Shown: piece by piece, positions 1 through 55,293 of the stretch | Layout: each line of letters begins with the position of its first letter | Position numbering within the stretch: the stretch's first letter is position 1 | Assembly: GCA_947085365.1 (NCBI GenBank) | Contig: CAMTWD010000070.1 | Coordinates: 1 to 55,293 of the forward strand | DNA: 55,293 nt | Reading direction: 5' to 3' | From: an uncultured Nitrospirota bacterium | GTDB lineage: Bacteria; Nitrospirota; Thermodesulfovibrionia; Thermodesulfovibrionales; CALJEL01 | Translations under genes and position numbers: made by a program | Notes under the pieces: generated by a model | What the model saw: the letters and a program-made list of their open reading frames with translations, nothing else | What the model was told of the DNA's origin: nothing | The model's database searches: none

Positions 1-192
1 CAGCTTTCTCATTGCCTCATAATGCCAGTGTTTAAGCATTCTGCCTGATACTGCCGGAGCTTCTTGTCTCATACCATCTTCGTCAAGGAACTCCATTATT
101 CTTATGTCAGTCACATTCCCTGCTACTGCCTCATTGTTGAGGTCGTGGACATTTAACTGAGTTTTTACTGCAAAAGTTACAAATTTAAGCAT
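1..192 (-). CDS. cas7: Cas7 (type I Cascade backbone subunit, DevR/Cst2-like), 5' fragment; the gene continues past the window start
   Basis: Not in the ORF track because it is open-ended. ATG at 192-190 has AGGAGG 6 nt upstream. All 64 codons to position 1 are open. Translation MLKFVTFAVKTQLNVHDLNNEAVAGNVTDIRIMEFLDEDGMRQEAPAVSGRMLKHWHYEAMRKL shows the Cas7 N-terminal pattern. Confidence 0.65.
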   Translation of the reverse strand, partial: MLKFVTFAVKTQLNVHDLNNEAVAGNVTDIRIMEFLDEDGMRQEAPAVSGRMLKHWHYEAMRKL

Positions 193-202
193 ATGACACC
201 TC

Positions 203-553
203 CTATTTTAATGATCTTTCCCTTATTTTATTTTCTTCAATAATTATAAATTTGTTTTCTAAATCAAAAACCTTCTCAAAAACTTTAATAAGGTTGTCCT
301 TTATAAGATTTAAAGATTCAGGATGTATCCTTAAAAGAATAACACCGTTGCTTTTCTTTCCTTCTTTTACAACCAGTTCTCCGAAATCCTTGTCAAAGGT
401 AATTAGAATCCTTTTTTCCTTTGCAGATAAATTTAAGACATCCAAATCTTTCATTCCTTTTTTTACTTCATCAACCCTCAAAATATCATGACCTAATTTT
501 CTTAATTCCATTATCACGCCCATAGGAAGATTTTCGTTAGCAAGGAATTTCAT
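203..553 (-). CDS. PIN-like DUF5615 (Mut7-C-like) protein, putative toxin of a DUF433/DUF5615 pair
   Basis: 116 aa. MKFLANENLP...ILITFDKDFGELV resembles DUF5615. The start overlaps the stop of the DUF433 gene by 4 nt. Confidence 0.6.
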   Translation of the reverse strand: MKFLANENLPMGVIMELRKLGHDILRVDEVKKGMKDLDVLNLSAKEKRILITFDKDFGELVVKEGKKSNGVILLRIHPESLNLIKDNLIKVFEKVFDLENKFIIIEENKIRERSLK

Positions 554-798
554 AAAACAAAAACCTTCTCCTCTTTCAAAATTTCAAGGCTATACTCTAT
601 GGCAGCGAGGATGTCTTCTTTTTGAAGTTGAGGGTAGTTTTTTAAAATTTCTTCTGTGCTCCATCCAGAAGCAAGAAGTTCAAGAATAAACTCTACTGAA
701 ATCCTTGTGCCTTTTATAATCGGTTTACCCACCAAGACCTCGGGATTTATTTCTATTCTATCCTTGTATCGCATTGGAAACCTCCTGGATAGGCTCAA
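550..798 (-). CDS. DUF433 protein, putative antitoxin
   Basis: IEINPEVLVGKPIIKGTRISVEFILELLASGWSTEEILKNYPQLQKEDILAAIEY is the DUF433 signature. The likely true start is the internal Met (MRYKD) at 774. Confidence 0.65.
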   Translation of the reverse strand: MSLSRRFPMRYKDRIEINPEVLVGKPIIKGTRISVEFILELLASGWSTEEILKNYPQLQKEDILAAIEYSLEILKEEKVFVL

Positions 799-2224
799 TC
801 TTTATTGTTTTATAAGACTCAAAGCTAAATGCAAGTAAATATAGAGTCGTGATGACTTGGTGAAAAGATTCTTCATCTGACTGCATTATGTGATTAATCT
901 GTTCAATATCATCTGGATGCGGAAGATGAGGAGGATTCCCATTTGGTTTATTTTTTTCCTGGTCATATCTTAATTTCGCTTCTCTTATCAATTTCTCAAA
1001 TATCTCTCTTACATCTTTGAACGTTTTGGCATTTCTTAAGCCATCTGCAAAAGAATAATTTTGATGGTCCTTATTCCAGACAAAATAGCCTAAGGTTTTT
1101 GCGATAGACCTTACTGCTTTGTTTTTAATTATCTCTTCCTTAATCATTCCAACCTCCTTTAAAAGATATTTTGCTGTTTCTGGGTATAAAAGATTAACAT
1201 AGTTATTTGTTGATGTTTCTTGCACATAAAGGCGGGCAAATTTGGGTAAATTTTTCTTCTCCGAATACTCCAGAATGTTAGTTATTTCAACTAATGATGA
1301 TATTTTGGGCGAATCACTTAATAATTTTATTATCGTAGCAGAATTATACGGTGAGTCCGAAATGAACTTTGAAAACGGTAAAGCATTTACAAAAGCAGTC
1401 TGCTCAACTACTGTGTCTCCTCTGTTATCTTTGGATAACAATGATAAATGAAATTTCAATTTTAATTCATTGACTATATCACTCAAAGAGGGAACTTTTG
1501 CTAAAAGACCGATAAAAAATGTTCTCAAAGGTTGCAAGTCAGAAAGCCAGAAATTATGCAATGTTTTTTGCAAAGCCAGTAGAAATTGCAAATCATCAGT
1601 TGAAAGATTTTCTTCAGGAATAGGCAATACAATTACATATTTTCTATTTTTCCCTTTACCCAATTGTATATTAAAACCAAAAGAATAAAGTCCCAATACA
1701 GCTAAATACCCACAAATTTCACACAGTCCGAGATTGAATGTATCAGAGCGTTTATCTCTCTCGTAAGGCTTTCCAGCGTGAAAAGAGGAAAGTAATATTA
1801 ATCCGCTTCTTCCACCGAATCTTGGAATTTTATCATGTCCACAAAATGTTTTTCTTTTAAAATCGAAATCTAAAACGGCTCGCTCATTAAATATCTGATG
1901 AAAATTAACATTTTTCCTTTTTAATTCGTTTATAATTTTCTCATCAGCAGAATATTTTGTCTTATCCTTTGCCTTAACTCCTAAATCAAAAAATCTATCT
2001 GCAGATAAAAATCTTTGAAGAAACATTAAAAAAGTATCTGATGCTTTGGTAGAAGAATAATGGTTGTAGGAGACTTGATAAAAACCTTTCTGGGGCACTA
2101 ATTGAACTTCAAACCCTGCCTCTATTCCCACTCTTGCCAGTCCGTAGGCAATTTTGATTTCTAAATCGGGAAAGCCTGTGGCTGGTGTATAAAGAGTTAT
2201 CATTTTATTCCTCTGGTAAATCAA
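758..2224 (-). CDS. cas8: Cas8-like large subunit of a type I (I-B/I-A-like) effector complex; exact family undetermined
   Basis: About 480 aa, sitting between cas3 and cas7 in the operon. It has a Cys cluster (FCGHD...LCEICGY). The assignment rests mainly on position. The Met at 2203 (MITLYTP) has an AGAGGA SD and is the probable start. Confidence 0.45.
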   Translation of the reverse strand: MIYQRNKMITLYTPATGFPDLEIKIAYGLARVGIEAGFEVQLVPQKGFYQVSYNHYSSTKASDTFLMFLQRFLSADRFFDLGVKAKDKTKYSADEKIINELKRKNVNFHQIFNERAVLDFDFKRKTFCGHDKIPRFGGRSGLILLSSFHAGKPYERDKRSDTFNLGLCEICGYLAVLGLYSFGFNIQLGKGKNRKYVIVLPIPEENLSTDDLQFLLALQKTLHNFWLSDLQPLRTFFIGLLAKVPSLSDIVNELKLKFHLSLLSKDNRGDTVVEQTAFVNALPFSKFISDSPYNSATIIKLLSDSPKISSLVEITNILEYSEKKNLPKFARLYVQETSTNNYVNLLYPETAKYLLKEVGMIKEEIIKNKAVRSIAKTLGYFVWNKDHQNYSFADGLRNAKTFKDVREIFEKLIREAKLRYDQEKNKPNGNPPHLPHPDDIEQINHIMQSDEESFHQVITTLYLLAFSFESYKTIKIEPIQEVSNAIQG

Positions 2225-2588
2225 AATATTCTCTTATAATCTTTCTTATCTTTTCCATTATTTTTATACATTCCTCAGCTTCGTCTTTTGACACTTCGTA
2301 GCCAGGATATCTTATGTCTACAGCATAGGTTGAAAGCATAGTTAATTCTTTTCTATATTCTTGTAAATTTGGTAAAAATTTTACACAATCCTTAAGTAGA
2401 ATGTTTAAATCGTGGATTTTTTCAAACTCAATATTGTTCTCTTGTAGTATCGCCTTCATGTATTTTTCAACACATTGTTGAGCATGAAAACAAATTACAG
2501 ATAAAAGTTTCATCTCTGGTTTTAATTTATTAACTGCCAAATAATCTTCTTCTGCTTTTTGAATCCACTCTTCAGTAGATTTTTTCAT
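2205..2588 (-). CDS. HEPN domain protein (partner of the upstream MNT domain)
   Basis: 127 aa. WIQKAEEDYLAVNKL...FHAQQCVEKYMKAIL...IHDLNILL...AVDIRYPG is the HEPN (PF05168-like) pattern. The start overlaps the stop of the HD-MNT gene (ATGA). Confidence 0.7.
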   Translation of the reverse strand: MKKSTEEWIQKAEEDYLAVNKLKPEMKLLSVICFHAQQCVEKYMKAILQENNIEFEKIHDLNILLKDCVKFLPNLQEYRKELTMLSTYAVDIRYPGYEVSKDEAEECIKIMEKIRKIIREYFDLPEE

Positions 2589-3661
2589 AAAACTCTCCCG
2601 TCTCTTAAAATTTTCTTTATAAAAAAATCTCCCATTTCTATTCTTTCTTCTATTTGTTGGGGTGTTCTCACTATAATATCTATCGGAATCGTGTCTTCAA
2701 GTTCATAACGAATTAAAGCAGCCTGTTTTCTCACAGGAATGTCTGTATCCATTATTACAAGTAAATCTATATCACTACTCCTTTTAGGAGTTCCATATGC
2801 ATAAGAACCAAAAAGAATTATTTTTTGAGGATTAAACTTTTCTTTTATCTTTTTTGCAATTGCTCTAATTTGCAGGTTATCAACATATCTTTTTATATTC
2901 TCAACCATTAACCATCCTCCGTAGTAGTCTTTATCAGGATCTTTTTGATATTCCTTTCTTTCAGTGGCAGCAGAGACATCGCATAATTTCAATATGTGGT
3001 GACATAAAGAAGCCTGAATTCTTTTTTTGTGCTGTTCAATGATGCGATCTCCTTTTGCCCATTTTCTTAAACCACGCGCCATTTCTTTTAAATCAGATAC
3101 AGTCAATTTATCATAGCCTTCAGGAAATATTTCTCTATCCAATTCTTTGAGATTATCTTCCCATACAATATTTCCATTAAAATCCACAATCCCCTCCAGT
3201 ATTGCCTGCACGTCTGGTCTTTCAATATTGTCCCCTAAAAGTCCTTTGTCTGTATGGTGAATGGCAACTGCGAAACTTACAGGGTTTTTGATGTCATCAG
3301 GAAGAATTTTCCAAAGATAACCTGCACCAATAGAAGCATGAGAAGGAAGAGGTTTATTAGTTCCTATATTTTCCTGCCATTTTTGTATAAGTTTTCCAAT
3401 GTCATGAAACTTTATCATTTTAGAAAGAGCATCTTTTATAATAGATTCATCTTGGATACCAAGTATGCGTTTTAATGTAGGAATGAATACAGGACAGACG
3501 ACTTCAAATTTTTCCATACACCGTTTTATATGGTCTGTATAATTTTCGTTAGGAGCGCTATATAATAAAACACTCATCAGGACAAACCCCCACTTCTTTT
3601 TTATAATATGCTCCATATAGCAAATAGACTCTGAATGGACCAACCCTTTTATCTTTCTCAT
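2585..3661 (-). CDS. cas3'': Cas3'' HD nuclease fused C-terminally to a minimal nucleotidyltransferase (MNT) domain
   Basis: The N-terminal part carries Cas3 HD motifs FHDIGK, SHASIGA, AIHHTDKG and LKLCDVSAA. The C-terminal ~100 aa carry ILFGSYAYGTPKRSSDIDLLVI...IDIIV (pol-beta-type NTase GS...DxD). The first 28 codons overlap cas3, so the probable start is MSVLLY at 3577. Confidence 0.7.
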   Translation of the reverse strand: MRKIKGLVHSESICYMEHIIKKKWGFVLMSVLLYSAPNENYTDHIKRCMEKFEVVCPVFIPTLKRILGIQDESIIKDALSKMIKFHDIGKLIQKWQENIGTNKPLPSHASIGAGYLWKILPDDIKNPVSFAVAIHHTDKGLLGDNIERPDVQAILEGIVDFNGNIVWEDNLKELDREIFPEGYDKLTVSDLKEMARGLRKWAKGDRIIEQHKKRIQASLCHHILKLCDVSAATERKEYQKDPDKDYYGGWLMVENIKRYVDNLQIRAIAKKIKEKFNPQKIILFGSYAYGTPKRSSDIDLLVIMDTDIPVRKQAALIRYELEDTIPIDIIVRTPQQIEERIEMGDFFIKKILRDGRVL

Positions 3662-5228
3662 CTATCTTTCTTTCGTTACCCAATATATCATTAACCACAA
3701 GTTTGTGTTTATTTTCCTTCTCATCGTATTCCCACTTCATCTCCCATCTTATATAGTTTTCTTTAAAATACTTCCATATCACTCCAACATCTACATCTAA
3801 TGAATGTTCCTTTAAATAATCCGGATTATTCTCTAAAAACTTCTTTATTTCTTCTTTTTTATTCATTACCGATTCTGGTAATACTACTAAAGTTGCTGGT
3901 TTACCATCTCTCAACTGTATATTTTTCGGCTCAGTATCTGCATACAAAACGCATTCATAAAGGTCAATCAATGTATCTGCTGCTTCAAAGTCATTGGCTT
4001 TATAATCAAGGAGATTTACAAATTCACAGGCTGCAGTGAAGTTTTTTATATCAAACTTAGAATTTTTCGTTAACCAATCCAGAGTTATATCAATATGTGC
4101 TTTTTCATAAGGCTTGTAACTTTTCTTTTCGTTCTCCAATGGGAAAATAATCATCTCGCCTTTTTCTCCTTCATATCTTGCACATCTTCCTGCCCTTTGA
4201 ACCAGACAATCTGCTGGAGCAATCTCTGTAAGAAGCAGTTCTGCTGAGAAATCTATACCTGCTTCAAGAACCTGCGTTGATACAACTATTCCTACACCTT
4301 CTGGAATAATCATTTTCCCATCTTTTTTATGAGGAATTAATGAAAGGGCTTTCTCTTCGTGCTCTTTTCTGTCAGCCCTTGTAAATCTTGAATGTAAAAG
4401 AACAATTTCATCATCCTTTAGTTCCAGTATATTTTTCAACTCTTCATAAACTATCTGCGCTCTTTTTACCTGATTAAGGACAATAAGGGTTTTTTTGTTT
4501 TTAATTTTTTCCAGCAATTCTTGTGAAATATTAACATTTCCTTGTTCATATAATGGGAAATCAGATAAAGAAATTTTAAGTTCAGAATTTACCACAACAT
4601 CACCTTTTATGATGTTAGAAGACTTTATGTGTATATTTTCAAAAAGACTATTCTTCAAACCTTCAGGCATAGTCGCTGTCATCAAAACAAAAGGGATTTT
4701 ACTTTCATACAGAATCTCCATTAAAGCACGCATTATAGAAAAGGTAAACTCATCCCTGTACATATGCGCCTCGTCAAAAACAACAAGGGAGGAAGCAATA
4801 GAGCCAGCAGGAATATCTAAATGATGACCAACCTGATGACTTGACCTTGCAAATCCGTAAAGAAACTGGTCGAGTGTCGTAACAACTATATCAGCAATAA
4901 AAAAGGGAGCGTTCGGAACATCTCCATGTTGAATTTCAACCTGAATAAACGGTGAGATTTTCTGTGCATATTTTCTTATTCTTTCAGCCACACTGTTTAC
5001 CAGAACCCTCATGGGCAAAACATAGATTAAACGGGGAGCAATTGAGAAATTGTTAGTAATAAACTGTTCCAAAAATGGAGCTATTATTGCCTCAGTCTTT
5101 CCAGACCCAGTGGGTGCTTTTATTAGCAATGGAAACCCTCCATTTTTAACTGCTTCCCATACATCTTTTTGATGTTCAAATGGCTCATGAATTTGGAGAT
5201 ATGTTGCATAAAATTCTTTAATATCCAT
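3558..5228 (-). CDS. cas3: Cas3 (Cas3') SF2 helicase
   Basis: Helicase motifs KAPTGSGKTEA, VFDEAHMY, MTATMP and QRAGRCAR; 556 aa. It sits between cas6 and the HD gene. Confidence 0.85.
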   Translation of the reverse strand: MDIKEFYATYLQIHEPFEHQKDVWEAVKNGGFPLLIKAPTGSGKTEAIIAPFLEQFITNNFSIAPRLIYVLPMRVLVNSVAERIRKYAQKISPFIQVEIQHGDVPNAPFFIADIVVTTLDQFLYGFARSSHQVGHHLDIPAGSIASSLVVFDEAHMYRDEFTFSIMRALMEILYESKIPFVLMTATMPEGLKNSLFENIHIKSSNIIKGDVVVNSELKISLSDFPLYEQGNVNISQELLEKIKNKKTLIVLNQVKRAQIVYEELKNILELKDDEIVLLHSRFTRADRKEHEEKALSLIPHKKDGKMIIPEGVGIVVSTQVLEAGIDFSAELLLTEIAPADCLVQRAGRCARYEGEKGEMIIFPLENEKKSYKPYEKAHIDITLDWLTKNSKFDIKNFTAACEFVNLLDYKANDFEAADTLIDLYECVLYADTEPKNIQLRDGKPATLVVLPESVMNKKEEIKKFLENNPDYLKEHSLDVDVGVIWKYFKENYIRWEMKWEYDEKENKHKLVVNDILGNERKIDEKDKRVGPFRVYLLYGAYYKKEVGVCPDECFII

Positions 5229-5231
5229 CTT

Positions 5232-6014
5232 TTAATTTCTCTCCCCTTTCCATTTTACCTCATTGTGTTTTTCCTCCCACACCTCTATACATCCAAAGCC
5301 CTGGCTGTTTTTGGAGCCCAGGCCTGATTCAAAGGCCATCCTGAACAGTTCCTCTGGAAGTTCAAGTTGATAAAGACCATCCCATCCTTTTATCACTGTA
5401 TTCTTGTAGATTACTATCCTCTCATTCCTTGAACTGACCCTGTAGGGCTTCACGCTTCCGCCCTCAATATCCCTGCCCGTCCATGTTCGGACCTTCCTCT
5501 GGAGATTCCTGATTATGAGGGATTCAAAATCCTTCTCAAAGGGATTGTAGTAATAGGTCTTCTTTCTGCCATCAGGTGTAAGGAGGGTGCTGTAAACAGT
5601 AATTGGAGAAATCGCCTTAACAATGATTTTTTCTTTATAGGCTGGGACAGGCTCAACCTCTACAGCTACAGGTGTCAATGTCTCTCCTGCAAGACAGACG
5701 GTTCCCCATCTCAAGAGATTTGACGCAAAGGACTGAAGAAATTCGTTTAGAGGAGAAGATATTATAACTGTGATAGATCCTTGAAGAAATATCCTACCAT
5801 CTTCCACTCTGGCACCCTTCTCGGGTATGAGGCGAGAAAAGGTGAAGAGTTTTATCCTTCTTTTACTCAATGGATCCTTGTGGCCTGAATCGTGTATCTT
5901 CTTTGAAAGGTATTCATCAAGGTGTCTGTAAATAAAGGCTTGAACAACACCATTATAATGGCATGGAAGGATAAGATAGGATTTCTCAGGTTGAAATCTT
6001 ATCTTAAGCCTCAA
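5232..6014 (-). CDS. cas6: Cas6 CRISPR RNA endoribonuclease
   Basis: 260 aa with FTFSRL and the C-terminal glycine-rich motif GLGSKNSQGFGCIEV. TTG start has an AAGGAGGG SD. Its GC is clearly higher than that of cas3. Confidence 0.85.
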   Translation of the reverse strand: MRLKIRFQPEKSYLILPCHYNGVVQAFIYRHLDEYLSKKIHDSGHKDPLSKRRIKLFTFSRLIPEKGARVEDGRIFLQGSITVIISSPLNEFLQSFASNLLRWGTVCLAGETLTPVAVEVEPVPAYKEKIIVKAISPITVYSTLLTPDGRKKTYYYNPFEKDFESLIIRNLQRKVRTWTGRDIEGGSVKPYRVSSRNERIVIYKNTVIKGWDGLYQLELPEELFRMAFESGLGSKNSQGFGCIEVWEEKHNEVKWKGERN

Positions 6015-6075
6015 AATCCCTCCTTGAAGGATAAATTAATTAATTTAATAATCTGATGTCAAGCCCAGTGGGCTT

Positions 6076-6090
6076 ACAATCGTGATGCCA
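6076..6090 (-). promoter_or_regulatory. sigma54-type -24/-12 element upstream of cas6 (TGGCATcacgaTTGT)
   Basis: Minus strand reads CTGGCATCACGATTGT. GG and TTG are at canonical spacing; the -12 C is replaced by T. It lies 76 nt upstream of the cas6 start. Confidence 0.35.
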
Positions 6091-6148
6091 GGTTATATCA
6101 GGGGGTGAAAAGGTATTCCCTCCAAAATATCCCTTTGCCGAGTATCTA

Positions 6149-6162
6149 CTGTTACCTCGCCA
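6149..6162 (-). repeat. Dispersed repeat copy (variant ATGGCGAGGTAACAG on the minus strand)
   Basis: Plus strand ctgttacctcgcca. This is the leftmost copy, in the flgL-cas6 intergenic region. Confidence 0.7.
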
Positions 6163-6235
6163 TTTATCGGGATTGGAAACTAAGCAGTGTAAATAGTCCT
6201 CGTCTGAGAAGTGCCGGAGAAGAGGTAAAGTGATC

Positions 6236-7297
6236 TTATTTCAGGAAGTCCAGAAGAGAGCTTGAGAGGACCTTTATTGATGCAATCCTGAGGGCCTCAA
6301 GGCTCGTCTCTGCCTTTTTTATCTCAACAGCAACCTCTGTGAGATCGGCATCCTCTGTCTTTGAAAGATTGTTCTTAAGGGTATTCAGGATGGTCTTTGT
6401 CCTCTCTGTCTCATCCTTGAGGAATGCCCTTCTCGTGGCAAGTTCTGTCTGCCTCTGCAGGACTTGTGTCCGTGCATCGTCTATGATTGGGGCGAGGGCC
6501 TCAATGCGATGCATCGCCCTTGTCTCGCCAATGGATGTGCCATCCAGATCCTCGTATCTCCAGGCATGGCTCAGGAGATTCGCTATCTCCATTATATTTC
6601 TCACTGCAAAGATATCGTGCGCTGGATGAAGGGGGTCACCAATCTCAATAGTGATGGTATTTATCCCTGTAGAGGGGTCATAACTCTGGATATATCTTAC
6701 TGGTGTGCCATCAGATAGATTTGAGGGGATTGATCCCTTGAGAACAAGACTGAAGATCTTTGAGCCAGGTATATTTACTGAAACAGTGGTTGAATTATTA
6801 ACAGGAATCCCCATCTCACCAAGATCACCCTGATAATCATAGGCGAATGTTGAAGGATTGTAGATGAAGGCCTCTCTGTCCGTCCTGAAGCCAGAGAATA
6901 TAAATCTATCTAAGAACCTTGAATTCACAAGTGCGTAAAGGGAGTCCCTCAACAGACCTGCCCGCTGAGAGTTAAATTCCCTTGCCATTGAATCCTGTGG
7001 ATTGATACCTGAGGAGGTGAGTTTTCTGAGCTCCAAAAGGGTATCGGCCACCGAACCTAATACCTTATCAGTAAATTCGAACTGAAGGTCTCCTCTATTA
7101 ATATTTCTGAGATACTGTTCCCTAAGGGATATCTCAATCTTGTAATCAATTGATCTTGAGGTAGATATTACATCATCAGAGGGCTTCAGTATCTTTTTGC
7201 CTGTGGCAAGCTCATCATTTCTTCTGGAAAGCTCCTGAAGGACATCCTGAAGACCCTTCCTGATCTGTTCATATATTATAAGTGAGGATATCCTCAC
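6236..7297 (-). CDS. flgL: Flagellar hook-associated protein 3 (FlgL)
   Basis: MRISSLIIYEQIRKGLQ...LATGKKILKPSDD N-terminus and a flagellin-like C-terminal helix. It follows flgK. Confidence 0.85.
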   Translation of the reverse strand: MRISSLIIYEQIRKGLQDVLQELSRRNDELATGKKILKPSDDVISTSRSIDYKIEISLREQYLRNINRGDLQFEFTDKVLGSVADTLLELRKLTSSGINPQDSMAREFNSQRAGLLRDSLYALVNSRFLDRFIFSGFRTDREAFIYNPSTFAYDYQGDLGEMGIPVNNSTTVSVNIPGSKIFSLVLKGSIPSNLSDGTPVRYIQSYDPSTGINTITIEIGDPLHPAHDIFAVRNIMEIANLLSHAWRYEDLDGTSIGETRAMHRIEALAPIIDDARTQVLQRQTELATRRAFLKDETERTKTILNTLKNNLSKTEDADLTEVAVEIKKAETSLEALRIASIKVLSSSLLDFLK

Positions 7298-7301
7298 GGT
7301 T

Positions 7302-8921
7302 TCACCTCAGATCCAGAACTGTCTGTAAAAGCTCGTCAGCCATCTTTATCACCTTTGCACCTGCCTCAAAGGCCCTCTGGTATCTGATGAGATTTATCGC
7401 CTCCTCGTCAAGATTTACTCCAGAGATTGATTCTCTCTGTCTTGTCAGTTCAGCCATGAGATTCTCCTCAAACCTGAGACTGTCCTGTGCCGTCCTGCTC
7501 ATTACAGCTGTTATGGAGACGAGTTCATTGTAGTATTCAAAGAAGGTGGCTTTGCCAAGGCTATCTCTTGGCTCCTGGAATAATCGTGTTATTAAAAGGG
7601 CATTCCGATTATCTGACGGCAGGGTTGATAATGACAAAGAGGCTGCCACCATTAATGGATCGCTGATCTCAAGGTTTGTCTTATCAATGGCATCCTTGAG
7701 AGGACTTATCACTATCCTCTCACCTGGATTAACAGATCCTGTAATTGTTACCTCAATACCGTCAAAGTTGATAGGAAGGCCCGAGACATAAAGACCTGAG
7801 GTTATAATGCTTCCTGTCTGGATGTTCTTTACATAGTAATTATTTAAATCAAAGGTTATCTCGTATTCGTCAAGGGTGAGCTGGCTCATGTCAGTGATCT
7901 CTGCCACAGCAGATGCACCTTTTGTGTAATTATCTATGTGAAGTGATAGGGGAGTGAAGAAGTCCCTTCCTGTTGAACCATCAAGGCCATAACCCACTCT
8001 GTGCTGTAGGTTTATATCCCTGATGATGGATGCCATGAGTCTCCTTATACCGAAGAGCTGATATCTTTCTACATCATTCCTTGAGGAGAGGAGACCTGCC
8101 AGCTCACCCTGCCTTATTGTATCTGTAATATCCTGGCCATTTATGTAGATATAATTCCTTCCATCATGAGACCTGCGAGAAGAAAGAGGAGAGATCCTTT
8201 CCATTTCAATAAGATTAAATGTCCCGTGAGTTACTGTAATCGATCCGTTTTCCTCCTCATAATAGGAGATGTCTATAAGCCCTGAGAGCTCCCTCAAGAG
8301 TTCCTCCCTTTGGTCCCGGAGGTCATTCGCCCTCACAGAGGAAAGGCCGGATTCGATCTGAAGGATCTTTCCATTCAGTTCTCCTATTCTTGAAAGCAGG
8401 CTGTTTATCCTCACTATGACATCATTGATAGAGCCCTCTATTTCCTTTAGCACATCCTTAATGAAACCCTCTGTCTGTTTCATAACACTTAAAAAGGAGT
8501 TTGCCCTTGCAAGCAAAAGGTTCCGGGCAGGAAGGAGCTCTGGATTAGTTGCCACCTCCTGCCAGGCTGAGTAGAAACCCTCAAGGGCACCTGAGAGTCC
8601 TGAAGTCCTCAGGTCATTAAAGGCCTCTTCAATCCTGCTCAGGATATCCCTCATCACCTTAGACATGCCAATTCTCTGATTCTGTAACAGGATCTGGTTA
8701 TAAATGAATCTATCAAAATGCCTCCTGATCCCTGCTATCCTCACACCCCTTCCAAGAAAACCAGCTCCTGTTGCCACAGGGCTTGTTGTCTCAAGAATCA
8801 CCTCCTGTCTGTTAAATCCAGGGGTGTTCACATTGGCTATATTATGACCTGTTACATAAAGGCCCAGCTGGCTTGCAAAGAGGGCTGATCTTCCAATCTG
8901 GAATAATCCATGTATGTGCAT
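7302..8921 (-). CDS. flgK: Flagellar hook-associated protein 1 (FlgK)
   Basis: GLYVTGHNIANVNTPGFNRQ N-terminal motif and C-terminal NLDEEAINLIRYQRAFEAGAKVI. Confidence 0.9.
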   Translation of the reverse strand: MHIHGLFQIGRSALFASQLGLYVTGHNIANVNTPGFNRQEVILETTSPVATGAGFLGRGVRIAGIRRHFDRFIYNQILLQNQRIGMSKVMRDILSRIEEAFNDLRTSGLSGALEGFYSAWQEVATNPELLPARNLLLARANSFLSVMKQTEGFIKDVLKEIEGSINDVIVRINSLLSRIGELNGKILQIESGLSSVRANDLRDQREELLRELSGLIDISYYEEENGSITVTHGTFNLIEMERISPLSSRRSHDGRNYIYINGQDITDTIRQGELAGLLSSRNDVERYQLFGIRRLMASIIRDINLQHRVGYGLDGSTGRDFFTPLSLHIDNYTKGASAVAEITDMSQLTLDEYEITFDLNNYYVKNIQTGSIITSGLYVSGLPINFDGIEVTITGSVNPGERIVISPLKDAIDKTNLEISDPLMVAASLSLSTLPSDNRNALLITRLFQEPRDSLGKATFFEYYNELVSITAVMSRTAQDSLRFEENLMAELTRQRESISGVNLDEEAINLIRYQRAFEAGAKVIKMADELLQTVLDLR

Positions 8922-9364
8922 CAGACCTCCATTCTCATAGAACCCCTCGATAGATTCACACCCAAGGATTCAAGGAGGCTTGAGGCAGTCCTTACATAAT
9001 TAAGGGATCTCTCGATGAGGATCCTGTTGAAGTCATTCAGCTCTGAGACTGCCTGAAGAAGGGAAAGTAGCCTTGACCTTAGCTCCAGAAAGGTAGTATC
9101 ACCAGTAATCTCATAAAGCCTCCTCAGGGTAATCTCCCTTTCTGTATTCATCTTCTTCTTCATCCTCTCCATCAGCCTGAGCCTCTCTGTTTCGAGAAGC
9201 CTGATCCTGAGGAGAACAAGATCCTTCCTTTTTGAGAGCTCCTCCAATTCAAAGGGTCTCAGGTCCACGAGGAGAGCCCTCTCCTGCTGGAGTATATCCT
9301 TAAGGGCCAGGTATCCTGTAATAAGCTCCCTCAGTATATCCTTGAGATGTCCCAGGTCTGTCAT
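8921..9364 (-). CDS. flgN: FlgN-like export chaperone
   Basis: 147 aa, helical, between flgM and flgK. The start overlaps the flgM stop. Confidence 0.6.
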   Translation of the reverse strand: MTDLGHLKDILRELITGYLALKDILQQERALLVDLRPFELEELSKRKDLVLLRIRLLETERLRLMERMKKKMNTEREITLRRLYEITGDTTFLELRSRLLSLLQAVSELNDFNRILIERSLNYVRTASSLLESLGVNLSRGSMRMEV

Positions 9365-9675
9365 ATCTCCCTTATTAATCTTTCGGCAATCTTCACAGGG
9401 TCAATCCTGTATTGACCTGTTTGGATTGCTGACCTCAATTGTTCCACCACCTCAACCCTTATTTCAGGCAGTGACTTCACCTCTTCTAAGAGTCTTGCTG
9501 CCATCCTTGCCTCAGAAGAGATTTCAACCCTGTCTTTTTGAGTCCCTCCAAAGGGGCTTCCCGTAACCTTCTCAGATAGTTCCTTCGGTTTAACACCAGA
9601 AACCCCCTGATTCTGTGTCTGGGCTGTTACTTCGCCAGTAAGTTTGTTCAGGGACCCTCCATCATAAATTTTCAT
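9361..9675 (-). CDS. flgM: Anti-sigma-28 factor FlgM
   Basis: DRVEISSEA motif and C-terminal VEQLRSAIQTGQYRIDPVKIAERLI. Confidence 0.8.
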   Translation of the reverse strand: MKIYDGGSLNKLTGEVTAQTQNQGVSGVKPKELSEKVTGSPFGGTQKDRVEISSEARMAARLLEEVKSLPEIRVEVVEQLRSAIQTGQYRIDPVKIAERLIREI

Positions 9676-9688
9676 AGCCTAACCTCCT

Positions 9689-9785
9689 CTGCTACTTTCC
9701 AACTGTTGGGCTACACAGGGGAAATTGCCTTTCTCCTGTGAGACCTCCAACTGTTACTTCGCCACTAAAACTGTTACTTCGCCAC
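9689..9785 (-). repeat. Repeat cluster in the flgM leader: degenerate copy, imperfect hairpin, then two core copies 20 bp apart
   Basis: A degenerate copy lies at 9689-9703. A hairpin cacagggga...tctcctgtg spans 9714-9740, followed by gagacctcca. ctgttacttcgccac occurs at 9751-9765 and 9771-9785. Confidence 0.85.
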
Positions 9786-9807
9786 CTATTACGGTGCCTT
9801 TATTTTA

Positions 9808-9834
9808 TTATCGGCAAAAGATCTTAACCCTTTA
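9808..9834 (-). promoter_or_regulatory. Consensus sigma28 (FliA) promoter for flgM-flgN-flgK-flgL
   Basis: Minus strand reads TAAA-gggttaagatctttt-GCCGATAA, an exact TAAA-N15-GCCGATAA. It overlaps the 3' end of the flgJ-like gene, about 130 nt upstream of flgM. Confidence 0.7.
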
Positions 9835-10555
9835 ATCCTTTCAAAAATCCTTCTGGATCAATGGGTTTACCATTGGAGATCACCTCAAAATGGAGGTGAG
9901 GCCCTGTGCTGAGGCCGGTACTCCCAACAAGGGCAATCACCTCTCCCTCTGATACCTCCTGTCCCTGAACTACAAGGTTCAAACTGTTGTGTCCGTATCT
10001 GGTGATGAGTCCATTTCCATGATCAATCTCTACGAGATTACCATACCCATCTCTCCATCCACTAAAGGTAACCCTTCCTTTAAGGGGAGCCCTCACAGGA
10101 GAACCTGGAGGTGCTGTTATGTCTATGCCTTTATGAAATGACCAGAGCCCTGTAACAGGATGTACCCTCATCCCAAAACCAGAACTGATCCTTCCCTGAA
10201 CAGGAAGAAGAGGTAACCTTCCTGGATTGGTAGAGGGGTAAGAGTTCCAGGAACCCTCTGTCCTGATCTGACCATCATTCCTTCTCATTAATTCCCTCTC
10301 AATAGCAGATCCAAGTCCAATACCCCTCTCAGCAAGGACCCTCGAAAGCTCAAGATCAAAAAGGGATGTATAGATATCCTTCTGAAGCCCTCCCTCGGCA
10401 AGGGTCGTTCTCCTCATTGCCTTAAGGAGTTCGTATAAAAAGAGGGATTCCAGCTCCCTCGAGACAACCTTAATTGCCTCTCCTTTTGCCTCACCACCAA
10501 TCCTTGGATCCCTGTTAATGGGGTTGTTTAAACCATTATTCGGAATTATCTTCAT
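9824..10555 (-). CDS. flgJ: FlgJ-like rod-binding domain fused to an M23 (LytM) peptidase
   Basis: N-terminal SRELESLFLYELLKAMRRT (rod-binding domain). C-terminal HKGIDI...GYGNLVEIDHGNGLITRYGHNS...GSTGLSTGPHLHFEV (M23 motifs). Confidence 0.8.
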   Translation of the reverse strand: MKIIPNNGLNNPINRDPRIGGEAKGEAIKVVSRELESLFLYELLKAMRRTTLAEGGLQKDIYTSLFDLELSRVLAERGIGLGSAIERELMRRNDGQIRTEGSWNSYPSTNPGRLPLLPVQGRISSGFGMRVHPVTGLWSFHKGIDITAPPGSPVRAPLKGRVTFSGWRDGYGNLVEIDHGNGLITRYGHNSLNLVVQGQEVSEGEVIALVGSTGLSTGPHLHFEVISNGKPIDPEGFLKGLKG

Positions 10556-10559
10556 AATA

Positions 10560-11654
10560 CTATATAATCTCTATCTCTGCCCTGAGGGCACCTGCCTCTT
10601 TAAGGGCCTGAAGTATTGCTATAAGGTCCCTTGGGGTGACTCCAAGGGCATTGAGTGCCCTTACGATCTCGCCAAGGGTTGTCCCTGAGACCTCCAGAAG
10701 GGATGCCTTCTCCTCTTTTGCCTTAACCTCCATCTCAGGCACAACTACGGTCCCAGCACCTTCAGGTGCAAGGGGTGGAGGCTGGAAAACCTTATAGGTT
10801 GTCTTTATCTCGATAGTCAGATTCCCATGGGCAATGGCAACAGGAGAGAGTCTTACCTTCTCGCCTATAACGACAGTGCCCGTCCTTTCATTTATCACGA
10901 CCTTTGCCTTTGTATCCACTGCCACCTCCAGCTCTTCTATCATCATGATAAATTCCACCGGTCTTTCAATATATTTCTCAGGAATCTTTATCCTCACTGC
11001 AGATGAATCCTCTGCAATGGCTATATCTGGACCAAAGGTCTCATTTATTACCTTCTCTATCCTTGCTGATGTGGTGAAATCAGGTTTAAGAAGAAACAGC
11101 CTGAGAAAACCACTCTCAGAAAGTTTAAAGGGTGGTTCCTTCTCTATAATCACACCTCCCGGGACCTTTCCAACAGAAGGATGATTCTTCTGGATCCTGG
11201 TACCTCCACCACCACCTATAAAACCTCCGATAGAGACGGGCCCCTGGGCAAGGCCATATACCCTGCCATCAGGACCCTTAAGGGGGGTGAGGAGGAGGGT
11301 TCCACCTTGGAGACTCTTGGCATCTCCAATGGTGGATATGAAGGCATCAACCCTTATCCCTGGCTTGGGAAAAGGTGGAAGCTCTGCAGTAACGATTACT
11401 GCTGCAGTATTCCTTGCCTTAATGTCAGAGGGTCTCACGGTAATACCCATCTTCTGAAGCATATTCGCAATTGCCTGCATCGTGGCAATCCCCCTATCCC
11501 CTGTTCCATCAAGACCAACGACGAGCCCGTATCCAATGAGCTGATTTTCCCTGAACCCTTCAAACCTTGCAATATCCTTTATGCGTTCTGCCCAGGAGGG
11601 GGATATTAAAAGGGATAGGGAAAAGAAGATAATCAAGGTCAATCTCTCTGCCAT
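10560..11654 (-). CDS. flgI: Flagellar P-ring protein FlgI
   Basis: Signal peptide followed by ERIKDIARFEGFRENQLIGYGLVVGLDGTGD. Confidence 0.95.
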   Translation of the reverse strand: MAERLTLIIFFSLSLLISPSWAERIKDIARFEGFRENQLIGYGLVVGLDGTGDRGIATMQAIANMLQKMGITVRPSDIKARNTAAVIVTAELPPFPKPGIRVDAFISTIGDAKSLQGGTLLLTPLKGPDGRVYGLAQGPVSIGGFIGGGGGTRIQKNHPSVGKVPGGVIIEKEPPFKLSESGFLRLFLLKPDFTTSARIEKVINETFGPDIAIAEDSSAVRIKIPEKYIERPVEFIMMIEELEVAVDTKAKVVINERTGTVVIGEKVRLSPVAIAHGNLTIEIKTTYKVFQPPPLAPEGAGTVVVPEMEVKAKEEKASLLEVSGTTLGEIVRALNALGVTPRDLIAILQALKEAGALRAEIEII

Positions 11655-11673
11655 AACATCTCTCCCTCCATCC

Positions 11674-12315
11674 TCAGAAAGGCCATATACTGTTAAGTAT
11701 CCTCACAAGCCATCCTGGCCTCTGTTTATCATGAAGGACTCCCTTACCAACAAAATATATCTCCGTATCCGTAAGCCTTGTGCTCAGAATGGTATTATCA
11801 ACAGATATATCCTCAGGCCTTGCCATTCCCTTAAGAACAAGTATCTGTCTCTCATTATTAATCATTATCTCTTTTCTGGCCTCAAGAACGAGGTTACCAT
11901 TTGGCATCACCTCAACAACCTTCGCTGTTATTGTTCCAATAAGTCTGCCCCGCCTGCTCGTCTCACCCCTTCCCTGAAAGTCGTCTTTCATTCCACCCTT
12001 CACAAAGGGTGAAAAATTGAGTGGTGCACCAAAGAGTTCATCAATCCCGGTCTCGAGGCTCGAATCCCTCTTTGTGGATGTATTGGCCTTTCCGGAACCG
12101 GATATGTCCTCTATAACCCTGATTGTCACAATATCATTCAACCTCCTTGCCCTGGAATCCTCAAAAAGCCCTGCCCTCTCAACAAAGAGGGAATTCCTTG
12201 AGGAGGGCTCAGGGATCTCCTCTTTATAAACATATTTAGGTGGAGGAGGTGGAAGACTCGGTGTGGCACAAGAAGTAAGAAAAGATATTATTATGAATGC
12301 AAAGACCCCTCTCAT
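11674..12315 (-). CDS. flgH: Flagellar L-ring lipoprotein FlgH
   Basis: Lipobox FLTSC; the remainder of the translation is FlgH-like. Confidence 0.9.
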   Translation of the reverse strand: MRGVFAFIIISFLTSCATPSLPPPPPKYVYKEEIPEPSSRNSLFVERAGLFEDSRARRLNDIVTIRVIEDISGSGKANTSTKRDSSLETGIDELFGAPLNFSPFVKGGMKDDFQGRGETSRRGRLIGTITAKVVEVMPNGNLVLEARKEIMINNERQILVLKGMARPEDISVDNTILSTRLTDTEIYFVGKGVLHDKQRPGWLVRILNSIWPF

Positions 12316-12316
12316 C

Positions 12317-12979
12317 TCAGAACTCCACCTTCAGTGTATTTTCATCAATGAGAAGGCCTGATATAGGCCTCTTTGTCTGAAGGGTTACGGCCTTTGCAGG
12401 CTCTCCTATCCTTGCCTTCTCTTTGAGCTCACCTGGAAGGGAGATCCTGAATCCCTGGGATTCCACAACAATCAAAACCTTCTTCCCCTTAGGGACAAAG
12501 GCCCTTTCATCAACCATATTCTCTGTAAGAATCATATTCCATGAGAGGTTACGGTTCACAAACCTGCCAACCACCTGTCTCTTTTCCTTAAAGGCTCCGG
12601 GAGGAACCCTCCTCGGTTCTACCAATCTTAAAACTACATCATCCTCGGAGATGACCGCACCCCTCCTCAGGGGCCTTACGGTAAAGACCGCCCTCGTGAG
12701 GAGGGTAACCCTTCCCTTAGCATGGATAATCCTTCCGTCAGTAAGGGCTATCTTAAAGGAGATAAGGCCTGAGGGCTCTTCAATTACATCAACCCCTTTT
12801 ATTAAACTCCCATCAAGAGAGCCGGAGAATTTCAAATCCTCTATCCTTGCATCATCAACTCCGTATCTCTGGAGAAGGGCAGACCTGAGTATATCCTCAA
12901 TCTCTTGTTGAGATCCAGAGGCAGTGAGTGTTAGGTAAAGAAGGATTAGAAGGATTATCCTTAAACAGGACATGATCAC
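12317..12979 (-). CDS. flgA: P-ring assembly chaperone FlgA
   Basis: Signal peptide and a C-terminal SAF/FlgA-type region (VPKGKKVLIVVESQGFRISLPGELKEKARIGE). Position is between flgG and flgH. Confidence 0.75.
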   Translation of the reverse strand: MIMSCLRIILLILLYLTLTASGSQQEIEDILRSALLQRYGVDDARIEDLKFSGSLDGSLIKGVDVIEEPSGLISFKIALTDGRIIHAKGRVTLLTRAVFTVRPLRRGAVISEDDVVLRLVEPRRVPPGAFKEKRQVVGRFVNRNLSWNMILTENMVDERAFVPKGKKVLIVVESQGFRISLPGELKEKARIGEPAKAVTLQTKRPISGLLIDENTLKVEF

Positions 12980-12981
12980 CC

Positions 12982-13770
12982 CTATCTCTTGAGATTGTTT
13001 ATTGTCTGGAGCATCTCGTCAGAGGCCTGAATCGCCTTTGAATTTATCTCGTAGGCCCTCTGACTCACAATCATATTCACCATCTCCTCCACGATATTCA
13101 CATTACTCAGCTCAAGGAACCCCTGTGCAATGGTTCCCAGTCCTTCTGAACCAGGTATGCCTCTTATGGCCTCCCCTGAAGAGTCAGTGGGCATGTAGAG
13201 GTTCTTACCAATGGGCATAAGGCCTGCTGGATTGGCAAACTTTGTCAGCTCTATCTGACCCACCTCAACGGGTGTAGAACTTCCTGCCTGTAAAACCGTC
13301 ACCTTTCCGTCAGCACCAACAGTGATGTTCCTTGTGTCAGGTGGGATAGTGATCCCTGGTTCAAGGATGTATCCGTCAGAATTTACAATCCTTCCCTCCC
13401 TATCGAGCTTGAAGGCACCTGCCCTCGTGTAGGCAATCGTTCCATCAGGAAGGGTTACCTGAAAGAATCCATCCCCCTCTATCACCATATCAAGGCTATT
13501 TCCTGTCTGGATGAAATCACCCTGGGTAAAGATCTTCTGAACTGCCACAAGTTTAACACCGAGACCTATCATGATCCCTGAGGGTATCTGGAGACCTTCT
13601 GCAGAGGGAGCCCCTGGTGTCCTCAGGTTCTGGTACATGAGGTCCTGAAAGTCTGCCCTGCTCTTTTTAAAACCCACGGTGTTTACATTAGCGAGGTTAT
13701 TGGCTATTACATCAAGGTTTAATCTCTGTGCCTCCATTCCAGAGGCTGATATAAAGAGTGACCTCAGCAT
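12982..13770 (-). CDS. flgG: Distal rod protein FlgG
   Basis: [38 protein letters not shown] and C-terminal [20 protein letters not shown]. Confidence 0.9.
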
Positions 13771-13782
13771 ATCTCCCTCCTC

Positions 13783-13797
13783 CTGTTACTTCGCCAC
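13783..13797 (-). repeat. Dispersed repeat copy in the flgF-flgG intergenic spacer
   Basis: Plus strand ctgttacttcgccac. Confidence 0.85.
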
Positions 13798-13804
13798 TTT
13801 ACTG

Positions 13805-14509
13805 TTATATCCTCCCAAGGTCATTATTTATCTTCCCAGCTGCCTCATCGAGGGTCTGGATCGCCTTCTGAAAGGTCTCAAACTTCCTCAAACCTGCAAT
13901 CATCCTGACCATCTCCTTAATAATCTCCACATTTGACCCTTCAAGATAGCCCTGAAGCACCCCAGAAGAGGGCATTATCCCTGAAGTGGATTGGTAAAGG
14001 CCTTCTCCAACCCTGATGAGGTCTTCCGGTCTTTCAAACTCCACAATCCTTATCCTGTCCACAGGATCCCCATCAAGATATATACTTCCATCTCCCTTTA
14101 TCTCCACCTTCCCTTCAGGCAATCTTATAGGTCCCCTTTCGCCCATCACCTTCTTACCTGAAGAGGTGACAAGATATCCCTCCCTTGTCCTCCTTAAATC
14201 ACCTCTCCGGGTATAAAGACCTTCCTCAAGACTGATAAAACCCCTTCCCTCAATGGCGATATCAAGGTCATTATCTGTTTTTATAAAAAACCCGGGTCTT
14301 AGATCTATCTTCACATCTGCCAGATAGGTCATCCTCCTCTCATCAAAGGGATCATTATTTATGAGATAATCACTGAAGGAGAGGGTCCTTCCCTTAAAGC
14401 CAACTGTATTGGCATTGGAGATATTTTCAGATATAACCTCCATCTCCATCTGCTTCATCAGTGCTCCTGAGAGGGCTATGTATATTGCCTTGTGCATGCC
14501 ATAATACAA
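13805..14509 (-). CDS. flgF: Proximal rod protein FlgF
   Basis: MHKAIYIALSGALMKQMEMEVISENISNANTVGFK aligns with FlgF N-termini. The track start is TTG at 14509; the ATG at 14497 is the probable start. Confidence 0.85.
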   Translation of the reverse strand: MYYGMHKAIYIALSGALMKQMEMEVISENISNANTVGFKGRTLSFSDYLINNDPFDERRMTYLADVKIDLRPGFFIKTDNDLDIAIEGRGFISLEEGLYTRRGDLRRTREGYLVTSSGKKVMGERGPIRLPEGKVEIKGDGSIYLDGDPVDRIRIVEFERPEDLIRVGEGLYQSTSGIMPSSGVLQGYLEGSNVEIIKEMVRMIAGLRKFETFQKAIQTLDEAAGKINNDLGRI

Positions 14510-14524
14510 GCAAATATAATGCCA
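14510..14524 (-). promoter_or_regulatory. sigma54 promoter (TGGCATtatatTTGC) abutting the flgF start codon
   Basis: Minus strand reads CTGGCATTATATTTGCTTGTATTATGGCATG. It is a full GG-N10-GC consensus. The ATG lies 27 nt from the T of TGGCAT, with no SD. Confidence 0.55.
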
Positions 14525-14534
14525 GATCTGATTA

Positions 14535-14646
14535 GTGGCGAAGTAACAGTGAGGGTCAGGGATAGGGGGAGTAATCTTTTGAGATTAAAGGGAATTTTTA
14601 AAGGCCCTGAAAGACCCCTTAAAGACCGTCACTGTTACTTCGCCAC
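14535..14646. repeat. MITE-like 112-bp unit with perfect 18-bp terminal inverted repeats made of the dispersed repeat
   Basis: gtggcgaagtaacagtga at 14535-14552 and tcactgttacttcgccac at 14629-14646 flank about 76 bp. Confidence 0.8.
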
Positions 14647-14655
14647 CAACGGGAT

Positions 14656-14994
14656 TTATGACGGGAAATTCTTTCCTTCCTGATAATCTTTGCACACCCT
14701 GAGGATGAGCTCCACCTCTCCTGAGGGTATATGGAGTGACTCAGCAATCTCTCTTACAGAGAGCCCCTTTTTATAAAGGGTGATCACCTCGTAACTCCTC
14801 GTCTCCTTATCCCTGAGGCCCTCTGCCTTTTCAAGGAGTGTCTTCAGGAGCTCCACCTTATCATCAATCCTCTTCTCCATTGCCTTGAGCTCTGTCAGCT
14901 TCTTCTCTATCCTTTTTAAAATAAGGTCTGCCAGCTCCCTCATCTCCTTAACCTCTACAGGGATATCCTTCCTCCTGAGTATCCCTCTAAGCAT
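14656..14994 (-). CDS. Small coiled-coil protein with a C-terminal HTH (flagellar-operon associated, DUF2802-like?)
   Basis: 112 aa. The C-terminal LSVREIAESLHIPSGEVELILRV looks like an HTH. No firm family assignment. Confidence 0.4.
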   Translation of the reverse strand: MLRGILRRKDIPVEVKEMRELADLILKRIEKKLTELKAMEKRIDDKVELLKTLLEKAEGLRDKETRSYEVITLYKKGLSVREIAESLHIPSGEVELILRVCKDYQEGKNFPS

Positions 14995-15003
14995 CTGACC
15001 TCC

Positions 15004-15135
15004 TTAAACCTTTATATCCACTCGTGTCCCTTTCTTCTTCTCCACCTCTTGGGGCCTCTTCTTGGGTCTCTTCTTTGTATCCTTTGGAGGCTGTTCTGTC
15101 ACATTCCTTGTTGGATTTATAGACTCCACTTTCAT
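15004..15135 (-). CDS. Possible 43-aa highly basic small ORF
   Basis: Below the track cutoff. ATG at 15135 has GGAG 6 nt upstream. Translation is MKVESINPTRNVTEQPPKDTKKRPKKRPQEVEKKKGTRVDIKV. It fills the HDOD-to-next-gene gap. Confidence 0.2.
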   Translation of the reverse strand: MKVESINPTRNVTEQPPKDTKKRPKKRPQEVEKKKGTRVDIKV

Positions 15136-15138
15136 ATC

Positions 15139-15993
15139 TCACTCCAGAAAGGATAGCTTCTCTTCCAGATATAATCTCTTGAATTCTTCTGTAATGCTCC
15201 TCAGCTCGTCGGGAGAGATAAAAAGCGCCTTCCTCTTTTCATCCTCTCCAAGGTCGAGGTCATTCATTGGTCCCCTGTATCCAACACCAAGCTTGATGCA
15301 TATGGTGTCAGCAAGACTCACAACCCGGCAGAGGTCATCCTTATAGGGGTCATCTCCGGCCATGGCCTCACAGTTGTGGTGATCCCGGATGACATCACAA
15401 AGAAGGAGAGGAAATCCCCATTTCTCAGCAAGGATATACCCTGCATCAGTATGACTGAATCCAAAGTATTCCTTTTCGAGATTACTGAAAGGCACCCTCT
15501 CATGATATACCTGTTCTATAAGCATGGAAAATCTCTCCGGTTGACTGTTATCCATCAGGACCTTACCAATATCGTGAAGGAGACCTGCCACTGATGCCTC
15601 CTCCACCCTTGCCTTCTTTGTCCTGGCTGCTATAAGGGAGCTTGCAATGGATACACCAAGGCTGTGTTCCCATAGCTTCTGTTCCACTATCCCGAATCTC
15701 CTGTAGACCTCCCTTGTGGCAACCGCAAGGACCAGGTTTCTCAATGTCTTGAAACCCATTATGGAGATTGCCTCTGAAACAGTATCCACATTTTGCCTCA
15801 ATCCATAAAAGGCTGAATTGGCAATCTTCAATACCCTTGATGTCAAGGCCTGATCAGCCATTATCGCCTTCTGAATCTCATCAAGCCTCGTCCCTGGTGA
15901 CTCTATGAGCTTAATAACCTTGAGGGCCACATGGGGCACTGACGGGATATCGCAGGTAGAAAGGATGATCTTCTTCACCTCATCATGAATCAT
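15139..15993 (-). CDS. HDOD domain signalling protein
   Basis: VPHVALKVIKLIESP...IMADQALTSRVLKIANSAFYG...LLHDIGK is the HDOD pattern. Confidence 0.85.
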   Translation of the reverse strand: MIHDEVKKIILSTCDIPSVPHVALKVIKLIESPGTRLDEIQKAIMADQALTSRVLKIANSAFYGLRQNVDTVSEAISIMGFKTLRNLVLAVATREVYRRFGIVEQKLWEHSLGVSIASSLIAARTKKARVEEASVAGLLHDIGKVLMDNSQPERFSMLIEQVYHERVPFSNLEKEYFGFSHTDAGYILAEKWGFPLLLCDVIRDHHNCEAMAGDDPYKDDLCRVVSLADTICIKLGVGYRGPMNDLDLGEDEKRKALFISPDELRSITEEFKRLYLEEKLSFLE

Positions 15994-16430
15994 CCCTTAA
16001 AGCCTCCTCTTTCAAGGGTGACAAGAAGATTTCTGATATCCTCAAACCCGAAGGGTTTAATTATAGTCTTTATGCCCCTTTCTCTTATCAGCCTCTCGGT
16101 CTTGCTGTCAAATATTATTCCAGTAAGCAATACAAATCTATCTCTTAAATCAGGCATCATGGTTATGAGCCTGTCAAAGAATTCAATACCATCAATACCA
16201 GGCATATTCAGATCGCAGAAGACCGCAAAGTAAGGAGGGCCATAAACTCTCTGAAGTGCCAATTCTGCTGATGGAAGGGACTCCACAGAATAACCGAGCT
16301 CTAAAAGGAGAAGGCTTAGAACATCTGAAATATAGTCCTCATCATCAATAACGAGAATCCTCTTCATTGTCTGACCTGCTGTCACTTCGTTGTAAATTAT
16401 ACCATCAAAAGGGCCGTCATACATCTTCAT
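15990..16430 (-). CDS. CheY-like response regulator receiver protein
   Basis: KRILVIDDEDY...FCDLNMPGIDGIEF...IIKPF receiver motifs. Confidence 0.85.
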   Translation of the reverse strand: MKMYDGPFDGIIYNEVTAGQTMKRILVIDDEDYISDVLSLLLLELGYSVESLPSAELALQRVYGPPYFAVFCDLNMPGIDGIEFFDRLITMMPDLRDRFVLLTGIIFDSKTERLIRERGIKTIIKPFGFEDIRNLLVTLERGGFKG

Positions 16431-17247
16431 CCTCCATCAATGCCCTTAATCTCGTAATTGCCTGGCTGTGGATCTGGGATACCCTGCCCTCTGTAAGGCC
16501 GAGAACCTTTGCGATCTCCTTCATGGTGAGTTCATCCCAGTAATAAAGGGAGATAACGAGCCTTTCCCTCTCGGGAAGCCTCTCTATAATCGAGGCAATC
16601 CTCTCTTTCAGCCTCTTTTCTTCATAGAGCAGATCGGGTGTCTTGAAGTTCCTGTCTGGTATGGAATCCTGAAGGGAGAGTTCATCATCATACCTTGAAT
16701 CCGAAAAGTCCTCAAACCTCATTGTAATGGAGGAGGAGAGTTCACTAAGTAATTTGAAATACTCATCAAGAGAGATATTCAGTGCCTCTGCAAGCTCCTC
16801 TGCCTCTGGCATCCTGCCGAGCTTTGCCTTGAGATCTCTATGAGCTCCCCTCAAGGCCGTAAGTTTATTTCTCAATGACCTTGAGAAGGTCATGTTTGAC
16901 CTTATCTCATCGATCATGGCCCCTTTTATCCTCTGCTTCACAAAGGACTCAAGTTTACCGAGCTCCTCTTTATATCTCTCAAGGGACTCAAGCAGTCCGG
17001 TAATTCCTGCACTTATCAGATCATCTATAGTAAGCTGTGGTGGAAGCCTCCAGCTCAATCTCAAGGCAGTGTATTTAATATAGGGGAGGAAGGATCTGAT
17101 TACCTCCTCCACTGTTACCTCGCCACCTCCTGTTGGGGGTACACAGGGGGAAACTTTGTTTCCCCCTGTGAGACCCCCAGCTGTTACTTCGCCACCAGCT
17201 GTGACATCCTCTTTAACAGGATTATCCACAGCTATCCTCCACCCCAT
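16417..17247 (-). CDS. fliA: Flagellar sigma factor FliA (sigma28)
   Basis: Region 2 DDLISAGITGLLESLERYK and region 4 LTMKEIAKVLGLTEGRVSQIHSQA. The first 45 codons consist of repeat and hairpin modules. An alternative GTG start lies at 17112, with GAGG supplied by the repeat. Confidence 0.85.
   Translation of the reverse strand: MGWRIAVDNPVKEDVTAGGEVTAGGLTGGNKVSPCVPPTGGGEVTVEEVIRSFLPYIKYTALRLSWRLPPQLTIDDLISAGITGLLESLERYKEELGKLESFVKQRIKGAMIDEIRSNMTFSRSLRNKLTALRGAHRDLKAKLGRMPEAEELAEALNISLDEYFKLLSELSSSITMRFEDFSDSRYDDELSLQDSIPDRNFKTPDLLYEEKRLKERIASIIERLPERERLVISLYYWDELTMKEIAKVLGLTEGRVSQIHSQAITRLRALMEDEDV
17112..17195 (-). repeat. Composite repeat: core variant, 13-bp-stem GC hairpin, GAGACCCCCA, core copy
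   Basis: ctgttacctcgccac at 17112-17126. Hairpin cacagggggaaac-ttt-gtttccccctgtg at 17142-17170. ctgttacttcgccac at 17181-17195. Confidence 0.85.
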
Positions 17248-17262
17248 ATAAGATTATCCTCA

Positions 17263-17277
17263 CTGTTACCTCACTAC
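17263..17277 (-). repeat. Degenerate repeat copy at the flhG stop
   Basis: Plus strand ctgttacctcactac. Confidence 0.5.
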
Positions 17278-18114
17278 CTTCTGATTAGGGAGTTCCCTTC
17301 CAAGAGAATGGGAAAAGAGGCTTCTGATGAAAAACTGCAACCCGCCTTTGATTCGCCTTTCTCCATCGAGGAGTCTCTCTGCTATCTCTATCATTGCCTT
17401 AGAGGCAGGGGAATTGGGATAGAGGTCCACAACAGAACGCTGAGCCATAACAGCCTGCCTCACACTCTCATCCATCGGAATAAAACCTGTGTAATCAAGG
17501 GATATATTTAAAAATCTCTCTGCTGTTATAGAGAGCCTCCTGAAGATATCAAAGGCCTCGTCAGCATCCTTTGCTGAATTCACAACTATATGGAAATCCT
17601 TCTCCTGATATCTTGTAAAAAGGACCTTTATAATGGCATAGGCATCTGTGATGGCAGTAGGTTCAGGAGAGGTTATAACCACTATATCCTCTGCCGCAGT
17701 ACAGAAGAAGCCCACATTCTCGGATATCCCGGCTGGGGTATCTATGAGCAGGACATCTATGTCAGGTCTGAGGGAGTCAAAGCCCTCTATTATCCTTAAT
17801 CTCTGGAATTCATCAAGATTTGTCAGTTCCTGGATACCCGAACTGGCAGGAAGGATCTTTATGCCAAGGGGGCCCTCAATAATAATCTCCTCAAGCTCCT
17901 TCTCTCCGTTGAGGAAATGCTGGATTGTGTAACGGGGAGCAAGATGGAGAAGGACATCTATATTGCTGAGACCGAGGTCGGCATCGAATATCATCACCTT
18001 CCTACCGAGCCTCCTCATTGCAACAGCGAGGCCTGCGACGAGATTTGTCTTTCCAACTCCTCCCTTACCACTCGTTATGGCTATCGTCCTTATAGGTCTT
18101 TCAGGCATTAGCAC
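17266..18114 (-). CDS. flhG: FlhG (MinD/ParA-type flagellar number regulator)
   Basis: IAITSGKGGVGKTN deviant Walker A. It follows flhF. Confidence 0.85.
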   Translation of the reverse strand: MLMPERPIRTIAITSGKGGVGKTNLVAGLAVAMRRLGRKVMIFDADLGLSNIDVLLHLAPRYTIQHFLNGEKELEEIIIEGPLGIKILPASSGIQELTNLDEFQRLRIIEGFDSLRPDIDVLLIDTPAGISENVGFFCTAAEDIVVITSPEPTAITDAYAIIKVLFTRYQEKDFHIVVNSAKDADEAFDIFRRLSITAERFLNISLDYTGFIPMDESVRQAVMAQRSVVDLYPNSPASKAMIEIAERLLDGERRIKGGLQFFIRSLFSHSLGRELPNQKVVR

Positions 18115-19259
18115 CTCCTGGTTAAGAGAAATTCTTTTGCCTCGCCACCTTTATCTGAAAGACCATCAAAGGATGAGAGGGGATAACCCTTGCTCAGGAT
18201 CAGGTTTGCCAGCTCTTCAGGAGAAGGAAATTTTATATCGTCAGGGACTATCTGCCCTGTAGTAATATACGAGATGGGTCTATTGTATATGAGGGAAAAA
18301 TTATATAACTGACCGAATCGAACAGCCTCATCGATCTTTGTAAAGGCGATACAACTGTAAGGGATCTCCTTATAGATTGAAGATGCCTCGATCATAGAGC
18401 AGTCGTCGGAATTGGCACTTATGAGAAGATGAATCTCCAAGGCAAAACCTCCTGCTGGTTTGCGGAGAAGATCGGAGCAGAGGCTTGAAAGGTTTTTTAC
18501 GAATTCCCTGTCGTAGGGACTCCTGCCGGTGGTGTCTATGAAGATGGTGTCCCTTGAGGAGGAAAATCTCTCAAGACCTTCCCTGAGCCCTGCCTCGGTA
18601 GAGACCACTACAAGGGGGATACCCATAATCTTTGCATAAATCCTGATCTGCTCTATCGCACCTATCCTGTAGGTATCAAGAGAGAGGAGCCCCACCCTTC
18701 TACCCTGCCTCTGAGCAACCCAGGCAAGTTTTGCAATTGTGGTGGTCTTCCCCACCCCTGTGGGCCCTATAAGCATTATGGCCTTTTTATTAAAAGAGGG
18801 TCTCCTGACATTCAGCTCTGAGGCAATGACCATGGGAAGCCCATCAATGGATTCTGCCTTTTCGCAAAGCCTGAGGCCAAATTCCTCTCTAATTGCCCTA
18901 TCCCGGAGATAAAGGAGTATCTCTCTCTTCTTCTGAGGAAGGTTCAACTCATAGCCATAGGCCCTCAATTCTTGGATTGTACCCTTCAGCTCTGAAATCT
19001 CCTGAAGAAGAGACTTCATATCCACCAGATCGTCACCTTTAATCGACCCTTCAACACCTTTCTTTACCGAGACCTGTGATGAGATGGTATGCTCAGGAAG
19101 GGTCTCGTCAAAGTCCACTGCAGCAATTACCTCTACTGATTTCAGAAGACCCCTCCTCTTCTCTTCTGTGGAAAGGATCACTGCATCCCCACCAAGCTCT
19201 TTCTTTACCATCTCAAGGGCCTCAGAAAATCTCCTGGCACTAAATCTCTTAATCTTCAT
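18108..19259 (-). CDS. flhF: FlhF SRP-type GTPase
   Basis: MKIKRFSARRFSEALEMVKKELGGDAVILS N-terminus and IMLIGPTGVGKTTTIAKLA G1 motif. Confidence 0.9.
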   Translation of the reverse strand: MKIKRFSARRFSEALEMVKKELGGDAVILSTEEKRRGLLKSVEVIAAVDFDETLPEHTISSQVSVKKGVEGSIKGDDLVDMKSLLQEISELKGTIQELRAYGYELNLPQKKREILLYLRDRAIREEFGLRLCEKAESIDGLPMVIASELNVRRPSFNKKAIMLIGPTGVGKTTTIAKLAWVAQRQGRRVGLLSLDTYRIGAIEQIRIYAKIMGIPLVVVSTEAGLREGLERFSSSRDTIFIDTTGRSPYDREFVKNLSSLCSDLLRKPAGGFALEIHLLISANSDDCSMIEASSIYKEIPYSCIAFTKIDEAVRFGQLYNFSLIYNRPISYITTGQIVPDDIKFPSPEELANLILSKGYPLSSFDGLSDKGGEAKEFLLTRRC

Positions 19260-21267
19260 ATCTCACCACCCCCACTGTGTATATCTTTACAGAAGGCAAT
19301 ATCTCTGATGTAGAGAGAACCACGAGTGATGGCATAATCCTCTCTATAAGCTTTCTCAGGAATCTCCTCACAATTGGTGATGTTATTATCACAGGCTGTA
19401 TCCCCTTCAGTCTCTCACCAGCACCTGTGATAGCCTCTTCAAGAGACTTAAGGAGTCTTCCATAAAGCTCTGGTGAAATATGACCTCCTGACTCCAATGC
19501 CTCCTTAAGAAGGATCTCCCATTTAGGATCAAGGGTGATGGCATAGATGGAACCATCCTGAGTGGAGTATTGCTTTGTAATAAATCTTGAGAGGGCCTGC
19601 CTCACATACTCTGTAAGGATCTCTATATCCTTTGTCTGGTTGGAGTAGTCAAGTAATGTCTCGAGGATTGTGACCATGTCATTTATCGGTACCCTCTCTT
19701 TAAGAAGGGCCTGAAGGACCCTCTGCACTCCACCAAGGGTCATCTGCTGAGGAATGAGCTCATCTACAATCTTGGGATAGTTCTTTGATACATTATTCAG
19801 GATATTCTGGACCTCCTGTCTCGTGAGAAGCTCCCAGGCATGGGACTTTATGAGCTCTGTTATGTGGGTCACAATAACCGTGGGGACATCCACAACCATA
19901 TAACCCTTGAGCCTTGCATTCTCCACCTCAGCCTCTTCTATCCAGTATGCTGGGATACCAAAAGCTGGCTCCTTTGTGGGTATTCCCCTTATGGGCCCTT
20001 CCTTTCCAGGAGATATAGCTAAGTAATGACCCATTATCACCTCAGCCCTTCCCACCTCGATGCCCCTTATATAGAAGGAATATTCATGGGGCCTGAGCTG
20101 AAGATTGTCCTTTATATGGATTGAGGGGATCACAAAACCAAGTTCTTGGGCAAGCTGTCTTCTCATAGCCTTTATCTTTCCAAGGAGTAGAGCTTCTCCC
20201 TCCACAAGACCTATGAGACCATATCCGATCTCAAGTGTCATGGGTTCTATCTCGATAAAGGACTCAACAGGTGGCTCTTTTGGAGGAGTCTCAGGCTGAA
20301 CCTCCTTAACAGGTCTTCCTATTACATAGGCAAGACCAGCCAAGGCAAGGGAAAGGGTAAAGAAGGGCAGATTGGGAAGGCCAGGAATGATACCGAGGAA
20401 AAAGAGGAGGGCTGAAGCTGTCCAGAGTGACCTGGAACTCATGAGTAACTGAGAGACCATATTCCTTCCAAGATCAGTCTCAGTGCCCGCCCTGCTTATA
20501 ACTATGCCAGCAGCCGTGGAGACAAGGAGTGCCGGTATCTGGGCCACGAGTCCATCACCAATTGTGAGGATCGTGTATGTCCTGAGGGCCTCACTGATAG
20601 GAAGCCCCTGCTGAAGGACCCCGATTATCAGTCCCCCTATAATATTTATCCCTGTGATGATCAGACCTGCTATGGCATCCCCCCTTACGAATTTGCTTGC
20701 GCCATCCATCGCTCCATAGAAGTCTGCCTCTTGGGCTATAAGTGCCCTCCTTCTCCTTGCCTCTTCATCATCTATAATCCCAGCGTTCAGGTCTGCATCT
20801 ATTGCCATCTGTTTTCCGGGCATGGCATCAAGGGTGAATCGTGCTGCCACCTCAGCAATCCTTCCGGCACCCTTTGTAATAACCACAAAATTGATTATCA
20901 CAAGGATCAGAAAGACTATGAATCCCACGGCATAATTGCCTGCCACGAGAAAATTTCCGAAGGACTCTATAACCTCACCTGCAGCCTGTGGGCCCTCATG
21001 TCCCTTAAGAAGTATGAGCCTGGTAGATGCTATATTCAGTGCCAGTCTGTAGAGAGTCGCAACGAGAAGGATCGTGGGGAAGGCAGAAAGATCAAGAGGC
21101 TTTTTTATAAAGATACTTGAAATAAGTATCACAATGGAAAGTGAGATAGATAGGCTCAACAGGAGGTCAAGGACTATCGGGGGTATGGGAAGGATCATCA
21201 CCCCTATTATCCCTGTAATACCAGTAGCAACCACAACATCAGCCCTCTTCTGCAACCATCCTTTCAT
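19249..21267 (-). CDS. flhA: Flagellar export gate protein FlhA
   Basis: 672 aa with an N-terminal TM domain and the FHIPEP-type region FLILVIINFVVITKGAGRIAEVAARFTLDAMPGKQMAIDADL. Confidence 0.95.
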   Translation of the reverse strand: MKGWLQKRADVVVATGITGIIGVMILPIPPIVLDLLLSLSISLSIVILISSIFIKKPLDLSAFPTILLVATLYRLALNIASTRLILLKGHEGPQAAGEVIESFGNFLVAGNYAVGFIVFLILVIINFVVITKGAGRIAEVAARFTLDAMPGKQMAIDADLNAGIIDDEEARRRRALIAQEADFYGAMDGASKFVRGDAIAGLIITGINIIGGLIIGVLQQGLPISEALRTYTILTIGDGLVAQIPALLVSTAAGIVISRAGTETDLGRNMVSQLLMSSRSLWTASALLFFLGIIPGLPNLPFFTLSLALAGLAYVIGRPVKEVQPETPPKEPPVESFIEIEPMTLEIGYGLIGLVEGEALLLGKIKAMRRQLAQELGFVIPSIHIKDNLQLRPHEYSFYIRGIEVGRAEVIMGHYLAISPGKEGPIRGIPTKEPAFGIPAYWIEEAEVENARLKGYMVVDVPTVIVTHITELIKSHAWELLTRQEVQNILNNVSKNYPKIVDELIPQQMTLGGVQRVLQALLKERVPINDMVTILETLLDYSNQTKDIEILTEYVRQALSRFITKQYSTQDGSIYAITLDPKWEILLKEALESGGHISPELYGRLLKSLEEAITGAGERLKGIQPVIITSPIVRRFLRKLIERIMPSLVVLSTSEILPSVKIYTVGVVRYED

Positions 21268-22298
21268 GCCACACCCCTTAATCTGTATATGTAGGCAATT
21301 ATCCTTGCTACAGCCCTGTAGAGTTCTTCAGGGATATAGGAATCAATCTTCAATCTAAAAAGTGCCCTTGCAAGGGCCTTGTCCTCGTAAATAGGGACTC
21401 TGTGAGCCCTTGCTATCTCCTTTATTCTCTCAGCAATAATACCTGCACCCTTTGCCACAACCTTAGGGGCCGGTGTCTCACCCCTTTTATAAAGGAGGGC
21501 AACAGCAATATGAATCGGATTTGTTATTACGACTGTTGCCTTTGGAACCTCTGAAAGCATCCTCCTCCTGGCAAACTCCCTCTGAAGACTCCTTATCCTC
21601 GCCCTGATAAGAGGATCACCCTCCGTCTCCCTGAATTCCTCCTTTAACTCCTGTCTGCTCATCCTTAAGGACCTCTCAAAACGAAATCTTTCGTAGAGGT
21701 AATCAATGGAACCTAACAGGAAGAATATCAGGAATATCGTAATCGTTGAGTGCTTTAGAATCTGAAGACCTCTCTCCTTTATATCTCCGAAATCCATTGC
21801 TGGCATCTCAGAAAGGGGGATAAGGAACTTCTTAACAATGATATAAAGAACAAGGGCACTGAGGAGGAATTTCAATAAATCCTTTAGGGCCTCATAGAGG
21901 ACCCTTATAGAGAAAAGCCTCTTCAGACCTGAAAGGGGATTCAGTCTCTCCAGATTCACTTCAAGTGGCTTAAATACAGCCCCGCCCTGAAGAAATCCCG
22001 AAAGCAATGCCATCAGAAGCCCTGCAATGAGATAAGGCATAAGGAGCATCAAACTCTCCACCATAGCCCTTCTTATCACCTCTATGGGTTCGATCTCGAT
22101 CTTGAATCTCAGGAGTGCCTCCGTCTGAGCGGATACCTCCCTAAGGAGCCTTTCTCCTCCCACTACAAGGGCTATCAATATCCCTCCTGAGGCAGAAACA
22201 GAGATGAGTTCCCTGCTACGGGCAACCTCACCCTTTTCTCTCGCCCTCTCTCTCTTTCGCGGCGTCGCCTGTTCTGTCTTCTCTTCAAATTCAGCCAT
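21264..22298 (-). CDS. flhB: Flagellar export switch protein FlhB
   Basis: EEKTEQATPRKRERAREKGEVARSRE N-terminus and an NPIH autocleavage-type site (VITNPIHIAVAL). Confidence 0.95.
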   Translation of the reverse strand: MAEFEEKTEQATPRKRERAREKGEVARSRELISVSASGGILIALVVGGERLLREVSAQTEALLRFKIEIEPIEVIRRAMVESLMLLMPYLIAGLLMALLSGFLQGGAVFKPLEVNLERLNPLSGLKRLFSIRVLYEALKDLLKFLLSALVLYIIVKKFLIPLSEMPAMDFGDIKERGLQILKHSTITIFLIFFLLGSIDYLYERFRFERSLRMSRQELKEEFRETEGDPLIRARIRSLQREFARRRMLSEVPKATVVITNPIHIAVALLYKRGETPAPKVVAKGAGIIAERIKEIARAHRVPIYEDKALARALFRLKIDSYIPEELYRAVARIIAYIYRLRGVA

Positions 22299-22299
22299 C

Positions 22300-23061
22300 C
22301 TATCTCCTCATGAGATAAAGAAACCTCATCAATTCTTCCTTCATCCCCTCAAAGGATGAGGTGAAGAAGTAGATATAAGCAGGAAGGGAAATCATTATCA
22401 TCAAGAAACCGAGACCTATATAAACGGGATAGGCTACGAAGAATACATTCATCTGTGGAACAGACCTTGAGAGAAAGCCCATTATAATATTCGTAACCAT
22501 CATCACGATCACAACACCTGCTGAGAGCTTAATGCTTAATCTCAGGAGGCGATTACCCATATCTATCATCTCCTCTGGCACTGCCTTAAAGGAAAGGGTC
22601 CCTGGTGGGATTATCTCGAAACTCCTGGCAAATATATAGATGATCTCCCTGTAAACACCTGTAACAAAGAATACAAAGAAGGAGAGTATCCAGAAGAACC
22701 TCGATATCTCTGTGGAATAGCCTGCCTCAGGATCAAAGACTGTTGCCATAGAAAGCCCCATAGTGTTACTTATGATCTGCCCTGACATCTCAGCCACAAT
22801 AAAGACGGTCCTGACAACCATTCCAATAACAATCCCGGCAATCAACTCTGAAAGGATGAGCCCAGAAAGATAGGCCTCACTTAGTGGCGAGGTTTTAATA
22901 TCGACAACAGGTGTAAGAAGAAATGAAAAGGCAATGATAAAACCGATCTTGAATAAAGGCGGAATATTCTTACTCCCTGTTACGGGCAGAAGGACCATCA
23001 CAATGCTGGTTCTCAAAAGTATGATTAAAAACTTTACAATCTCCTTAGCCCCAATCTCCAT
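22300..23061 (-). CDS. fliR: Flagellar export protein FliR
   Basis: 253-aa polytopic membrane protein in the fliPQR position. Confidence 0.9.
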   Translation of the reverse strand: MEIGAKEIVKFLIILLRTSIVMVLLPVTGSKNIPPLFKIGFIIAFSFLLTPVVDIKTSPLSEAYLSGLILSELIAGIVIGMVVRTVFIVAEMSGQIISNTMGLSMATVFDPEAGYSTEISRFFWILSFFVFFVTGVYREIIYIFARSFEIIPPGTLSFKAVPEEMIDMGNRLLRLSIKLSAGVVIVMMVTNIIMGFLSRSVPQMNVFFVAYPVYIGLGFLMIMISLPAYIYFFTSSFEGMKEELMRFLYLMRR

Positions 23062-23076
23062 CTATCTCACCATCCT

Positions 23077-23352
23077 TCAGTGGCGAAGTAATAGTCCTGG
23101 AATCTTCTCCATAATCCATATCGTAAAGGCCATAAGCTCCCTCGCGATCCATGGCAACATAAAGAAGAGGCATAGAAAGACAGCTATTATCTTTGGTACA
23201 AAGACAAGGGTGAATTCCTGTATCTGTGTGACAGCCTGAAAGAGGCTCACAATAAGTCCAACGAGGAGGCTCACCAAAAGCACAGGCCCTGCCACAAAGA
23301 GTAGGGCTTTTAGAGACTCACCCGCTATATCCCTCAGTATATCTATCGTCAT
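23077..23352 (-). CDS. fliQ: Flagellar export protein FliQ
   Basis: The Met at 23352 (MTIDILRD) overlaps the fliP stop. QAVTQIQEFTLVFVPKIIAVF motif. The last codons (GLLLRH-stop) are encoded by a repeat copy. Confidence 0.9.
   Translation of the reverse strand: MTIDILRDIAGESLKALLFVAGPVLLVSLLVGLIVSLFQAVTQIQEFTLVFVPKIIAVFLCLFFMLPWIARELMAFTIWIMEKIPGLLLRH
23080..23094 (+). repeat. Dispersed repeat copy forming the 3' end of fliQ
   Basis: Plus strand gtggcgaagtaatag. Confidence 0.8.
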
Positions 23353-23981
23353 TGAAAACTCCTTACCAGTGAACCTACCAGGAGATTCCATCCATCCACC
23401 ATCACGAATAGCAGTAGTTTAAACGGTAAGGATATGAGAACAGGTGGCAACATCATCATACCCATGGAGAGGAGTATGCTCGAGACGATCATATCTATCA
23501 CAAGGAATGGAAGATATATGAGAAACCCTATCTGAAAGGCGGTACTGAGTTCACTGATCACAAAGGCTGGCACAACAACCCTTAGAGGAAGCTCTTCGGG
23601 TCTTGAGGGAATAGAGACCTTGGAGAGTTTTACGAAGAGGGCAAGGTCCTTCTCTCTGGTCTGCCTGAGCATAAAACCCTTGAGGATTGGCTCTGCCCTT
23701 TTAAAGGCCTCATCTATTGATATCTCCTTCTTTATGTATGGTCTAACTGCCTCTTTCATCACACTGTCCATCGTTGGACCCATTATGTAAAGGGTTAAGA
23801 AGAGGGAGAGGCCTATAATCACAGAATTGGGAGGGATGTTGGGACTTCCAAGACCCTGCCTCAGGATGCTCAATACCACGACTACCCTTGTGAAGGATGT
23901 AAACATCACGAGGATAGAGGGTAGAAGGGATAAGAATCCGATAAGGATGAGTACCTCTATGGCAGGCTCAGTTATCTTCAT
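23349..23981 (-). CDS. fliP: Flagellar export protein FliP
   Basis: FTRVVVVLSILRQGLG...PPNSVIIGLSLFLT...FKLLLFVMVDGW motifs. Confidence 0.95.
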   Translation of the reverse strand: MKITEPAIEVLILIGFLSLLPSILVMFTSFTRVVVVLSILRQGLGSPNIPPNSVIIGLSLFLTLYIMGPTMDSVMKEAVRPYIKKEISIDEAFKRAEPILKGFMLRQTREKDLALFVKLSKVSIPSRPEELPLRVVVPAFVISELSTAFQIGFLIYLPFLVIDMIVSSILLSMGMMMLPPVLISLPFKLLLFVMVDGWNLLVGSLVRSFQ

Positions 23982-24282
23982 TTACCCTCTTCTTCATCTC
24001 CCTTATTAATCTCAATCTACTTTCGGTATCAGAGGTTATCCTATCAGGCACCCTCTTGAGAACCTTCATCTCTGATGGTGTAATCCCTATGTAGAGGAGT
24101 TCATCCCCTATCTTCATGACAGCTATAGCCACACCCCTCCTCTGATCAATCACCCTGTAGGCCAATATATTTATGAGCCCCATCTCCCCAGCCCTTCTCC
24201 TCTGGAGAAATCCATAAAATACAAGGAGGAGGCCAAGGATAACAGAGAAGGCAAGGATTATCTCTATATATGGTGCATTCAT
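23968..24282 (-). CDS. fliO: FliO/FliZ
   Basis: 104 aa with a single N-terminal TM segment, positioned between fliN and fliP. Confidence 0.6.
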   Translation of the reverse strand: MNAPYIEIILAFSVILGLLLVFYGFLQRRRAGEMGLINILAYRVIDQRRGVAIAVMKIGDELLYIGITPSEMKVLKRVPDRITSDTESRLRLIREMKKRVNEDN

Positions 24283-24575
24283 CTTAACTGCCTTATCCTC
24301 TCCTGTGGGCTTATCACCTCGGTGAGTCTGATCCCGAACCTCTCATTAATCACTACAACCTCACCTCTTGCCACGAGCCTGTTATTTACGAGTATCTCTA
24401 AGGGCTCTCCAGCAGGTTTATCAAGTTCCAGTATAGAACCCTGACCGAGCTGGAGGAGGTCCCTTATTGCCATCCTTACCCTTCCGAGTTCCACCGAGAC
24501 CTCCACTGGAATATCAAGAAGAAAGTCAAGGTCCCTCTGCATACCCTTTGTCTCTGACGATGTCTTTTCCGTCAT
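24279..24575 (-). CDS. fliN: C-ring protein FliN
   Basis: DIPVEVSVELGRVRMAIRDLLQLGQGSILELDKPAGEPLEILVNNRLVARGEVVV (SpoA domain). Confidence 0.85.
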   Translation of the reverse strand: MTEKTSSETKGMQRDLDFLLDIPVEVSVELGRVRMAIRDLLQLGQGSILELDKPAGEPLEILVNNRLVARGEVVVINERFGIRLTEVISPQERIRQLR

Positions 24576-24587
24576 ATCCTTATCCTC

Positions 24588-25547
24588 CTAATGTATTGCT
24601 GTAATCCTTACGGCATGACTTCCCCTGCTTGATCCCATGATGCCGCTGAACTTTTTAATCCCCTGAACCTTTACAGGTAGATCATCACCCGTGCCCCTTG
24701 AAAGGGTCAGTACATCTCCTGGCTTAAGGTGCAAGAGCTCACCAAAGGTGAGGGTGAATCGGGCAAGCTCCACAGAAACCTCCAGCTCTGCCTCAAGGAT
24801 TACCCTTTTCAATGCCTCTATCCATTCCCTGTCTTCAGCCACCATCACCTTTCGGAAAACCTGTTCTGCAAAAGGCTCAATAACTGAGAAAGGGATGATA
24901 AGAAAGGCCTTTCCAGAAAATTCATCTATATTCACCTGAAACTCTGCTTTTATAATCGCCTCAGAAGGTGTGGCAATCCCTACAGCATCTATCTCTGTCT
25001 CAAAGCCACTAAATTCAGGATTTATAACAACCAGATCCCTCCAGGCCATACTGAGATCATTCATGGCAAGAAGCACCACCCTCTTTGCCACGCGCTCCTC
25101 AGTAGAGGTAAAGGGTCTCTGCTCAGGGGCCTGCATCCTAACCTTCCGACCTCCAAAAAAGAGCTCTACAAAGGCAAATACCAGTCCTGCCTCAAGAATA
25201 AAGAGGGCACCTCCATTTAAGGGATTAAGTCTAAGGGAGCTTATGGAGGAGCCCGATGGTATCATCTTTTTGAGTTCACTGAATCTTACATACTCTAAGG
25301 GTCTGGGAATAACCTCAATGGGCTTATATAAAAGGGTTGAAAGGGAATTCCGGAAGGAGATGCTGAACTTCTGAAATATCCTTTCAAGACCAGGAGCACC
25401 TCTGAGAGGCCTCAATGCCTCCCTGAAATCGTAGGGCCTTACCTCAAAGGCCTTATTCTTTGACTCAGTGCTTATCCTTCCTGTCTGGATCCCCTTCAAA
25501 AGGGCCTCCACCTCTTCCTGAGAAAGGATCCTGCTCATATTCCTCAC
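24588..25547 (-). CDS. fliM: C-ring protein FliM
   Basis: N-terminal ILSQEEVEALL CheY-binding-type motif; 319 aa. Confidence 0.9.
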   Translation of the reverse strand: MRNMSRILSQEEVEALLKGIQTGRISTESKNKAFEVRPYDFREALRPLRGAPGLERIFQKFSISFRNSLSTLLYKPIEVIPRPLEYVRFSELKKMIPSGSSISSLRLNPLNGGALFILEAGLVFAFVELFFGGRKVRMQAPEQRPFTSTEERVAKRVVLLAMNDLSMAWRDLVVINPEFSGFETEIDAVGIATPSEAIIKAEFQVNIDEFSGKAFLIIPFSVIEPFAEQVFRKVMVAEDREWIEALKRVILEAELEVSVELARFTLTFGELLHLKPGDVLTLSRGTGDDLPVKVQGIKKFSGIMGSSRGSHAVRITAIH

Positions 25548-26021
25548 CTACTGCATCACAAATTCTGTAAAATATAGATTTTTAAATACATCCTTTCCCA
25601 TAACCTGATTTGCCCTCAGGAGTATCTCATCTTTAAGGTGCATCTTCCCCTCAGGACTTGCTATGAGTTCCACGGACTTACTGCTCACAAGGGTGATTAT
25701 GGCATCCCTTAACTGCGGGATTCTTGACATGACAAATTCCCTCTCTCTTTCATCAACCATCTCAAACTGCATCGTGACCTTCAAAAATCTCCCCTGTTCA
25801 AGGAGATTGAGGATAAAGGGATCAAGGGCAACAAGGGCTGGTCTCTGGGTCTTACCATGGATCTCTTCCTGAGGGGTCTCTGACTTCTTCTTTCCAAAGA
25901 CAAAGAAGTAACTGATACCCCCTGCAAGAAGAATAACAAGCACTGATATAATTATTAGCAGTAAACCCCTCTTTCCTCCCTTCCTCTCCTGATGCATCTC
26001 TTCAGTTCTCTCCTCTGCCAT
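25548..26021 (-). CDS. fliL: Flagellar basal-body protein FliL
   Basis: Single TM segment, then LDPFILNL...FLKVTMQFEM pattern. Confidence 0.85.
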   Translation of the reverse strand: MAEERTEEMHQERKGGKRGLLLIIISVLVILLAGGISYFFVFGKKKSETPQEEIHGKTQRPALVALDPFILNLLEQGRFLKVTMQFEMVDEREREFVMSRIPQLRDAIITLVSSKSVELIASPEGKMHLKDEILLRANQVMGKDVFKNLYFTEFVMQ

Positions 26022-26056
26022 CTGACCCTCCCTTCTGAGAATTTACTAATAGAGAT

Positions 26057-26071
26057 ACAAATTCCGTGCCA
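26057..26071 (-). promoter_or_regulatory. sigma54-type promoter upstream of fliL (TGGCACggaatTTGT)
   Basis: Minus strand reads CTGGCACGGAATTTGTATC, 50 nt upstream of the fliL ATG. A normal AAGGGAGGG SD follows. Confidence 0.5.
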
Positions 26072-26161
26072 GATAAAGATCTCCATGAAATTTAAGGATT
26101 TTTACAGGGCAACCCCTTCATCTGCCAAAAAAATGACAAGGAGGTGTTAAAGGAAGGACTA

Positions 26162-26183
26162 ACAGGGGGAGGGGTCCCCCTGT
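26162..26183 (-). terminator. GC-rich hairpin just after the flgE stop (acaggggga-gggg-tccccctgt)
   Basis: 9-bp stem related to the CACAGGGGG hairpin family. There is no adjacent U-tract. Confidence 0.3.
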
Positions 26184-26189
26184 CTCTTA

Positions 26190-27491
26190 TTATCTCTTAA
26201 GGTTCACCATCTCCTGGAGAAGTTCATCTGTTGTGGTGATTATCCTTGAATTCGCCTGGAATCCCCTCTGAGCAGAGATCATCTTAACGAACTCCTCGGC
26301 AAGGTCTACATTGCTGAGCTCTAAGGTATTGGAGAGGATCCTTCCAAGGCCTGAGGTCTGGGGCATTCCCACTATTGGCTGGCCTGAGTCAAAGGACTCT
26401 GCGTAGAGATTTCTTCCCATCTTTACCAATCCCGTAGGTGCCAGGAATCTCGCAAGGGCCACCTGTGCCAGGGTCCTTGTCTGTCCGTTTGTAAATATCC
26501 CGGTTATCACCCCATCCTCGGATATCACAATATTCTTCAAAAAACCAGCAGGATATCCGTCCTGACTGAGGCTCATAAGGGAGAAATCCGATGCAAACTG
26601 TGTGGAGTAGTCAAGACCATTTCCTGGGGGTGATTCGCCTGTGCCAGAGCCATAATTAAATCTGATTGCCTGGGGCAAGAGACCTGTTCCAAAGTTGAAG
26701 TTTATGGGTCTTGTATTGTCAGTATTGAGGGAACCGTCTGGATTAAATATAAGGGTCTGGGTTCCTGCATCAATGAACTGCCCTGGGTTCGCTGGGTCTT
26801 CGTAAAGATAATGGACATCCCATGTATTCGGACCGGTCTTCACGAAATAAAGGGTTACCTGATGGGCACCACCCTGAGAGTCATAGACGGTGACAGAAGA
26901 GGAAAAATTGTAGTTTGCTGGATCATTCTTAATCCCATCTCCGTTTGCATCAATGGTAAAAGGGCCTGGTGGCACTGCTGCCTCTGAGTTGAGATTGATG
27001 CCTATCGTTACTGATGTGGTCATATGGGCTGGAGTCTGCCTCATGGCAATCTTGAGATTCCCCAGGGTACCTGTTATATTGCCAGAGGCATCGGCGAGAT
27101 ATCCCTGAAGAATCAGACCATCAGGATTCACTATATCTCCATCCTTATCAATCTGGAACTGACCAGCCCTTGTATAATACCTCGCACCTTCATCAGTCAC
27201 GATAAAGAAGCCGTCTCCGTCAATGGCAAGGTCAAGGGCATTTGCAGTTGTTTCAAAGGAGCCCTGTGTAAATAATGGGGTTATACTGCTCACGAGCACA
27301 CCCCTTCCAATCTGCGAGGTGCCAGCAAGACCTGTTATTGTCTGACTCAGGACATCACCGAAGGATACCCTGCTTGCCTTAAAACCAATGGTATTCATAT
27401 TTGCGATATTGTCACCAATGACGGAAAGATATACGCCATTGGCATTCATACCACTTATCGCTGTGTAAAGGGATGTAAGCATATCAAACAC
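26190..27491 (-). CDS. flgE: Flagellar hook protein FlgE
   Basis: SLYTAISGMNANGVYLSVIGDNIANMNTIGFKASR and C-terminal LSNVDLAEEFVKMISAQRGFQANSR. Confidence 0.9.
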   Translation of the reverse strand: MFDMLTSLYTAISGMNANGVYLSVIGDNIANMNTIGFKASRVSFGDVLSQTITGLAGTSQIGRGVLVSSITPLFTQGSFETTANALDLAIDGDGFFIVTDEGARYYTRAGQFQIDKDGDIVNPDGLILQGYLADASGNITGTLGNLKIAMRQTPAHMTTSVTIGINLNSEAAVPPGPFTIDANGDGIKNDPANYNFSSSVTVYDSQGGAHQVTLYFVKTGPNTWDVHYLYEDPANPGQFIDAGTQTLIFNPDGSLNTDNTRPINFNFGTGLLPQAIRFNYGSGTGESPPGNGLDYSTQFASDFSLMSLSQDGYPAGFLKNIVISEDGVITGIFTNGQTRTLAQVALARFLAPTGLVKMGRNLYAESFDSGQPIVGMPQTSGLGRILSNTLELSNVDLAEEFVKMISAQRGFQANSRIITTTDELLQEMVNLKR

Positions 27492-27909
27492 CTCCTATCT
27501 CTTTGATATCAGATAGCTGAACCTTATCTCCACCCTCCAGTATGATATAGGTGATGTTATCCTCAAAGGTGATCCCTGTCACAACACCTTCCCTAACCTC
27601 CTCACCGTGAGCATATCTGATCCTCTTTCCAATAAGGGATATGGTTAATGTATTCTGAAGGGAATTCTGGTAGAGGAGGAGATCCTGCATCTTCCTGTCA
27701 AGGTTCTGGAGTTTCTCAAGGGAGCTGAACTGAGCAAGCTGGGCTGTCATACCTGTGCTATCTAAGGGTTTGAGGGGATCCTGGAATCTCAACTGGGTGA
27801 TGAAGAGCCTCAGAAAATCATCCTTTGAAAGACCACTCTTAATGTTAGCAGTAGCCCTCTGAAGGTTATCCCTGATCCTTACTTCGCCACCTATGGCAGA
27901 AGTCTCCAT
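27484..27909 (-). CDS. flgD: Hook capping protein FlgD
   Basis: DDFLRLFITQLRFQDPLKPLD motif. Confidence 0.85.
   Translation of the reverse strand: METSAIGGEVRIRDNLQRATANIKSGLSKDDFLRLFITQLRFQDPLKPLDSTGMTAQLAQFSSLEKLQNLDRKMQDLLLYQNSLQNTLTISLIGKRIRYAHGEEVREGVVTGITFEDNITYIILEGGDKVQLSDIKEIGGV
27878..27890 (-). repeat. Partial repeat copy at the flgD 5' end
   Basis: Plus strand cttacttcgccac; it encodes GGEVR. Confidence 0.6.
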
Positions 27910-27924
27910 AATAACACCTCCTGC

Positions 27925-29124
27925 TTATACGAAGATACTTATGCCCGAAGGGCCTTCTGAATTGCTTAAAAAGGGATTCTGGCAAGATGCCGATTCAAGG
28001 GTTTTGAAACCATCCCTGATAATCCTCTTCTGTTCTGGTGTGATCAGATCATCTCTGTTTCTACCTCCTATATCTACGGCAAGATTACCTACTGTTAAAC
28101 CCTCTTTGATGAGCACTGAGGTTATATGAGGTAGATTTATCTTTATCAGATCAGCCGTAACAGGATCAGAGGCATTTATAGATCCGTTAATAACTCCTTT
28201 CTGAAGGCTCAATCTTATATGAAGCCTTCCAAGCTCCTCTTGGTCAATAGAGACCCTTAGAACCCTGATCTCCCCTTCCATGCCTTTATTATCAATCCAT
28301 TCTATTACCTGATGCCACTTAACTTCATGAGATTGCATCCCCTGAGATTTCTCTCTTACTGTTACTTCGCCACTAAGTGGGGTAGAGAGATTTTCGGAGA
28401 TTATGTTGAAAAAACTGTTTTTATCACTGCTACTGTCACCTCGCCACCCACTGTTACTTCGCCACCAATCGGATGTAAAGATATCGGTCTGCTTACTGTC
28501 AATAGATTCTCCCTTCTTATCCTTCTGGTCTGAAAGGTAAAATATACCCGTCTCTTTAACTGTTACCTCGCCACTAACTGTTACCTCGCCATCTGCTGTT
28601 GGATCAGCAGGAATCACCTCAGGGAAGATAACATCCCCTTTATTCTTTAAAGAGGGAATGGGAGGAGAGACAGGACTTTCCAGGTTCGTTAAAACTGTTA
28701 CCTCGCCACTAGAAACTGCCACCTCGCCACTAAGTAGTGATAGGGAGCTACCAAGGGTGTTATCCGGTCTTGAGGGTGAAGTAGATGATCCACCATTATT
28801 TAGATGAGACCCTACGGGTGGAGTGCCCATCAGGAGGGATGTGGCCTCATCCCCCTGAGGTGAGGGCATATAAGGGAGATTCCTCCTATCCACCTTTATA
28901 AGGGAGGCCTCACCGTTACTTTGCCACTTACTGTCATCCTTACTTAGTCCGGGGTAACTGTCAGAAAGGTCCAAGAGGGCCTCAAAAGAGACCCTGACAG
29001 ATGTGGGAGGTCTCACAGAGTGGGGTACCTCACTTAGTGGCGAAGTAACAGTTGTGAGACCCCCAACTGTTATTTCGCCACCTATAGATGAAAGGGCTTC
29101 GACCACATCAACCATAAGATTCAT
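27925..29124 (-). CDS. fliK: Hook-length control protein FliK
   Basis: C-terminal Flg_hook-type region (LGRLHIRLSLQKGVINGSINASDPVTADLIK). Position is between the ylxF-like gene and flgD. About 10 repeat copies lie in the N-terminal two-thirds. Confidence 0.75.
   Translation of the reverse strand: MNLMVDVVEALSSIGGEITVGGLTTVTSPLSEVPHSVRPPTSVRVSFEALLDLSDSYPGLSKDDSKWQSNGEASLIKVDRRNLPYMPSPQGDEATSLLMGTPPVGSHLNNGGSSTSPSRPDNTLGSSLSLLSGEVAVSSGEVTVLTNLESPVSPPIPSLKNKGDVIFPEVIPADPTADGEVTVSGEVTVKETGIFYLSDQKDKKGESIDSKQTDIFTSDWWRSNSGWRGDSSSDKNSFFNIISENLSTPLSGEVTVREKSQGMQSHEVKWHQVIEWIDNKGMEGEIRVLRVSIDQEELGRLHIRLSLQKGVINGSINASDPVTADLIKINLPHITSVLIKEGLTVGNLAVDIGGRNRDDLITPEQKRIIRDGFKTLESASCQNPFLSNSEGPSGISIFV
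28359..28373 (-). repeat. Repeat copy inside fliK
   Basis: ctgttacttcgccac; encodes SGEVTV. Confidence 0.85.
28433..28465 (-). repeat. Two repeat copies 18 bp apart inside fliK
   Basis: ctgtcacctcgccac at 28433 and ctgttacttcgccac at 28451. Confidence 0.85.
28560..28592 (-). repeat. Two repeat copies 18 bp apart inside fliK
   Basis: ctgttacctcgccac at 28560 and ctgttacctcgccat at 28578. Confidence 0.85.
28695..28730 (-). repeat. Two repeat copies 21 bp apart inside fliK
   Basis: ctgttacctcgccac at 28695 and ctgccacctcgccac at 28716. Confidence 0.8.
28913..28927 (-). repeat. Variant repeat copy inside fliK in the third forward frame
   Basis: ccgttactttgccac encodes WQSNG. The flanking TAG of the consensus reads AAG here. 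Confidence 0.6.
29009..29081. repeat. Inverted repeat pair with GAGACC modules inside the fliK 5' end
   Basis: ggtctcacag at 29009. gtggcgaagtaacag at 29037-29051, then ttgtgagacccccaa, then ctgttatttcgccac at 29067-29081. Confidence 0.8.
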
Positions 29125-29136
29125 GCATGGAGAATA

Positions 29137-29151
29137 TCAAAATCTATGCCA
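29137..29151 (-). promoter_or_regulatory. sigma54-type element (TGGCATagattTTGA) abutting the fliK start codon
   Basis: Minus strand reads CTGGCATAGATTTTGATATTCTCCATGCATG. The ATG lies 27 nt from the T of TGGCAT, identical to flgF. The -12 C is replaced by A, and there is no SD. Confidence 0.4.
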
Positions 29152-29153
29152 GG

Positions 29154-29267
29154 ACTTAGTGGCGAAGTAACAGTACTTAGTGGCGAAGTAACAGTATGAA
29201 ATTGCCCTGAAAAGAATATTTTTCTAAAAAGGTGAAGAGACCGGGAACTGTTACTTCGCCACTAAGT
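29154..29267. repeat. MITE-like 114-bp unit: two direct 21-mers plus one inverted 21-mer
   Basis: acttagtggcgaagtaacagt at 29154-29174 and 29175-29195. actgttacttcgccactaagt at 29247-29267. Confidence 0.85.
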
Positions 29268-29277
29268 AAGGAAATTT

Positions 29278-29808
29278 TTACCTCAATGGAATCCTTTTCC
29301 TCTCTTCAGCTGTTACTTCGACACTAAGTGCAGAGAGGTGCTTTGTAATTGCTGCCACCTTTGAGGGGTCCATTGTGGCAAGGATTGCACCTGCCTTTCT
29401 TGGTCTCATCCCTTTTAATATCCTGGCAGCCCTCTCCTCTTCAATGGCCGAGAGTCTTATCCCTGCCTCTTCTGGGGGCATAGACTCATAAACCTTTACG
29501 AGATACTGCAGATCCTCTGACCTCTTCTGTTCTATTCTGTCCAGGAGGGCATTTATCTCTTTTAAAAGCTCTGAATATCTCTTAATCTTCTCATCGAGCT
29601 CCTTTTTAAGGGCTTTGAGCCTTTCTTCTTCTATCTTAAGGGCTGCCTCCCTTTCGTCAAGTGCCTTCTGCCTTTTCTGGATGAGCGTCACCGGATCATC
29701 CTGACAGTAAAGTAGGTCAGGTAAGAGGAGAGAGAGAACAAAGATGATAGCTCCAAACTTAGTGGCGAAGTAACAGTACTTAGTGGCGAAGTAACAGTTC
29801 CTACTCAC
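29278..29808 (-). CDS. YlxF/MotE-like protein with an MgtE-N-type domain
   Basis: PPEEAGIRLSAIEEERAARILKGMRPRKAGAILATMDPSKVAAI. Position between fliJ and fliK matches Bacillus ylxF. The N-terminus carries two CYFATK repeat translations. Confidence 0.6.
   Translation of the reverse strand: MSRNCYFATKYCYFATKFGAIIFVLSLLLPDLLYCQDDPVTLIQKRQKALDEREAALKIEEERLKALKKELDEKIKRYSELLKEINALLDRIEQKRSEDLQYLVKVYESMPPEEAGIRLSAIEEERAARILKGMRPRKAGAILATMDPSKVAAITKHLSALSVEVTAEERKRIPLR
29310..29324 (-). repeat. Variant repeat copy near the 3' end of the ylxF-like gene
   Basis: ctgttacttcgacac; encodes SVEVTA. Confidence 0.7.
29762..29797 (+). repeat. Two repeat copies 21 bp apart at the 5' end of the ylxF-like gene
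   Basis: gtggcgaagtaacag at 29762 and 29783. Confidence 0.85.
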
Positions 29809-30235
29809 CCCTCAGCCTCCTGGATATGAAATGGAAGTCTGCCTCTCTCTGTTCATCGCGAGAGGCCTTTCTCGCCCTCTCGATAATCATCCTTTTCATA
29901 AGTATCTCAAGAAGCCTCTTTTCCCTGTTAATCTCCAAGGCCCTCTCCTTCTTCTTATTAAGTTCCTCTTCGAGAATCTTCATCTCTGTCTTCTCGTTAA
30001 GGGCCGTATCGTGGAGATTAAAGAGGGCTTGATAATATAACTCCATATCAGAGGGATTAAGAAGAGCAGGAGAATTCCTGAAGGATCTTACAATCCTCTC
30101 TATTTCTACCTCAATAGACTTGAGCCTCTCGTCCTTGGCATCAATCTCATCTCGCGTCCTCTTTATCTCCAGCTCTATCTCATCCACTGCCTGTTCCTTC
30201 AGCCTTATAATCCTTTTTATCCTCTTGTCCGTCAT
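29801..30235 (-). CDS. fliJ: Flagellar export chaperone FliJ
   Basis: 144-aa coiled-coil protein directly after fliI, with overlapping start and stop codons. Confidence 0.7.
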   Translation of the reverse strand: MTDKRIKRIIRLKEQAVDEIELEIKRTRDEIDAKDERLKSIEVEIERIVRSFRNSPALLNPSDMELYYQALFNLHDTALNEKTEMKILEEELNKKKERALEINREKRLLEILMKRMIIERARKASRDEQREADFHFISRRLRGE

Positions 30236-31629
30236 CTTTGCCTCCTGTCAAATAAAAGAATAAGGTCCTGGACACTATCGGAGAGGTCTCGCCTCTCCTC
30301 CATTCCCTGTCTTATATAGACCCTAAGGGATTCCATCATCTCTATGGCATAATCAATCTTGGGATTTGAGCCAGGTTTATAGGCACCAAGATTTATCATG
30401 TCCTCATACTTTTTATATGTAGCAAGGGTCTCTACAAATCTCATGGCATACTCTCTGTGTGTTTCGCTTACTATATCAGGCATAACCCTGCTTATACTCT
30501 GAAGGACATCTACGGCAGGATAAAGGCCTTCTGCTGCGAGTTCCCTCGAAAGGATGATATGTCCATCAAGGATTGCCCTCGATGCATCAGCAATAGGATC
30601 GGCCATATCATCACCCTCGACAAGGACTGTATATATTCCTGTAATGGAGCCCCTTTCAAAGGCCCCTGCCCTTTCAAGAAGTCTCGGAAGGAGTGTAAAT
30701 ACCGATGGGGTGTATCCCTTTGATGTGGGCGGTTCTCCAGTGGCAAGCCCTATCTCCCTCTGTGCCTGGGCAACCCTTGTAAGGGAATCCATAAGGAGAA
30801 GGACATCATGACCTTCATCCCTGAAATATTCAGCGATGGCTGTAGCGGTAAAGGCAGCCCTCACCTTCTTCAAGGGTGGATCCTGGGCAGTGGATACAAC
30901 CACAACTGACTTTTCGAGCCCCTTCTCACCAAGATCCTTTTCTATAAAATCCTTTACCTCCCTTGCCCTCTCACCTATAAGGGCTATCACTGTAACAGTT
31001 GCCTCAGTAAATCGTGTTATCATTCCCATAAGGACGCTCTTTCCCACACCCGAACCTGCCATGATACCAATCCTCTGGCCTTTCCCACATGTGAGAAGAC
31101 CGTTGATTACCCTTATACCGAGATCAAGGGGTTCTGTTATCCTCTTTCTGTTAAGGGGGCTCACAGTAAAACCTGAAAGGGGATAGTCCTTTCCATAGAT
31201 GGGCCCTTTTCCGTCTATAGGGATGCCCTTGGCATCCACGATCCTCCCTATAAGGGATGGAGAGACCTTCACAGAGGTCCTCTTCCCTTCATTAATCACC
31301 CTGGCACCAGGCCTGATCTCCGTCATATCTCCTGTAGCCATAAGGAGGGCCCTTCCATCTTTGAACCCCACCACCTCTGCGTCAATGCCTACAGGATCAT
31401 CAGAGATAATCCTGCAGAACTCCCCAATGACAGGCCTAATACCAGAGACCTTTATCAAAAGACCTGTTATCTCTTCAACCCTTCCATAGACCTTTAACGA
31501 GTCAGCCTCTTTTATCTTTGAGATCAAGTTCGAGATCACCTTCTCTACTTTTACCTCGGGGATACACAGGGGGGAATATTCATTCCCCCCTGTGAGACCC
31601 CCGACTTTTACCTCGCCCTCTGCTGTCAT
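30232..31629 (-). CDS. fliI: Flagellum-specific ATPase FliI
   Basis: Walker A GSGVGKS and Walker B VLLLMDSLTR. The first ~29 codons are hairpin and repeat modules. An alternative GTG start lies near 31542. Confidence 0.95.
   Translation of the reverse strand: MTAEGEVKVGGLTGGNEYSPLCIPEVKVEKVISNLISKIKEADSLKVYGRVEEITGLLIKVSGIRPVIGEFCRIISDDPVGIDAEVVGFKDGRALLMATGDMTEIRPGARVINEGKRTSVKVSPSLIGRIVDAKGIPIDGKGPIYGKDYPLSGFTVSPLNRKRITEPLDLGIRVINGLLTCGKGQRIGIMAGSGVGKSVLMGMITRFTEATVTVIALIGERAREVKDFIEKDLGEKGLEKSVVVVSTAQDPPLKKVRAAFTATAIAEYFRDEGHDVLLLMDSLTRVAQAQREIGLATGEPPTSKGYTPSVFTLLPRLLERAGAFERGSITGIYTVLVEGDDMADPIADASRAILDGHIILSRELAAEGLYPAVDVLQSISRVMPDIVSETHREYAMRFVETLATYKKYEDMINLGAYKPGSNPKIDYAIEMMESLRVYIRQGMEERRDLSDSVQDLILLFDRRQR
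31565..31619 (-). repeat. Perfect 13-bp-stem hairpin plus GAGACCCCC and a degenerate core copy
   Basis: cacaggggggaat-attc-attcccccctgtg at 31565-31594, then agacccccgacttttacctcgccct. Confidence 0.8.
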
Positions 31630-32252
31630 ATCCTCTCCGAAATCTCCTTCAGTAGGGTTTTAAGCTGTTCGTCTATATCTGTTATAACCTCCTGAAAGGG
31701 AGTCATAATTCTGGAACCATAAGGTGGCAGAGATGGATCAGGTTCGATCACAATATCCGGATAGATCTTTAAAAGGCCCGGACTTCCCTTTTCAAATACC
31801 TCAACAAGCAACGGATTTACCCTTATCACGACCTGGCCCTGCCTCTCTATCCTCTTTAACCCCTCCTCCGTCATCTGAAGGACCACCTCAGGATTCACAC
31901 TTATCTCCCTGACCATTATCTTCCTTGCAATACTGAGGGCCAGCTCTATTATCCCATGCTTCATCCTCTCTTTAAACTCTTCTTTAAAGGAGATAAACTG
32001 GGCAATGAGGTCTTCAAGTCTGCTGAGGATAATCTTCATCTCCTTCTCAGCCATCTCCTTACCTGCCCTCTCACCTGAGGCAAATCCCCTCTCATAGGCC
32101 TCCCTTTCTATCTCCTCCAGCCTGCTGGAAATCACAGGAGGATTTTCAAAGACTGGCGGATCAAATCTCGAAAGTCCTTCTGCATCTCCTCTCAGTTTAT
32201 ACAACAACGCCCTCCCCTCCTTTACTGATAATAATCCTTCCTTCCTTTTCAA
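31626..32252 (-). CDS. fliH: FliH
   Basis: 208 aa between fliG and fliI with an EREAYERGFASGERAG-type motif. Confidence 0.75.
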   Translation of the reverse strand: MKRKEGLLSVKEGRALLYKLRGDAEGLSRFDPPVFENPPVISSRLEEIEREAYERGFASGERAGKEMAEKEMKIILSRLEDLIAQFISFKEEFKERMKHGIIELALSIARKIMVREISVNPEVVLQMTEEGLKRIERQGQVVIRVNPLLVEVFEKGSPGLLKIYPDIVIEPDPSLPPYGSRIMTPFQEVITDIDEQLKTLLKEISERI

Positions 32253-33213
32253 GCCTCCTTGCCACAGAGGCTATGTTCTTCTGGGCCTTCTGTATATCCG
32301 AGACCCTCACAGGGCCTTTTGCCTCCATCTCATCTTTAAGTATCTGGACTGCCCTCTGGGACATATTTTTGAATATCTTCTCCTTGAGGGCCTCTGTTGC
32401 TGTCTTGAGGGCAATTGCAAGGTCATCAGTGGAGACCTCCTTGAGGATAAGCTGTATAGACCTGTCATCAAGGGTTATGAAATCCTCAAAGGTAAACATA
32501 TTCTCACGGATCTCATCAGCCAGGTCTATATCCTGTTCTTCTATCTTTTGAAAGACTATCTCCTCAGTGACCTTATCGCAATAGTTCAGTATATCTGCTA
32601 AGGCCTTTGTGCCTTTTAATTCCCTTATCCTTCCCGCCCTTAGTGGCGAAGTAACAGTTGAAATCCTTATCCTTCCCTTCAATATCTCTCTGAGCTCTTC
32701 TATACCCTCCTCAGGGATCCTCTCCATTACTGCTATCCTTGAGGCAACCTCTCCTTTTAATTTATCAGGAAAGAGGTTTAAGACCTTTGCAGCCTTTTCA
32801 GGCTCCATAAGAGAAAGGGCCATGGCAATTATCTGGGGATGTTCATTGCGGAGCACTGCTGCTAAGGCCTTTGGATCGGTTCCTTCAAAAAGCTCAAAGG
32901 GACTCTCCTCGGAGATTATCTCCATAACCTCCCGTGCCCTCTCCTCTCCCAGTCCTCTCGGAAGGAGATTCTTTATAAAATCAGGCCCTGAAACAGGTAT
33001 CTCATCTCTTTCAATGATCCCTGCTGCCTCCTTTATTACTTCCTCAAGGTCTTTCTTTGTCACCCTCCTGAACCTCTTCATCTGAAGGGTAAGGGTTTTT
33101 ACTGTAACAGGATCCAGTGACTTCAGGACCTCAGAGGCCACATCCTCTCCCAGGGCAATCAAAAAGAGGGCTGCCTTCTCATATCCCTTAAGCCCCATCT
33201 CACCTCTCCTCAA
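32197..33213 (-). CDS. fliG: Rotor/switch protein FliG
   Basis: GYEKAALFLIALGEDVASEVLK...IRENMFTFEDFITLDDRSIQ...MSQRA. The probable start is the Met at 33198, which has a GAGGAGAGGTGAG SD. Confidence 0.95.
   Translation of the reverse strand: MRRGEMGLKGYEKAALFLIALGEDVASEVLKSLDPVTVKTLTLQMKRFRRVTKKDLEEVIKEAAGIIERDEIPVSGPDFIKNLLPRGLGEERAREVMEIISEESPFELFEGTDPKALAAVLRNEHPQIIAMALSLMEPEKAAKVLNLFPDKLKGEVASRIAVMERIPEEGIEELREILKGRIRISTVTSPLRAGRIRELKGTKALADILNYCDKVTEEIVFQKIEEQDIDLADEIRENMFTFEDFITLDDRSIQLILKEVSTDDLAIALKTATEALKEKIFKNMSQRAVQILKDEMEAKGPVRVSDIQKAQKNIASVARRLEKEGRIIISKGGEGVVV
32643..32657 (+). repeat. Repeat copy inside fliG
   Basis: gtggcgaagtaacag; encodes TVTSPL within ...RIRISTVTSPLRAGRIRELKG... 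Confidence 0.85.
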
Positions 33214-34729
33214 TCCATCCCTTTATAAGCTGGGCAGCCTTTTGAGGATTCTTCCTTGCCCATTCAAGGATGTCAGGTCTTCTAATACCTTGTAGCTCCA
33301 TAGCCTTCTCAATCTCAGCGACAGTGGCAGGGACCTTCATCTCGACCCTCCTGACGGGAGTTGTAATTGCCTTTATAATCGGCCTTATAACGAAAAGAAA
33401 GAGTAGTATCAATCCAAGAATGGGAAGAGAATATTTCGCAACAGTAATCACTACAGGCACTATCTCCTTTGAGACATCTGGTCTCTCTTCAATCATTATG
33501 GGCTCCTCAGTGAAGGGCATATTGATAACCCTCACATCATCCCCCCTTTCAGCAACGAAACCAACCGCATTCTTTACCATCTCTTCAAATCTCTTCATCT
33601 CCTCCTCTGTCCTCGGGATATATTTCTTCTCCTTTGTTCCCTCTGCCTGGATATAAGTGCCATCCACAAGGGCAACAACTGTAAGCCTCTTTATCTCACC
33701 AGGTGCCACAACTGTATGACTGACGGTCTTGCTTATTTCATAATTAACTGTCTCACTCTTCTTTTCACTGTAAGAGGTTGCAGAAAGGGCTGTCCCGGTC
33801 TTTCCAGGTATATTGGAGGCCACCCCAGGGATACCACCCGGTGCGGTCCTGTTGGTCTTCTCTGTGATCTTCTGTTCACTCCTGGCGACCTGACTCTCTG
33901 GGTCGTATCTCTCCTCTGTCTTCTCGATCTTTGTAAAATCTATCTGTGCAGAGACCTTTGCCCTTACCTTACCCTTACCCACAACAGGCTCCAGTATTGC
34001 CACAACCCTATCCTCAAGGGTCTTCTCAACAGTCTGCTGGAATTCCAGCTGATTCTGGGTAAGGGCAATAAGTTCACCTCTTCCGGGAGAGGAGAGCAAT
34101 GTGCCACTGCTATCCACTACTGTCACATCTTCAGGACTGAGCCCATCCACGCTGCTTGCCACAAGGTGGACGATCCCCTGAATCTGGGACTGGGAGAGCC
34201 TTCTGCCAGGTCTTAATTTTAAAAAGACTGACGCCTTTGGCCTCTCCCCCTCCTTAGCAAAGAGACCTTTTTCAGGGATTGCAAGATGGACCCTGCAGAA
34301 TTCCACCTCCTGAAGACTTCTTATTGTCCTTGCAAGCTCTCCCTGAAGGGCCCTCTGATAATTGAGTCTCTGGACAAAGTCCGTCATGGTAAAGTCTCTT
34401 TTATCAAAGATCTCAAATCCGACCCCTCCTCCCTGTGGCAGACCCAGGGCTGCCAGTTCGAGCCTGAGGCTATAGACCCTGTCAGAAGGAACCATTATCC
34501 CACGGGATGTCACGCGATAAGGAACCCTCATCTCTTTAAGTTTCTGGATTATCTGTCCGCTATCCTCATCAGAAAGGTTTGTATAGAGGACCTGATATTC
34601 CATCTCCCTTGACAAGAAGGCAAAGAGGATGATACCTCCGAGACTCACGGCAAGAACCACAAGAAGGGCTACCTTCTTTTTTGGCTCTAAGGAATTAAAC
34701 CATTCCTGTATCTTCTTAATCATTGCCAA
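33200..34729 (-). CDS. fliF: MS-ring protein FliF
   Basis: 509 aa with LEPKKKVALLVVLAVSLGGI TM segment, EDSGQIIQKLKEMRVPY and RALQGELARTI motifs. Confidence 0.95.
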   Translation of the reverse strand: MAMIKKIQEWFNSLEPKKKVALLVVLAVSLGGIILFAFLSREMEYQVLYTNLSDEDSGQIIQKLKEMRVPYRVTSRGIMVPSDRVYSLRLELAALGLPQGGGVGFEIFDKRDFTMTDFVQRLNYQRALQGELARTIRSLQEVEFCRVHLAIPEKGLFAKEGERPKASVFLKLRPGRRLSQSQIQGIVHLVASSVDGLSPEDVTVVDSSGTLLSSPGRGELIALTQNQLEFQQTVEKTLEDRVVAILEPVVGKGKVRAKVSAQIDFTKIEKTEERYDPESQVARSEQKITEKTNRTAPGGIPGVASNIPGKTGTALSATSYSEKKSETVNYEISKTVSHTVVAPGEIKRLTVVALVDGTYIQAEGTKEKKYIPRTEEEMKRFEEMVKNAVGFVAERGDDVRVINMPFTEEPIMIEERPDVSKEIVPVVITVAKYSLPILGLILLFLFVIRPIIKAITTPVRRVEMKVPATVAEIEKAMELQGIRRPDILEWARKNPQKAAQLIKGWIEER

Positions 34730-34784
34730 CTGTTACCTCGCCACTGGTACTGTTACATCGCCACCAAGACTGTTACCTCGCCAC
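34730..34784 (-). repeat. Three tandem repeat copies with 20-bp period, filling the fliE-fliF intergenic spacer
   Basis: ctgttacctcgccac at 34730, ctgttacatcgccac at 34750 and ctgttacctcgccac at 34770. Confidence 0.9.
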
Positions 34785-34789
34785 TGAAT

Positions 34790-35095
34790 TCAGACCTGCA
34801 TCCTCTGAATCTCTTCATAGGCACTTATAAGCCTGTTACGAACCTCCACCATAAGCTGGAAGGAAAGCTCTGCCTTCTGCATGGCTATAACAGCCTGAGT
34901 AATATCTCCTCCTCGTGCAAGCTCCTTCACAGCCTTCTCAGCATCAGACTGTATCTGCTCAAGTTTTCCTATGGCTTCCCTGAGAAGCAGATCAAAGGAT
35001 CCTTCTGAAACTGCAGAAGGCCTCTGGAGAACTGTTACTTCGCCACTAAGATTGGTATTGATAGAGCTTAGATTATTTATCCTTACCTCAGACAT
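34790..35095 (-). CDS. fliE: FliE
   Basis: C-terminal AVIAMQKAELSFQLMVEVRNRLISAYEEIQRMQV. Confidence 0.85.
   Translation of the reverse strand: MSEVRINNLSSINTNLSGEVTVLQRPSAVSEGSFDLLLREAIGKLEQIQSDAEKAVKELARGGDITQAVIAMQKAELSFQLMVEVRNRLISAYEEIQRMQV
35032..35046 (-). repeat. Repeat copy inside the fliE 5' region
   Basis: ctgttacttcgccac; encodes SGEVTV. Confidence 0.85.
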
Positions 35096-35106
35096 CCTTT
35101 CACCCC

Positions 35107-35520
35107 CTATACCTTTCCAAGTTCAAGGAGCTTCATGAACATATTCTTCGTGGTGTTGAAGGCCGTTATAGAGGCCTCATAGGCCCTGAAGGTCATCAAC
35201 ATATTTACCATCTCCTCAAGGATATCCAGATTGGGAAGCCTGACAAACCCCTTTTCATCAGCATCAGGATGGCTCGGGTCATAGATGATCTTAAAGGGAG
35301 ATTCGTCTCTTATCACCTCTGCCACCCTTACGCCCTGGAGATACTCATTCCCGGGTTCTATCTCCTTTACTTCAAATATCACATCCCTTCTCCTGTAAGG
35401 TTCACCATCGGCAGTTCTTGTGGTATGGAGATTTGCCATATTAGAGACAATAGTATTCATCCTGACCCTCTGTGCCTCAAGAGAAGAAGCGATAACCTCA
35501 AGTATTCTAAAGGTATTCAT
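35107..35520 (-). CDS. flgC: Proximal rod protein FlgC
   Basis: SSLEAQRVRMNTIVSNMANLHTTRT and C-terminal EEMVNMLMTFRAYEASI. Confidence 0.9.
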   Translation of the reverse strand: MNTFRILEVIASSLEAQRVRMNTIVSNMANLHTTRTADGEPYRRRDVIFEVKEIEPGNEYLQGVRVAEVIRDESPFKIIYDPSHPDADEKGFVRLPNLDILEEMVNMLMTFRAYEASITAFNTTKNMFMKLLELGKV

Positions 35521-35888
35521 TATTGCCTCCTCAAGGCATTCTTAAACATCCTTATCTTTGCCGAGAGCATATTAAGTCCTGCCTGATAAAGAAGGGCATT
35601 CTCTGTAAGGGCTGCCATCTCTCTGTCGAGCTCCACATTGTTTCCATCCTTCCATGTCCCATCATCCCTCTCTACAGGAAGGAAACCCTCTTCAATCTTC
35701 ACAGGATTAATGTGCCTTTCTGAGGTAAGGCGAAGCTCCAGCATCGATCTTTCAAGGAGATCATCAAAGGAGATATCCTTTGCCCTGTAGCCAGGGGTGT
35801 CAACATTAGCAATATTGGAGGTTATTACATTATGCCTGAGACCTGTAAATCTCAAAAGGTTCTCGAGTATCCTGAATCCATCACCCAT
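35520..35888 (-). CDS. flgB: Proximal rod protein FlgB
   Basis: LRHNVITSNIANVDTPGYRAKD motif. Confidence 0.9.
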   Translation of the reverse strand: MGDGFRILENLLRFTGLRHNVITSNIANVDTPGYRAKDISFDDLLERSMLELRLTSERHINPVKIEEGFLPVERDDGTWKDGNNVELDREMAALTENALLYQAGLNMLSAKIRMFKNALRRQ

Positions 35889-35935
35889 TTATACCATCAC
35901 CTCCCTGTTGCCTCACACCACCAACTCCATACATT

Positions 35936-35950
35936 CCAATTTTCGTGCCA
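35936..35950 (-). promoter_or_regulatory. sigma54-type promoter upstream of flgB (TGGCACgaaaaTTGG)
   Basis: Minus strand reads CTGGCACGAAAATTGGAA, 62 nt upstream of the flgB ATG. A GGGAGGTGA SD follows. Confidence 0.5.
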
Positions 35951-35989
35951 GAAAGATTCATTAGAATTCCTGGCATCTTAATATCCCTT

Positions 35990-37297
35990 TCACCGGGAAA
36001 TCCTTTCCTCATAAGGAAATTCCTGCCTGTATTGGTTTAATTTGTTCCTGATAGTCCTCACACTCACTCCGAGGATCTTTGCTGCCAGTGTCTTATTCCC
36101 TCCTGTCTCCTCTAAGGTCCTGAGGATCAATTCCCGCTCTATCTCCCTGATCCTCCCTAGCTTCGGGTATTGTATTGAATCCTCAAGCATGAGGTCTCCT
36201 GGCTCGATAACCTCCCTGTTACAGAGGAATACCGCCCTCTGAATCACATTCTCCAGCTCCCTCACATTTCCCCTCCAGGGTCTCTTAAGAAGGATCTCCA
36301 TAGCCTCTTCAGAAAATCCCCTTATATCCTTTCCTACCTCACGGGAAAACCTCTCAAGGAATCTTTTACTTAAGAGCTGGATATCCTCAGGTCTTTCTCT
36401 CAAGGGTGGTAGTTTTATGGGAAAGACATTGAGTCTGTAATAGAGATCCTCCCTGAATCTCCCCTCCCTTATCTCAGAGGGTAGATCCCTGTTTGTGGTG
36501 GCAATAACCCTTACATCAATACTTATTGACCTCGTAGAACCAAGCCTCTCTATGGATCTCTCCTGAAGAACCCTCAGAAGCTTTGCCTGAAGGTGAAGGG
36601 GCATCTCACCAATCTCATCCAGAAGAAGGACCCCGCCATGGGCAAGTTCGAATCTGCCCTTTTTCGTCTCATGAGCACCTGTGAAGGCACCCTTCTCATA
36701 ACCGAAGAGTTCTGATTCAAGGAGATTTTCTGGAATGGCTGCACAATTAACCGCAACGAAAGGTCCATGAGCCCTTTTACTCCTTCTGTAAATATACCTG
36801 GCAAGGAGCTCCTTTCCTGTCCCACTCTCACCAGTAATAAGGACAGTGATATCGCTCATGGCAAGATGATCCGCTATGGTGAGTATCCTCTTCATCTCTG
36901 GATTTGCTGTTATAATCTCCTCTTCATGAAAGCCCTTTCCCTCAAGTACTGACTCTATTGCCCTTTTAAGGATTTCGATAGAAAAGGGCTTCATTATATA
37001 ATCGGTGGCACCACTCTTCATGGCATTCACTGCATTCTCCACTGTTGCATATCCTGTAATGACGAGCACAGGGATCGCCCCAGCAATCCTTCTTATCTCC
37101 CTTATCAGGGCAATCCCATCCATACCTGGCATCTTCATATCTGTAATCACTAAGGAATAGCCCTTCTCCTTCAATCTCCTGAGGGCAGATGCCCCTGATT
37201 CCACCACATCTGCAGAATAACCAAGACTCTTCACAGCCTCCCTCAGGGCAATCCTCATCTGGCTGTCGTCATCCACTATCAGAATAGGGGCCTTCAT
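35990..37297 (-). CDS. sigma54-dependent response regulator (NtrC family; FleR/FlrC/FlgR-like)
   Basis: Receiver domain (ILIVDDD...ITDMKMPGMDG), AAA+ domain ([14 protein letters not shown]) and C-terminal Fis-type HTH. Confidence 0.9.
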   Translation of the reverse strand: MKAPILIVDDDSQMRIALREAVKSLGYSADVVESGASALRRLKEKGYSLVITDMKMPGMDGIALIREIRRIAGAIPVLVITGYATVENAVNAMKSGATDYIMKPFSIEILKRAIESVLEGKGFHEEEIITANPEMKRILTIADHLAMSDITVLITGESGTGKELLARYIYRRSKRAHGPFVAVNCAAIPENLLESELFGYEKGAFTGAHETKKGRFELAHGGVLLLDEIGEMPLHLQAKLLRVLQERSIERLGSTRSISIDVRVIATTNRDLPSEIREGRFREDLYYRLNVFPIKLPPLRERPEDIQLLSKRFLERFSREVGKDIRGFSEEAMEILLKRPWRGNVRELENVIQRAVFLCNREVIEPGDLMLEDSIQYPKLGRIREIERELILRTLEETGGNKTLAAKILGVSVRTIRNKLNQYRQEFPYEERISR

Positions 37298-38508
37298 GAG
37301 GTCATCTCCTTTAGTGGCGAAGTAACAGTTGGTGGCGAGGTAACAGTTACTCCCTGGGAGACCTCATCACTGAGAAGGGATGGGATAGAGAGGATAAAGG
37401 TGGTTCCCTCACCAGGTCTGCTCTCCACATTTATAAATCCACCGTGAGCCTGGACTATCCTTGCTGTAATGGTAAGACCGAGACCTGTGCCAGTAGGTTT
37501 TGTTGTAAAGAATGGATCAAATATCCTATCAATAATCTCAGGTTCAATACCTGTACCGGTATCCTTGATGATAAAGGAGGTATATCCACCATCCTCTTTG
37601 AGATCAACGCTTATATTCCCACCCTCAGGCATTGCCTGGATAGCATTTATAAAGAGGTTCAGGAGGGCCTGCCTCAGGAGATCACCGTCAGCCATGAGAA
37701 GAGGATCTTTATCGGTCACATCTATCTGGACATTGCTGGATCTCAAGATTGGGTCGATGATCTCCAGGACGGACCTAAGCAGGTCTCTGAAGGTGATGGG
37801 CTTAAGGTTTACCCTCTCAGGTCTTGCAAAGATTAGGATATTCGTTAAGATATTATTTAGTGTTCTTATCCCTGATGTGATACCCCTTGAAAGATCCTTC
37901 CCTTTTTCGCTCAGTATCTCATGCTCCAGCATAGTGGCAAAAAGTTCGATACTGCAAAGGGGATTCCTTATCTCGTGGACTATCCTTGCGGCCATCTCAC
38001 CCATGGCTATCAACCTCTGATTCCTTTCATGTTGCATCTCCAGTTCTCTGAGCCTTGTAATATCTTTTATGATGATGACCTCTCCGATGAGATCTCCATC
38101 GCTCACAACAGGTGCACTGGAAAGGATAATGTTCCGCCTCTTCCCATTTGAATAAAGGACAGCCTCTGGACCTTCCCGGTTTATAGAGAAATCCATCTCC
38201 GAAAGACCTCTGCCAAGGACCTCCTCAGCCCTCACACCAAAGAGTTCTTCAGCGGAATGATTAATCATTATTATCCTCTCCTGAGGATCTATCACGACCA
38301 TCGCCTCTTCCATGCTCTGGATAATGGCATTAAGAAAGTCCCTATTTCGCTCCACCTCCTTCAGGGCAGACTCAAGGGCAGAGTTTTTCTTCTGGACCTC
38401 CTCTGTAAGAGACCTTATCTTCTCCTGAAGAGATGCATAATAGGACTCAAGACTCTTTGATGCCTTTGTAAAGTTATCAAAGGCCTCATTGAGAAGCTTC
38501 AGATCCAT
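37294..38508 (-). CDS. Sensor histidine kinase (PAS-HisKA-HATPase; FleS/FlrB/FlgS-like)
   Basis: H-box HEIRNPL, N/G boxes ([21 protein letters not shown]). The C-terminal tail TVTSPPTVTSPL is encoded by two repeat copies. Confidence 0.9.
   Translation of the reverse strand: MDLKLLNEAFDNFTKASKSLESYYASLQEKIRSLTEEVQKKNSALESALKEVERNRDFLNAIIQSMEEAMVVIDPQERIIMINHSAEELFGVRAEEVLGRGLSEMDFSINREGPEAVLYSNGKRRNIILSSAPVVSDGDLIGEVIIIKDITRLRELEMQHERNQRLIAMGEMAARIVHEIRNPLCSIELFATMLEHEILSEKGKDLSRGITSGIRTLNNILTNILIFARPERVNLKPITFRDLLRSVLEIIDPILRSSNVQIDVTDKDPLLMADGDLLRQALLNLFINAIQAMPEGGNISVDLKEDGGYTSFIIKDTGTGIEPEIIDRIFDPFFTTKPTGTGLGLTITARIVQAHGGFINVESRPGEGTTFILSIPSLLSDEVSQGVTVTSPPTVTSPLKEMTS
37314..37346 (+). 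repeat. Two repeat copies 18 bp apart forming the C-terminal tail of the kinase
   Basis: gtggcgaagtaacag at 37314 and gtggcgaggtaacag at 37332. Confidence 0.85.
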
Positions 38509-40534
38509 AGAGATCCTCCTTAAGCCTCTTCAATAATAGGGTCTCCTCAGCAAGGAGGCCAGTAAGGTTCGTAGAAAAAGGTGCTGTCTTATTCCCTGAA
38601 TCCTCTCCTGTGATTACAGAAACCCTATAGATTGTCCAGTCCATCTCCTGGGGTGTAAGTTCTCTCTTCTTCTCATCGGAGAGGGCAATCCTGTAATATT
38701 TCAAGGCGTCATCCCTTTTCCCTCTTTCGTAAAGAAGGTCTGCAAGCCTCACATAGGAGGATGCATCAGCACCATATTTATCTATGAGCCTCTTTAAAAG
38801 TTCTATGACCCTTCCTTCCTTTGTATAAAGGGAGATGGTCATGAGGGTGGGGATATCCTCTTGCTTCAATTCCTTTATCTTAATAAGGTGATCAAGTCCC
38901 TTCTTATAATCACCCCTTTTTACCAATGTCATGGCATATGTCCTCTGCTCGCGGTCTGTTAAGGGTATGATGTTACTGATCATGGTAAAGGCCTTCTCAA
39001 CATCACCAATGGAGAGATAAAACTGGGCCATCAAAAAAGAGGCTCTCCTCTTTTCTTCTCCTTTAGTCTTTCTGAAAAGCCATGAGGAGAGTTCAAAAAA
39101 TTCCTTTTTAGATTCCCCCATGAGTTCTGCAACCCTGAAGAGAAAATCTGTATTTGAGGGGTCAAGGAATAATCTTGAAAAGTCCCTCCATATAGTGATG
39201 AATTCCTCTCTATTACTTCTGCCTGCCTCAAGGAGCGTATCCTTCAGAAACCTCATCGCCTCCTGAGAAGGGTCTCTTTTTAATATCAGTGGCAGGAGGG
39301 TACGGGCAGACTCCCTAAGCTTATTCCCTTTTCTGTAAATCTCTGCCTGCAATAGAAGTGCCCTCTCGTAATCCTCTCCGTAGGGATATAGGGATCTCAG
39401 TGCAATGAGCCTCTTCATTGCCTCATCAGATCTGCCAAGTCTTATGAGTGATTCGGCACTCATAAGAAGTGCCTTCTGCCTTAGAGATGGCCCAACTGCA
39501 GGAACTGTTACCTCGCCACTGGCAACTGTTACCTCGCCACTAAGTGTTGAGTGAAGGATCTGTTCAAAGTATTTCAGGGCCTCCTGAGGTCTGTTCCTTT
39601 TTAATTCCAGTATCCCGAGATCCAGATAGGCCCTGTATCTCAGGGGAGCCTCTTTTACTGATGTAAGATACCTTATTGCCTCTTCATATCGACCCAGGGC
39701 CAGCCTATTCTCCCCTATATAAAGCCTTGTCTCTGGAGAGGTCTTTATAAATCCCGTATCCCTGAGGAGCAGATCAATATAAAGCTTATTTGCCTCTGAG
39801 ATCCTTCCCATGAGATGAAGGGTATTTGCCTTTCCAAACTGCACTGCCATGGAATCCCCTGCCATCTCATAATATTTGAGGGCCTCCTGATAAAGACCCT
39901 GTGCCCTGAGGGATTCAGCAATACCATAGAAGGCCTCTCTTTTATACTGAGATTCGGGAAAGAGCCTCAACAAAAGCCTGTAGGCCACAGTTGCCTCAGG
40001 ATAAAACCTCATTCGGGCATAAAGATCTGCCCTTTTAAAATGCGCCTCTTCCTTTATCCGTCCAGTTCCATAGGAGACTGCCCTTTGAAGATGCTCAAAG
40101 GCCTCATAATACCTGTTAAGGCCTATTAGAACCTTGGCATAAAGGAGATGGTATAGACCCCTCTCTTCTGCAATGGGCCTTACAGATTGAAGAAGGCTGA
40201 GGCCCTTCCTTAATTCACCAGATTTTATAAGCTCGGAAACCTTAGTAAGATCCTCACTTTGTGGCGAACTACCACCACCCTTCGTGGCAAAGGAAAGGTG
40301 CTGAAGTAAAGAAAAGAGAAAGAACAGAATAAAGAGGAGGGTCTTCCACCCTCTGCACTGAGTGACGAAGTAACGCTTCAAGCCTCCTGAGAGCCTCATG
40401 CCAGAGAAAAAGCAATAAATATGCCAGAATAGAACTACTTGATTAGTAAAGGTTTTTCTGGAAGGTGTCACTTTAATGACATGGGTGGCAAAGTAACAGT
40501 AGGGGGTCTCACAGGGGGGAACGACGGGTCGCAC
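38486..40534 (-). CDS. TPR-repeat protein
   Basis: Many TPR-like AxxYY/ALKYY repeats. The probable start is the Met at 40399 (MRLSGG...), followed by a TM segment; the upstream extension is repeat-derived. Confidence 0.75.
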   Translation of the reverse strand: MRPVVPPCETPYCYFATHVIKVTPSRKTFTNQVVLFWHIYCFFSGMRLSGGLKRYFVTQCRGWKTLLFILFFLFSLLQHLSFATKGGGSSPQSEDLTKVSELIKSGELRKGLSLLQSVRPIAEERGLYHLLYAKVLIGLNRYYEAFEHLQRAVSYGTGRIKEEAHFKRADLYARMRFYPEATVAYRLLLRLFPESQYKREAFYGIAESLRAQGLYQEALKYYEMAGDSMAVQFGKANTLHLMGRISEANKLYIDLLLRDTGFIKTSPETRLYIGENRLALGRYEEAIRYLTSVKEAPLRYRAYLDLGILELKRNRPQEALKYFEQILHSTLSGEVTVASGEVTVPAVGPSLRQKALLMSAESLIRLGRSDEAMKRLIALRSLYPYGEDYERALLLQAEIYRKGNKLRESARTLLPLILKRDPSQEAMRFLKDTLLEAGRSNREEFITIWRDFSRLFLDPSNTDFLFRVAELMGESKKEFFELSSWLFRKTKGEEKRRASFLMAQFYLSIGDVEKAFTMISNIIPLTDREQRTYAMTLVKRGDYKKGLDHLIKIKELKQEDIPTLMTISLYTKEGRVIELLKRLIDKYGADASSYVRLADLLYERGKRDDALKYYRIALSDEKKRELTPQEMDWTIYRVSVITGEDSGNKTAPFSTNLTGLLAEETLLLKRLKEDLYGSEASQ
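39505..39540 (-). repeat. Two repeat copies 21 bp apart inside the TPR gene
   Basis: ctgttacctcgccac at 39505 and 39526; encode SGEVTVASGEVTV. Confidence 0.85.
40362..40376 (+). repeat. Degenerate repeat copy
   Basis: gtgacgaagtaacgc. Confidence 0.5.
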
Positions 40535-40560
40535 AGGGGGAAACTTTGTTTCCCCCTGTG
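40485..40560. repeat. Composite repeat: core variant, inverted GAGACCCCC half, 13-bp-stem hairpin
   Basis: gtggcaaagtaacag at 40485-40499, then agggggtctcacagggggg. Hairpin cacagggggaaac-ttt-gtttccccctgtg at 40532-40560, just after the stop of the upstream regulator gene. Confidence 0.85.
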
Positions 40561-40577
40561 TACCCCCAACAGTGGGG

Positions 40578-42125
40578 TTAACTGATACCCAATCTCTTCA
40601 TCTTCTCAATGAGGGTGGTCCTGTTTATGCCAAGAAGTGCCGCTGCCTTTGACCTCACACCACCTGCCTTCCGGAGGGCATTGAGTATGAGGTTCCTCTC
40701 TGTTTCCTCAAGAACCTTCGCCAGATCGATCCCTCCTTCAGGTATATCCTCCAGGGTTGGTGGCGAAGTAACAGTGCTCAGTGGCGAAGTAACAGTAGGA
40801 AGTCCCTTATCCACCCCTTCTCTCTTCAGGAATCTCTCAGGAAGGTCATCGGGCATCACAACCTCATGAGAGACCAATATCGTCAATCTCTCCACGAGGT
40901 TTTCCAGCTCCCTGACATTTCCTGGCCAGTCATATCTCATTAGTACAGCCAGTGCCTCCTCTGAAAATCTGAGAGGCTTACCCTTTCTCTTCCTCTGAAA
41001 CCTTTTCAAAAAATGATCTAAAAGGAGTGGAATGTCCTCCCTCCTCTCTCTTAGTGGAGGAAGATGGATAGGGATAACATTCAACCTCCAGTAAAGGTCT
41101 TCCCTGAACTTACCCTCTCTTACAGCCTCTTCAAGATTCCGGTTTGTTGCTGCAATTATCCTCACATCCACCTTTATGGTCTTCACACCACCAACCCTCT
41201 CGAATTCCCTCTCCTGTAAAACCCTCAGGAGTTTCACCTGAAGGGATGGATCGAGTTCTCCTATCTCATCAAGAAAGAGTGTCCCCTTATTTGCAAGCTC
41301 AAACCTCCCTATCCTTGTATTAACAGCTCCTGTAAAGGCACCCCTTTCGTGTCCAAAGAGCTCTGACTCGAGGAGGTCCCTCGGGATGGCTGCACAATTT
41401 ATCGGCACAAAGGGGCCTTCAGCCCTTGAGCTGTTGTAGTGTATGGTCTTTGCCACAAGCTCCTTGCCCGTCCCACTCTCACCAGTGATGAGGATCGTGC
41501 TGTCTGTATCGGCTATCTTCTCAATCAGATCGTAAATCCTCTGCATCTTAATGGAATCTCCCACGAGGACTGAAAAGTGATATCTCTGTCTCAACTGCCC
41601 TTTCAGGGCAATATTCTCCCTCTCAAGTCGTGAAACCTCGAGGGCCTTCTCGATAATCAATTGGAGTTCCTCAAGGTTAAATGGTTTAGTAATATAATCA
41701 AAGGCGCCGAGTTTCATAGAAAGCACGGCATTCTGTATCGTTCCATAGGCTGTCATAATGATAACAGGCACCTTTATCCTTCTTGAATTAAGTTCCTTCA
41801 ATATCTCAATACCTCCAACCCTTGGAATCACGAGGTCTATGATGGCAAGGTCAAATCTCTCAGATATCAATAATTCAAGACCTGATTCACCAGAATCAGA
41901 AAGGGTAACCTCGTAACCCTTTTCACTCAGAAAGGTTTTCAACACATCCAGCACAGTGGGGTCATCATCGATAACAAGTATCTTTGCCATATAACTATTG
42001 TAGTGCCCTTTATTCCTTAAGTCAATATTTTGACAACTCTTAATTAAAGTTTTACCCTTGCCATCCGAATTAAAAATAGGAGCCTTCTGTAGTGGAGGTG
42101 TTGGTATGACCATATCTCCCTTCAA
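40578..42125 (-). CDS. sigma54-dependent transcriptional activator with receiver domain (NtrC family; FleQ/FlrA-like candidate)
   Basis: Receiver (KILVIDDD), AAA+ ([14 protein letters not shown]) and Fis HTH. The probable start is the Met at 41990 ([10 protein letters not shown]). The linker carries [13 protein letters not shown] from two repeat copies. Confidence 0.9.
40760..40795 (+). repeat. Two repeat copies 21 bp apart in the AAA+-to-HTH linker of the activator
   Basis: gtggcgaagtaacag at 40760 and 40781. Confidence 0.9.
42045..42071 (+). promoter_or_regulatory. Weak sigma28-like promoter candidate (TAAA-N15-TCCGAATT)
   Basis: TAAA and the 15-nt spacing are exact; the -10 matches only 4 of 8 positions. 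Confidence 0.2.
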
Positions 42126-42384
42126 GATTTATGAGCTGATGCACCTCTACGACCGCATCTCTAAAGTAAGGAATCCCGGCACCGTTACCTCGCCACTAAG
42201 GGAAGGGCCAGTTGGTGGCGAAGTAACAGTTCCTAGTGGCGAAGTACCAGTTGAGAAGACCATCTTCTGGGGTGGCACCGAGATGGAGGAACCAAAGGAT
42301 GTGGTCCACATCTCCTCAGAAGCAAAAAGGAGACAGATTATTGAGGAGACAAAAAAGGAGGTCCTCGAAAAGATAAGAGAGTGA
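42106..42384 (+). CDS. Small protein with a FlgM-like DVVHISSEAK motif
   Basis: ATG at 42106 with a GGAGGTG SD 5 nt upstream. The C-terminal DVVHISSEAKRRQIIEE resembles DRVEISSEARMAARL of flgM. The middle is made of three repeat copies. Confidence 0.4.
   Translation: MTISPFKIYELMHLYDRISKVRNPGTVTSPLREGPVGGEVTVPSGEVPVEKTIFWGGTEMEEPKDVVHISSEAKRRQIIEETKKEVLEKIRE
42182..42250. repeat. Three repeat copies (one inverted, then two direct 21 bp apart)
   Basis: ccgttacctcgccac at 42182, gtggcgaagtaacag at 42215 and gtggcgaagtaccag at 42236. Confidence 0.85.
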
Positions 42385-42385
42385 T

Positions 42386-42958
42386 GTGAAAAGGGAAGAA
42401 TTCAGGATACTTATTGCTGATGATGACGAGATAGCAAGAGATGTCCTCAGCGAGATTCTTAAGAAAGAAGGTTTCCCTGTAAGCACTGCAAAGGATGGAC
42501 TTGAGGCAATAGGTCTTCTCAGGACCGAGGAGTTCAGTCTCGTCATTACAGACCTCAGGATGCCCGGTGCAGATGGAATGGAGGTCCTCAGGTATGCTGC
42601 CAGAAACAGTCCCCAGAGCATGGTGGTGATACTTACTGCCTATGGCACAATTGATATAGCCCTTGAGGCTATAAAAGAAGGTGCCTATGACTACCTTGCA
42701 AAACCCTTCAAGGTGGAGGAGATAGTCTTCCTGGCATTAAAGGCCTTTGAAAGGGCCCAGCTCCTTGAGGAGTTGAAGGAATTGAGAGGTATCCTGAGGG
42801 AGACATTCCGGGATATGAAGGTGATAAACAATATATCAAAGGGTGAACCAAGGATGATAACAGACTGGATAGAAAGGATAGAGAGGCTCAAGGAGAAGGA
42901 TATACTCACTCAGCAAGAGGCTGAGATACTGAAAAAGAGGTTGGTGATGGGAGATTGA
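42386..42958 (+). CDS. CheY-like response regulator with a C-terminal helical extension
   Basis: GTG start; RILIADDDEIARD...ITDLRMPGADG...LAKPF. Confidence 0.85.
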   Translation: MKREEFRILIADDDEIARDVLSEILKKEGFPVSTAKDGLEAIGLLRTEEFSLVITDLRMPGADGMEVLRYAARNSPQSMVVILTAYGTIDIALEAIKEGAYDYLAKPFKVEEIVFLALKAFERAQLLEELKELRGILRETFRDMKVINNISKGEPRMITDWIERIERLKEKDILTQQEAEILKKRLVMGD

Positions 42959-42974
42959 GAAGGCCAGAATCCTC

Positions 42975-44408
42975 GTGGTTGATGATGACCCTACTGTGCG
43001 GAATGTCCTGAAGGAGATAATATCAGGTCTTGGTATGGAATGCCATACCGCTGAGGATGGCAGAGGAGCAATAGAATTGATTGCCAGTAATCCCTATGAT
43101 GTCATCCTCTCAGACATAACCATGCCTGTAATGGATGGACTCCAGTTCCTCAGGGAGATCAGGGAGATTACACCCTTCACACCTGTAGCCATAATCACCG
43201 GTTATCCCACCTTCGAAAATGCCGTAAATGCCATGAAGGAAGGGGCAAGGGATTTTATAGTAAAGCCCTTCAATGTAGAGAAGATAAGAACCACCCTCGA
43301 AAGACTCCTGAAGGAAAAGAGGCTCATGGGCTCACCACAGGGGGCATCAAAGGATGAACTCCGAAGGGAGCTCATAAAGAAGCTTCAGGAGATAGCAATA
43401 CTTCAGTCCATAAGCTCTGAGCTTGACGAGCTCTATGATAACAGGAAGATCTATGAGCAGATAGTGGAGATGGTCTCAAGGCTCCTTAGGGCAAGGGAGG
43501 TTGCCTTTGGAATAATAAAGAAAGGCTTCATAAGAATAGAGAATGCCACCTTTTCGACGCGGAAGGAGATACCTATATCAGAGCCGATAGAGGTGATGAT
43601 GAAAAATAAAGGACCTCTCCAGCTTAAGAGAGGAGATAGAGATCCTCTAAGGGGTGTGACCCTTGAAGAGGAGCTCCTCTTAGTGCCCCTCATCCTCAAC
43701 GGTGAGGTCTTCGGAATCCTCAGTATATCCGATAAGATTGACGAGGAGCCCTTTTCAGAGGATGAGATCTATCTTGCTATAACCTTTGCAAAAAAGGTAT
43801 CCCTCAGGATAGAAAATAATGCCCTTTATGAACTCTTCTACAATAATCTCCTGAATACCCTGAGATCACTCATCGCAAGTATAGAGGCAAGGGACTCCTA
43901 TACAAAGCAACACTCTGAAAGGGTCACAGCCTATGCCCTTCAGATCGCAGAGGTGATGGGACTGAAGGAGGAGGATAAGGAATCACTCCATTTTGGTGGT
44001 TATCTCCATGACATAGGAAAGATAGGGGTAAAGGATACGGTCCTTCTGAAGAAGGGTCCCCTTACAGAGGAAGAGATAGCCGAGATAAGACTTCATCCAG
44101 TAATAGGTGAAGGCATCGTAAGACCATTGAAGTTTCTTCCATCAGAAAGGGAGATCATCCTCTACCATCATGAGAGATTTGATGGAAGGGGGTATCCTGA
44201 CGGCCTTTCTGGAGATAGGATACCACTCCTTGCAAGGATCCTTGCGGTTGCTGATACCTATGATGCCATGACATCCACAAGGCCATACAGGGATGCCCTC
44301 AGTCACGAAAAGACTATAGCAGAGATAAAGGCCTCTTCAGGATCACAATTTGATCCTGAGATTGTAAAGGCCTTTCTCCAGACACCTATTGCGAGGAGGA
44401 TAGATTGA
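42975..44408 (+). CDS. Response regulator with GAF-like and HD-GYP (c-di-GMP phosphodiesterase) domains
   Basis: Receiver motifs (VVDDD, SDITMPVMDG, VKPF). HD-GYP motifs HSERV...YLHDIGKIGV...HHERFDGRGYPDGL. The reading frame is open from 42948, so the true start may be a non-ATG codon upstream. Confidence 0.85.
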   Translation: MVDDDPTVRNVLKEIISGLGMECHTAEDGRGAIELIASNPYDVILSDITMPVMDGLQFLREIREITPFTPVAIITGYPTFENAVNAMKEGARDFIVKPFNVEKIRTTLERLLKEKRLMGSPQGASKDELRRELIKKLQEIAILQSISSELDELYDNRKIYEQIVEMVSRLLRAREVAFGIIKKGFIRIENATFSTRKEIPISEPIEVMMKNKGPLQLKRGDRDPLRGVTLEEELLLVPLILNGEVFGILSISDKIDEEPFSEDEIYLAITFAKKVSLRIENNALYELFYNNLLNTLRSLIASIEARDSYTKQHSERVTAYALQIAEVMGLKEEDKESLHFGGYLHDIGKIGVKDTVLLKKGPLTEEEIAEIRLHPVIGEGIVRPLKFLPSEREIILYHHERFDGRGYPDGLSGDRIPLLARILAVADTYDAMTSTRPYRDALSHEKTIAEIKASSGSQFDPEIVKAFLQTPIARRID

Positions 44409-45199
44409 AGGAACTAAAAAAAGGAGAAAGGATACTCCTGAGCCCAGCAAAATGTGGCGAGGTAACGATTGGGAAGATCAGGTGGAGTGGCAATATCCTA
44501 TCAGTTGATGGAGATGGGGTGACCGTGGAGCTTGACACTGATATAAAGGAGATAAGGCCTGGAGATGGGGTGATACTTATAATTGAAAGGCCTGACTACT
44601 ATAATGAATTCCATGCCACTGTTATGGAGAAAAAAAAGAGGGTATGGAGGCTGAAATGGCACTGGCCTGAAAGGAGGGAATTCTTCCGGATAGACGATCT
44701 GATAGGAATCTCTGCAAGAAAGATATGTCCTGAGATGAAGAGGGCATCACGAATAATTCATACCAGCAGTGGCGAAGTAACAGTTGGTGGCGAGGTAAGA
44801 CTCTCTGAATTTGATATCCCCGATCCATCCATCAGCCCAGGTCTTTGGAAGATTCTCAATGAGATCAATAGAAAGCTCAACATCCTCCTTGAAAGGATGA
44901 ATCAGCAAAAGGAGGATGCACCAAGTCTTGAATACCAGAAGGTGAACATCAGTGCGGGAGGGATAAGGTTTATAAGTTCAGAAAAGGTGGAGAGAGGGGA
45001 TATCATGGAGGTGAGACTCCTTCTCCCTACATGCCCTCCATTAGATATCCTCACCTATGGAGAGGTGGTAAGGATTAAGGAGACTGACCATGGTTATGAG
45101 GTGGCTCTGAGCTTCAAGGAGATAGAGGAGGAGGTGAAGGAGGCAATTCTCAGATACACCATCCAGAAACAGAGAGAACAACTGAGAAAACAGAGATGA
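44405..45199 (+). CDS. PilZ-domain c-di-GMP receptor (YcgR-like position upstream of motA)
   Basis: RREFFR (RxxxR) and NISAGG (D/NxSxxG) motifs, separated by about 80 aa that include a repeat-encoded SGEVTVGGEV. Confidence 0.75.
   Translation: MKELKKGERILLSPAKCGEVTIGKIRWSGNILSVDGDGVTVELDTDIKEIRPGDGVILIIERPDYYNEFHATVMEKKKRVWRLKWHWPERREFFRIDDLIGISARKICPEMKRASRIIHTSSGEVTVGGEVRLSEFDIPDPSISPGLWKILNEINRKLNILLERMNQQKEDAPSLEYQKVNISAGGIRFISSEKVERGDIMEVRLLLPTCPPLDILTYGEVVRIKETDHGYEVALSFKEIEEEVKEAILRYTIQKQREQLRKQR
44454..44468 (+). repeat. Degenerate repeat copy in the PilZ gene 5' region
   Basis: gtggcgaggtaacga. Confidence 0.5.
44769..44801 (+). repeat. Two repeat copies 18 bp apart inside the PilZ gene
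   Basis: gtggcgaagtaacag at 44769 and gtggcgaggtaagac at 44787. Confidence 0.8.
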
Positions 45200-45948
45200 G
45201 CAAGTCAAGTCTGATAGGACTCATAATGGGGGTGACAGCGATAGTGGGAGGGCATATCCTTGAGGGAGGAAGGGTTGAATCCATCCTCCAGCCAACAGCA
45301 GCTGTCATCGTCTTTGGGGGAACCTTTGGGGCAACCCTTCTCAGTTACCCCATGAGGGATATTATCAAGGCAATAGGAGCTCTGAAAGAGGTCTTTGGAA
45401 AGGAAAAGATAGATTATGAGTTCTACATAAAAGAGATAATGAGATATTCTATGATCACTCGTAAAAGCGGCCTGATAAGCCTTGAGCAGGAGATCCAGAG
45501 ACAGGAAGACCCCTTTATAAAAAGGGCACTGAGACTCGCTGTGGATGGTGCAAATCCTGCTCAACTGAGGGATATCCTCTCTCAGGAGAATATGACCTAT
45601 TCAGAGGAGAGGAAGAGGATAGCCAGGGTCTTTGAGACAGCCGGAGGTTTTGCTCCTACCATAGGGATAATAGGGGCTGTCCTCGGTCTCATACATGTCA
45701 TGGAAAACCTGGCAGACCCATCAAAACTCGGTGCCGGAATAGCCGTGGCATTCGTGGCAACCATATATGGAGTGGGATCAGCAAATCTGATCCTTTTACC
45801 TATTTCAAAGAAGATCATAAATAACCTCCACTCAAGACTCTTCCTCAGGGAGATGATTATTGAAGGGATTGTAGGAATACAGACAGGCATGAACCCTTAT
45901 TATCTTGAAGAGAAGCTGAGGGCATTCCTTACAGAGGAGAAAAGATGA
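45196..45948 (+). CDS. motA: Stator protein MotA/PomA (set 1)
   Basis: 250 aa, MotA/TolQ/ExbB channel pattern (GFAPTIGIIGAVLGLIHV...AFVATIYGVGSANLILLP). Confidence 0.9.
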   Translation: MSKSSLIGLIMGVTAIVGGHILEGGRVESILQPTAAVIVFGGTFGATLLSYPMRDIIKAIGALKEVFGKEKIDYEFYIKEIMRYSMITRKSGLISLEQEIQRQEDPFIKRALRLAVDGANPAQLRDILSQENMTYSEERKRIARVFETAGGFAPTIGIIGAVLGLIHVMENLADPSKLGAGIAVAFVATIYGVGSANLILLPISKKIINNLHSRLFLREMIIEGIVGIQTGMNPYYLEEKLRAFLTEEKR

Positions 45949-46640
45949 AAGCCGATAAGGAAAAGATAAAGAGCCCAGAGCCCATTGATAATCCTGATAG
46001 ATGGGTGATCTCCTATGCTGATTTTATAACGCTCCTGTTTGCCTTCTTCACCACAATGTATGCTATAAGCCATGTGGATATGGGAAAACTTGAAAAATTT
46101 ACGGGCTCGATGAAAGAGGCCTTCAAGACCCAGAAGGTCTCACAGCATATAACCCCCATTGAGGGTATAAGACCCATCCACCAGGAGGCGTTCCAGATCG
46201 AGAAGGACCTCAGGTCAATAATAGAGGAATCTGGTAAAATAGAGGGAATAAATATTACAGTTGAGCAGGAAGGGGTGAGGTTGTCCTTTTCTGATTCTAT
46301 AATATTTGAGAGCGGTTCTGCAGAGATAAAAGAAGAGATAAAGCCACTTCTCAACTCCCTCCTCTCCTTGATAAAAAGGACCACTAATCCTGTAGTGATA
46401 GAAGGGCATACAGATAATATCCCGATAAAAGGTTCAAGGTATTCTTCAAACTGGGAATTATCCTCTGCTCGTGCAACGAGTGTCCTCATGTATCTACTGA
46501 AAGACCGATCAGTAGATCCCAGGAGGTTTTCCGTAGCAGGTTATGGTGAGTTCAGGCCTGTGGCACCAAATACCACACCTGAGGGAAGGGCAAAAAACAG
46601 GAGGGTGGATATCCTCTTTCTCATAAAAGAGGTGAGATGA
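45945..46640 (+). CDS. motB: Stator protein MotB/PomB (set 1)
   Basis: WVISYADFITLLFAFF plug/TM segment with the conserved Asp. OmpA-like C-terminus (GHTDNIP...NWELSSARA...NRRVDI). Confidence 0.9.
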   Translation: MKADKEKIKSPEPIDNPDRWVISYADFITLLFAFFTTMYAISHVDMGKLEKFTGSMKEAFKTQKVSQHITPIEGIRPIHQEAFQIEKDLRSIIEESGKIEGINITVEQEGVRLSFSDSIIFESGSAEIKEEIKPLLNSLLSLIKRTTNPVVIEGHTDNIPIKGSRYSSNWELSSARATSVLMYLLKDRSVDPRRFSVAGYGEFRPVAPNTTPEGRAKNRRVDILFLIKEVR

Positions 46641-48142
46641 TGGAAGGTTCCTGTCTCGTCATAGGCAACTGCTCTCTTGAGGAAGAGACCCTGAAAGGGG
46701 TGTTCAGTAAACAGGATCTTCAATTGAAGATCCTCCACCTTACAGAGCTTAGTGGAGAGATAAGAATAAAAAGCTCTATCCAAGAGGCAATAAAAAGGAT
46801 ACCAGACCTGAGGGTGATTATCCTATCAGGTGACAGGGACCATCAGGAGATACTGAAGACGATTGAAGGATTGAGAGAGAATGATATAGATATCCCCATC
46901 ATAGTCCTCAGAAGTCTCATGGATAAAGAGTTACAGGCAGAACTTTTAAAGAAGGGTGTATATATGTGGCAGAAAGATGAAAGACAGATGGAGTCACTTC
47001 CCTTAGTTGTACAGTGTGTCATAACGAAATATGAACTGGAAAAGGAAATGATCAGGAAAAAGGAGATGATTGCTGAAAGCAGAAGAGAGTGGGTGGCTAT
47101 ATTTGATGGAATCACTGATTTTATATTCGTAACTGACGAGGCCCTAAACATCGTAAAGATCAACAGGTCCCTCGCCTCCTACTTTAAGAAAACGCCAAAG
47201 GAAGTCATAGGAGAGAAGTGCTATAATCTCTTTGGATGTAATTTAGAGGAATGCAAGGTAAGGACAATCTCCTCATCACAGATGGACTGGACATACGAAA
47301 AACAATTGAGCGAGAGGGTCTATCAGGTAACCCTTTATCCCTGTGTAGATAGAAGACCCCTCATAATCCATTATATGAAGGACATAACTGAGGTTGTAAG
47401 ACTGAAAAAACAGCTCTACCATGCAGAAAAGCTCACCTCCCTGGGTCTCCTCGTATCAGGTGTGGCCCATGAGATAAATAATCCCCTCACCGGCGTGATA
47501 GCCTACACAGAACTCCTCCTGCTCAAGACCGATGAAGGCCCTTTAAAGAATGAATTAAGAAAGATCCTCCACAGTGCCGAAAGGTGTAAGAAGGTGGTGG
47601 AGAACCTCCTCACCTTTGCAAGACAGAGGGAACCCCTAAGGAGTCTTGAGTCCGTCAACGAGATTATAGACAGGGCTATAGAGCTGAGGGCCTACTGGTT
47701 AAGGACAAATAATATTGAGATTGTAAGGGATTACGGAGACATACCGAGTCTCTTTCTGGACAGTCAGCAGATGCAACAGGTATTTCTCAATATAATCTTA
47801 AATGCTGAACAGGCAATACAGGATGCAGGTGTAAAGAATGGCAGGATAAAGTTCACAACAAGATATCTACAGGAGGAGGATAAGGTGATCGTAAGGATCT
47901 CTGATAACGGACCGGGCATCCCAGAGGAGAATCTTTCGCGGATCTTTGACCCATTCTTTACCACAAAGCCTGTAGGGATAGGCACAGGCCTCGGGCTCTC
48001 CATCTCTCATGGGATCGTCTCAGAACATGGTGGCAGTATATGGGCTGAAAATTCTCCTGAAGGTGGTGCCATCATAAACATCGAACTTCCAGCAAGAGAT
48101 TCTAACTACTCCCTTCAGAAACAGAGAGGAGGTGCCTATTAG
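46637..48142 (+). CDS. Histidine kinase with an N-terminal pseudo-receiver-like region, PAS, HisKA and HATPase
   Basis: H-box HEINNPL; [13 protein letters not shown]. Confidence 0.85.
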
Positions 48143-48144
48143 AG

Positions 48145-48999
48145 ATGTTGGTAATCGTGGGAGCTATAGTTGTTTTTTCATCAGTAATGGGAGGTTTTCT
48201 CCTTGCAAAGGGAAATCCCCATGTCCTCTTCCAGCCAGCAGAGGTGGTGATAATAGGTGGTGCTGCCATTGGAGGTTTCATTATTGCATCACCTCCGAAG
48301 GTCCTCTCGCTGGTTATGAAGAATCTCTTCAAGATATTCACTGTAAAGGGCTTCTCTAAGCCCTTTTATATGGAGCTCCTCAGTCTTCTTTATCAGCTCT
48401 TCTCAAAGGCAAGAAGGGAGGGCCTCGTGGCTATTGAGGCTGATGTGGAGGCTCCAGAGAGAAGTCCTATCTTCCAGAGATATAAATCAATAATGGCAAA
48501 TAAGGAGATCGTAACATTCATAGCCGATAACTTTAAGGTCATCATCTCTTCCAATGTTCCATCCCACGAACTCGACAGCCTCATGGAACTGGAGATAGAG
48601 ACAGAACACAAAGAGGCCTCCATCCCCTCCATGAGTATTGGAAGGATAGCTGACGCACTTCCAGGGCTTGGAATTGTTGCAGCAGTCCTCGGGGTGGTCA
48701 TCACAATGCAGAAGATAGACCAGCCACCAGCGGTCCTTGGACAGAGCATAGGTGCTGCCCTTGTGGGGACATTCCTGGGAGTCCTTATGTGTTATGGATT
48801 TGTGGGACCTCTATCCCATCACCTTGAGCATCTTGCAAGGGAGAAGACGATCCCCTTCCAGGTAATAAGGGTTGCCATGGTATCCTTTGTGGGTGGTTCT
48901 GCACCACAGATAGCGGTGGAATTTGGAAGGAGGGCAATCCCTGAGAAGGAAAAGCCGACATTCAAAGAACTGGAGACAGCCTTAAATAAACTGAAATGA
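48145..48999 (+). CDS. motA: Stator protein MotA (set 2)
   Basis: 284 aa, long-form MotA (ADALPGLGIVAAVLGVVITM...ALVGTFLGVLMCYGFVGPL). Confidence 0.9.
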   Translation: MLVIVGAIVVFSSVMGGFLLAKGNPHVLFQPAEVVIIGGAAIGGFIIASPPKVLSLVMKNLFKIFTVKGFSKPFYMELLSLLYQLFSKARREGLVAIEADVEAPERSPIFQRYKSIMANKEIVTFIADNFKVIISSNVPSHELDSLMELEIETEHKEASIPSMSIGRIADALPGLGIVAAVLGVVITMQKIDQPPAVLGQSIGAALVGTFLGVLMCYGFVGPLSHHLEHLAREKTIPFQVIRVAMVSFVGGSAPQIAVEFGRRAIPEKEKPTFKELETALNKLK

Positions 49000-49781
49000 A
49001 GAACAATAAGGCAGTAATAATTAAAAAGTTAAAAAAGGCAGAATCGGAAGGAAGGCACGGAGGAAGCTGGAAGGTGGCCTATGCTGACTTTGTGACAGCC
49101 ATGATGGCCTTTTTCCTCCTTCTGTGGCTCATAACAATGGTATCCCCTGAAAAGAGGGCAAGGATTGCCACATACTTTAAACACTTCAGCATATTTGAAG
49201 AGAGTGGAACCTCCTTTCTGGAAAAATCCTCAGAGATAATGAATGAGGCCGGGGAGTCTGAACAGAAGATCCAGCCGGAGATTGGGGGGCCCTTTGCGAT
49301 GAAGCCCGAGGACTTCAAGGAGATGATTAAGAAGGCCATAGAGGATAAACTTTCTGATATAAAGGATCAGGTTATTGTGGAGATCTTTGAAGGAGGGGTG
49401 AGGATACAGCTTGTGGATAAGGAGGGAAAGCCCATGTTTGACCTCGGCTCAGTAGAACCCACTCCCTTGGCAAAAAGGAGTCTTGAGGTAATAGCACAGC
49501 AGATAAAAGACCTTCCCAATCAGGTGGCTGTGGAGGGACATACAGATGCCCTTGCCTACAAGGGCTCCCATTACACCAACTGGGAACTCTCAACAGAGAG
49601 GGCACTTACAGCAAGAAAGGAGCTCGAGAGGTTTGGCCTTGACCCAAAGAGGATTACAAGGGTGGCAGGTTATGCCGATACCATCCCTTTCATAAAGGAA
49701 AATCCCAATGACCCAAGAAATAGGAGGATAAGCATCATCCTCATCTTTCCTGAAAAGAATCCACCTTCACAACAAAGATAA
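48996..49781 (+). CDS. motB: Stator protein MotB (set 2)
   Basis: WKVAYADFVTAMMAFFLLLW and OmpA-like GHTDALAY...NWELSTERA...NRRISI. Confidence 0.9.
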   Translation: MKNNKAVIIKKLKKAESEGRHGGSWKVAYADFVTAMMAFFLLLWLITMVSPEKRARIATYFKHFSIFEESGTSFLEKSSEIMNEAGESEQKIQPEIGGPFAMKPEDFKEMIKKAIEDKLSDIKDQVIVEIFEGGVRIQLVDKEGKPMFDLGSVEPTPLAKRSLEVIAQQIKDLPNQVAVEGHTDALAYKGSHYTNWELSTERALTARKELERFGLDPKRITRVAGYADTIPFIKENPNDPRNRRISIILIFPEKNPPSQQR

Positions 49782-49782
49782 T

Positions 49783-50853
49783 CTAAACCTTCTCTTTCAG
49801 AAATTCAAGTATCTCCAATTCCCTCTTTCTTATATACTGAACAATCAGCTCCTCATCCTGGGGATGGATAAAGAACTCAGCACCGTATCGAAAACCTGAG
49901 GCCTCGGGCCTTTTGAATCTGATGATTCCGCAGGTCATGATAAACTTCAGACTGTCAGGGAGCTGGATACCAAAGATATATACCTCCTGTTGCCGAAGAT
50001 CCCTTGGGGTAAAAAAGCCAATACCCCTCTGACTGATGTCCACAACCTCAAGGTTGAGGGTTGCCTCTCCAGGCAGTAGGAGATAGAGTCTCACAGGTCT
50101 CTTTATATTCGGGACAACCCTCACATGCCTTCGCCTCTCGATAAAAAGCCTCTGGGGTAATCGAACCTCTACCTCGTGTTCACACACACTAACTACATTC
50201 ATAATACCCTCATAATTGAGGTCCTTGTAAGGCAGAACAGCCTTGATGGCTTTACCCTCCTTCATGCCCTTTATAAGTAGAAGGGGGTTAAATTGATAAA
50301 GGATGGGTTTATCCTTCCTGAACCTTATCCTGCAGACACCCCTTACAGTAACAGGCCTTCCATATTCTTCTATCTCAAAGGAGATGATTATGGGTATCTC
50401 CTTCTTAAGAATATAGGAAAGGATATCCCTTATCTTCTCCGGATCCTCCTCAGGTCTGTCGGATATGGTCTCTCCAAATGTTACCTGTGGTGATATCTTT
50501 ATATCTGGGATTGCCCTTAAAAGGCTTAAACGAAAGATAAAGTTTATGAGCATACCCATCTTTATGATATCATCCTCTAAGAGGCTGAAACAGAGGGCAT
50601 TAAGGGGATAGAGGAACTCATCAGGTACCCGTGTAGTATTGTCTGCTATAAATATAACAGGGCCTGTAACACCCTTTGACCTCAATTGTGAAAGGAATCT
50701 CTTGTAATCCTCATCAAGTGGGATGAGTGCCCCATCACTTATACCAGCCTCTCGAAGCATCACCTCCTTTACCTCTGAGGATGCCTCAATCCTCAATCGG
50801 AATTCAGGCTCTGCAAGGATGTCCTTCAGGTCATGGGTCGTCCAGATGAGCAT
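49783..50853 (-). CDS. PilZ-domain protein with a large N-terminal domain
   Basis: C-terminal RRRHVR ... DISQRGIGF at canonical PilZ spacing. Confidence 0.75.
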   Translation of the reverse strand: MLIWTTHDLKDILAEPEFRLRIEASSEVKEVMLREAGISDGALIPLDEDYKRFLSQLRSKGVTGPVIFIADNTTRVPDEFLYPLNALCFSLLEDDIIKMGMLINFIFRLSLLRAIPDIKISPQVTFGETISDRPEEDPEKIRDILSYILKKEIPIIISFEIEEYGRPVTVRGVCRIRFRKDKPILYQFNPLLLIKGMKEGKAIKAVLPYKDLNYEGIMNVVSVCEHEVEVRLPQRLFIERRRHVRVVPNIKRPVRLYLLLPGEATLNLEVVDISQRGIGFFTPRDLRQQEVYIFGIQLPDSLKFIMTCGIIRFKRPEASGFRYGAEFFIHPQDEELIVQYIRKRELEILEFLKEKV

Positions 50854-50855
50854 GA

Positions 50856-52082
50856 CTAAACTATAAGAGAAAGGCCAGTGTATTCATCCGCATCGGGATC
50901 AACGGTATTTCCATAGGCATCCCTTCCGTAGAATCGGAAGACAAGGTGGGAAGGATCTATCGTGCCGTCTCCGCTCTGATTCTGTCTCAGGGTGAAATAT
51001 ACTGTGGCACTTCTGGCTGTAGAGTCGTATATAACCATCTTTGGCACTGGATAGGGCCTCACCTCTGTTTTAGGTAAAGGCAGACCCCAGTTATAGGGAC
51101 CGCCATGCCTCATATCCATTGACCATGATATAGACCAGTTGAATATATCTTCCACCGAGCCCCTGTCCATCTCTTTATCAAAATAGACAATCAATCTGAA
51201 GTCCTTCGAACTCCCTGGTGCTGAAAGGGCTGGGTCAAGGGAACTCAGAGGTGTTCCTGGTCCCTGTTTCATATCAAAGGCAAAGAGGGTATTTACAGAC
51301 CTTATCCTCGGCCTTCTTTTTCTGTAGATATAAGACCACAGCTCAAGGGCAAGGGCACTGTCAAGGCCTTCAAGGATCTTAACCTGTTCATCAGCCTTCT
51401 CAAATTCACCCACATCAGTATAAACAATACCCAGATCATAATAGGCATAGGCAAAATCCCTCTTTATCTCTATTGCCCTTTTAAAAGCCTTTATTGCCTC
51501 ACCATAGATCCCCTGCTTTGACCAAAGCAGACCTAAGGAATAGTGGGCACCGTAATTGTCAGGCTCATACCTCAATATCCTCTGGAAGGTCTCTTCAGCC
51601 TCTTTATATCTCTGAAGCTGTATATATGCCTGGCCAAGGGGATAGAGGTTGTCGGTGGATGGGTTTATCCTAACTGCCTTGAGATAATACTCCATTGCCT
51701 CATTGTATCTTTGTTGATCATACAGGATGTTGCCAATCTTTAGATATAGGAAATCAACTGTTATCTCTCCACCAAGTTTTGCGAAGAATAATCTTATTGC
51801 CTCCTCATAGACCTTAATTGCCTCTTCAGGCCTCTTCATCTTCAGATATGCCTGTGCCATGAAGTCATAGGCCTTCAGGCTATTTTCTGAATAGGGGTCA
51901 AAGGCTATTGCCCTCCTGAATTCCCTTACAGCATCGGAGTAAATACCCTTCTGGTAGAGTTCAATGCCCCTTGACAGGGCAGTTCCTGAAAGACCTGAAT
52001 AGGAACGGAGGGTATTGCTGAGAAGAGAAAATAGCTTATCCTCCCTTAAGGGCGAGGTAAGGGTCACTGGCAATGGATTCAT
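50856..52082 (-). CDS. TPR-repeat protein with a C-terminal Ig-like/unknown domain
   Basis: TPR repeats (AIKVYEEAI, AMEYYLKAV, AEETFQRIL, AIKAFKRAI). The N-terminal VTLTSPL comes from a degenerate repeat copy. Confidence 0.75.
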   Translation of the reverse strand: MNPLPVTLTSPLREDKLFSLLSNTLRSYSGLSGTALSRGIELYQKGIYSDAVREFRRAIAFDPYSENSLKAYDFMAQAYLKMKRPEEAIKVYEEAIRLFFAKLGGEITVDFLYLKIGNILYDQQRYNEAMEYYLKAVRINPSTDNLYPLGQAYIQLQRYKEAEETFQRILRYEPDNYGAHYSLGLLWSKQGIYGEAIKAFKRAIEIKRDFAYAYYDLGIVYTDVGEFEKADEQVKILEGLDSALALELWSYIYRKRRPRIRSVNTLFAFDMKQGPGTPLSSLDPALSAPGSSKDFRLIVYFDKEMDRGSVEDIFNWSISWSMDMRHGGPYNWGLPLPKTEVRPYPVPKMVIYDSTARSATVYFTLRQNQSGDGTIDPSHLVFRFYGRDAYGNTVDPDADEYTGLSLIV

Positions 52083-52233
52083 AATTTTTAATTCGGTTCT
52101 CTTTAATTAAAAATTTAATCATCTTCTCTTGTTTGGCGGCAAGATAACAGTGCGAGGTAACACTTTTGACTGAAATCAGCGTCAATTTTTTGACCAAAAG
52201 AGACCATTACAGGCCCTTCAGCCCATTGCAGAC

Positions 52234-52248
52234 TGGCACAGTTCTTGC
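52234..52248 (+). promoter_or_regulatory. Consensus sigma54 promoter (TGGCACagttcTTGC) facing the glycosyltransferase remnant
   Basis: Plus strand reads CTGGCACAGTTCTTGCTTT, about 19 nt upstream of the ATG at 52267. Confidence 0.5.
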
Positions 52249-52266
52249 TTTAATACTCTTATAAGG

Positions 52267-52722
52267 ATGTCTCAGAGGATAGCGAGGTAGTAGAGGATTT
52301 CAGTAATCTGTGTTTACAACAATAAAAAGATCTTTGAAGAATGCCTCCTGAAGAGTCTTGAGGCCCAAACCATTCACACTACTACTTTGCCACCTTACGA
52401 ACTGATCGCCTTAGATAATTCAGATCGCCTCTTTAGATCTGCCTCTATTGCCCTTAATTACGGAGGATCAAAGGCAAAAGGAAGATACCTGCTCTTTGCC
52501 CATCAGGACATAGTCCTCTCTGACGAGAGGTTTTTAGAGAAGGCAGAGAGGCTCCTTGACTCTTTACCTGAAGTGGGAATCGCTGGAGTGGCTGGCGTGA
52601 ATGAGATGGTCATTGTAGATACAGGTTCTGAGGAGAGGACAAAGGATAGGATCGCCTATATCATGACAACGAGGAATTACTTTTATGTGAAACCTCTTCG
52701 AGTTGGAAGGCCTTTTTTGTGA
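52267..52722 (+). pseudogene. Family-2 glycosyltransferase remnant (in-frame TAG TAG at codons 8-9, and C-terminally truncated)
   Basis: ATG at 52267 gives MSQRIAR, then TAG TAG at 52288-52293, then in frame RISVICVYNNKKIFEECLLKSLEAQ...YELIALDNSD...LLFAHQDIVL (GT2 N-terminal pattern). It ends after about 150 codons, where composition changes. Confidence 0.5.
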
Positions 52723-53100
52723 CCTTTGTTCTCTAAAGTTTTTCCAGAAAACCTGCGTTAAGAAGCGATTCAAAGATTGAGTAGAGTTGTCCAGTTGATA
52801 TGGTTTCGGACTGTGAAGTGATGTGTGCAGTAGAGTTCATTTTCCTTTTTAATGAAACATTAAATGGAAATTTCCAGTACTTGTAAGAAAGCCCTATGCC
52901 TTCAGATATAGGGAAAAGTGACTCACTCAAACCAAGCTAAAAAAGGCTGGTAAATCTGTTTCCTCTGCAAGGAGACTGGTGGGGACAAAAGTTCCCTGTC
53001 AGTAACGAGGCATTAGCAGACTCTGGCTTCGTTAATTAACCTCTGGAGTGGCTGTCCACGACAGCAAACACCTTTGGAGTGCCCTATTCAAGTCAGAGTT

Positions 53101-53145
53101 TTTCCCTGCAAAGGGAAACCACCACTAAAGCGCCAGCTTAGTGGT
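53101..53145 (-). terminator. Two adjacent hairpins just 3' of the PLD-NTPase gene
   Basis: accactaa-N9-ttagtggt at 53121-53145 and tttccct-gcaa-agggaaa at 53101-53118. There is no clear U-tract. Confidence 0.3.
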
Positions 53146-53154
53146 TGGGGGATG

Positions 53155-55185
53155 TCATAGTCCCAATCTTTTAATAAACCTTTTTATTTTGCTTGGTTTT
53201 TCTTCAATGAAATCAAAAAACTTATCCCTGTTTAAAATAAGTAATCCTTTGTCTTCAACCACAACCTCAGGAGGAAGATACAGAAGATAGTCATCTCTTT
53301 CCTTTTTCTCAAGGTCAAGGTTTACAACAATCTTTCCATCCCTTGGAAGTTCTTCAAAGATTTCTTTTTTCCTCATGTAAAGCATCCGCCATATGTTTTT
53401 CCCTCTTTCATAATAATCTCTCAATGGCTCTGGATTAAACCAAGCAGGCACTGAAATTCCTGTTTCATTAAAGTAGGACTTAAATATTTCTCTTCCGAGA
53501 CTTAAAAAATCTCCTTCCATCTTTACATTTTTAATTGCATCTTCAACTCTAAATACAAAATCTCTGAATAGGTCTGTCCCAAAATTTTCTCTTATCTCTT
53601 CAAAATGTTTTAATGCCTCTGCTTCCTTTGATAGGTCAAAGGAGTTGTTTAACTGGATATAATAAATCCGTTTTATAACCTGTGCATCGGACTGAAATGT
53701 TGTGTTAGTTGTTGCAATAACTGTTGGATGTTTCCCTATTAAAGTATTCGATATCTCCTTTATAAAACTTTCACCCATAAAAGGTTTTGATACATTTTTT
53801 GAAGAAAAGTAAGCTCTATCTATTTCGTCTACAAAGATTGGGCAAAGATTCTCCTCCTTTAAAAACTCTTCAATAACCTGAGGTGGAATCTCTTTGTAGG
53901 ATGAGATCGTTGTTCTTGTGTAATAGTGGTAATACTGCTCATTGTTTCCTATTGCGAGGCTTACAAATCTCAGAAGGTGAGTCTTCCCTGTGTTTGCCTT
54001 TCCTGCAATGAGCAGGAAAACAGGGATTTTATAAAGTAATTCTGTTCTGTTTCTAAACTGCTTTCTTATGAACCACAAAAAAGGAGACATAAATGAGTAA
54101 AGAATAACCTCAAAGACTCTTTTTGGCGTTTGTTTATCTTCCTGCGAAGTAAATATCTCATAGGATTCAATAAATCTATCAAGTAAATTGAGCTTTTCCT
54201 TAAGTATATCTGGAGAGGCTGGTCTGCCAAACCTTTCAGCCCATTCTCCTCTTATTGCAACCAGACTTCCGTCATCCCATCTGAGGTCTATTCTCTGGTC
54301 TTCAAACTCAGTTCTTGTCTTTCTTTTTGTAAGAATCTGGATTATTCTATCCTTTTGTTTTTCAATCTCCAATTTAGGAAGAATTACTCCACGGGCATCT
54401 CTCTCTTTTCTTTTTATGATTAGATCGATTAACTCTCTTTCCTTCCTGATAATTCTAATCTCTTCATCCTTTCTCTTCTCTGCAGACTCAAGCATTTCTA
54501 TTGCTTCTTTAATCTCTTTTGCTGGAATTACAGGATTCTGTTGTCTTATCTCATCAGCAATCTCCTTTACAACATTTAAACTATCTTCTGGAACAATAAG
54601 GGTGACTTTGCCAGTTTTTAAGATCTTTTCCTTAAGGGATTGAGGGATAAAATCAATGCTTTTGCTGTAGATATTTCTGATTCTTTCAGCATAGTATTGG
54701 CACCACTGGGGATTAAAATTACTGTCATATCCGACAAGTTCTTCAAACTGTCTTCCCTCAAATGCAGACTGTGTGAAATTTGCTGAGCCAACAAAAACAA
54801 TTGAGAAGGCATCTTTTATGAGCCTGTAAATCTTTGAATGAATTCTCCATCCAATCGGTGCATATCTGATCTCAATATCTCCATGAGCAATCCTTTTCTG
54901 CGTTTCTTCGTCCAGCTCTTTGAGAAAGTCTTCCTGTGGTTCAGGGGAAAAATGAGTAAGAATTTCCCTGTCCTCTATCCCGAGGATTAAAAGAATCTTC
55001 TTAAAACCTTTCAATGTTTCAAAAAAGAATTTTGGAGAAGAGACATAGGTTACGACTTCTACTGTATCAAATCTTTCTGGATTAAAAAACTCCTTGAATC
55101 TTCCTGAAAACCTCTCGTTATTAAAAAGAATTGAGAGAGCCTCTTTCTGGGCAATAATCTCATTCTGTTTTTCAAAAAGATCCAT
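53155..55185 (-). CDS. PLD-family (HKD) nuclease domain fused to a P-loop NTPase (SF3/AAA-like)
   Basis: N-terminal IHSKIYRLIKDAFSIVFVGSANFT (HxK...GSxN). A central K/E/R-rich coiled coil. Walker A LLIAGKANTGKTHLL, Walker B PIFVDEIDRA, then VIATTNT. AT-rich, stand-alone gene. Confidence 0.7.
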   Translation of the reverse strand: MDLFEKQNEIIAQKEALSILFNNERFSGRFKEFFNPERFDTVEVVTYVSSPKFFFETLKGFKKILLILGIEDREILTHFSPEPQEDFLKELDEETQKRIAHGDIEIRYAPIGWRIHSKIYRLIKDAFSIVFVGSANFTQSAFEGRQFEELVGYDSNFNPQWCQYYAERIRNIYSKSIDFIPQSLKEKILKTGKVTLIVPEDSLNVVKEIADEIRQQNPVIPAKEIKEAIEMLESAEKRKDEEIRIIRKERELIDLIIKRKERDARGVILPKLEIEKQKDRIIQILTKRKTRTEFEDQRIDLRWDDGSLVAIRGEWAERFGRPASPDILKEKLNLLDRFIESYEIFTSQEDKQTPKRVFEVILYSFMSPFLWFIRKQFRNRTELLYKIPVFLLIAGKANTGKTHLLRFVSLAIGNNEQYYHYYTRTTISSYKEIPPQVIEEFLKEENLCPIFVDEIDRAYFSSKNVSKPFMGESFIKEISNTLIGKHPTVIATTNTTFQSDAQVIKRIYYIQLNNSFDLSKEAEALKHFEEIRENFGTDLFRDFVFRVEDAIKNVKMEGDFLSLGREIFKSYFNETGISVPAWFNPEPLRDYYERGKNIWRMLYMRKKEIFEELPRDGKIVVNLDLEKKERDDYLLYLPPEVVVEDKGLLILNRDKFFDFIEEKPSKIKRFIKRLGL

Positions 55186-55293
55186 AAAATATTATAAACA
55201 AATTGAGACGAATAAAGGGAGGTGCCGCATTAGATCATAAAAAATGTCCCCGAATCACCTCTGGTTAGATCAAAATTACTGTCCCTAAGTAAA

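Follow-up and report, generated by a model that had tools for sequence, protein, structure and literature searches.

Closest described systems

The Cas3'' nuclease of type I-A CRISPR-Cas systems is an integral Cascade-associated subunit, as seen in structures from P. furiosus. CreTA, for which PMC13000451 cites Li et al. (Science 2021; its ref. 20), reportedly safeguards CRISPR-Cas through an embedded toxin-antitoxin pair; it is made up of an RNA toxin and an RNA antitoxin, and repression needs Cascade. Pairs of a minimal nucleotidyltransferase (MNT) and a "thermophilic" HEPN protein (HEPN_T, COG2250) are among the commonest two-gene modules of thermophiles, and we know of no demonstrated function for the HEPN_T subfamily. 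The type VII toxin-antitoxin pair HepT/MntA is known from Shewanella, Aphanizomenon and Legionella (PMC7641770, PMC11586414, PMC13000451), and FhepTA is a single-chain MNT-HEPN fusion (PMC13000451). Chains named Cmr1-MntA, from type III-B systems, are present in the PDB (9z7q, 9z7v, 9z7x); a full-text literature search found no paper for 9z7q.

Here, a Cas3''-MNT fusion with an overlapping HEPN gene was analyzed in 55,293 nucleotides of an uncultured Nitrospirota bacterium, a stretch hereafter called the window. The fusion is confirmed to be real, and it is recurrent and conserved. That a CRISPR effector can be wired to a toxin-antitoxin-like pair in this way is apparently undescribed: the initial annotation knew of no such Cas3 architecture, and in the full-text literature search, too, no account of Cas3'' fused to an MNT turned up.

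A type I-A-like cas operon

On the minus strand, the gene order is cas6, cas3', the Cas3''(HD)-MNT fusion, the HEPN gene and a cas8a-cas11 fusion, in line with the original placement of the fusion after the Cas3 helicase of a type I cas operon. Gene cas6 (5232..6014) was identified by Pfam Cas_Cas6_C (118.5 bits) and Cas6_I-A and by NCBIfam cas_cas6 (117 bits). The stand-alone Cas3 helicase gene cas3' (3558..5228), directly upstream of the fusion, matched TIGR01587 cas3_core (209 bits), PADLOC Cas3a1 (242 bits) and Pfam DEAD and Cas3-like_C_2. Downstream, the large and small Cascade subunits Cas8a and Cas11 form a single 481-aa protein (758..2203), whose ATG lies 1 nt past the HEPN stop; PADLOC assigned aa 1-332 to Cas8a (I-A; 342.8 bits) and aa 334-472 to Cas11 (150.4 bits), and NCBIfam gave a Csa5 match (30.6 bits) at the C-terminus. 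The type I-A hallmarks, namely split cas3'/cas3'', Cas8a and Csa5/Cas11, are therefore all present. Two further minus-strand genes with a 4-nt overlap follow and make up a second inserted module: a DUF433 gene (550..798; PF04255, 91.9 bits), which is its antitoxin-like half, and a DUF5615 gene (203..553) of PIN-like/Mut7-C-like type (PF18480, 87.7 bits; weak Mut7-C and PIN_10 matches). Past these genes the operon leaves the left end of the window. No CRISPR array was found in the window, nor does it contain cas7, cas5 or adaptation genes; in the related loci L085 and L087-L089, cas7-cas5(-cas4-cas1-cas2) come after cas8. A promoter/terminator scan of positions 1-6400 gave counts equal to chance (21 vs 21.6 and 4 vs 4.2), and so provided no evidence for an internal cassette promoter. 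Gene cas6 opens the low-GC cas island of the window.

The nuclease and the nucleotidyltransferase form one polypeptide

The open reading frame of the fusion spans 2585..3661 of the minus strand (358 aa), and the initial annotation had let the protein begin at 3661. Judging from sequence comparison, the true start is almost certainly ATG 3577 (MSVLLYSAP...), 28 codons inside that frame, because the database protein P0001 and all homologues begin there. The resulting protein of 330 aa (2585-3577, minus strand) overlaps cas3' by 20 nt, as against about 100 nt for a start at 3661.

Residues 1-234 (2876..3577, minus strand) make up the Cas3'' HD domain. Its match to TIGR01596 cas3_HD is a marginal pass (44.4 bits vs a cut-off of 43.45; aa 44-228; NCBIfam), and PADLOC classified it as Cas3a2/Cas3-HD (50.8 bits). 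Both sequence and fold matched the type I-A Cas3-HD of P. furiosus (7tr8_Q, 7tra_Q, 7r2k_Q) and MJ0384 of M. jannaschii (3s4l), which together with 8wth were the top Foldseek matches. The metal-binding residues H58, D59, H80, H107, H108 and D200 are invariant in alignments of 71 and 34 sequences. Like these type I-A proteins, the window's Cas3'' carries all HD motif residues and adjoins a stand-alone Cas3' helicase and Cas8a/Cas11; unlike them, it has an extra C-terminal domain of ~96 aa that prolongs the last Cas3'' helix. Many of the 346 homologues of the fusion found are annotated as Cas3'', and annotation as plain "Cas3''" masks the extra enzymatic domain.

The HD domain ends in ...GGWLMVENIKRYVDN (aa 234), and unfused Cas3'' orthologues stop ~7 aa beyond this point. 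The MNT domain follows (aa 235-330 plus stop; 2585..2875, minus strand). Its match to NTP_transf_2 (PF01909) scores 53.3 bits, above the cut-off of 21, and covers aa 265-356 in the numbering of the 358-aa frame; PF18765 matched with 41.3 bits. It contains the motif GSYAYG...SDIDLL, from which a C-terminal MNT had been correctly recognized at the outset. Across 34 fused homologues the catalytic residues G257, S258, D269 and D271 do not vary, and D300 is conserved in at least 90%. Folds matched were those of the MNT antitoxins 8xeo, 8xeh, 7ae9, 7bxo, 2rff and 1no5. In the AF2 model of the fusion (pLDDT 89.5, pTM 0.86), a single continuous helix (aa 221-248), predicted with confidence, crosses the junction, and HD and MNT stand in a defined geometry.

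HD and nucleotidyltransferase domains are classic pairs of opposing activities, as in GlnD and class II CCA-adding enzymes. Together with the modelled geometry, this would fit a GlnD-like enzyme whose nucleotidyltransferase nucleotidylates HEPN and whose HD domain, when activated, removes the groups, so that activation of Cas3'' would switch HEPN on. Such an arrangement is highly improbable, the HD domain being an ordinary orthologue of unfused Cas3'' nucleases (60-86% identity) with no new specificity indicated.

There is a practically negligible probability that an assembly or sequencing frameshift falsely joined separate cas3'' and MNT genes, the outcome that would have undone the original claim. 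Nothing in its favor was found except that a neighboring analogue, Cmr1/MNT, differs between two assemblies: L003 has two separate genes, L004 a fusion. The identical in-frame junction recurs in 35 protein clusters and in dozens of independent assemblies, the junction sequence is conserved, and the MNT part has no conserved start codon; an artefact is thereby refuted. A Met in ...GGWLMVENIK..., preceded by GGAGGA, was considered as the original MNT start and rejected: unfused Cas3'' proteins have the entire segment, Met included, as their conserved C-terminus.

The overlapping HEPN gene

The gene for the 127-aa HEPN protein (2205..2588, minus strand) overlaps the end of the fusion gene, the stop of one and the ATG of the other sharing ATGA as first annotated, and a Shine-Dalgarno-like run, GGGAGAG, lies 4 nt upstream of its ATG. 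The product matched PF05168 with 101.9 bits (cut-off 22) over 115 of 117 profile positions, so that HD, MNT and HEPN assignments all passed curated cut-offs in the profile searches called for earlier. Its sole sequence match in the PDB was 1wol (E = 3.5e-6). Conserved motifs are FHxQQxxEK, HDL and RYP. The RNase motif Rx4-6H was absent from the window HEPN and from homologous partners. The window protein reads D-I-R-Y-P-G-Y-E, with a conserved R directly followed by a conserved Tyr and no His 4-6 residues on; position +5 is E/D in the partners of one group of fusions (group A, to which the window belongs), and the second group (B) has RYPDALPG. The HepT-like families PF01934 and PF08780 gave no match to the window HEPN at E <= 0.1 in Pfam.

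The original reading of HEPN-MNT as a toxin-antitoxin pair is thus partly supported: its architecture holds, and behavior like that of the characterized HepT/MntA is conjectural. As in HepT/MntA, a GS...DxD MNT-encoding sequence lies immediately upstream of, and overlaps, a small HEPN gene, and the MNT fold matches 8xeo, 7ae9 and 7bxo. Unlike HepT, the HEPN is of PF05168/HEPN_T type and lacks both Rx4-6H and the Tyr two residues past its H; unlike MntA, the MNT stays under the cut-off of 60 bits for the equivalog NF047752 (NCBIfam), with a score of 30.9, and is a C-terminal domain of Cas3'' instead of being free-standing.

Kanamycin nucleotidyltransferase binds its substrate through one half, a HEPN-like helical domain. 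MNT and HEPN_T might likewise constitute a two-subunit nucleotidyltransferase, rather than a toxin-antitoxin pair. Anchored to Cas3'', such an enzyme would modify a nucleic-acid or protein substrate while interference or primed adaptation proceeds; it could, for instance, tail or cap the DNA ends that Cas3 generates, or regulate a Cas subunit. The missing Rx4-6H, whose H is often replaced in PF05168 (PMC3710099, Table 1), the placement of HEPN in a nucleotidyltransferase substrate-binding clan (PMC3710099; PMC2701414), the match of the MNT fold to HI0073 of a 'two-protein nucleotidyltransferase' (1no5) and the strict conservation of the catalytic residues all point this way. We nevertheless judge it improbable: stand-alone cassettes exist, as do cassettes on restriction-modification (R-M) proteins, which implies no Cas3-specific substrate; some loci have lost HEPN and retained MNT, which would be odd for an obligate two-subunit enzyme; and the characterized proteins closest to the MNT in fold are antitoxins.

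Distribution and conservation of the fusion

The search for the same fusion elsewhere that had been proposed for the window was productive. Cas3''-MNT fusions were found in 35 of the 120 best homologue clusters, with 46-74% identity over the full length, and in 14 of 80 metagenome loci whose selection rested on HD similarity only. A representative-library census is uninformative for fusion counts, since fused and unfused proteins fall into the same clusters at 50% identity; P0111 alone spanned both domains there, and R-M-MNT fusions surfaced. A scan of GTDB species representatives, the window's own genome not among them, with a junction+MNT profile returned mostly stand-alone MNTs and one fused locus (L005).

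Two different MNT-HEPN cassettes, A and B, are fused at the same C-terminal point of Cas3'', their MNTs being 31% and their HEPN partners 28-32% identical; cassettes have been captured recurrently and independently. Within group A, identity is 69% for the MNT and 64% for the HD domain, so the MNT is conserved no less than the nuclease domain, and the window HEPN is 62-69% identical to the other HEPN partners. Gene adjacency is strict: an intact HEPN gene with overlapping start follows the fusion in 15 of 18 evaluable loci. In the others HEPN is absent (L090), split (L100) or truncated (L141) and the MNT is kept; decay of the toxin with retention of the antitoxin side is typical of toxin-antitoxin pairs. 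No separate A- or B-type MNT or HEPN_T gene was found directly after cas3'' in any of 68 unfused loci.

In the tree of HD domains, fused A, fused B and unfused Cas3'' interleave; the HD domain of P0016_A, for example, is 86% identical to that of unfused P0108 and 83% to that of P0050_B. This interleaving could also have arisen without repeated selection, if recombination spread a fused allele, or two, of ancestral origin. Unfused HD orthologues with 60-69% identity occur in Thermodesulfovibrio, Hydrothermia, WOR-3 and others. The tails 'LQIR/LQNK' of unfused P0088, P0108 and P0120 were considered as MNT remnants and rejected; they are explained by the end of cas3'' reading across the start of cmr1, and therefore no claim of MNT loss is drawn from them.

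Group A MNTs also have close stand-alone relatives paired with HEPN. These pairs, in unrelated contexts outside cas loci of Omnitrophota, Elusimicrobia and Desantisbacteria, show 59-67% identity for the MNT and 50-65% for HEPN, with one HEPN 65% identical to that of the window. Gene overlap, patchy occurrence and close stand-alone pairs are the marks of a generic mobile two-gene toxin-antitoxin-like module. A mobile MNT-HEPN cassette could accordingly be a selfish passenger, one of several such modules in tight cas intergenic junctions, without consequence for CRISPR. Insertion at a stop/start overlap would then have produced the in-frame fusion incidentally; the fusion would have been tolerated, and recombination would have spread it. 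We consider this explanation plausible though unlikely. It agrees with the high mobility of MNT-HEPN modules and their insertion inside unrelated operons (PMC2701414, section 20), with the stand-alone pairs, with other inserted modules in the same operons (here DUF433/DUF5615), with presence in 14 of 80 loci and with HEPN decay in 3 of 18. It is at odds with the fusion of two unrelated cassette types in the same residue window, with a split arrangement in 0 of 68 unfused loci, with conservation of the catalytic residues and junction helix over lineages 46-74% identical, and with the repetition of C-terminal fusion on Cmr1 and R-M subunits. Selfish insertion alone accounts for the presence of the cassette, but explains the fusion less well. 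Operons of relatives hold AbiEii-like, PaREP1 and single-chain MNT-HEPN modules as well.

Parallel fusions on other immune effectors

In the related locus L004, a RAMP-MNT fusion two genes downstream of the Cas3''-MNT/HEPN pair matches Cmr1-MntA (PDB 9z7q_I, E = 7e-118). As in the window, the MNT of Cmr1-MntA is at the C-terminus of a CRISPR effector subunit and an overlapping gene of the HEPN superfamily comes next, and the two arrangements share composite I-A/III-B loci (L003/L004, L101, L157), with Cmr1-MNT lying two genes downstream. The carrier differs, being a RAMP subunit of an RNA-targeting complex there and the Cas3'' DNA nuclease here, as does the MNT subfamily. RNxLVHTY is present in the partner of Cmr1-MNT, which is canonical HepT-like (PDB matches 1wty, 8xdj and 1jog), whereas the window HEPN is a HEPN_T; hhalign of the two gave 2% probability, too weak for mapping catalytic positions. 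Moreover, Cmr1 and MNT are seen both split and fused, Cas3''-MNT only fused. In two R-M fusions, Eco57I-like-MNT and HsdS-MNT, an overlapping HEPN_T gene also comes next.

Proposed coupling of HEPN control to Cas3''

We propose that cas3'' of a type I-A-like operon acquired a mobile MNT-HEPN_T cassette at its 3' end, with in-frame fusion. The MNT would then be made solely as the C-terminal domain of the HD nuclease, and HEPN would be translated from the overlapping next gene. Since Cas3'' is Cascade-associated in type I-A, the MNT would be tethered to the interference machinery, where it may hold HEPN inactive by nucleotidylylation and/or binding, by analogy with type VII HepT/MntA and the solved Cmr1-MntA chain. 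If cas3'' suffered a nonsense, frameshift or deletion mutation, or if its product were lost, the neutralizer would go as well; this dependence would safeguard the cas operon by addiction and may add an abortive-infection backup. That control of HEPN depends in this way on intact Cas3'' has, in our estimate, about even chances of being right; two cassette types at one site, the lack of a separate-gene arrangement in unfused loci and the parallel fusions support the coupling. With a HEPN_T that lacks Rx4-6H and an MNT under the MntA cut-off, HEPN toxicity and AMPylation are inferred rather than observed, as are the chemistry of neutralization and any coupling to target recognition or interference. 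The repeated joining to a defined partner, Cas3'', offers a testable handle on the function of MNT-HEPN_T cassettes.

Like CreTA, the proposed toxin-antitoxin-like element within a type I cas locus would make loss of an effector gene costly; unlike CreTA, it is protein on both sides and is tied to the effector by covalent fusion with Cas3''. If the tether works, the locus would safeguard with proteins as CreTA does with RNA, and in type I it would correspond to the Cmr1-MntA arrangement that is now emerging in structural databases. It would also suggest a general rule by which the integrity or activity of immune effectors comes under the watch of toxins through fusion of antitoxin-like domains to the effectors. 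It is distinctly doubtful that Cas3''-MNT and HEPN_T are a functional auxiliary branch of type I-A interference, with HEPN held inactive on or by Cascade-bound Cas3''-MNT and freed or activated on target engagement by Cas3'' or on attack against Cas3'' or Cascade; were this true, its release would give DNA-targeting type I systems a collateral RNase or dormancy output like that of types III and VI. Anti-CRISPR proteins and proteolysis are examples of such attack. On this doubtful reading, C-terminal MNT fusions of Cas3'', Cmr1, HsdS and type IIG methyltransferases would more generally represent a common 'guard' design, with HEPN toxins monitoring immune-effector integrity.

As in FhepTA-type chains, the MNT of the window is covalently fused and not free, and control of HEPN is presumed to act in cis; unlike in those chains, where the MNT is joined to its own HEPN, it is carried by an unrelated immune nuclease and HEPN is separate. 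Single-chain MNT-HEPN proteins were also observed in L086 (7221-7940) and L067.

The cas operon and its fused Cas3''

The cas genes of the window form a tight minus-strand operon (positions 203-6014) lying in an island (about 1-6200) with a G+C content of ca. 33%, compared to 44-47% elsewhere, including the flanking flagellar and regulatory genes, which suggests horizontal acquisition. The operon opens with cas6 (5232-6014), followed by the cas3' helicase gene (3558-5228), the Cas3''-MNT fusion (2585-3577), a HEPN gene (2205-2588) and a cas8a-cas11 fusion (758-2203), all on the minus strand. In the latter, the large and small Cascade subunits make a single 481-aa chain, assigned by PADLOC to Cas8a (I-A) at residues 1-332 and to Cas11 at residues 334-472; equivalents of 454-472 aa in related loci have nearly no Pfam signal. 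Directly after it, a DUF433/DUF5615 (PIN-like/Mut7-C-like) pair with a 4-nt overlap (203-798, minus strand) occupies the place that cas7 has in related loci and looks like a second toxin-antitoxin-like insertion within the same operon. No cas7, cas5 or CRISPR array was found within the window, and the operon continues past its left end.

The fusion was proposed in the initial annotation from sequence motifs, and profile searches supported both of its halves. The Cas3'' HD domain scored 44.4 with TIGR01596 (curated cut-off, 43.45), and the minimal nucleotidyltransferase (MNT) domain of the same ORF scored 53.3 with PF01909 (curated cut-off, 21). Assignment of the next gene to HEPN was likewise upheld (PF05168, 101.9 bits), as was the overlap of its start with the stop of the fusion, which have an ATGA in common. 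The start proposed at 3661 had to be revised: the true start is almost certainly the ATG at 3577, where the database protein P0001 and all homologues begin, giving a protein of 330 aa. An AlphaFold2 model based on 71 homologues was confident (pLDDT 89.5, pTM 0.86) and predicted residues 221-248 to be a single continuous helix, running from the last helix of Cas3'' into the first of the MNT domain. In Foldseek searches the N-terminal part matched type I-A Cas3-HD structures (7tr8_Q, 7tra_Q, 7r2k_Q and 3s4l), and the C-terminal part matched MNT antitoxins and minimal nucleotidyltransferases (2rff, 8xeo, 8xeh, 7ae9, 7bxo and 1no5).

Spread of the fusion among Cas3'' homologues

Full-length fusions of 327-364 aa, 46-74% identical, made up 35 of the 120 best homologue clusters, the remainder being unfused Cas3'' proteins of ca. 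240 aa from Thermodesulfovibrio, Hydrothermia, WOR-3, Omnitrophica, Desantisbacteria and others. In the alignment, unfused proteins terminate about 7 residues past the motif GGWLMVENIKxYVDN, and fusions extend from exactly that point. Of 80 metagenome loci surveyed after retrieval by a profile of the HD domain alone, a choice that does not favour fusions, 14 were fused and 66 unfused. An artefact is effectively excluded. Residues of the HD motif and the G-S/D-x-D residues of the nucleotidyltransferase were invariant in 34 fused sequences. That the two domains act as a writer-eraser pair is a very improbable reading. Public databases name the fusion proteins "Cas3''" only (e.g. MEW6482672.1), and the full-text literature search found no description of the architecture. 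CRISPR loci with toxin-antitoxin modules are known already, as are proteins that join MNT and HEPN in a single chain and a Cmr1-MntA fusion. The sole fused locus among GTDB species representatives, L005 (CAZJHL010000031.1), belongs to a MAG labelled Candidatus Micrarchaeota. Because its cas genes otherwise resemble bacterial ones, the contig may have been misbinned or the genes transferred across domains.

Two cassettes at one attachment point

Two subfamilies of fused MNT domain could be distinguished. Group A, to which the fusion of the window belongs, numbers 17 clusters and has a short linker; group B numbers 18 and keeps a longer N-terminal helix. Identity of the MNT domains was 69% within A and 58% within B compared to 31% between A and B, and stand-alone MNTs of unrelated loci were 59-67% identical to group A. 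For the HEPN of the window, identity was 62-69% with the other partners in group A, 65% with one that stands alone and 28-32% with those of group B. Because HEPN partners co-vary with the MNT group, the difference between A and B concerns whole cassettes and not the MNT alone. When a tree was built from the HD domain alone, proteins with an A cassette, with a B cassette and without fusion were thoroughly interleaved. The group A protein P0016_A, for instance, shared 86% identity with P0108, which is unfused, and 83% with P0050_B; for P0003_A the values were 81% with P0068, also unfused, and 80% with P0021_B. Such interleaving reflects either repeated gain and loss of the cassette or recombination spreading fused 3' ends; both imply that the cassette is mobile with respect to the nuclease. 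At cas3'' it was found in frame every time.

We propose, with about even confidence for and against, that an MNT-HEPN_T cassette was captured at cas3''. The neutraliser-like MNT would be produced solely within full-length Cas3'' and would thus be anchored physically to the machinery of type I-A interference. Control of HEPN would then be contingent on the cas3'' reading frame and protein staying intact, a dependence that could serve safeguarding or addiction, possibly with an abortive-infection output. The fusion could instead be a neutral passenger, a cassette hitch-hiking passively, which we regard as rather unlikely. Against this stand the use of the same junction by two independent cassette types and purifying selection on the MNT equal to that on the HD domain; the predicted rigidity of the connector points in the same direction.

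Gene neighbourhoods of fused and unfused loci

Among fused loci with readable downstream DNA, the PF05168-type HEPN gene starts 3-58 nt ahead of the fusion stop, and 15 of 18 such loci have it intact. In the three exceptions MNT is retained while HEPN decays: L090 (1753-2894) lacks HEPN and has a 95-nt gap before a Cas8-like gene of 607 aa, in L141 (1789-1995) HEPN is cut down to 68 aa, and in L100 it is split in two. A separate A- or B-type MNT or HEPN_T directly after cas3'' was found in none of 68 unfused loci (the 66 of the survey plus L084 and L085), and this absence of a split arrangement also argues against a passive cassette. The order in L088 is window-like (cas6-cas3'-fusion-HEPN-cas8a-cas7-cas5); L087 and L089 have cas1-cas2-cas3'-fusion-HEPN-cas8-cas7-cas5-cas6b and a WYL regulator, and L001-L004 and L086 are composite loci with a whole Cmr (III-B) module after HEPN. 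Other insertions lie between cas6 and cas3': a single-chain MNT-HEPN protein of 239 aa in L086 (7221-7940), an 84-aa gene with an AbiEii-like nucleotidyltransferase in L001 (7459-8287) and a PaREP1 (HEPN-family) gene in L084 (313-648).

Parallel MNT fusions in defence proteins

After its HEPN gene, L004 encodes a 444-aa RAMP-MNT (Cmr1-MNT) fusion (11385-12719), followed by a HepT-like gene with the canonical RNxLVHTY motif (Rx4H and Tyr; RNFLVHTY in this partner). The fusion matches PDB 9z7q_I, deposited as "Cmr1-MntA" (E = 7e-118), so that type III-B already provides a solved structure of a CRISPR effector subunit carrying a fused MNT; the literature search found no paper on this entry. In L003, almost the same contig as L004 but from a different assembly, Cmr1 (328 aa) and MNT (120 aa) are encoded separately (11385-12720). 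A profile search over 1.8 billion representatives further retrieved restriction-modification (R-M) fusions: a 640-aa Eco57I/TaqI_C-type methyltransferase in L170 (33-2340) and a 605-aa type I specificity subunit (HsdS) in L171 (1977-4065), each with a C-terminal MNT and an overlapping HEPN_T gene downstream. Clustering of HEPN-T with R-M operons was noted by Anantharaman et al. (PMC3710099, Table 1). Taken with Cas3'', the Cmr1 and R-M cases make a defence protein with a C-terminal MNT, followed by HEPN, look like a recurrent design, a further point against neutral hitch-hiking.

Distance from type VII HepT/MntA

The initial annotation read the pair as a toxin-antitoxin module. Its module architecture is in line with this; its correspondence to characterized type VII systems is not supported. 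The toxins of those systems are HEPN proteins of the HepT family, in which an Rx4-6H motif is accompanied by a Tyr acting as acceptor (PMC7641770, PMC11586414, PMC13000451). By contrast, the HEPN of the window is of the HEPN_T/COG2250 form, with conserved FHxQQxxEK, HDL and RYP and without a His 4-6 residues after the Arg; HepT-family profiles did not match it, and its sole solved-structure match was 1wol. Similarly, its MNT scored 30.9 bits for type VII MntA, below the cut-off of 60. For this pair, RNase toxicity and AMPylation are thus drawn by analogy and are not themselves results; if HEPN is AMPylated, Y94 and Y97 beside R93 are the candidate sites. An improbable alternative to the captured cassette proposed here is that MNT and HEPN are the two subunits of a nucleotidyltransferase whose role is other than that of a toxin. 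Makarova et al. (PMC2701414, section 20) called the mechanism of the module unknown and described insertion of MNT-HEPN cassettes into unrelated operons.

Flanking region

The boundary of the low-G+C cas island, at about 6014-6236, adjoins a flgL-like gene, and flagellar genes lie to the right of the operon (FlgK/L-like ORFs, FlhA, FliF and FliI). The best named relatives of FlhA are in MAGs of Thermodesulfovibrionales/Nitrospirota (65-68% identity), so that the DNA probably comes from an uncultivated member of the Nitrospirota. Between flagellar and regulatory genes, a motif of about 16-21 nt, ACTGTTACCTCGCCAC (reverse complement GTGGCGAAGTAACAGT), occurs as small tandem pairs at seven sites (28432-28466, 28557-28591, 28692-28732, 29150-29196, 29757-29798, 34729-34787 and 37314-37348) and could be a binding site for a regulator or an element resembling REPs.

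Follow-up and report, generated by a model that had tools for sequence, protein, structure and literature searches.

A dispersed 21-nt repeat in a flagellar gene cluster of Thermodesulfovibrionales: a probable family of ultra-small insertion elements

A repeat of about 21 nt is dispersed through the flagellar gene cluster of an uncultured member of the Thermodesulfovibrionales (Nitrospirota). It is best explained, with a probability of about 0.7, as a family of ultra-small non-autonomous insertion elements that are copied in trans and filtered by selection, and whose selfish nature we infer. The window, that is, the whole stretch of DNA that was analysed, is one contig of this genome (55,293 nt). 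Judged by sequence comparison with related loci, the copies are insertions whose sites differ between lineages.

The unit consists of a 15-base core, GTGGCGARGTAACAG, and short flanks, TTR-GTGGCGARGTAACAG-TT(G). A pattern search of both strands of the window with GTGGCGAAGTAACAG, allowing up to 2 mismatches, returns 41 matches (shuffle control: mean 0.02, maximum 2), and GTGGCGARGTAACAG at up to 3 mismatches returns 54, against 1.06 expected. Perfect 15-mers, 21 of the A-variant and 8 of the G-variant, make up 29 of the 47 copies recognised at up to 2 mismatches, a proportion that suggests recent activity or homogenisation, and the 21-mer ACTTAGTGGCGAAGTAACAGT has 7 perfect copies. Copies range from 6149 to 52393 on both strands, as singles, tandems with periods of 18, 20 and 21 nt, and inverted pairs. 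The pattern search found none in the AT-rich cas block (1-6148) or in the window downstream of 52393, and at the far edge of the colonised region (51758..52393) the copies, at 51758 and within 52136-52393 (52136-52165 and 52379), are all decayed. The preliminary description of this DNA had counted about 50 copies, which agrees with the number at 3 mismatches and somewhat exceeds that at 2 (41-47). Its coordinates for single copies, tandems and inverted pairs are all correct, and it rightly held that the density exceeds chance and that the cas block and the DNA past 52.7 kb are free of copies. Its figure of about one copy per kb stands as an average (41-54 copies in ~46 kb) but conceals a very uneven spread: the interval 25-30 kb holds 16 of the 47 copies, mostly in FliK and its flanking spacers, and none of the 47 lies in 17.3-23.0, 23.1-27.8 or 45-51.7 kb. 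Fixed arrangements recur as well, since an identical 42-nt dimer is found at two unrelated sites (29154 and 29757) and an 18-nt A-then-G heterodimer at three (28451, 37314 and 44769). Relative to the local genes, the sense strand is favoured 28:13 by copy and 21:9 by cluster.

The insertion status of the copies is shown by comparison with relatives. Two syntenic flagellar loci, L023 and L025, hold the same genes in the same order at ~70% amino-acid identity. A motif search of both loci found no copy in their flagellar genes or in the corresponding spacers, and the one near match, with 1 mismatch, is inside a gene for ribonucleotide reductase on the margin of L023. The preliminary description had proposed that orthologous flagellar genes be aligned and each insertion scored as present or absent; scored in this way, the copies are absent from the flagellar genes of L023 and L025 and reciprocal with those of a third lineage, the DAISHO genome (locus L008). 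In these alignments the in-gene copies compared are clean in-frame insertions of 7 or ~14 residues, and in FliE, FliI, the MgtE_N-like protein, the histidine kinase, the TPR protein and sigma-54 activator 1 they coincide exactly with the copies. More than 10 in-ORF copies are confirmed as coding insertions, which measure 18-24 nt in the DNA, with boundaries uncertain by a few bases because the nearest orthologues are ~30% divergent. L008 carries the element at different sites: its HD-GYP gene has a 24-nt insertion and that of the window has no copy, while the PilZ gene has copies in the window and none in L008, so that presence and absence are reciprocal among the window, L023/L025 and L008. 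The lack of copies in L023 and L025, together with the other sites in L008, shows that these are insertions and not motifs built by substitution. Other Thermodesulfovibrionales assemblies carry the element, with matching flank preferences, in unrelated genes and spacers; the relatives that bear the 15-mer have 27 copies in ~130 kb, and many of their intergenic copies lie just 5' of a ribosome-binding site. The element is therefore a property of the lineage and not of flagellar genes, to which the title of the preliminary description had tied it.

About 26 of 41 copies (~60%) lie within ORFs, in both orientations, and a Pfam scan places none of these inside a domain envelope: all are in linkers or termini. 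All are read in stop-free frames (SGEVTV, WRSNS, TVTSPL or CYFATK), intragenic lengths are multiples of three, and every host ORF stays open. A selection filter could produce this distribution, by which copies would be retained in spacers and at gene ends and, within genes, only where their length is a multiple of three, no stop is introduced and they sit in a linker or disordered tail. Such a filter would also explain the accumulation of copies in FliK and in the small number of true spacers of an otherwise tightly packed cluster.

In FliG, a single antisense 21-mer (32639..32659, + strand) reads TVTSPLR in the linker between FliG_M and FliG_C. Set against 13 homologues, these are exactly 7 additional residues, and the DNA behind them is the consensus 21-mer; a 13-nt repeat flanks the copy, the only flanking repeat found by the flank search. 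At N-termini, single copies read TGEVTA in FlgM (9624..9638, -), upstream of the FlgM Pfam domain (residues 48-101), and SGEVTV in FliE (35032..35046, -), ahead of the FliE domain, the latter an insertion relative to the L023 orthologue. FliQ ends, at its 3' side, in one antisense copy (23080..23094, +), which provides the final residues LLLRH and the stop codon. FliK, the hook-length ruler, has 12 copies in its N-terminal three-fifths (28359..29081), all upstream of the Flg_hook domain; among them are tandems with periods of 18 and 21 nt and an inverted pair (29037/29067) whose two copies make an 18-bp hairpin. The MgtE_N-like protein has gained 7-8 residues relative to its orthologues in the C-terminal tail (29310..29324, -; SVEVTA) and ~14 at the N-terminus, where a perfect antisense 42-nt dimer (29757..29798, +) reads CYFATKYCYFATK. 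Dimers are also found in the histidine kinase, within its C-terminal tail (37314..37346, +; antisense A-then-G heterodimer of 18-nt period, TVTSPPTVTSPL, ~13 residues inserted), between TPR units of the TPR protein (39505..39540, -; G-G dimer of 21-nt period, SGEVTVASGEVTV) and in the sigma-54 activator, within the linker that joins the AAA+ lid to HTH_8 (40760..40795, +; antisense, 21-nt period, read as 13 residues), the last two being insertions relative to both orthologues. The PilZ-domain protein contains a degenerate copy (44454..44468, +; CGEVTI), which inserts 6 residues when compared with the orthologue in L008, and, upstream of the PilZ domain, an A-then-G heterodimer of 18-nt period (44769..44801, +; SGEVTVGGEV).

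Spacers show the same range of arrangements. Single copies lie between cas6 and a flagellin-like gene (6149..6163, -; ATGGCGAGGTAACAG) and between two rod genes (13783..13797, -), where the copy abuts the ribosome-binding site and ATG of the next gene. Three tandem copies of period 20 (34730..34784, -) constitute the entire 60-nt FliE-FliF spacer, at a junction where the two genes overlap by 1 nt in both L023 and L025. Inverted arrangements occupy three spacers. At 14532..14649, copies at 14535 (+) and 14632 (-) form 26-nt arms, 92% complementary and separated by 66 nt, and a heptamer-like remnant, GTGAGGGTCAGGGATAGGGGGAG (14550-14575), adjoins the first. Between the MgtE_N-like gene and FliK (29154..29267), a perfect 42-nt dimer (+) is paired with one copy in inverted orientation (-), and their 22-nt arms show 100% complementarity. 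The divergent spacer at 42182..42250 has three copies, one (-) toward the activator gene and two (+) toward the response-regulator gene, with 42182 and 42215 as the inverted pair.

The unit itself is structureless: the 21-mer folds with -0.2 kcal/mol (z-score +0.37) and the dimer with a z-score of -0.65, so that only the inverted pairs and a second repeat form folds. This second repeat, HP43, is a 43-nt hairpin (-22 to -24 kcal/mol, z-score -4.5 to -7.7) nested beside some 15-mer copies at 4-5 sites, each time with a 15-mer before it and AACAG or a second 15-mer after it. At the 5' end of FliA or just upstream, preceding sigma-70 region 2, the composite at 17112..17195 (-) consists of an A-variant 15-mer, HP43 (17135-17177), AACAG and a G-variant 15-mer, the order of variants being that of the A-then-G heterodimers. 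Just after the FliI start codon (31558..31619, -), HP43 has degenerate 15-mer pieces, GAGGTAAAAGT, on either side and forms an in-frame insertion of ~21 residues (FliI has 465 aa, against 437 and 444 in the relatives). The spacer that separates activator 1 from the TPR gene (40485..40567, +) contains, in order, a 15-mer, HP43 plus an extra half arm, and AACAG, and between the FlgJ-like gene and FlgM (9720..9785, -) two tandem copies of period 20 precede a degenerate HP43.

These composites raise the possibility, which we consider rather unlikely, that the true mobile unit is the ~85-nt composite of 15-mer, HP43 and 15-mer, of REP or MITE type, and that the 15- and 21-mers are leftovers, comparable to solo LTRs. 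The direct repeats on either side would slip or recombine, the hairpin would drop out, and A-then-G dimers and solo copies would remain; an AACAG-to-AACAG deletion at 17112-17195 does yield the exact 18-nt heterodimer of the three other sites. The constant surroundings of HP43, the in-frame insertion of a composite in FliI and the strength of the hairpin, the kind of substrate that HUH enzymes use, all agree with this reading. However, solo copies and dimers exceed composites by ~10 to 1, and HP43 was not seen in the ~130 kb of relatives that contain the 27 15-mers, which weakens the idea of the composite as progenitor. The same pattern is also predicted if HP43 is a second element that inserts at AACAG in the 15-mer and duplicates 5-10 nt. 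The composite reading would in any case refine, and not exclude, the preferred one, a family of insertion elements copied in trans.

It is less probable still that the repeat is a functional cis-element (an RNA- or DNA-binding site, operon punctuation or an ops-like sense signal) spread by selection, with insertion as its means of delivery. The 28:13 sense bias, the very strong conservation of the core, the divergent-spacer copies at 42182-42250, each facing its downstream gene, and the placement of several intergenic copies, both here and in relatives, directly 5' of a ribosome-binding site and ATG are consistent with such a role. Against it, the corresponding spacers of the syntenic relatives have no motif, about 60% of the copies lie in ORFs in both orientations, at structurally permissive but functionally arbitrary places, and the motif lacks palindromic symmetry and has no counterpart among Rfam families; with periods of 18, 20 and 21 nt, the tandems keep no fixed helical phase. 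The iterated protein-binding site that the preliminary description had listed as an option is not supported, given the same absence from L023 and L025. A DNA uptake sequence, enriched by preferential uptake and recombination in competent cells, is very improbable, although the repeat resembles one in its core length, its local density of ~1 per kb on both strands, its occasional inverted pairs and its permissive in-gene frames, and in that no copies lie in the AT-rich cas and restriction blocks, which are probably foreign. All copies tested against orthologues are 18-24-nt insertions absent from the orthologous loci, and not in-place substitutions of unchanged length, which argues against this class; identical 33- and 42-nt dimers recur at several sites, and the window has no competence genes. 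To our knowledge, tight tandem arrays are not a feature of the uptake sequences of Neisseria or Pasteurellaceae, and we know of nothing on competence in this group. An assembly, adapter or chimera artefact, finally, can practically be dismissed. The window is a metagenome-assembled contig, and two of its three differences from an independent assembly of the organism fall in repeats; but host ORFs all stay open with in-gene lengths in multiples of three, the element occurs in independent assemblies from other samples, and we know of no sequencing adapter that it matches.

Among known systems, the closest analogue is the class of small dispersed repeats of cyanobacteria, SDR1-8 (Elhai et al. 2008, Genome Res 18:1484; cited in PMC3116915, PMC5861425 and PMC2884548). 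Like the present family (21 nt in the window, 24 nt in L008), these repeats reportedly have many dispersed copies of 21-27 nt, recognised as insertions against otherwise homologous sequence, and encode no enzyme. They are also reported to be nested with other small repeats and embedded in tandem heptamer arrays; here the 21-mer is nested with HP43 at 4-5 sites, and TTAGGGN heptamer arrays occupy the equivalent spacers of L025, but the window has only one remnant (14550-14575). The host and the structure differ: SDRs are reportedly restricted to Nostocaceae and SDR4-6 are said to have a common predicted fold, whereas the present unit has no predicted secondary structure, no sequence similarity to SDRs and a host in the Nitrospirota, so that it is an analogue and not a member of that family. 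A HIP1-like fixed target was not found at the copies examined here, and a large share of them lie in frame inside conserved protein genes, which is not known to have been emphasised for SDRs.

Rickettsia palindromic elements, ~100-150 bp in length, are likewise tolerated in frame at permissive sites of conserved, even essential, proteins, to which they add a peptide segment. In-frame insertions of this kind are found here in FliG, FliI, FliE, the sigma-54 activator, the histidine kinase, the TPR protein, the MgtE_N-like protein and the PilZ protein, and this part of the analogy drawn in the preliminary description is supported; the palindromic part is not, as the unit is unstructured, 5-7 times shorter (21 nt, 7 residues per unit) and often tandem. 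The REP/BOX/Correia-type class it had also named is not supported. REP/REPIN elements, mobilised by RAYT (PMC3116915), are likewise very short, highly abundant and non-coding, the inverted pairs 29037/29067 and 42182/42215 fold as hairpins, and HP43 looks like a REP. REPs, however, are extragenic imperfect palindromes, while the 21-mer is unfolded and more than half of its copies are in ORFs, and the Pfam scan of ~30 ORFs of this contig revealed no RAYT gene. The unit has no hairpin, no inverted termini and no coding capacity, and the flank search of copies found neither a consistent target-site duplication, of fixed length or otherwise, nor defined ends; it is therefore neither a REP nor a MITE. 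Uptake sequences share core length, local density, use of both strands and permissive in-gene frames with it, and differ in insertion origin, tight tandems, fixed dimers and absence at orthologous positions. Mycobacterial interspersed repetitive units (MIRUs), of 46-101 bp and known only from spacers, also place tandem units between operon genes, as the three units filling the FliE-FliF spacer do, but the present element is 18-21 nt long and also intragenic and inverted.

New copies would arise by copy-and-paste with machinery supplied in trans, the units inserted being monomers or preformed 33-nt or 42-nt dimers in either orientation. The same Pfam scan found no transposase, no reverse transcriptase and no Y1_Tnp match, and the lack of a consistent target-site duplication and of defined ends leaves the insertion chemistry unconstrained. 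The leading guess makes the 15-mer a travelling companion or a target of HP43, which an HUH/RAYT-type enzyme would handle as single-stranded DNA; most copies would then be hairpin-less derivatives. A route through RNA or a reverse transcriptase, of the kind reportedly proposed for SDRs, is equally open. The sense-strand bias and the position of relatives' copies 5' of ribosome-binding sites are not required of a purely selfish element; on these grounds some copies may have been exapted, or the mechanism may be strand-specific.

At 21 bases, the element is among the smallest insertion-type repeats known, and it is apparently the first of its kind in this bacterial group. More tentatively, and at somewhat less than even odds, it may represent a mobile ~21-nt 'nano-element' of Nitrospirota that is independent of SDRs, structureless, inserted as monomers or fixed dimers and routinely placed in frame within core flagellar coding sequences. 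If it is moved with HP43 by an HUH or reverse-transcriptase route, mobile DNA of less than 25 nt would be a general bacterial phenomenon, and the 21-mer and HP43 would be a tractable pair for tracing the copying enzyme.

Copies of the 15-mer GTGGCGAAGTAACAG are found in the flagellar cluster far more often than chance allows. At up to two mismatches it occurs 41 times in the window, against 0.02 expected from dinucleotide-preserving shuffles, and with the A and G variants of the core merged as R and up to three mismatches allowed, 54 copies are found against 1.06 expected, so the dispersed family recognized by eye in the preliminary description is real and highly non-random. Perfect copies number 21 for the A-variant, eight for the G-variant and seven for the 21-mer of that description, and every single copy, tandem and inverted pair listed there was recovered at its coordinates. 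Of the tandems, four have a period of 18 nt, three of 20 nt and six of 21 nt. The ends of the contig, described as repeat-free, are indeed so, as a pattern search at up to three mismatches found no copy in 1-6148 or beyond 52393, the final copies (51758, 52136-52165 and 52379) being decayed. A density of about one copy per kb, on the other hand, did not hold: the spread is patchy, with 16 of the 47 copies at up to two mismatches within 25-30 kb and long stretches devoid of any. No Rfam family reached its gathering threshold in the window.

The window is an entire contig of 55,293 nt. Its gene map, obtained by Pfam scans of the window ORFs, begins with a type I cas block that contains cas6 (1-6014, 32-35% GC), for which no CRISPR array was found in the window. 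The flagellar cluster runs on the minus strand from 42125 down to 6236 and comprises, in order of transcription, two σ54 activators, a TPR protein, a histidine kinase, FliE, FliF, FliG, FliI, an MgtE_N-like protein, FliK, FliQ, FliR, FliA, a rod protein, an FlgJ-like protein, FlgM and a flagellin-like protein. At positions matching window ORFs outside the Pfam scans, the syntenic flagellar loci of two relatives, L023 and L025, encode FlgB, FlgC, FliH, FliJ, FlgD, FlgE, FliL, FliM, FliN, FliO, FliP and FlhB. A plus-strand block (42386-49781) harbors a response regulator, an HD-GYP protein, a PilZ protein, two MotAB pairs and a histidine kinase, and is followed on the minus strand by a PilZ and a TPR protein. 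The MotA/MotB stator pairs (45196-46640 and 48145-49781) have a PAS histidine kinase between them, and the two PilZ-domain proteins and the HD-GYP response regulator in their vicinity suggest control of the motor by c-di-GMP. The low-GC tail carries a truncated glycosyltransferase adjoining an NgoFVII-like PLD restriction enzyme with an AAA domain. Both repeat-free ends (1-6014 and 52700-55293, 32-39% GC) probably represent DNA that was acquired recently.

Counting bases position by position in 41 copies of the window and 27 of relatives has revealed the same conservation pattern in both sets: TTR, followed by GTGGCGARGTAACAG and TT(G), plus a less conserved C at -6. The unit has no fold of its own (-0.2 kcal/mol, z-score +0.37), no inverted termini were found in it, and a search of the flanks of the copies gave no recurrent repeat that could represent a target-site duplication. 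Read in the sense direction, the 21-mer has one open frame, LSGEVTV, and the core alone is also open in a second, WRSNS; antisense readings give TVTSPL or CYFATK, or a protein end, LLLRH-stop. The peptides actually present in ORFs are exactly those of the open frames.

Comparison with orthologues demonstrates that the copies are insertions. FliG has 333 residues in the window and 326-327 in its homologues, the closest of which carry the names Thermodesulfovibrionales or Nitrospirota; the window product itself (P0001) is recorded in both NCBI and a Logan assembly. An alignment of 14 FliG sequences contains a single gap of exactly seven residues, TVTSPLR, in the linker between FliG_M and FliG_C, and the DNA encoding them is the consensus 21-mer. 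Within 32620-32680, the insertion lies between 13-nt direct repeats, CCTTATCCTTCCC on the plus strand, read as GRIR...GRIR, which are absent from the orthologues and have no counterpart at any other insertion site. L023 and L025 share the gene order of the window, their proteins being about 70% identical, and their flagellar genes are devoid of the element; in gene-by-gene alignment with them, every copy compared is a clean insertion. These add about 14 residues to the AAA+ lid/HTH linker of a σ54 activator, about 14 to the TPR protein, about 13 to the histidine kinase tail, 6-7 to the N-terminus of FliE, and 7-8 and about 14, respectively, to the C- and N-termini of the MgtE_N-like protein. 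In both relatives fliE and fliF show a 1-nt overlap, whereas in the window a 60-nt spacer consisting of three units and nothing else lies between them. FliK, the hook-length ruler (27925-29124), contains 12 copies, which account for about 20% of its length; its total of 399 residues falls, despite these copies, between the 421 and 321 of the relatives. No copy within an ORF lies inside a Pfam domain envelope.

Other genomes were searched by exact scans with a 19-mer, which was detected in six contigs of DAISHO01, another Thermodesulfovibrionales genome, and in several contigs of the metagenomes Ga0272445 and Ga0272449. Copies in these relatives are less dense than in the window and reside in spacers and in unrelated ORFs, where they are read in the same peptide frames. 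Therefore, although the repeat does occupy the flagellar cluster, as first noticed, it is not tied to flagellar genes, and the family is a property of the lineage rather than of the cluster. Single 19-mer matches in Photobacterium, Thermoanaerobacterales and a few other contigs (L001, L006/L009, L011, L013, L015/L021) were rejected as members and treated as chance, since they are solitary, occur in genomes of different GC content and are about as numerous as expected for the size of the databases. The DAISHO locus L008 shares synteny and about 75% nucleotide identity with window 43.1-50.8 kb. Its HD-GYP gene has a 24-nt insertion containing the element that the window gene lacks, and the window PilZ gene has copies that the L008 gene lacks, so that scoring of orthologues, as had been proposed, yields a reciprocal presence and absence, the signature of an inserting element whose sites vary among lineages.

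Some 15-mers are directly followed by GGGGTCTCACAG, the left arm of a 43-nt hairpin, HP43, with the structure GGGGTCTCACAGGGGGAAAC-N3/4-GTTTCCCCCTGTGTACCCCC, located at 17135-17177, 31558-31601 and 40503-40567 and, in decayed form, at about 9720-9747. Its free energies are -22 to -24 kcal/mol, with z-scores of -4.5 to -7.7. HP43 always adjoins a 15-mer, which precedes each hairpin together with three further bases; on its other side stands AACAG or, in FliI, GAGGTAAAAGT or, at FliA, a second 15-mer, and HP43 is therefore bracketed by a direct repeat of the 15-mer 3' end. The entire composite adds about 21 residues in frame to FliI, directly past the conserved start codon. HP43 may be a separate element that specifically targets the 15-mer and generates a short duplication on insertion. 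On another reading, the succession of 15-mer, HP43 and 15-mer may be the full element, from which dimers and solitary copies would derive by lacking the hairpin; the A-then-G order around HP43 at FliA is also that of three 18-nt heterodimers (28451/28433, 37314/37332 and 44769/44787), which favors this composite, but no HP43 was found in about 130 kb of the relatives' loci that do carry 15-mers. In an independent Logan assembly of the same organism (ERR3478709), 3 of 4965 positions differ from the window (31562, 34250 and 34757), and two of the three fall inside repeats, one in HP43 and one in the middle unit between FliE and FliF, both shifts being toward the family consensus. Gene conversion may be the cause, or else a collapse of the assembly consensus or other repeat-driven consensus error.

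The element was compared with several known systems, some of which had been put forward as analogues. DNA uptake sequences are argued against because these motifs arise in place and the copies here are insertions, and a REP or REPIN identity fails as well, since the unit forms no hairpin and is not confined to extragenic DNA. MITEs possess inverted termini and a target duplication, both of which the unit lacks. The Rickettsia palindromic element shares the in-frame behavior, but differs in size and structure. A σ54 promoter was rejected because neither the spacing nor the bases suit -24/-12 elements, Chi and KOPS because they are 8-mers with replication polarity, and a CRISPR repeat because the unit is too short and there is no array. 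Nor is this a protein-level repeat motif, given that nucleotide identity is maintained at synonymous positions, four reading frames are used and non-coding copies exist. The closest analogues are the small dispersed repeats (SDR, 21-27 nt) of cyanobacteria, which Elhai et al. (2008) reportedly regarded as perhaps the smallest mobile elements and which are said to lie often within heptamer arrays. The relative L025, which lacks the 15-mer, has tandem heptamers TTAGGGN/CCCTAAN in partly inverted arrays in its flagellar-cluster spacers (930-1001, 8107-8126, 13837-13899 and 17161-17205 of that locus), resembling the cyanobacterial STRR heptamers; two of these spacers are the counterparts of window spacers with 15-mer clusters, and a heptamer remnant is found in the window at 14550-14575. 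Cyanobacterial SDRs are cited in passages of PMC3116915, PMC5861425 and PMC2884548. The window element has no sequence or structural similarity to them and its host belongs to another phylum; it therefore resembles SDRs in its mode of working but is not a member of that family.

The proposed model is that of a selfish, non-autonomous element that would be copied by an activity acting in trans, the inserted copies then being filtered by purifying selection. A 42-nt perfect dimer recurs at 29154 and 29757, and a 33-nt heterodimer likewise at unrelated sites, suggesting that multi-unit modules are pasted as units. The nested HP43 hairpin points to a single-strand, HUH/RAYT-type route as a candidate for the copying, and for SDRs an RNA intermediate has reportedly been proposed. 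The scans of viral contigs gave no sign of a phage vector, with one probably fortuitous match to an 18-mer and none to HP43. The surviving copies are confined to spacers and gene ends, to linkers and to disordered regions, always in stop-free frames, and selection of this kind would account for the saturation of FliK, a tolerant ruler, and of the few true spacers, as well as for the lack of copies in tightly packed or domain-dense stretches. The orientation of the copies sits less easily with this model: the sense strand of the local genes is favored (28:13 by copy, 21:9 by cluster), each copy in the divergent spacer faces the gene downstream of it, and many intergenic copies of the relatives lie just 5' of the ribosome-binding site. 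This bias could stem from a strand-specific mechanism or from exaptation of some copies. The direction of transcription is inseparable in it from that of replication, because near 42 kb, at the divergent gene boundary (about 41000-43000), the GC skew changes sign and the cumulative skew reaches its minimum.

The family is best described as a very small mobile repeat, a new variant in a phylum for which literature searches found no such report: none for an interspersed repeat in Thermodesulfovibrio and, in full text, none containing the 15-mer. To our knowledge, demonstrably inserted repeats this small are documented essentially only in heterocystous cyanobacteria, where the mechanism has been unsolved since 2008. 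A second, unrelated lineage with such insertions, together with the heptamer arrays of a relative, suggests a general process and not a cyanobacterial oddity, and the 15-mer, its fixed dimers and its nested hairpin partner provide comparative material for finding the enzyme. In practice, such repeats can lengthen ORF calls, confuse short-read assembly and act as strain markers. The in-frame colonization of core flagellar proteins is unusually frequent, and the insertions amount to a natural linker-scanning of the flagellar machine: they part the fliE gene from fliF, and they show where 7-21 additional residues are tolerated, namely in the linker between the middle and C-terminal domains of FliG, the N-termini of FliI and FliE, the AAA+ lid/HTH linker of NtrC-type activators and the ruler region of FliK.

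What the first reader, a model, noticed from the sequence alone, without database searches (positions are those of the whole stretch)
9751..44801. Repeat copies inside ORFs use only stop-free frames, and tandem spacing is 18/21 bp in coding DNA but 20 bp in two clearly intergenic arrays
The consensus 21-mer has stops in three of its six frames: TAG in the flank, TAA in the core, and TAA or TGA on the reverse strand. Copies internal to well-supported ORFs read SGEVTV (fliK, fliE, TPR, PilZ) or TVTSPL (fliG, sigma54 activator linker, kinase tail). CYFATK appears at the ylxF-like N-terminus. One fliK copy (28913) sits in the TAG frame but reads AAG instead. All eight tandem pairs inside ORFs are spaced 18 or 21 bp: 28433/451, 28560/578, 28695/716, 37314/332, 39505/526, 40760/781, 42215/236, 44769/787. 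The arrays in the flgM leader (9751/9771) and the fliE-fliF spacer (34730/750/770) have a 20-bp period, whereas the intergenic pair 29154/29175 is spaced 21 bp. This is the signature of insertion followed by purifying selection for frame, and it implies the peptides are really translated.
Basis: partly seen in the sequence, partly recalled or inferred. Interest (0 to 1): 0.7.

Follow-up and report, generated by a model that had tools for sequence, protein, structure and literature searches.

The report
Tiny mobile repeat colonising genes in-frame
A 16-base sequence with a short variable tail (18-21 bases per unit) has been inserted dozens of times into this bacterium's flagellar gene cluster, and the copies that survive inside genes are those whose length and reading frame keep the protein intact, which is an unusually clean case of very small selfish DNA reshaping conserved proteins.

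Summary
The core ACTGTTACYTCGCCAC occurs 46 times (2 mismatches or fewer) in 55 kb, against 0.01 expected. The window is a flagellar cluster of an uncultured Thermodesulfovibrionales (Nitrospirota) genome.

Every in-gene copy I could compare is an insertion relative to orthologues. FliG carries an exact 7-residue insert in its M-C linker.

All nine in-gene tandem pairs are spaced 18 or 21 bp. The flgM-leader and fliE-fliF arrays are spaced 20 bp. The same core occurs in related metagenomes and MAGs, and the rule holds there too: 24 of 24 independent in-gene arrays have a period divisible by 3, against 4 of 12 intergenic arrays (p = 1.6e-5).

Loci 93-99% identical to each other show clean 18-, 19-, 20- and 21-bp presence/absence differences, and arrays that differ by whole 18-bp units.

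"Only stop-free frames" is partly a tautology. The real signals are a bias towards two frames (GEVTV, TVTSP), 4-5-fold intergenic enrichment, and two copies in stop frames that supply the flhG and fliQ stop codons.

My best reading is a very small non-autonomous mobile repeat, filtered by purifying selection. It resembles cyanobacterial SDRs in size and Rickettsia RPEs in its in-frame insertion. The insertion mechanism is unknown. Translation is inferred, not shown.

The parts
6148..6163 (+). Solo copy (1 mismatch), intergenic.
9623..9638 (+). Degenerate copy (2 mismatches) read GEVTA in the FlgM N-terminal region, before the FlgM domain.
9705..9785 (+). flgM leader: hairpin element H (9705-9749) followed by two copies 20 bp apart (9750, 9770). 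It lies downstream of a GCCGATAA box that resembles a sigma-28 -10 element.
13782..13797 (+). Solo copy (1 mismatch) in the 34-bp spacer between two rod genes.
14535..14646 (.). Inverted pair of exact copies (14535-14550 on -, 14631-14646 on +) bracketing 80 bp of intergenic DNA.
17111..17195 (+). Composite of copy, hairpin H and copy. It is read in-frame as about 30 residues (GGEVTAGGLTGGNKVSPCVPPTGGGEVTV) in the N-terminal extension of FliA.
17262..17277 (+). Degenerate copy in the stop-containing frame. Its internal TAA (17266-17268) is the flhG stop codon.
23080..23095 (-). Copy at the FliQ C-terminus, read LLLRH and followed directly by the stop codon. It replaces the ancestral last residues.
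28358..28373 (+). Solo copy in FliK, read LSGEVTV.
28432..28465 (+). FliK tandem pair, 18 bp apart, read WRGDS/WRSNS. The flanks are CC/CA rather than TAG.
28559..28592 (+). FliK tandem pair, 18 bp apart, GEVTV frame.
28694..28730 (+). FliK tandem pair, 21 bp apart, GEVTV/GEVAV.
28912..28927 (+). Degenerate FliK copy read WQSNG.
29037..29081 (.). Inverted pair in the FliK N-terminus (TVTSPLS then GEITV). It forms an 18-bp-stem hairpin around a fragment of element H.
29159..29195 (-). Intergenic tandem pair, 21 bp apart, identical units.
29247..29262 (+). Solo intergenic copy.
29309..29324 (+). Degenerate copy: a 7-8-residue insert (ALSVEVTA) near the C-terminus of the MgtE_N/ylxF-like protein.
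29762..29798 (-). Tandem pair, 21 bp apart, read CYFATK twice just after the GTG start of the ylxF-like protein. There is no alternative in-frame start downstream.
31558..31619 (+). Hairpin H plus a degenerate copy (3 mismatches). It forms a 21-residue in-frame insert right after the fliI ATG, which still overlaps the fliH stop.
32638..32658 (-). 21-bp unit giving the 7-residue insert TVTSPLR in the FliG linker between the M and C domains.
   Evidence: also present in the separately assembled contig L001
34729..34784 (+). Three copies at a 20-bp period. With their flanks they fill the 61 nt that split the ancestral fliE-stop/fliF-start overlap (TGATG). The last T of the array makes a TTG start.
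35031..35046 (+). Solo copy in the FliE N-terminal region (LSGEVTV); a 6-residue insert relative to L002.
37314..37347 (-). Tandem pair, 18 bp apart, in the C-terminal tail of the histidine kinase (TVTSPPTVTSPL).
39504..39540 (+). Tandem pair, 21 bp apart, in the TPR protein; a 17-residue gap in both orthologues.
40485..40572 (-). One copy (1 mismatch) plus one and a half H hairpins, at or just upstream of the start of the TPR gene (start codon ambiguous).
40760..40796 (-). Tandem pair, 21 bp apart, in the sigma-54 activator linker between the AAA lid and the HTH domain ([13 protein letters not shown]).
42181..42251 (.). One forward and two reverse copies (21 bp apart) forming an insert of about 29 residues in a conserved small protein (42058-42384).
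44454..44469 (-). Degenerate copy (2 mismatches) in the N-terminus of the PilZ protein.
44769..44802 (-). Tandem pair, 18 bp apart, in the PilZ protein, upstream of the PilZ domain.
51757..51772 (+). Degenerate copy (2 mismatches) in a second TPR protein (GEITV).

Best explanation
The repeat is a very small, non-autonomous, dispersed DNA element. It has a 16-nt core, ACTGTTACYTCGCCAC, with a sharp 5' edge, followed by a loosely conserved tail of 2-5 nt. It spreads by insertion of units 18-21 bp long, often next to an existing copy or a sequence resembling part of one. Arrays then grow and shrink by whole units, probably through replication slippage or unequal exchange.

Insertion itself is blind to coding. 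Purifying selection then removes copies that shift the frame, bring in a stop, or encode a harmful peptide. What remains in genes are 18- and 21-bp units, read mostly as (L/G)SGEVTV or TVTSP(L/P), sitting in linkers, tails and N-termini. All unit lengths, including 19 and 20 bp, persist between genes.

Shown here: copies are insertions; they are polymorphic between close relatives; period and frame depend on coding status.

Inferred: the inserted peptides are translated; slippage is the cause of copy-number change; something recognises the core.

Unknown: the enzyme or process that inserts new units.
For: 1. Abundance. 46 copies against 0.01 expected. The information profile gives a 16-nt block of 1.6-2.0 bits (0.9-1.2 bits at the Y position), then about 1 bit for three more positions and nothing upstream.

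2. Insertions relative to orthologues:
- FliG has an exact 7-residue gap in 12 homologues.
- The sigma-54 activator, TPR protein, kinase, FliE, FliI, the ylxF-like protein, FliK, FliQ and the small ORF also carry the copies in gaps.
- The syntenic 21-kb loci of two relatives lack the repeat.

3. Filled and empty sites between loci 93-99% identical:
- 18 bp (L007 against L009), 19 bp (L030 against L009), 20 bp (L018 against L033), 21 bp (L019 against L018, L028 and L033).
- One 17-nt core variant (ACTGTTACTTACGCCAC) is inserted at two sites 1.2 kb apart, in opposite orientations. That points to copying from a template rather than convergent point mutation.
- Arrays differ by 18-bp units: 4 copies against 2, and 4 against 3 against 1.

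4. Lineage-specific burst. About 7 exact tandem-pattern matches lie in this 55-kb contig. The two species-representative MAGs that matched have 3 each across the whole genome.

5. The hosts are not specific to flagella. In relatives they include BamA, SMC, Ham1, TonB, an ABC-2 permease, CbiQ and GH57.

6. Selection filter:
- Period divisible by 3 in 24 of 24 genic arrays against 4 of 12 intergenic arrays (p = 1.6e-5).
- 12 of 46 copies lie in the 5-7% of DNA that is intergenic.
- Frame use by independent locus is 14, 5, 2, 2, 1, 1 (p = 1.2e-5).
- My own hand count, not scripted, gives about 15, 14, 4, 4, 2, 0 in relatives, where five frames are open.
- The FliG insert lies in a coil with pLDDT below 50.

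7. Not an assembly artefact. A separately assembled contig (L001) that is 99.94% identical over 4,965 bp also carries the copies.
Against: - No transposase, HUH/Y1, IS110 or reverse-transcriptase gene was found near copies. Only about 350 kb was sampled, so absence is weak evidence.
- There is no consistent target-site duplication and the unit has no terminal inverted repeats, so no known transposition chemistry fits.
- Neighbouring copies keep near-identical cores (3.6% of positions differ) while their tails differ at 45% of positions. That figure is inflated, because the last tail of an array is really flank. Even so, the contrast is not what simple duplication and neutral drift would give. 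It needs repeated side-by-side insertion, core-limited gene conversion, or selection on the core.
- The same core is conserved across lineages whose FliG proteins are only about 70% identical. That would also fit a functional recognition site.
- Genome-wide density in this organism could not be measured.
Confidence: 0.65

Rival explanations
1. The 16-mer is a DNA uptake sequence, like the Neisseria DUS or the Pasteurellaceae USS. Competent cells would preferentially take up DNA carrying it. Alleles that contain it, including insertion and duplication alleles, would then spread by recombination, and the uptake receptor would keep the core constant.
For: - Density is 0.83 per kb here. USS is 0.80 per kb and DUS 0.89 per kb (PMC2817400).
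- Both orientations occur.
- The core is conserved across related lineages with different preferred flanks, TAAGT here and CA(A) in relatives.
- Reading frames are biased and copies sit in poorly conserved protein segments, as reported for USS and DUS (PMC2817400).
- Cores are conserved while spacers drift.
Against: - USS and DUS arise by mutation plus homologous recombination, not insertion. About 94% of the peptides they encode align without gaps (131 of 140 and 86 of 91; PMC2817400). Here essentially every copy is an indel.
- USS and DUS are spaced more evenly than random. These copies are clustered (CV 1.27, P = 0.046).
- Direct tandem arrays of 2-4 units are common here.
- Density differs by more than 100-fold between sister lineages.
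- Competence in this clade is unknown.
Confidence: 0.1
2. The 16-mer is a binding site for an abundant DNA-binding protein, such as a nucleoid-organising or regulatory factor. Copies would be kept by selection for that function, and the in-frame peptides would be a tolerated by-product.
For: - A sharp, strongly conserved 16-nt core with free spacers.
- Tandem spacing of 18-21 bp, about two helical turns.
- Enrichment in intergenic and leader regions.
- Conservation of the core across lineages.
Against: - Sister lineages with the same gene order have none of the copies in the syntenic region, so no conserved function is attached to particular sites.
- Copies are polymorphic between near-identical strains.
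- Most copies lie inside coding linkers of unrelated genes.
- There is no match to sigma-54 or sigma-28 promoter consensus (read directly from the sequence).
Confidence: 0.1
3. The solo units and arrays are footprints or fragments of longer elements: hairpin H in this genome and a MITE-like element of about 120 bp in relatives. They would be left behind by excision, or by recombination between flanking copies, so the 16-mer itself would not be the mobile unit.
For: - Every H copy abuts a full 16-mer on its 3' side and a partial 16-mer on its 5' side.
- In relatives a MITE-like element carries one or two copies internally, in at least 8 places.
Against: - The carriers differ between lineages, whereas the 16-mer is shared.
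- Solo units and arrays without a carrier far outnumber composites: 4-5 H elements against 46 copies.
- Filled and empty sites show insertion of the bare 18-21-bp unit with no trace of a carrier.
- The pattern fits better with the 16-mer being a target for the carriers, or nested inside them.
Confidence: 0.1

Closest known systems
Small dispersed repeats (SDR4-6) of Nostoc and related cyanobacteria. Source: Elhai et al. [quoted passage not shown] That paper was not held, so details rest on my own knowledge plus the citations in PMC3116915 and PMC5861425.
   Same: - Dispersed repeats of about 20 nt with no coding capacity.
- Mobility inferred from filled and empty orthologous sites.
- Burst-like abundance in one lineage.
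- Nesting in or next to other small repeats or MITE-like elements.
- No known mobilising enzyme.
   Different: - Unrelated sequence and a different phylum (Nitrospirota).
- The unit is shorter (18-21 against 21-27 nt), with a fixed 16-nt core and a tail of variable length.
- No hairpin within the unit.
- Direct tandem arrays are frequent.
- About three quarters of the copies here lie inside protein-coding genes, in frame.
Rickettsia palindromic elements (RPE). Source: Ogata et al. 2000, summarised in PMC10969869.
   Same: - Selfish repeats inserted in-frame into unrelated, conserved protein-coding genes.
- They add peptide segments that the protein fold tolerates.
   Different: RPEs are about 100-150 bp and palindromic, and each encodes one conserved peptide. 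Here the unit is 18-21 bp, not palindromic, read in several frames on both strands, and often tandem.
DNA uptake sequences (USS/DUS). Source: PMC2817400.
   Same: - About 0.8 copies per kb, in both orientations.
- Reading-frame bias.
- Location in poorly conserved parts of proteins.
   Different: Uptake sequences arise by point mutation and recombination, are evenly spaced and rarely coincide with alignment gaps. These copies are insertions, clustered and tandem.
REP/REPIN elements with RAYT transposases. Source: PMC3116915.
   Same: - Short, very abundant, non-coding repeats.
- They occur singly, in inverted pairs and in clusters.
- They are targets or neighbours of other small elements.
   Different: REPs are imperfect palindromes and are extragenic. 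The 16-mer has no palindrome and is mostly intragenic. No RAYT gene was seen in the DNA sampled.
In-frame coding minisatellites (VNTRs).
   Same: Arrays change by whole units of 18 bp between close strains without breaking the frame.
   Different: VNTRs are local duplications of host sequence. Here one and the same core is dispersed over dozens of unrelated genes and intergenic sites, on both strands.

Membership tests
Small dispersed repeats (SDR, Elhai 2008) | A dispersed, high-copy repeat of about 21-27 nt with no coding capacity. | tested here: met
   46 copies in 55 kb. The unit is 18-21 nt, slightly below the published range. The range itself is recalled from memory.
Small dispersed repeats (SDR, Elhai 2008) | Mobility shown by filled against empty orthologous sites. 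| tested here: met
   Clean 18-, 19-, 20- and 21-bp indels between loci 93-99% identical, and gaps in orthologue alignments.
Small dispersed repeats (SDR, Elhai 2008) | Sequence relatedness to the SDR1-8 families, and occurrence in Nostocaceae. | tested here: not met
   The organism is a Thermodesulfovibrionales (Nitrospirota). The 16-mer was not found in any held paper. The resemblance is one of kind, not homology.
Rickettsia palindromic elements | In-frame insertion into conserved protein-coding genes. | tested here: met
Rickettsia palindromic elements | A palindromic element of about 100-150 bp encoding one conserved peptide. | tested here: not met
   The unit is 18-21 bp, has no internal palindrome, and is read in at least 4 frames.
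DNA uptake sequences (USS/DUS) | Copies arise by point mutation and homologous recombination, not by insertion. | tested here: not met
   All comparable copies are indels. Criterion taken from PMC2817400.
DNA uptake sequences (USS/DUS) | Spaced more evenly than random. | tested here: not met
   Gap CV is 1.27 against 0.97 for random placement, P = 0.046 for clustering. This rests on one 55-kb window only.
DNA uptake sequences (USS/DUS) | Preferential uptake of DNA that carries the motif by competent cells. | not testable with these tools
   This needs uptake experiments or a complete genome with competence genes.
REP/REPIN-RAYT | Each unit is an imperfect palindrome and is extragenic. | tested here: not met
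   The core has no palindrome (read directly). 34 of 46 copies lie inside ORFs.
REP/REPIN-RAYT | A RAYT (Y1 HUH) gene flanked by the repeats somewhere in the genome. | tested here: inconclusive
   No such gene was found among the window genes tested or among genes flanked by copies in the related loci. The full genome was not available.
MITE | Terminal inverted repeats and a fixed target-site duplication. | tested here: not met
   The unit has no terminal inverted repeats, and the filled/empty pairs show no consistent duplication. Separate MITE-like carriers do exist.

The most novel reading that the evidence does not exclude
The 16-nt core is the recognition sequence of a dedicated, still unidentified machinery that copies units of about 18-21 bp into new sites, preferentially beside existing or partial copies. 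This would be a self-targeting mobile DNA smaller than any element with a known mechanism. It would routinely add short flexible peptides to essential proteins (FliG, FliI, FliA, BamA, SMC) and so act as a generator of linker variation in this Nitrospirota lineage.
Probability: 0.25. Interest if true: 0.85.

Novelty: new variant of a known kind. Interest (0 to 1): 0.6.

Why it matters
The finding extends the little-studied class of very small mobile repeats beyond cyanobacteria, to an uncultured Nitrospirota lineage.

It also gives an unusually clear natural experiment. One DNA unit lands everywhere, and coding constraint alone sorts it by length (18 or 21 bp against 19 or 20 bp), by frame and by position in the protein.

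It shows that conserved machines such as the flagellar switch protein FliG, the export ATPase FliI, sigma-28, BamA and SMC can take on 6-30 extra residues from selfish DNA.

The conserved core next to free spacers, together with insertion beside partial copies, gives testable clues to an unknown insertion mechanism.

On the practical side, such repeats cause over-extended or wrongly called starts, supply stop and start codons, and split overlapping gene pairs (fliE-fliF). Annotators of MAGs should be aware of this.

Tried and rejected
- Exact look-up of the FlhA product: not on record.
- Scan of species-representative genomes for the exact 21-mer: 0 hits. This MAG's species is therefore not among the representatives, and its genome-wide density could not be measured.
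- Search of the protein database with a synthetic peptide made of LSGEVTV and TVTSPLS repeats, meant to reach other contigs of the same genome: nothing scored at E of 10 or below. One search was wasted.
- Viral contigs: 28 single hits, which fall into three families of homologous phage genes. That is chance level, with no multi-copy contig.
- Rfam: no family matched in the window, so hairpin H is not a known RNA.
- Literature: the 16-mer and its complement appear in no held paper. Nothing was found on repeats in Thermodesulfovibrionales. The Elhai 2008 paper is not held.
- Search for a mobilising enzyme: Pfam scans of genes flanked by copies gave only ordinary genes, namely PilZ, UPF0047, a kinase, a ParA-like protein and others.
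- Promoter idea: the core does not fit the sigma-54 or sigma-28 consensus (read directly).
- tRNA-end idea: the relatives' unit ends in GCCACCA, but the preceding bases do not fit a T-arm. I dropped this by inspection only.
- Assembly artefact: rejected, because the separately assembled contig L001 is 99.94% identical and carries the same copies.
- My first gene caller marked the pair 42215/236 as intergenic. This was corrected after finding the conserved small-protein homologue.

Full report
**What is in the window.**
The window is a 55.3-kb contig with 44% G+C. It encodes a flagellar and regulatory cluster, mostly on the minus strand.
- The closest FliG proteins carry source names from Thermodesulfovibrionales/Nitrospirota MAGs. 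The window's own FliG is in the database from an NCBI record and from a Logan assembly of run ERR3478709.
- The core ACTGTTACYTCGCCAC occurs 46 times with 2 mismatches or fewer (27 exact), against 0.01 expected.
- An information profile shows a sharp 16-nt block, three weaker positions after it (Y-A-A/G), and nothing upstream.
- The entity is therefore a 16-nt core with a loose tail, not a fixed 21-mer.

**Check of the observation.**
- The eight in-gene pairs are spaced 18 or 21 bp. A ninth pair (29762/783, 21 bp) belongs with them, because the ylxF-like gene has no in-frame start codon downstream of the repeats.
- The ORF 42058-42384 looked doubtful. It is a real small gene with a 63-residue homologue at the same place in a relative.
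- The flgM-leader pair and the fliE-fliF triple have a 20-bp period. The pair at 29159/180 is intergenic with a 21-bp period.

Three corrections are needed.
- Three FliK copies, not one, use the WRSNS-type frame.
- Two copies sit in stop-containing frames exactly at gene ends and supply the flhG and fliQ stop codons.
- 'Copies in ORFs are stop-free' is a tautology.

**Are the copies insertions?** Yes.
- FliG aligned with 12 homologues (51-73% identity in the alignment) shows one gap of exactly 7 residues. It is filled here by TVTSPLR, encoded by one 21-bp unit.
- Two syntenic loci from relatives (L002, L004; about 70% DNA identity) lack the repeat altogether.
- In alignments of eight further proteins with their orthologues from those loci, the copies fall in gaps or at remodelled termini. 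These are the sigma-54 activator linker, the TPR protein, the kinase tail, the FliE N-terminus, the FliI N-terminus, both ends of the ylxF-like protein, FliK, and the FliQ C-terminus.
- At fliE-fliF, the ancestral overlapping TGATG has been split by a 61-nt block made of three units. The last T of that block recreates a TTG start.
- The separately assembled contig L001 is 99.94% identical to the window and carries the copies too, so they are not an assembly artefact.

**Related sequences.**
- A tandem-pair pattern found 31 stretches in four JGI metagenomes, and 6 stretches in two species-representative MAGs of the same order.
- There the preferred tail is CA or CAA, giving units of 18 or 19 bp.
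- The hosts include BamA, SMC, an AIR-synthase-like protein, Ham1, a YbgF-like TPR protein, an ABC-2 permease, CbiQ, TonB, a GH57 enzyme and others. The element is therefore not tied to flagella.

Pairs of loci 93-99% identical to each other differ by clean indels of one unit:

| Indel | Filled locus | Empty locus or loci |
|---|---|---|
| 18 bp | L007 | L009 |
| 19 bp | L030 | L009 |
| 20 bp | L018 | L033 |
| 21 bp | L019 | L018, L028, L033 |

- A 17-nt core variant appears at two nearby sites in opposite orientation. That points to copying from a template.
- Arrays differ by whole 18-bp units (4 against 2 copies; 4 against 3 against 1).
- No consistent target-site duplication is seen.
- Two new units lie next to sequence that already resembled part of the core.

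**Statistics.** I merged orthologous duplicates and copies of one MITE-like carrier before counting.

| Data set | In-gene arrays with period divisible by 3 | Intergenic arrays with period divisible by 3 | Fisher p |
|---|---|---|---|
| Window plus relatives | 24 of 24 | 4 of 12 | 1.6e-5 |
| Relatives alone | 15 of 15 | 3 of 9 | 6e-4 |
| Window alone | 9 of 9 | 1 of 3 | 0.045 |

- In the window, 12 of 46 copies lie in the 5-7% of DNA that is intergenic, an enrichment of about 4-5-fold.
- Frame use by independent locus in the window is GEVTV 14, TVTSP 5, CYFAT 2, WRSNS 2, LLLRH 1, VAK*Q 1 (p = 1.2e-5).
- Among only the three frames that are stop-free in the consensus, the bias remains (p = 0.004).
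- In relatives five frames are open. My hand tally, which was not scripted, still gives the same two frames about three quarters of the loci.
- The one variable core position (Y) is synonymous in exactly those two frames (GAA/GAG and ACT/ACC; read directly).
- The CYFAT frame is seen only at N-termini.

In-gene copies sit at domain boundaries according to Pfam. In an AlphaFold model of FliG (mean pLDDT 67), the insert lies in a coil with pLDDT below 50, residues 178-194, between two helices.

**Other structure around the repeat.**
- This genome has a strong hairpin element H, with a DNA fold of -21 to -24 kcal/mol and z about -7 for the best copies, and with base changes between copies that keep the stem paired.
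- Each H is followed by a full core and preceded by a partial 5' piece of the core of 5-12 nt.
- H is absent from the relatives. They instead carry a MITE-like element of about 120 bp that holds one or two cores.
- The core is thus the shared component, and the carriers are specific to each lineage.
- Neighbouring copies keep near-identical cores (3.6% of positions differ) while their tails differ at 45% of positions. That figure is inflated, because the last tail of an array is flank. The internal spacers of three-copy arrays with 20- or 21-bp periods still differ at 8 of 14 positions (hand count).
- This does not fit plain duplication and drift. It suggests repeated insertion side by side, conversion limited to the core, or selection on the core.

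**Interpretation.**
The best-supported account is a very small non-autonomous mobile repeat whose copies are sorted by purifying selection.
- Translation of the inserted peptides is inferred from intact essential genes and has not been observed.
- The insertion mechanism is unknown. No transposase-like gene was found in about 350 kb.

The main rival is an uptake-sequence-like motif.
- It matches in density (0.83 per kb here; 0.80 for USS and 0.89 for DUS, PMC2817400), in orientation and in frame bias.
- It fails on origin by insertion, on clustering, on tandem arrays, and on density differences of more than 100-fold between sister lineages.
- A binding-site function and a footprint-of-carrier origin are not excluded, but they have less support.

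**Comparison with what is known.**
- In kind, the element is closest to the small dispersed repeats of Nostoc (Elhai et al. 2008; cited in PMC3116915 and PMC5861425; the paper was not available, so details are from memory).
- In its in-frame colonisation of genes, it is closest to Rickettsia palindromic elements (PMC10969869).
- It differs from both in sequence, host phylum and size, in having a fixed core with a variable tail, in lacking a palindrome, in forming tandem arrays, and in the share of copies that lie inside genes.
- I rate it a new variant of a known kind, with moderate to high interest.

Noticed in passing
window 9705-9749, 17132-17179, 31558-31603, 40500-40572: A second repeat family: a strong hairpin, GGGGGTACACAGGGGGAAAC-TTT-GTTTCCCCCTGTGAGACCCCC, with base changes between copies that keep the stem paired. 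It is always joined on its 3' side to a full 16-mer and preceded by a 5-12-nt partial 16-mer. It is read in the same frame (GGLTGGN..SP) in the FliA and FliI N-termini. It is absent from the related loci.
   Followed up: partly
L006:1040-1150, L006:8260-8350, L007:3780-3880, L020:9830-9930, L023:740-850, L024:760-860, L027:3230-3330, L030:5850-5950, L034:10-120: A MITE-like element of about 120 bp in the relatives: AGAGCAGCAGAGCAG, then one or two 16-mers, then AAATAGGATAGTATGGAAAAATTTCTTCCTTTAAAAACTGCTGCTCTACTGC. Most of the intergenic 19-bp pairs are copies of this one element, so they are not independent events.
   Followed up: partly
window 34729-34792: The fliE stop and fliF start overlap as TGATG in relatives. 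Here they are split by the 61-nt repeat block, and the last T of the block creates a TTG where the ATG used to be. The next ATG is two codons downstream.
   Followed up: yes
window 17266-17268 and 23077-23079: The flhG stop codon is the internal TAA of a degenerate repeat copy. The fliQ stop directly follows a copy that replaced the ancestral C-terminal residues.
   Followed up: yes
window 9800-9830 (minus strand): A perfect GCCGATAA box, which matches the sigma-28 -10 consensus, lies upstream of the repeat-plus-hairpin leader of flgM. If it is the promoter, the array would be transcribed as part of the flgM 5' UTR. The -35 element was not examined.
   Followed up: no
window 34749-34764 against L001:4922-4937: The middle copy of the fliE-fliF array reads ACATCG in the window and ACCTCG in the separately assembled contig L001. 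This may be a strain difference or homogenisation of the array.
   Followed up: partly
L019:9965-9985 and L019:11218-11243: A 17-nt core variant (ACTGTTACTTACGCCAC) is inserted twice within 1.2 kb, in opposite orientations. One of the two is absent from a locus 98.7% identical (L028), which suggests local spread of a new sub-variant.
   Followed up: partly
window 27925-29124: FliK, the hook-length ruler, holds 10 of the 46 copies. About 65 of its 399 residues come from the repeat, yet its length stays within the range of its orthologues (321-421 residues). Any effect on hook length is unknown.
   Followed up: no
window 36984-37072 and 43182-43270: An 89-nt inverted match, 71% complementary, between the second sigma-54 activator gene and the response-regulator/HD gene. 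It probably reflects paralogous receiver-domain sequence on opposite strands.
   Followed up: no
L002:860-875: A single copy with one mismatch (ACTGTTACTCCGCCAC) inside the ribonucleotide reductase gene of a relative that otherwise lacks the repeat in 21 kb. This could be chance or a relic.
   Followed up: no

Follow-up and report, generated by a model that had tools for sequence, protein, structure and literature searches.

Flagellar rod genes and a promoter-proximal inverted repeat

Two questions are raised by the region upstream of flgF in an uncultured Thermodesulfovibrionales bacterium (Nitrospirota): how the gene is transcribed and translated from a promoter placed almost on its start codon, and whether the inverted repeat next to that promoter takes part. 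We analyzed a 55,293-nt stretch of DNA, hereafter the window, which carries the main flagellar cluster. The explanation that we favor overall, with a probability of roughly 0.6, is that flgF is expressed from a sigma54 promoter as a leaderless mRNA, that the repeat is a passenger, and that a palindrome further upstream serves as the enhancer. The features first needed are the following.

13805–14497, minus strand: flgF coding sequence, 230 aa, proximal rod protein (Pfam Flg_bb_rod, LlgE_F_G_D1 and Flg_bbr_C)
14495–14497, minus strand: flgF start codon ATG, 11 nt from TTGCT to ATG, no Shine-Dalgarno sequence (SD)
14509–14524, minus strand: sigma54 -24/-12 promoter TGGCATtatatTTGCT of the flgF operon, perfect consensus, present at 11/11 orthologous loci
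14656–14994, minus strand: DUF6115/DUF2802 gene, 112 aa, upstream of flgF, assigned by its domains and by synteny in relatives

A conserved sigma54 promoter adjoins the flgF start codon

The ATG at 14497 is the real flgF start as judged from domain position, database protein and substitution pattern: the Flg_bb_rod domain begins at residue 5 of FlgF, the database protein P0001 has an identical start, and in codons 2–13 the differences from orthologues are synonymous third-position changes. On the minus strand, TGGCATTATATTTGCT (14509–14524) matches TGGCAY-N5-TTGCW perfectly (TGGCAT-N5-TTGCT), its GG and GC dinucleotides lying one helical turn apart. The window has three such perfect matches, where base probabilities predict about 0.1. 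A sequence-only reading of this DNA had described a full -24/-12 consensus 10 bp from the repeat, with the flgF ATG 27 nt from the T of TGGCAT, and both statements hold: the gap from the promoter to the 18-nt repeat core is 10 nt, and the two letters lie at 14524 and 14497. The promoter drives the flgF-flgG-flgA-flgH-flgI-flgJ operon.

This arrangement is kept in relatives. At all 11 orthologous loci (Thermodesulfovibrionales; FlgF identity 49–66%) the sigma54 site stands 27–31 nt before the flgF ATG, the T of TGGCA being at -27 or -28 in close relatives and at up to -31 overall. The spacing between the -12 element and the ATG is N11 in the window and in L081, L083, L085, L086 and L241, N12 in L084, L242 and L089, N14 in L087 and N15 in L088. 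Among the perfect sigma54 motifs in the loci examined, 10 of 13 lead, after N11–N12, into a long ORF that starts with ATG. The outgroup comes from other phyla, through a FlgF scan of a genome collection that gave distant relatives only (identity up to 37%); the ten flgF loci there with sigma54 motifs have these 41–82 nt upstream, together with an SD. The rpoN gene itself is absent from the window. Taken together, these sequence comparisons indicate that the flgF promoter is a genuine sigma54 -24/-12 promoter and that it is ancestral.

The same geometry is found at two further operons

29136–29151, minus strand: fliK promoter TGGCATagattTTGAT-N11-ATG, with the ATG at 29124; N11 kept in L243 and L244
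40411–40426, minus strand: TPR promoter TGGCATatttaTTGCT-N11-ATG, with the ATG at 40399; N11 kept in L243 and L244
35935–35950, minus strand: flgB promoter TGGCACgaaaaTTGGA

The arrangement TGGCAY-N5-TTG(C/A)W-N11-ATG is common to flgF, fliK and the operon that begins at ATG 40399 (TPR protein, histidine kinase, activator 2), and each instance is kept in relatives. The TPR start coincides with that of the database protein P0121, and ATG is the codon used at 17/17 starts with such geometry. The -12 element of the fliK promoter is non-canonical, with GA in place of GC, and among the -12 elements of the fliK and flgB promoters we found TTGAT, TTGAA and TTGGA. The sequence-only reading had noted that flgF lacks an SD although most genes in the window have strong sites, which the pairing energies bear out: the best anti-SD pairing is +0.9 kcal/mol for flgF, +0.4 for fliK and about -1.5 for the TPR gene, vs -7 to -12.6 kcal/mol for most window genes. 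Folding of the initial 36 nt of the three mRNAs predicted to be leaderless gave a 5′ structure that did not differ from that of 25 other genes and was not weaker.

At flgB, the promoter in the window is followed by a 46-nt stretch with a degenerate repeat unit and an SD, and the promoter-to-start spacing in relatives is N13. Between -12 and +1, a good SD is present at flgB of L243 and L244 and at flgF of L088, so that at least some such genes may also be read from longer transcripts.

Promoter geometry points to a leaderless flgF mRNA

From the geometry and its conservation, we infer that flgF is expressed leaderless, as had been proposed from the sequence of this locus: the predicted leader is 0–2 nt long, the promoter is conserved at 11/11 orthologous loci, and the same spacing recurs at the two further operons. 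Under strict nifH-type geometry, +1 is predicted on the C before the ATG, giving a 1-nt leader. In C. jejuni, the sigma54 motif ends 8–13 nt before the transcription start site (PMC3847290), and the RpoN motif of Caulobacter spmX starts at -26 (PMC4287350), by which measure the A of the flgF start codon would be +1.

In the model that we propose, RNA polymerase with sigma54 would be activated through DNA looping by an NtrC-type protein and start at the A of the ATG or 1–2 nt before it, and the first cistron would be translated as a leaderless mRNA, the ribosome binding to the 5′-terminal AUG. The DUF6115 gene is the last of a fliA-RR-HDOD block, and if flgF is leaderless, read-through transcripts from this upstream block could not translate it. 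Synthesis of FlgF, FliK and the TPR protein would thus require activator-dependent initiation.

Alternatively, the sigma54 promoter may be real and flgF not leaderless, the gene being read from longer transcripts, either read-through from the DUF6115 gene or products of an undetected start further upstream, by SD-independent initiation of the A/U-rich, S1 type, with the tight spacing reflecting compaction. The 25 nt 5′ of the flgF ATG are indeed A/U-rich, the SDs kept inside the promoter at flgB (L243/L244) and flgF (L088) suggest that longer RNAs are translated nearby, and a scan for sigma70 promoters and terminators found no intrinsic terminator between the DUF6115 gene and flgF. Nevertheless, we consider this reading unlikely, given that the spacing varies by no more than 1 nt across three independent operons and up to 11 genomes, that only ATG is used and the SD is lost at exactly these genes of an SD-rich genome, and that the same promoter type in other phyla comes with a 14–55-nt leader and an SD.

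Two candidate activators are encoded in the cluster

35990–37297, minus strand: activator 2, FlrC/FleR-like, with REC, sigma54 AAA+ (GAFTGA) and HTH_8 domains
40578–41990, minus strand: activator 1, FleQ/FlrA-like, with REC, sigma54 AAA+ (GAFTGA) and HTH_8 domains

The two NtrC-family activators that had been reported as encoded nearby are both recovered, each with REC, sigma54 AAA+ and HTH_8 domains. The activator-1 gene has a sigma70 promoter of its own (TTGACT at 42025–42020, 17 nt, TACAAT at 42002–41997, 6 nt, ATG), and TTGACT-17-TACAAT-N6/7-ATG precedes this gene in three genomes; its mRNA is predicted to be leaderless as well. We also considered a FleQ-type box, GTCA-N6-TGAC, which lies over the -35 of the activator-1 gene in three genomes and, in the window only, also precedes the TPR promoter; four of the flgF relatives have a version with one mismatch, and the distribution of the box was judged too patchy for a call.

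The inverted repeat consists of two copies of a dispersed unit

14532–14557, plus strand: promoter-proximal arm, one dispersed unit (TTAGTGGCGAAGTAACAGT) plus 7 nt; absent from relatives
14558–14623, no strand: interior of the inverted repeat, single-copy, rich in A/T tracts
14624–14649, minus strand: distal arm, a second dispersed unit (TTGGTGGCGAAGTAACAGT) plus 7 nt

The sequence-only reading had seen a MITE-like element of 112 bp, with perfect 18-bp terminal inverted repeats built from a dispersed repeat and about 76 bp between them. Its description of the repeats is accurate: 14535–14552 (GTGGCGAAGTAACAGTGA) and 14629–14646 are perfect reverse complements of 18 nt, separated by 76 nt (14553–14628), and a repeat search extends the arms to 26 nt with 24/26 identities (92%), leaving 66 nt between them. 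Both arms are copies of the dispersed repeat, of which GGCGAAGTAACAGT, allowing up to 2 mismatches, has 42 copies in 55 kb, while the 16-mer, searched with as many as 3 mismatches allowed, gives 40 matches vs 0.22 expected. Most copies stand alone or follow one another in direct tandem, and no dyad is present within the unit ACTTAGTGGCGAAGTAACAGT itself. Within the window, 24 of the 42 copies are intragenic and take the form of in-frame insertions; comparison with orthologues shows them in the M-C linker of FliG, a linker of activator 1, the N terminus of FliA and the TPR protein, where we read them as innocuous peptides. The 18-mer is conserved across organisms that differ in G+C content, and copies are also found in unrelated, non-flagellar loci of other organisms.

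The classification as a MITE-like mobile element was not supported. The terminal inverted repeats are of the kind expected (26-nt arms at 92%, with the perfect 18-nt core), but no further copy of the interior turned up in the 55-kb window or among 1.9 Mb of fetched loci, the flanks (...agatctga before the element and cgggattt... after it) contain no direct repeat that would mark a target-site duplication, and alignment to repeat-free relatives opens two separate gaps, of about 21 and about 31 nt, on either side of the spacer, as for two insertions relative to the empty sites. Most likely, the inverted repeat is not a regulatory module and consists of two copies of an 18–21-nt dispersed unit.

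The interior is most likely the ancestral spacer between the enhancer site and the promoter. The spacer between the 18-nt cores is 76 nt long in the window vs 72–76 nt in repeat-free relatives. Only this equal length and an edge match, GACGGTCTTTAA / GACAGTCTTAA, favor homology, since the alignment score of the interior against the relatives' spacer gives z of 0.1–1.6 relative to shuffles, a similarity that is not significant. The dispersed unit colonizes this genome, between genes as well as in frame within them, and here two units in opposite orientation would have come to lie at both ends of a pre-existing enhancer-promoter spacer, where activation by looping would tolerate the ~50 bp added to the 92-bp arrangement of the relatives.

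Both arms have 7 nt in common past the usual end of the unit (chance about 1e-3), which fits a single duplication or template switch better than two fully independent insertions. A longer composite element was rejected as the source of this extension: the bases after ACAGT are unconserved in 146 copies, and the neighboring GGGGGTCTCAC motif has no match in the flgF arms within 3 mismatches.

The distribution of the unit argues against a role as enhancer

In a rival model that had been suggested, the 112-bp inverted repeat would be a MITE-like mobile element, and its arms would double as an upstream activating sequence (UAS) for an NtrC-type activator. Both activators carry HTH_8 DNA-binding domains, the arms lie where enhancers normally do, ~38–152 nt before the predicted start, and fliK has an inverted pair of units as well, two tandem antisense units (29161–29195) abutting its promoter and a sense unit (29247–29260) lying further up. 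In addition, a unit abuts the -24 element at flgF and fliK and a degenerate one at L241 flgF, the antisense unit end GCCACTAA being 1–7 nt from TGGCAT at these three sites, with a rough chance estimate of 0.003–0.01. This placement is mildly non-random and unexplained. Yet we regard this model as very unlikely. The unit is found genome-wide, with more than half of the window copies in coding DNA; units are missing at the same conserved promoters in L081, L083, L084, L242, L243 and L244, despite HTH recognition helices in both activators that are identical to those of the window; and in 298 kb of repeat-bearing DNA none of 6 sigma54-like sites has a unit within 80 nt. The single-copy interior, the lack of a target duplication and the two separate gaps weigh against it too.

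A still more remote alternative is that the repeat created a sigma70 promoter, in which a -35-like TCGCCA of the proximal arm (14541–14536) and TATATT (14518–14513) would give a leader of ~9 nt. A consensus scan does return TCGCCA-17-TATATT, with 9/12 matches and overlapping the sigma54 site. However, the scan yields 3 such sigma70-like sites vs 2.4 expected by chance, TCGCCA is a poor -35, relatives that have no sigma70-like site keep the sigma54 site, and a 9-nt leader with no SD offers no obvious route to translation. We thus consider this alternative highly improbable.

A conserved palindrome is the better enhancer candidate

14664–14676, no strand: palindrome GGAAAGAATTTCC, candidate UAS of the flgF promoter, overlapping the last DUF6115 codons

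This palindrome is present at 10/11 flgF orthologues, whether the sequence there is coding or non-coding, with a one-mismatch variant in L088. A search for the palindrome gave 6 matches in the window vs 0.66 expected; the three 13-nt ones belong without exception to the flgF, fliK and flgB promoters, upstream of which they lie, and counting L243 and L244 the palindrome is found upstream of fliK in 3/3 and of flgB in 3/3 cases. The motif, GGAAA-N3-TTTCC, precedes several regulon promoters by 50–150 bp. GGAAA-N3-TTTCC is likely a better enhancer candidate than the inverted repeat, and because the palindrome is common to fliK and flgB, it probably belongs to activator 2. Palindrome-to-promoter distances, compared by hand for helical phasing, were inconsistent across loci.

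The repeat may form a hairpin in read-through transcripts

The inverted repeat could also act as RNA, its 26-bp hairpin protecting the 3′ end of fliA-RR-HDOD-DUF6115 transcripts or impeding read-through into flgF, in the manner of REP/BIME elements; this would be compatible with the leaderless, passenger-repeat explanation given above. REP-type hairpins are known 3′ stabilizers. The predicted fold of the region is very stable (-65.4 kcal/mol, z = -9 vs shuffles), and the hairpin begins 6 nt past the stop codon of the DUF6115 gene. We nonetheless find such a function improbable: relatives manage without the hairpin, most copies of the unit, being single or in direct tandem, cannot form one, and no U-tract follows it, so that it is not an intrinsic terminator. 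A search of the whole window against Rfam at the gathering threshold returned nothing, and the microRNA-hairpin matches obtained in the region with E up to 1 (31 bits vs a gathering score of 90) were dismissed as reflecting the long hairpin only.

Comparison with known systems

The cluster resembles the flagellar hierarchies of Pseudomonas and Vibrio (FleQ/FlrA to FleR/FlrC) and of Campylobacter and Helicobacter (FlgSR) in that its rod and hook genes are preceded by a -24/-12 promoter. It also shares with them two encoded REC-AAA+-HTH_8 activators and a PAS histidine kinase, the use of fliA/flgM for late genes, flgM in the window being preceded by a sigma28-type promoter, and candidate palindromic enhancers 50–150 bp upstream. 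In contrast, known sigma54 flagellar promoters, like the ten outgroup flgF loci, give 14–55-nt leaders with an SD, whereas promoter and start codon are fused here (N11-ATG) and the SD is missing.

Known leaderless mRNAs include those of lambda cI and Tn1721 tetR and of many genes in Actinobacteria, Deinococcus and Caulobacter. The genes described here are like them in their predicted 5′-terminal AUG, the missing SD, the exclusive use of ATG and a fixed, short promoter-start distance, and the activator-1 gene shows the classical sigma70 leaderless form, TACAAT-N6/7-ATG. The leaderless cases that we found in the literature have sigma70-family promoters, including all the mapped leaderless mRNAs of C. 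jejuni (PMC3847290), while here a sigma54 -12 element takes the place of the -10 box and the arrangement is confined to one tier of the regulon. The literature that we searched on leaderless mRNAs with sigma54/RpoN, or in Thermodesulfovibrio/Nitrospirota, describes no sigma54 case.

At slightly less than even odds, we propose that in Thermodesulfovibrionales a whole flagellar tier (the flgF, fliK and TPR-kinase-activator operons) may be initiated by sigma54 on the start codon, so that the first cistron could be translated only from transcripts whose initiation depends on an activator, and that the arms represent a new ultra-short mobile repeat (18–21 nt, 6–7 codons) found in intergenic DNA and in frame in conserved genes such as fliG. 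Either feature, the sigma54 promoter or the leaderless mRNA, is familiar by itself; we found no report of their fusion, conserved here across an order at three operons, nor any description of enhancer-dependent transcription coupled to leaderless translation. If true, this would be a natural case of translation that depends on which promoter made the RNA, with read-through transcripts silent for the first cistron and hence a simple insulation of a checkpoint-controlled tier of flagellar assembly, and it would imply that sigma54 open complexes can deliver a 5′-terminal AUG accepted by ribosomes. The arrangement would also matter for the annotation of gene starts and the prediction of regulons in metagenome-assembled Nitrospirota genomes.

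As for the repeat, our search of the literature on repeats in Thermodesulfovibrio returned no relevant report. Like the REP/BIME elements of enterobacteria and pseudomonads, which are abundant short repeats of about 20–40 nt occurring singly, in tandem or in inverted pairs with variable spacers, the unit shows ~10-fold enrichment in intergenic DNA, and its inverted pairs give stable hairpins. It differs from REP units, which are imperfect palindromes confined to extragenic DNA, in being non-palindromic, in having 24/42 copies in frame inside genes, in the 18-mer being kept across differing G+C, and in that no RAYT (Y1 transposase) was seen in the window. Rickettsia palindromic elements (RPEs) are palindromes of about 100–150 bp; the unit is like them in its in-frame insertion at tolerant positions of conserved protein genes and unlike them in its size of 18–21 nt, an associated 44-nt palindromic element alone being RPE-like in form. 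The inverted repeat is like a MITE in its terminal inverted repeats, small size (112–118 bp) and non-coding interior, and unlike one in its missing target-site duplication, its unrepeated interior, its two insertions rather than one, and in that the arms occur far oftener alone than paired. In-frame insertion into essential genes (FliG, the activator, FliA) is a little-documented form of genome colonization. Scans of metagenome and viral data with the 16-mer gave mostly single chance matches, and the informative ones were in contigs from Ga0197142, Ga0197143 and Ga0272445, which had several copies.

A sigma54 Promoter Joined to the flgF Start Codon

The window is a complete contig of 55,293 bp from an uncultured member of the Thermodesulfovibrionales (Nitrospirota). 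Its main flagellar cluster occupies 6.2-42 kb on the minus strand and carries, in order of transcription, activator 1 (REC-AAA+-HTH_8), a TPR protein, a PAS histidine kinase and activator 2; flgB, flgC, fliE, fliF, fliG, fliH, fliI, fliJ and an MgtE_N-like gene; fliK, flgD, flgE, fliL, fliM/N, fliO, fliP, fliQ and fliR; flhB, flhA, flhF, flhG, fliA, a response regulator, an HDOD protein and a DUF6115 protein; then flgF, flgG, flgA, flgH, flgI, flgJ, flgM, flgN, flgK and flgL. FlgF has its nearest relatives (62-66% identity) in proteins annotated as Thermodesulfovibrionales. A full sigma54 consensus had been proposed before flgF, and we indeed found a perfect match there:

14509-14524, minus strand: sigma54 motif of flgF, TGGCATtatatTTGCT
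14497, minus strand: A of the flgF ATG

Since the gap between TTGCT and the ATG is 11 nt, the T of TGGCAT lies 27 nt from this A, as the sequence-only reading had counted. The true start of flgF is ATG 14497. When read from this codon, the rod-protein N-terminal domain starts at FlgF residue 5; the database FlgF protein uses the same start, and differences from the orthologues over codons 1-13 are all synonymous, third-position changes. The reported lack of a Shine-Dalgarno (SD) sequence also holds, the best anti-SD pairing within the 25 nt upstream being +0.9 kcal/mol, compared with -7 to -12.6 kcal/mol for most genes in the window.

The C of the GC element is -12 by definition, and in a nifH-type geometry +1 is the 11th nucleotide after TTGCW, which would be the C before the flgF ATG. 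Mapped starts in Campylobacter jejuni lie 8-13 nt past the end of the sigma54 motif (PMC3847290), and in Caulobacter the RpoN motif of spmX starts at -26 (PMC4287350), a geometry under which +1 would coincide with the A of the ATG. The flgF leader is thus predicted to be 0-2 nt long. Literature searches for leaderless mRNAs with sigma54 or RpoN returned only sigma70-type cases, from C. jejuni and Myxococcus (pexR), and those for leaderless mRNAs in Thermodesulfovibrionales returned nothing.

Conservation of the Promoter-ATG Arrangement

We fetched 10 orthologous loci via FlgF homologues, in which the order HDOD, small ORF, DUF6115, flgF, flgG, flgA, flgH, flgI is retained. A sigma54 motif lies immediately 5′ of flgF in all 10. 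The seven closest loci have the T of TGGCA at -27 or -28; in the other three, whose FlgF is 49-55% identical, it falls at -28 to -31. No SD was found at flgF in the close loci; in the fetched locus L088, flgF has an SD inside the promoter. Across these loci (105 kb), 10 of 13 perfect sigma54 motifs have the ATG of a long ORF at N11-N12. Both the promoter and its spacing from the flgF ATG are ancestral, and the comparative evidence strongly supports the proposed reading of a sigma54 promoter with a predicted leaderless flgF mRNA. In 10 outgroup flgF loci with a sigma54 motif, from other phyla and Nitrospirales, the motif lies 41-82 nt upstream and is followed by an ordinary leader containing an SD, which marks the promoter-ATG fusion, on comparative grounds, as a lineage-specific variant.

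The repeat-bearing JGI contig L184 has a perfect sigma54 motif at ~3870-3900 on the minus strand of the locus, with the ATG of a 284-aa ORF at N12 and GGAGG within the spacer. This ORF may likewise be a near-leaderless sigma54 gene, one that does not belong to the flagellar regulon.

Other Promoters in the Window

40411-40426, minus strand: second perfect sigma54 motif, then exactly 11 nt and ATG 40399 of the TPR protein gene
29136-29151, minus strand: fliK sigma54 site TGGCATagattTTGAT, then 11 nt and the fliK ATG, 29124
35889-35950, minus strand: flgB promoter and SD, separated by a degenerate copy, GTTGGTGGTGTGAGGCAACAG, of a dispersed 18-21-nt repeat, hereafter the unit
41988-42034, minus strand: near-consensus sigma70 promoter of the activator-1 gene, TTGACT-17-TACAAT, ending 6 nt before the ATG

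The 637-aa TPR protein, for which database protein P0121 has the identical start, is encoded first in the operon that also carries the kinase and activator-2 genes. Anti-SD pairing revealed no SD at its gene or at fliK, and both promoters are kept, at exactly N11, in two relatives (loci L243 and L244). All 17 starts of this promoter-fused type are ATG. At flgB, the distance in the relatives is N13, and a strong AGGAGG lies between -12 and +1 (L243, ~14350-14380; L244, ~6130-6160), and in the window the inserted unit brings the distance to N46. The activator-1 promoter geometry predicts a leaderless mRNA, and its distance to the ATG is 6-7 nt in all three genomes (window, L243, L244), suggesting that the classical leaderless design is also used in this clade.

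A palindrome, GTCAAAATATTGAC, which resembles the Pseudomonas FleQ box, overlaps the -35 of the activator-1 promoter, and promoter and palindrome are both conserved in L243 and L244. The TPR-operon sigma54 promoter has a GTCA-N6-TGAC palindrome (GTCATTAAAGTGAC, 40467-40480) ~41-54 nt upstream of its TGGCAT; L243 and L244 lack it at this position. A third perfect sigma54 consensus (TGGCACagttcTTGCT, 52234-52249, plus strand) has no ATG at leaderless distance; the next ORF, for a glycosyltransferase fragment, starts 138 nt downstream. In the flgM region (9676-9830), a sigma28-type promoter (TAAAG, ~15 nt, GCCGATAA) precedes flgM, whose predicted 5′ UTR contains two tandem sense units and a copy of the 44-nt palindromic element described below, directly 5′ of the SD.

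The Inverted Repeat Upstream of flgF

The perfect 18-nt inverted repeat noted before flgF is present and extends to longer arms:

14535-14552 and 14629-14646: perfect 18-nt inverted repeat
14532-14557 and 14624-14649: 26-nt arms, 24 of 26 positions paired

As RNA, it has a predicted fold of -65 kcal/mol (z = -9). The sequence-only reading took it for a MITE-like element of 112 bp, which is not supported. Neither the window nor 1.9 Mb of fetched DNA contains a further copy of the interior (66-76 nt), no flanking direct repeat was found, and an alignment of flgF upstream regions with four relatives that have a 92-bp intergenic region shows two separate insertions, of ~21 and ~31 nt. The 76 nt between the 18-nt cores equal the spacer length of the relatives (72-76 nt), and the distal edge, GACGGTCTTTAA, matches their GACAGTCTTAA; overall, sequence similarity between interior and spacer is not significant, as expected at such divergence. 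Read this way, two copies of the dispersed unit make up the inverted repeat. Both arms share 7 nt past the usual unit end, which suggests that one arm was copied from, or corrected against, the other.

Candidate Enhancers and the Role of the Repeat

Given that both NtrC-type activators, FleQ/FlrA-like activator 1 and FlrC/FleR-like activator 2, have HTH_8 domains, enhancer sites are expected, and the unit had been proposed to double as such an upstream activating sequence. In L243/L244, both activators have the same recognition helices as in the window, and the unit is absent from the flagellar regions and from the three promoters. Other repeat-bearing DNA, too, showed no unit close to sigma54-like sites. 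A role as their cognate enhancer is thus very unlikely.

A better candidate is the palindrome GGAAA-N3-TTTCC, which lies upstream of flgF in 10 of 11 loci, in the last DUF6115 codons or past the stop, as well as upstream of fliK (3/3) and flgB (3/3). The window has 6 matches to the pattern (0.66 expected), of which the three that are 13 nt long all lie exactly at these three promoters:

14664-14676: flgF
29270-29282: fliK
35996-36008: flgB

At the TPR-operon promoter it is absent in L243 and L244, and the single match near that of the window is an N5 form within the 44-nt palindromic element. This distribution agrees with a proposed two-tier scheme, modelled after FleQ/FleR and FlrA/FlrC, in which activator 1 would activate the TPR-kinase-activator-2 operon, and activator 2 in turn flgB, fliK and flgF. 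The units in the window sit between palindrome and promoter, adding ~50 bp at flgF and ~74 bp at fliK.

Some support remains for the suggestion that the unit may have a function at these promoters. A second inverted pair adjoins the fliK promoter, and antisense units stop 1-7 nt short of the TGGCAT of flgF and of fliK, as does a degenerate one at flgF of the fetched locus L241, an adjacency with a roughly estimated chance of 0.003-0.01. This would be explained as well by an insertion-site preference for A/T-rich, TAA-containing DNA just 5′ of the -24 element as by a function. A literature search for REP-type repeats of Thermodesulfovibrio yielded no account of the unit.

Copies and In-Frame Insertions of the Unit

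The unit core GGCGAAGTAACAGT occurs in 42 copies in 55 kb (≤2 mismatches), its full forms being a 21-mer, ACTTAGTGGCGAAGTAACAGT, and an 18-mer, TGGTGGCGARGTAACAGT. Copies are single, in direct tandems with a period of 18, 20 or 21 nt (11 pairs) or in inverted pairs (6, spaced 27-127 nt). Density is 4.9 copies/kb in intergenic DNA versus 0.46 in genes, a ~10-fold enrichment. Inside genes (24 of 42 copies), the unit reads (S)GEVTV in sense and TVTSP(L/P) in antisense orientation. In-frame copies inside conserved genes lie at:

32645-32658: fliG
39504-39538: TPR gene
40762-40796: activator 1
35031-35044: fliE
37316-37347: kinase 3′ end
28358-29079: fliK

When aligned with orthologues that lack the repeat, four proteins show clean, in-frame insertions. 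FliG, otherwise 71% identical, gains exactly 7 aa (STVTSPL) in the M-C linker, flanked in the DNA by a 12-nt direct duplication, GGAAGGATAAGG; the TPR protein gains 17 aa and activator 1 ~11 aa in a linker. FliA has 15 additional N-terminal residues relative to three orthologues, which derive from a member of a second repeat family, the 44-nt palindromic element GGGGGTCTCACAGGGGGAAAC-AAA-GTTTCCCCCTGTGTACCCCC, flanked by two units that look like duplicated target sites. This element adjoins, or is flanked by, unit copies in every case:

17135-17178: fliA N-terminal coding region
40502-40567, 31558-31602 and ~9705-9748: further copies

The window encodes no transposase gene. The 18-mer also occurs several times per contig in the JGI metagenomes Ga0197142, Ga0197143 and Ga0272445, on contigs of ~40% G+C and in non-flagellar contexts. 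In L243, whose flagellar region is unit-free, the coding strand of the ribonucleotide reductase gene carries three unit-like sequences (5620, 6121 and 7858), so that this genome, too, contains the unit at low density.

The flgF-flgG spacer (34 nt, 13771-13804) is largely one unit copy, whose end runs into the flgG SD, GTAACAGGAGGAGGG; several copies in other organisms likewise lie directly 5′ of an SD. The left end of the window (1-6100; G+C 33% versus 46%) contains zero unit copies and encodes cas6, a Cas3-like helicase and a nucleotidyltransferase/HEPN pair, with a one-mismatch sigma54-like site (6075-6090) 76 nt upstream of cas6. The divergent block at 42386-50853 encodes two MotA/MotB pairs, two PilZ proteins, a REC-GAF-HD-GYP-like protein, a response regulator and a PAS kinase, in a region poor in the unit, with few copies (42181-42251 and 44771).
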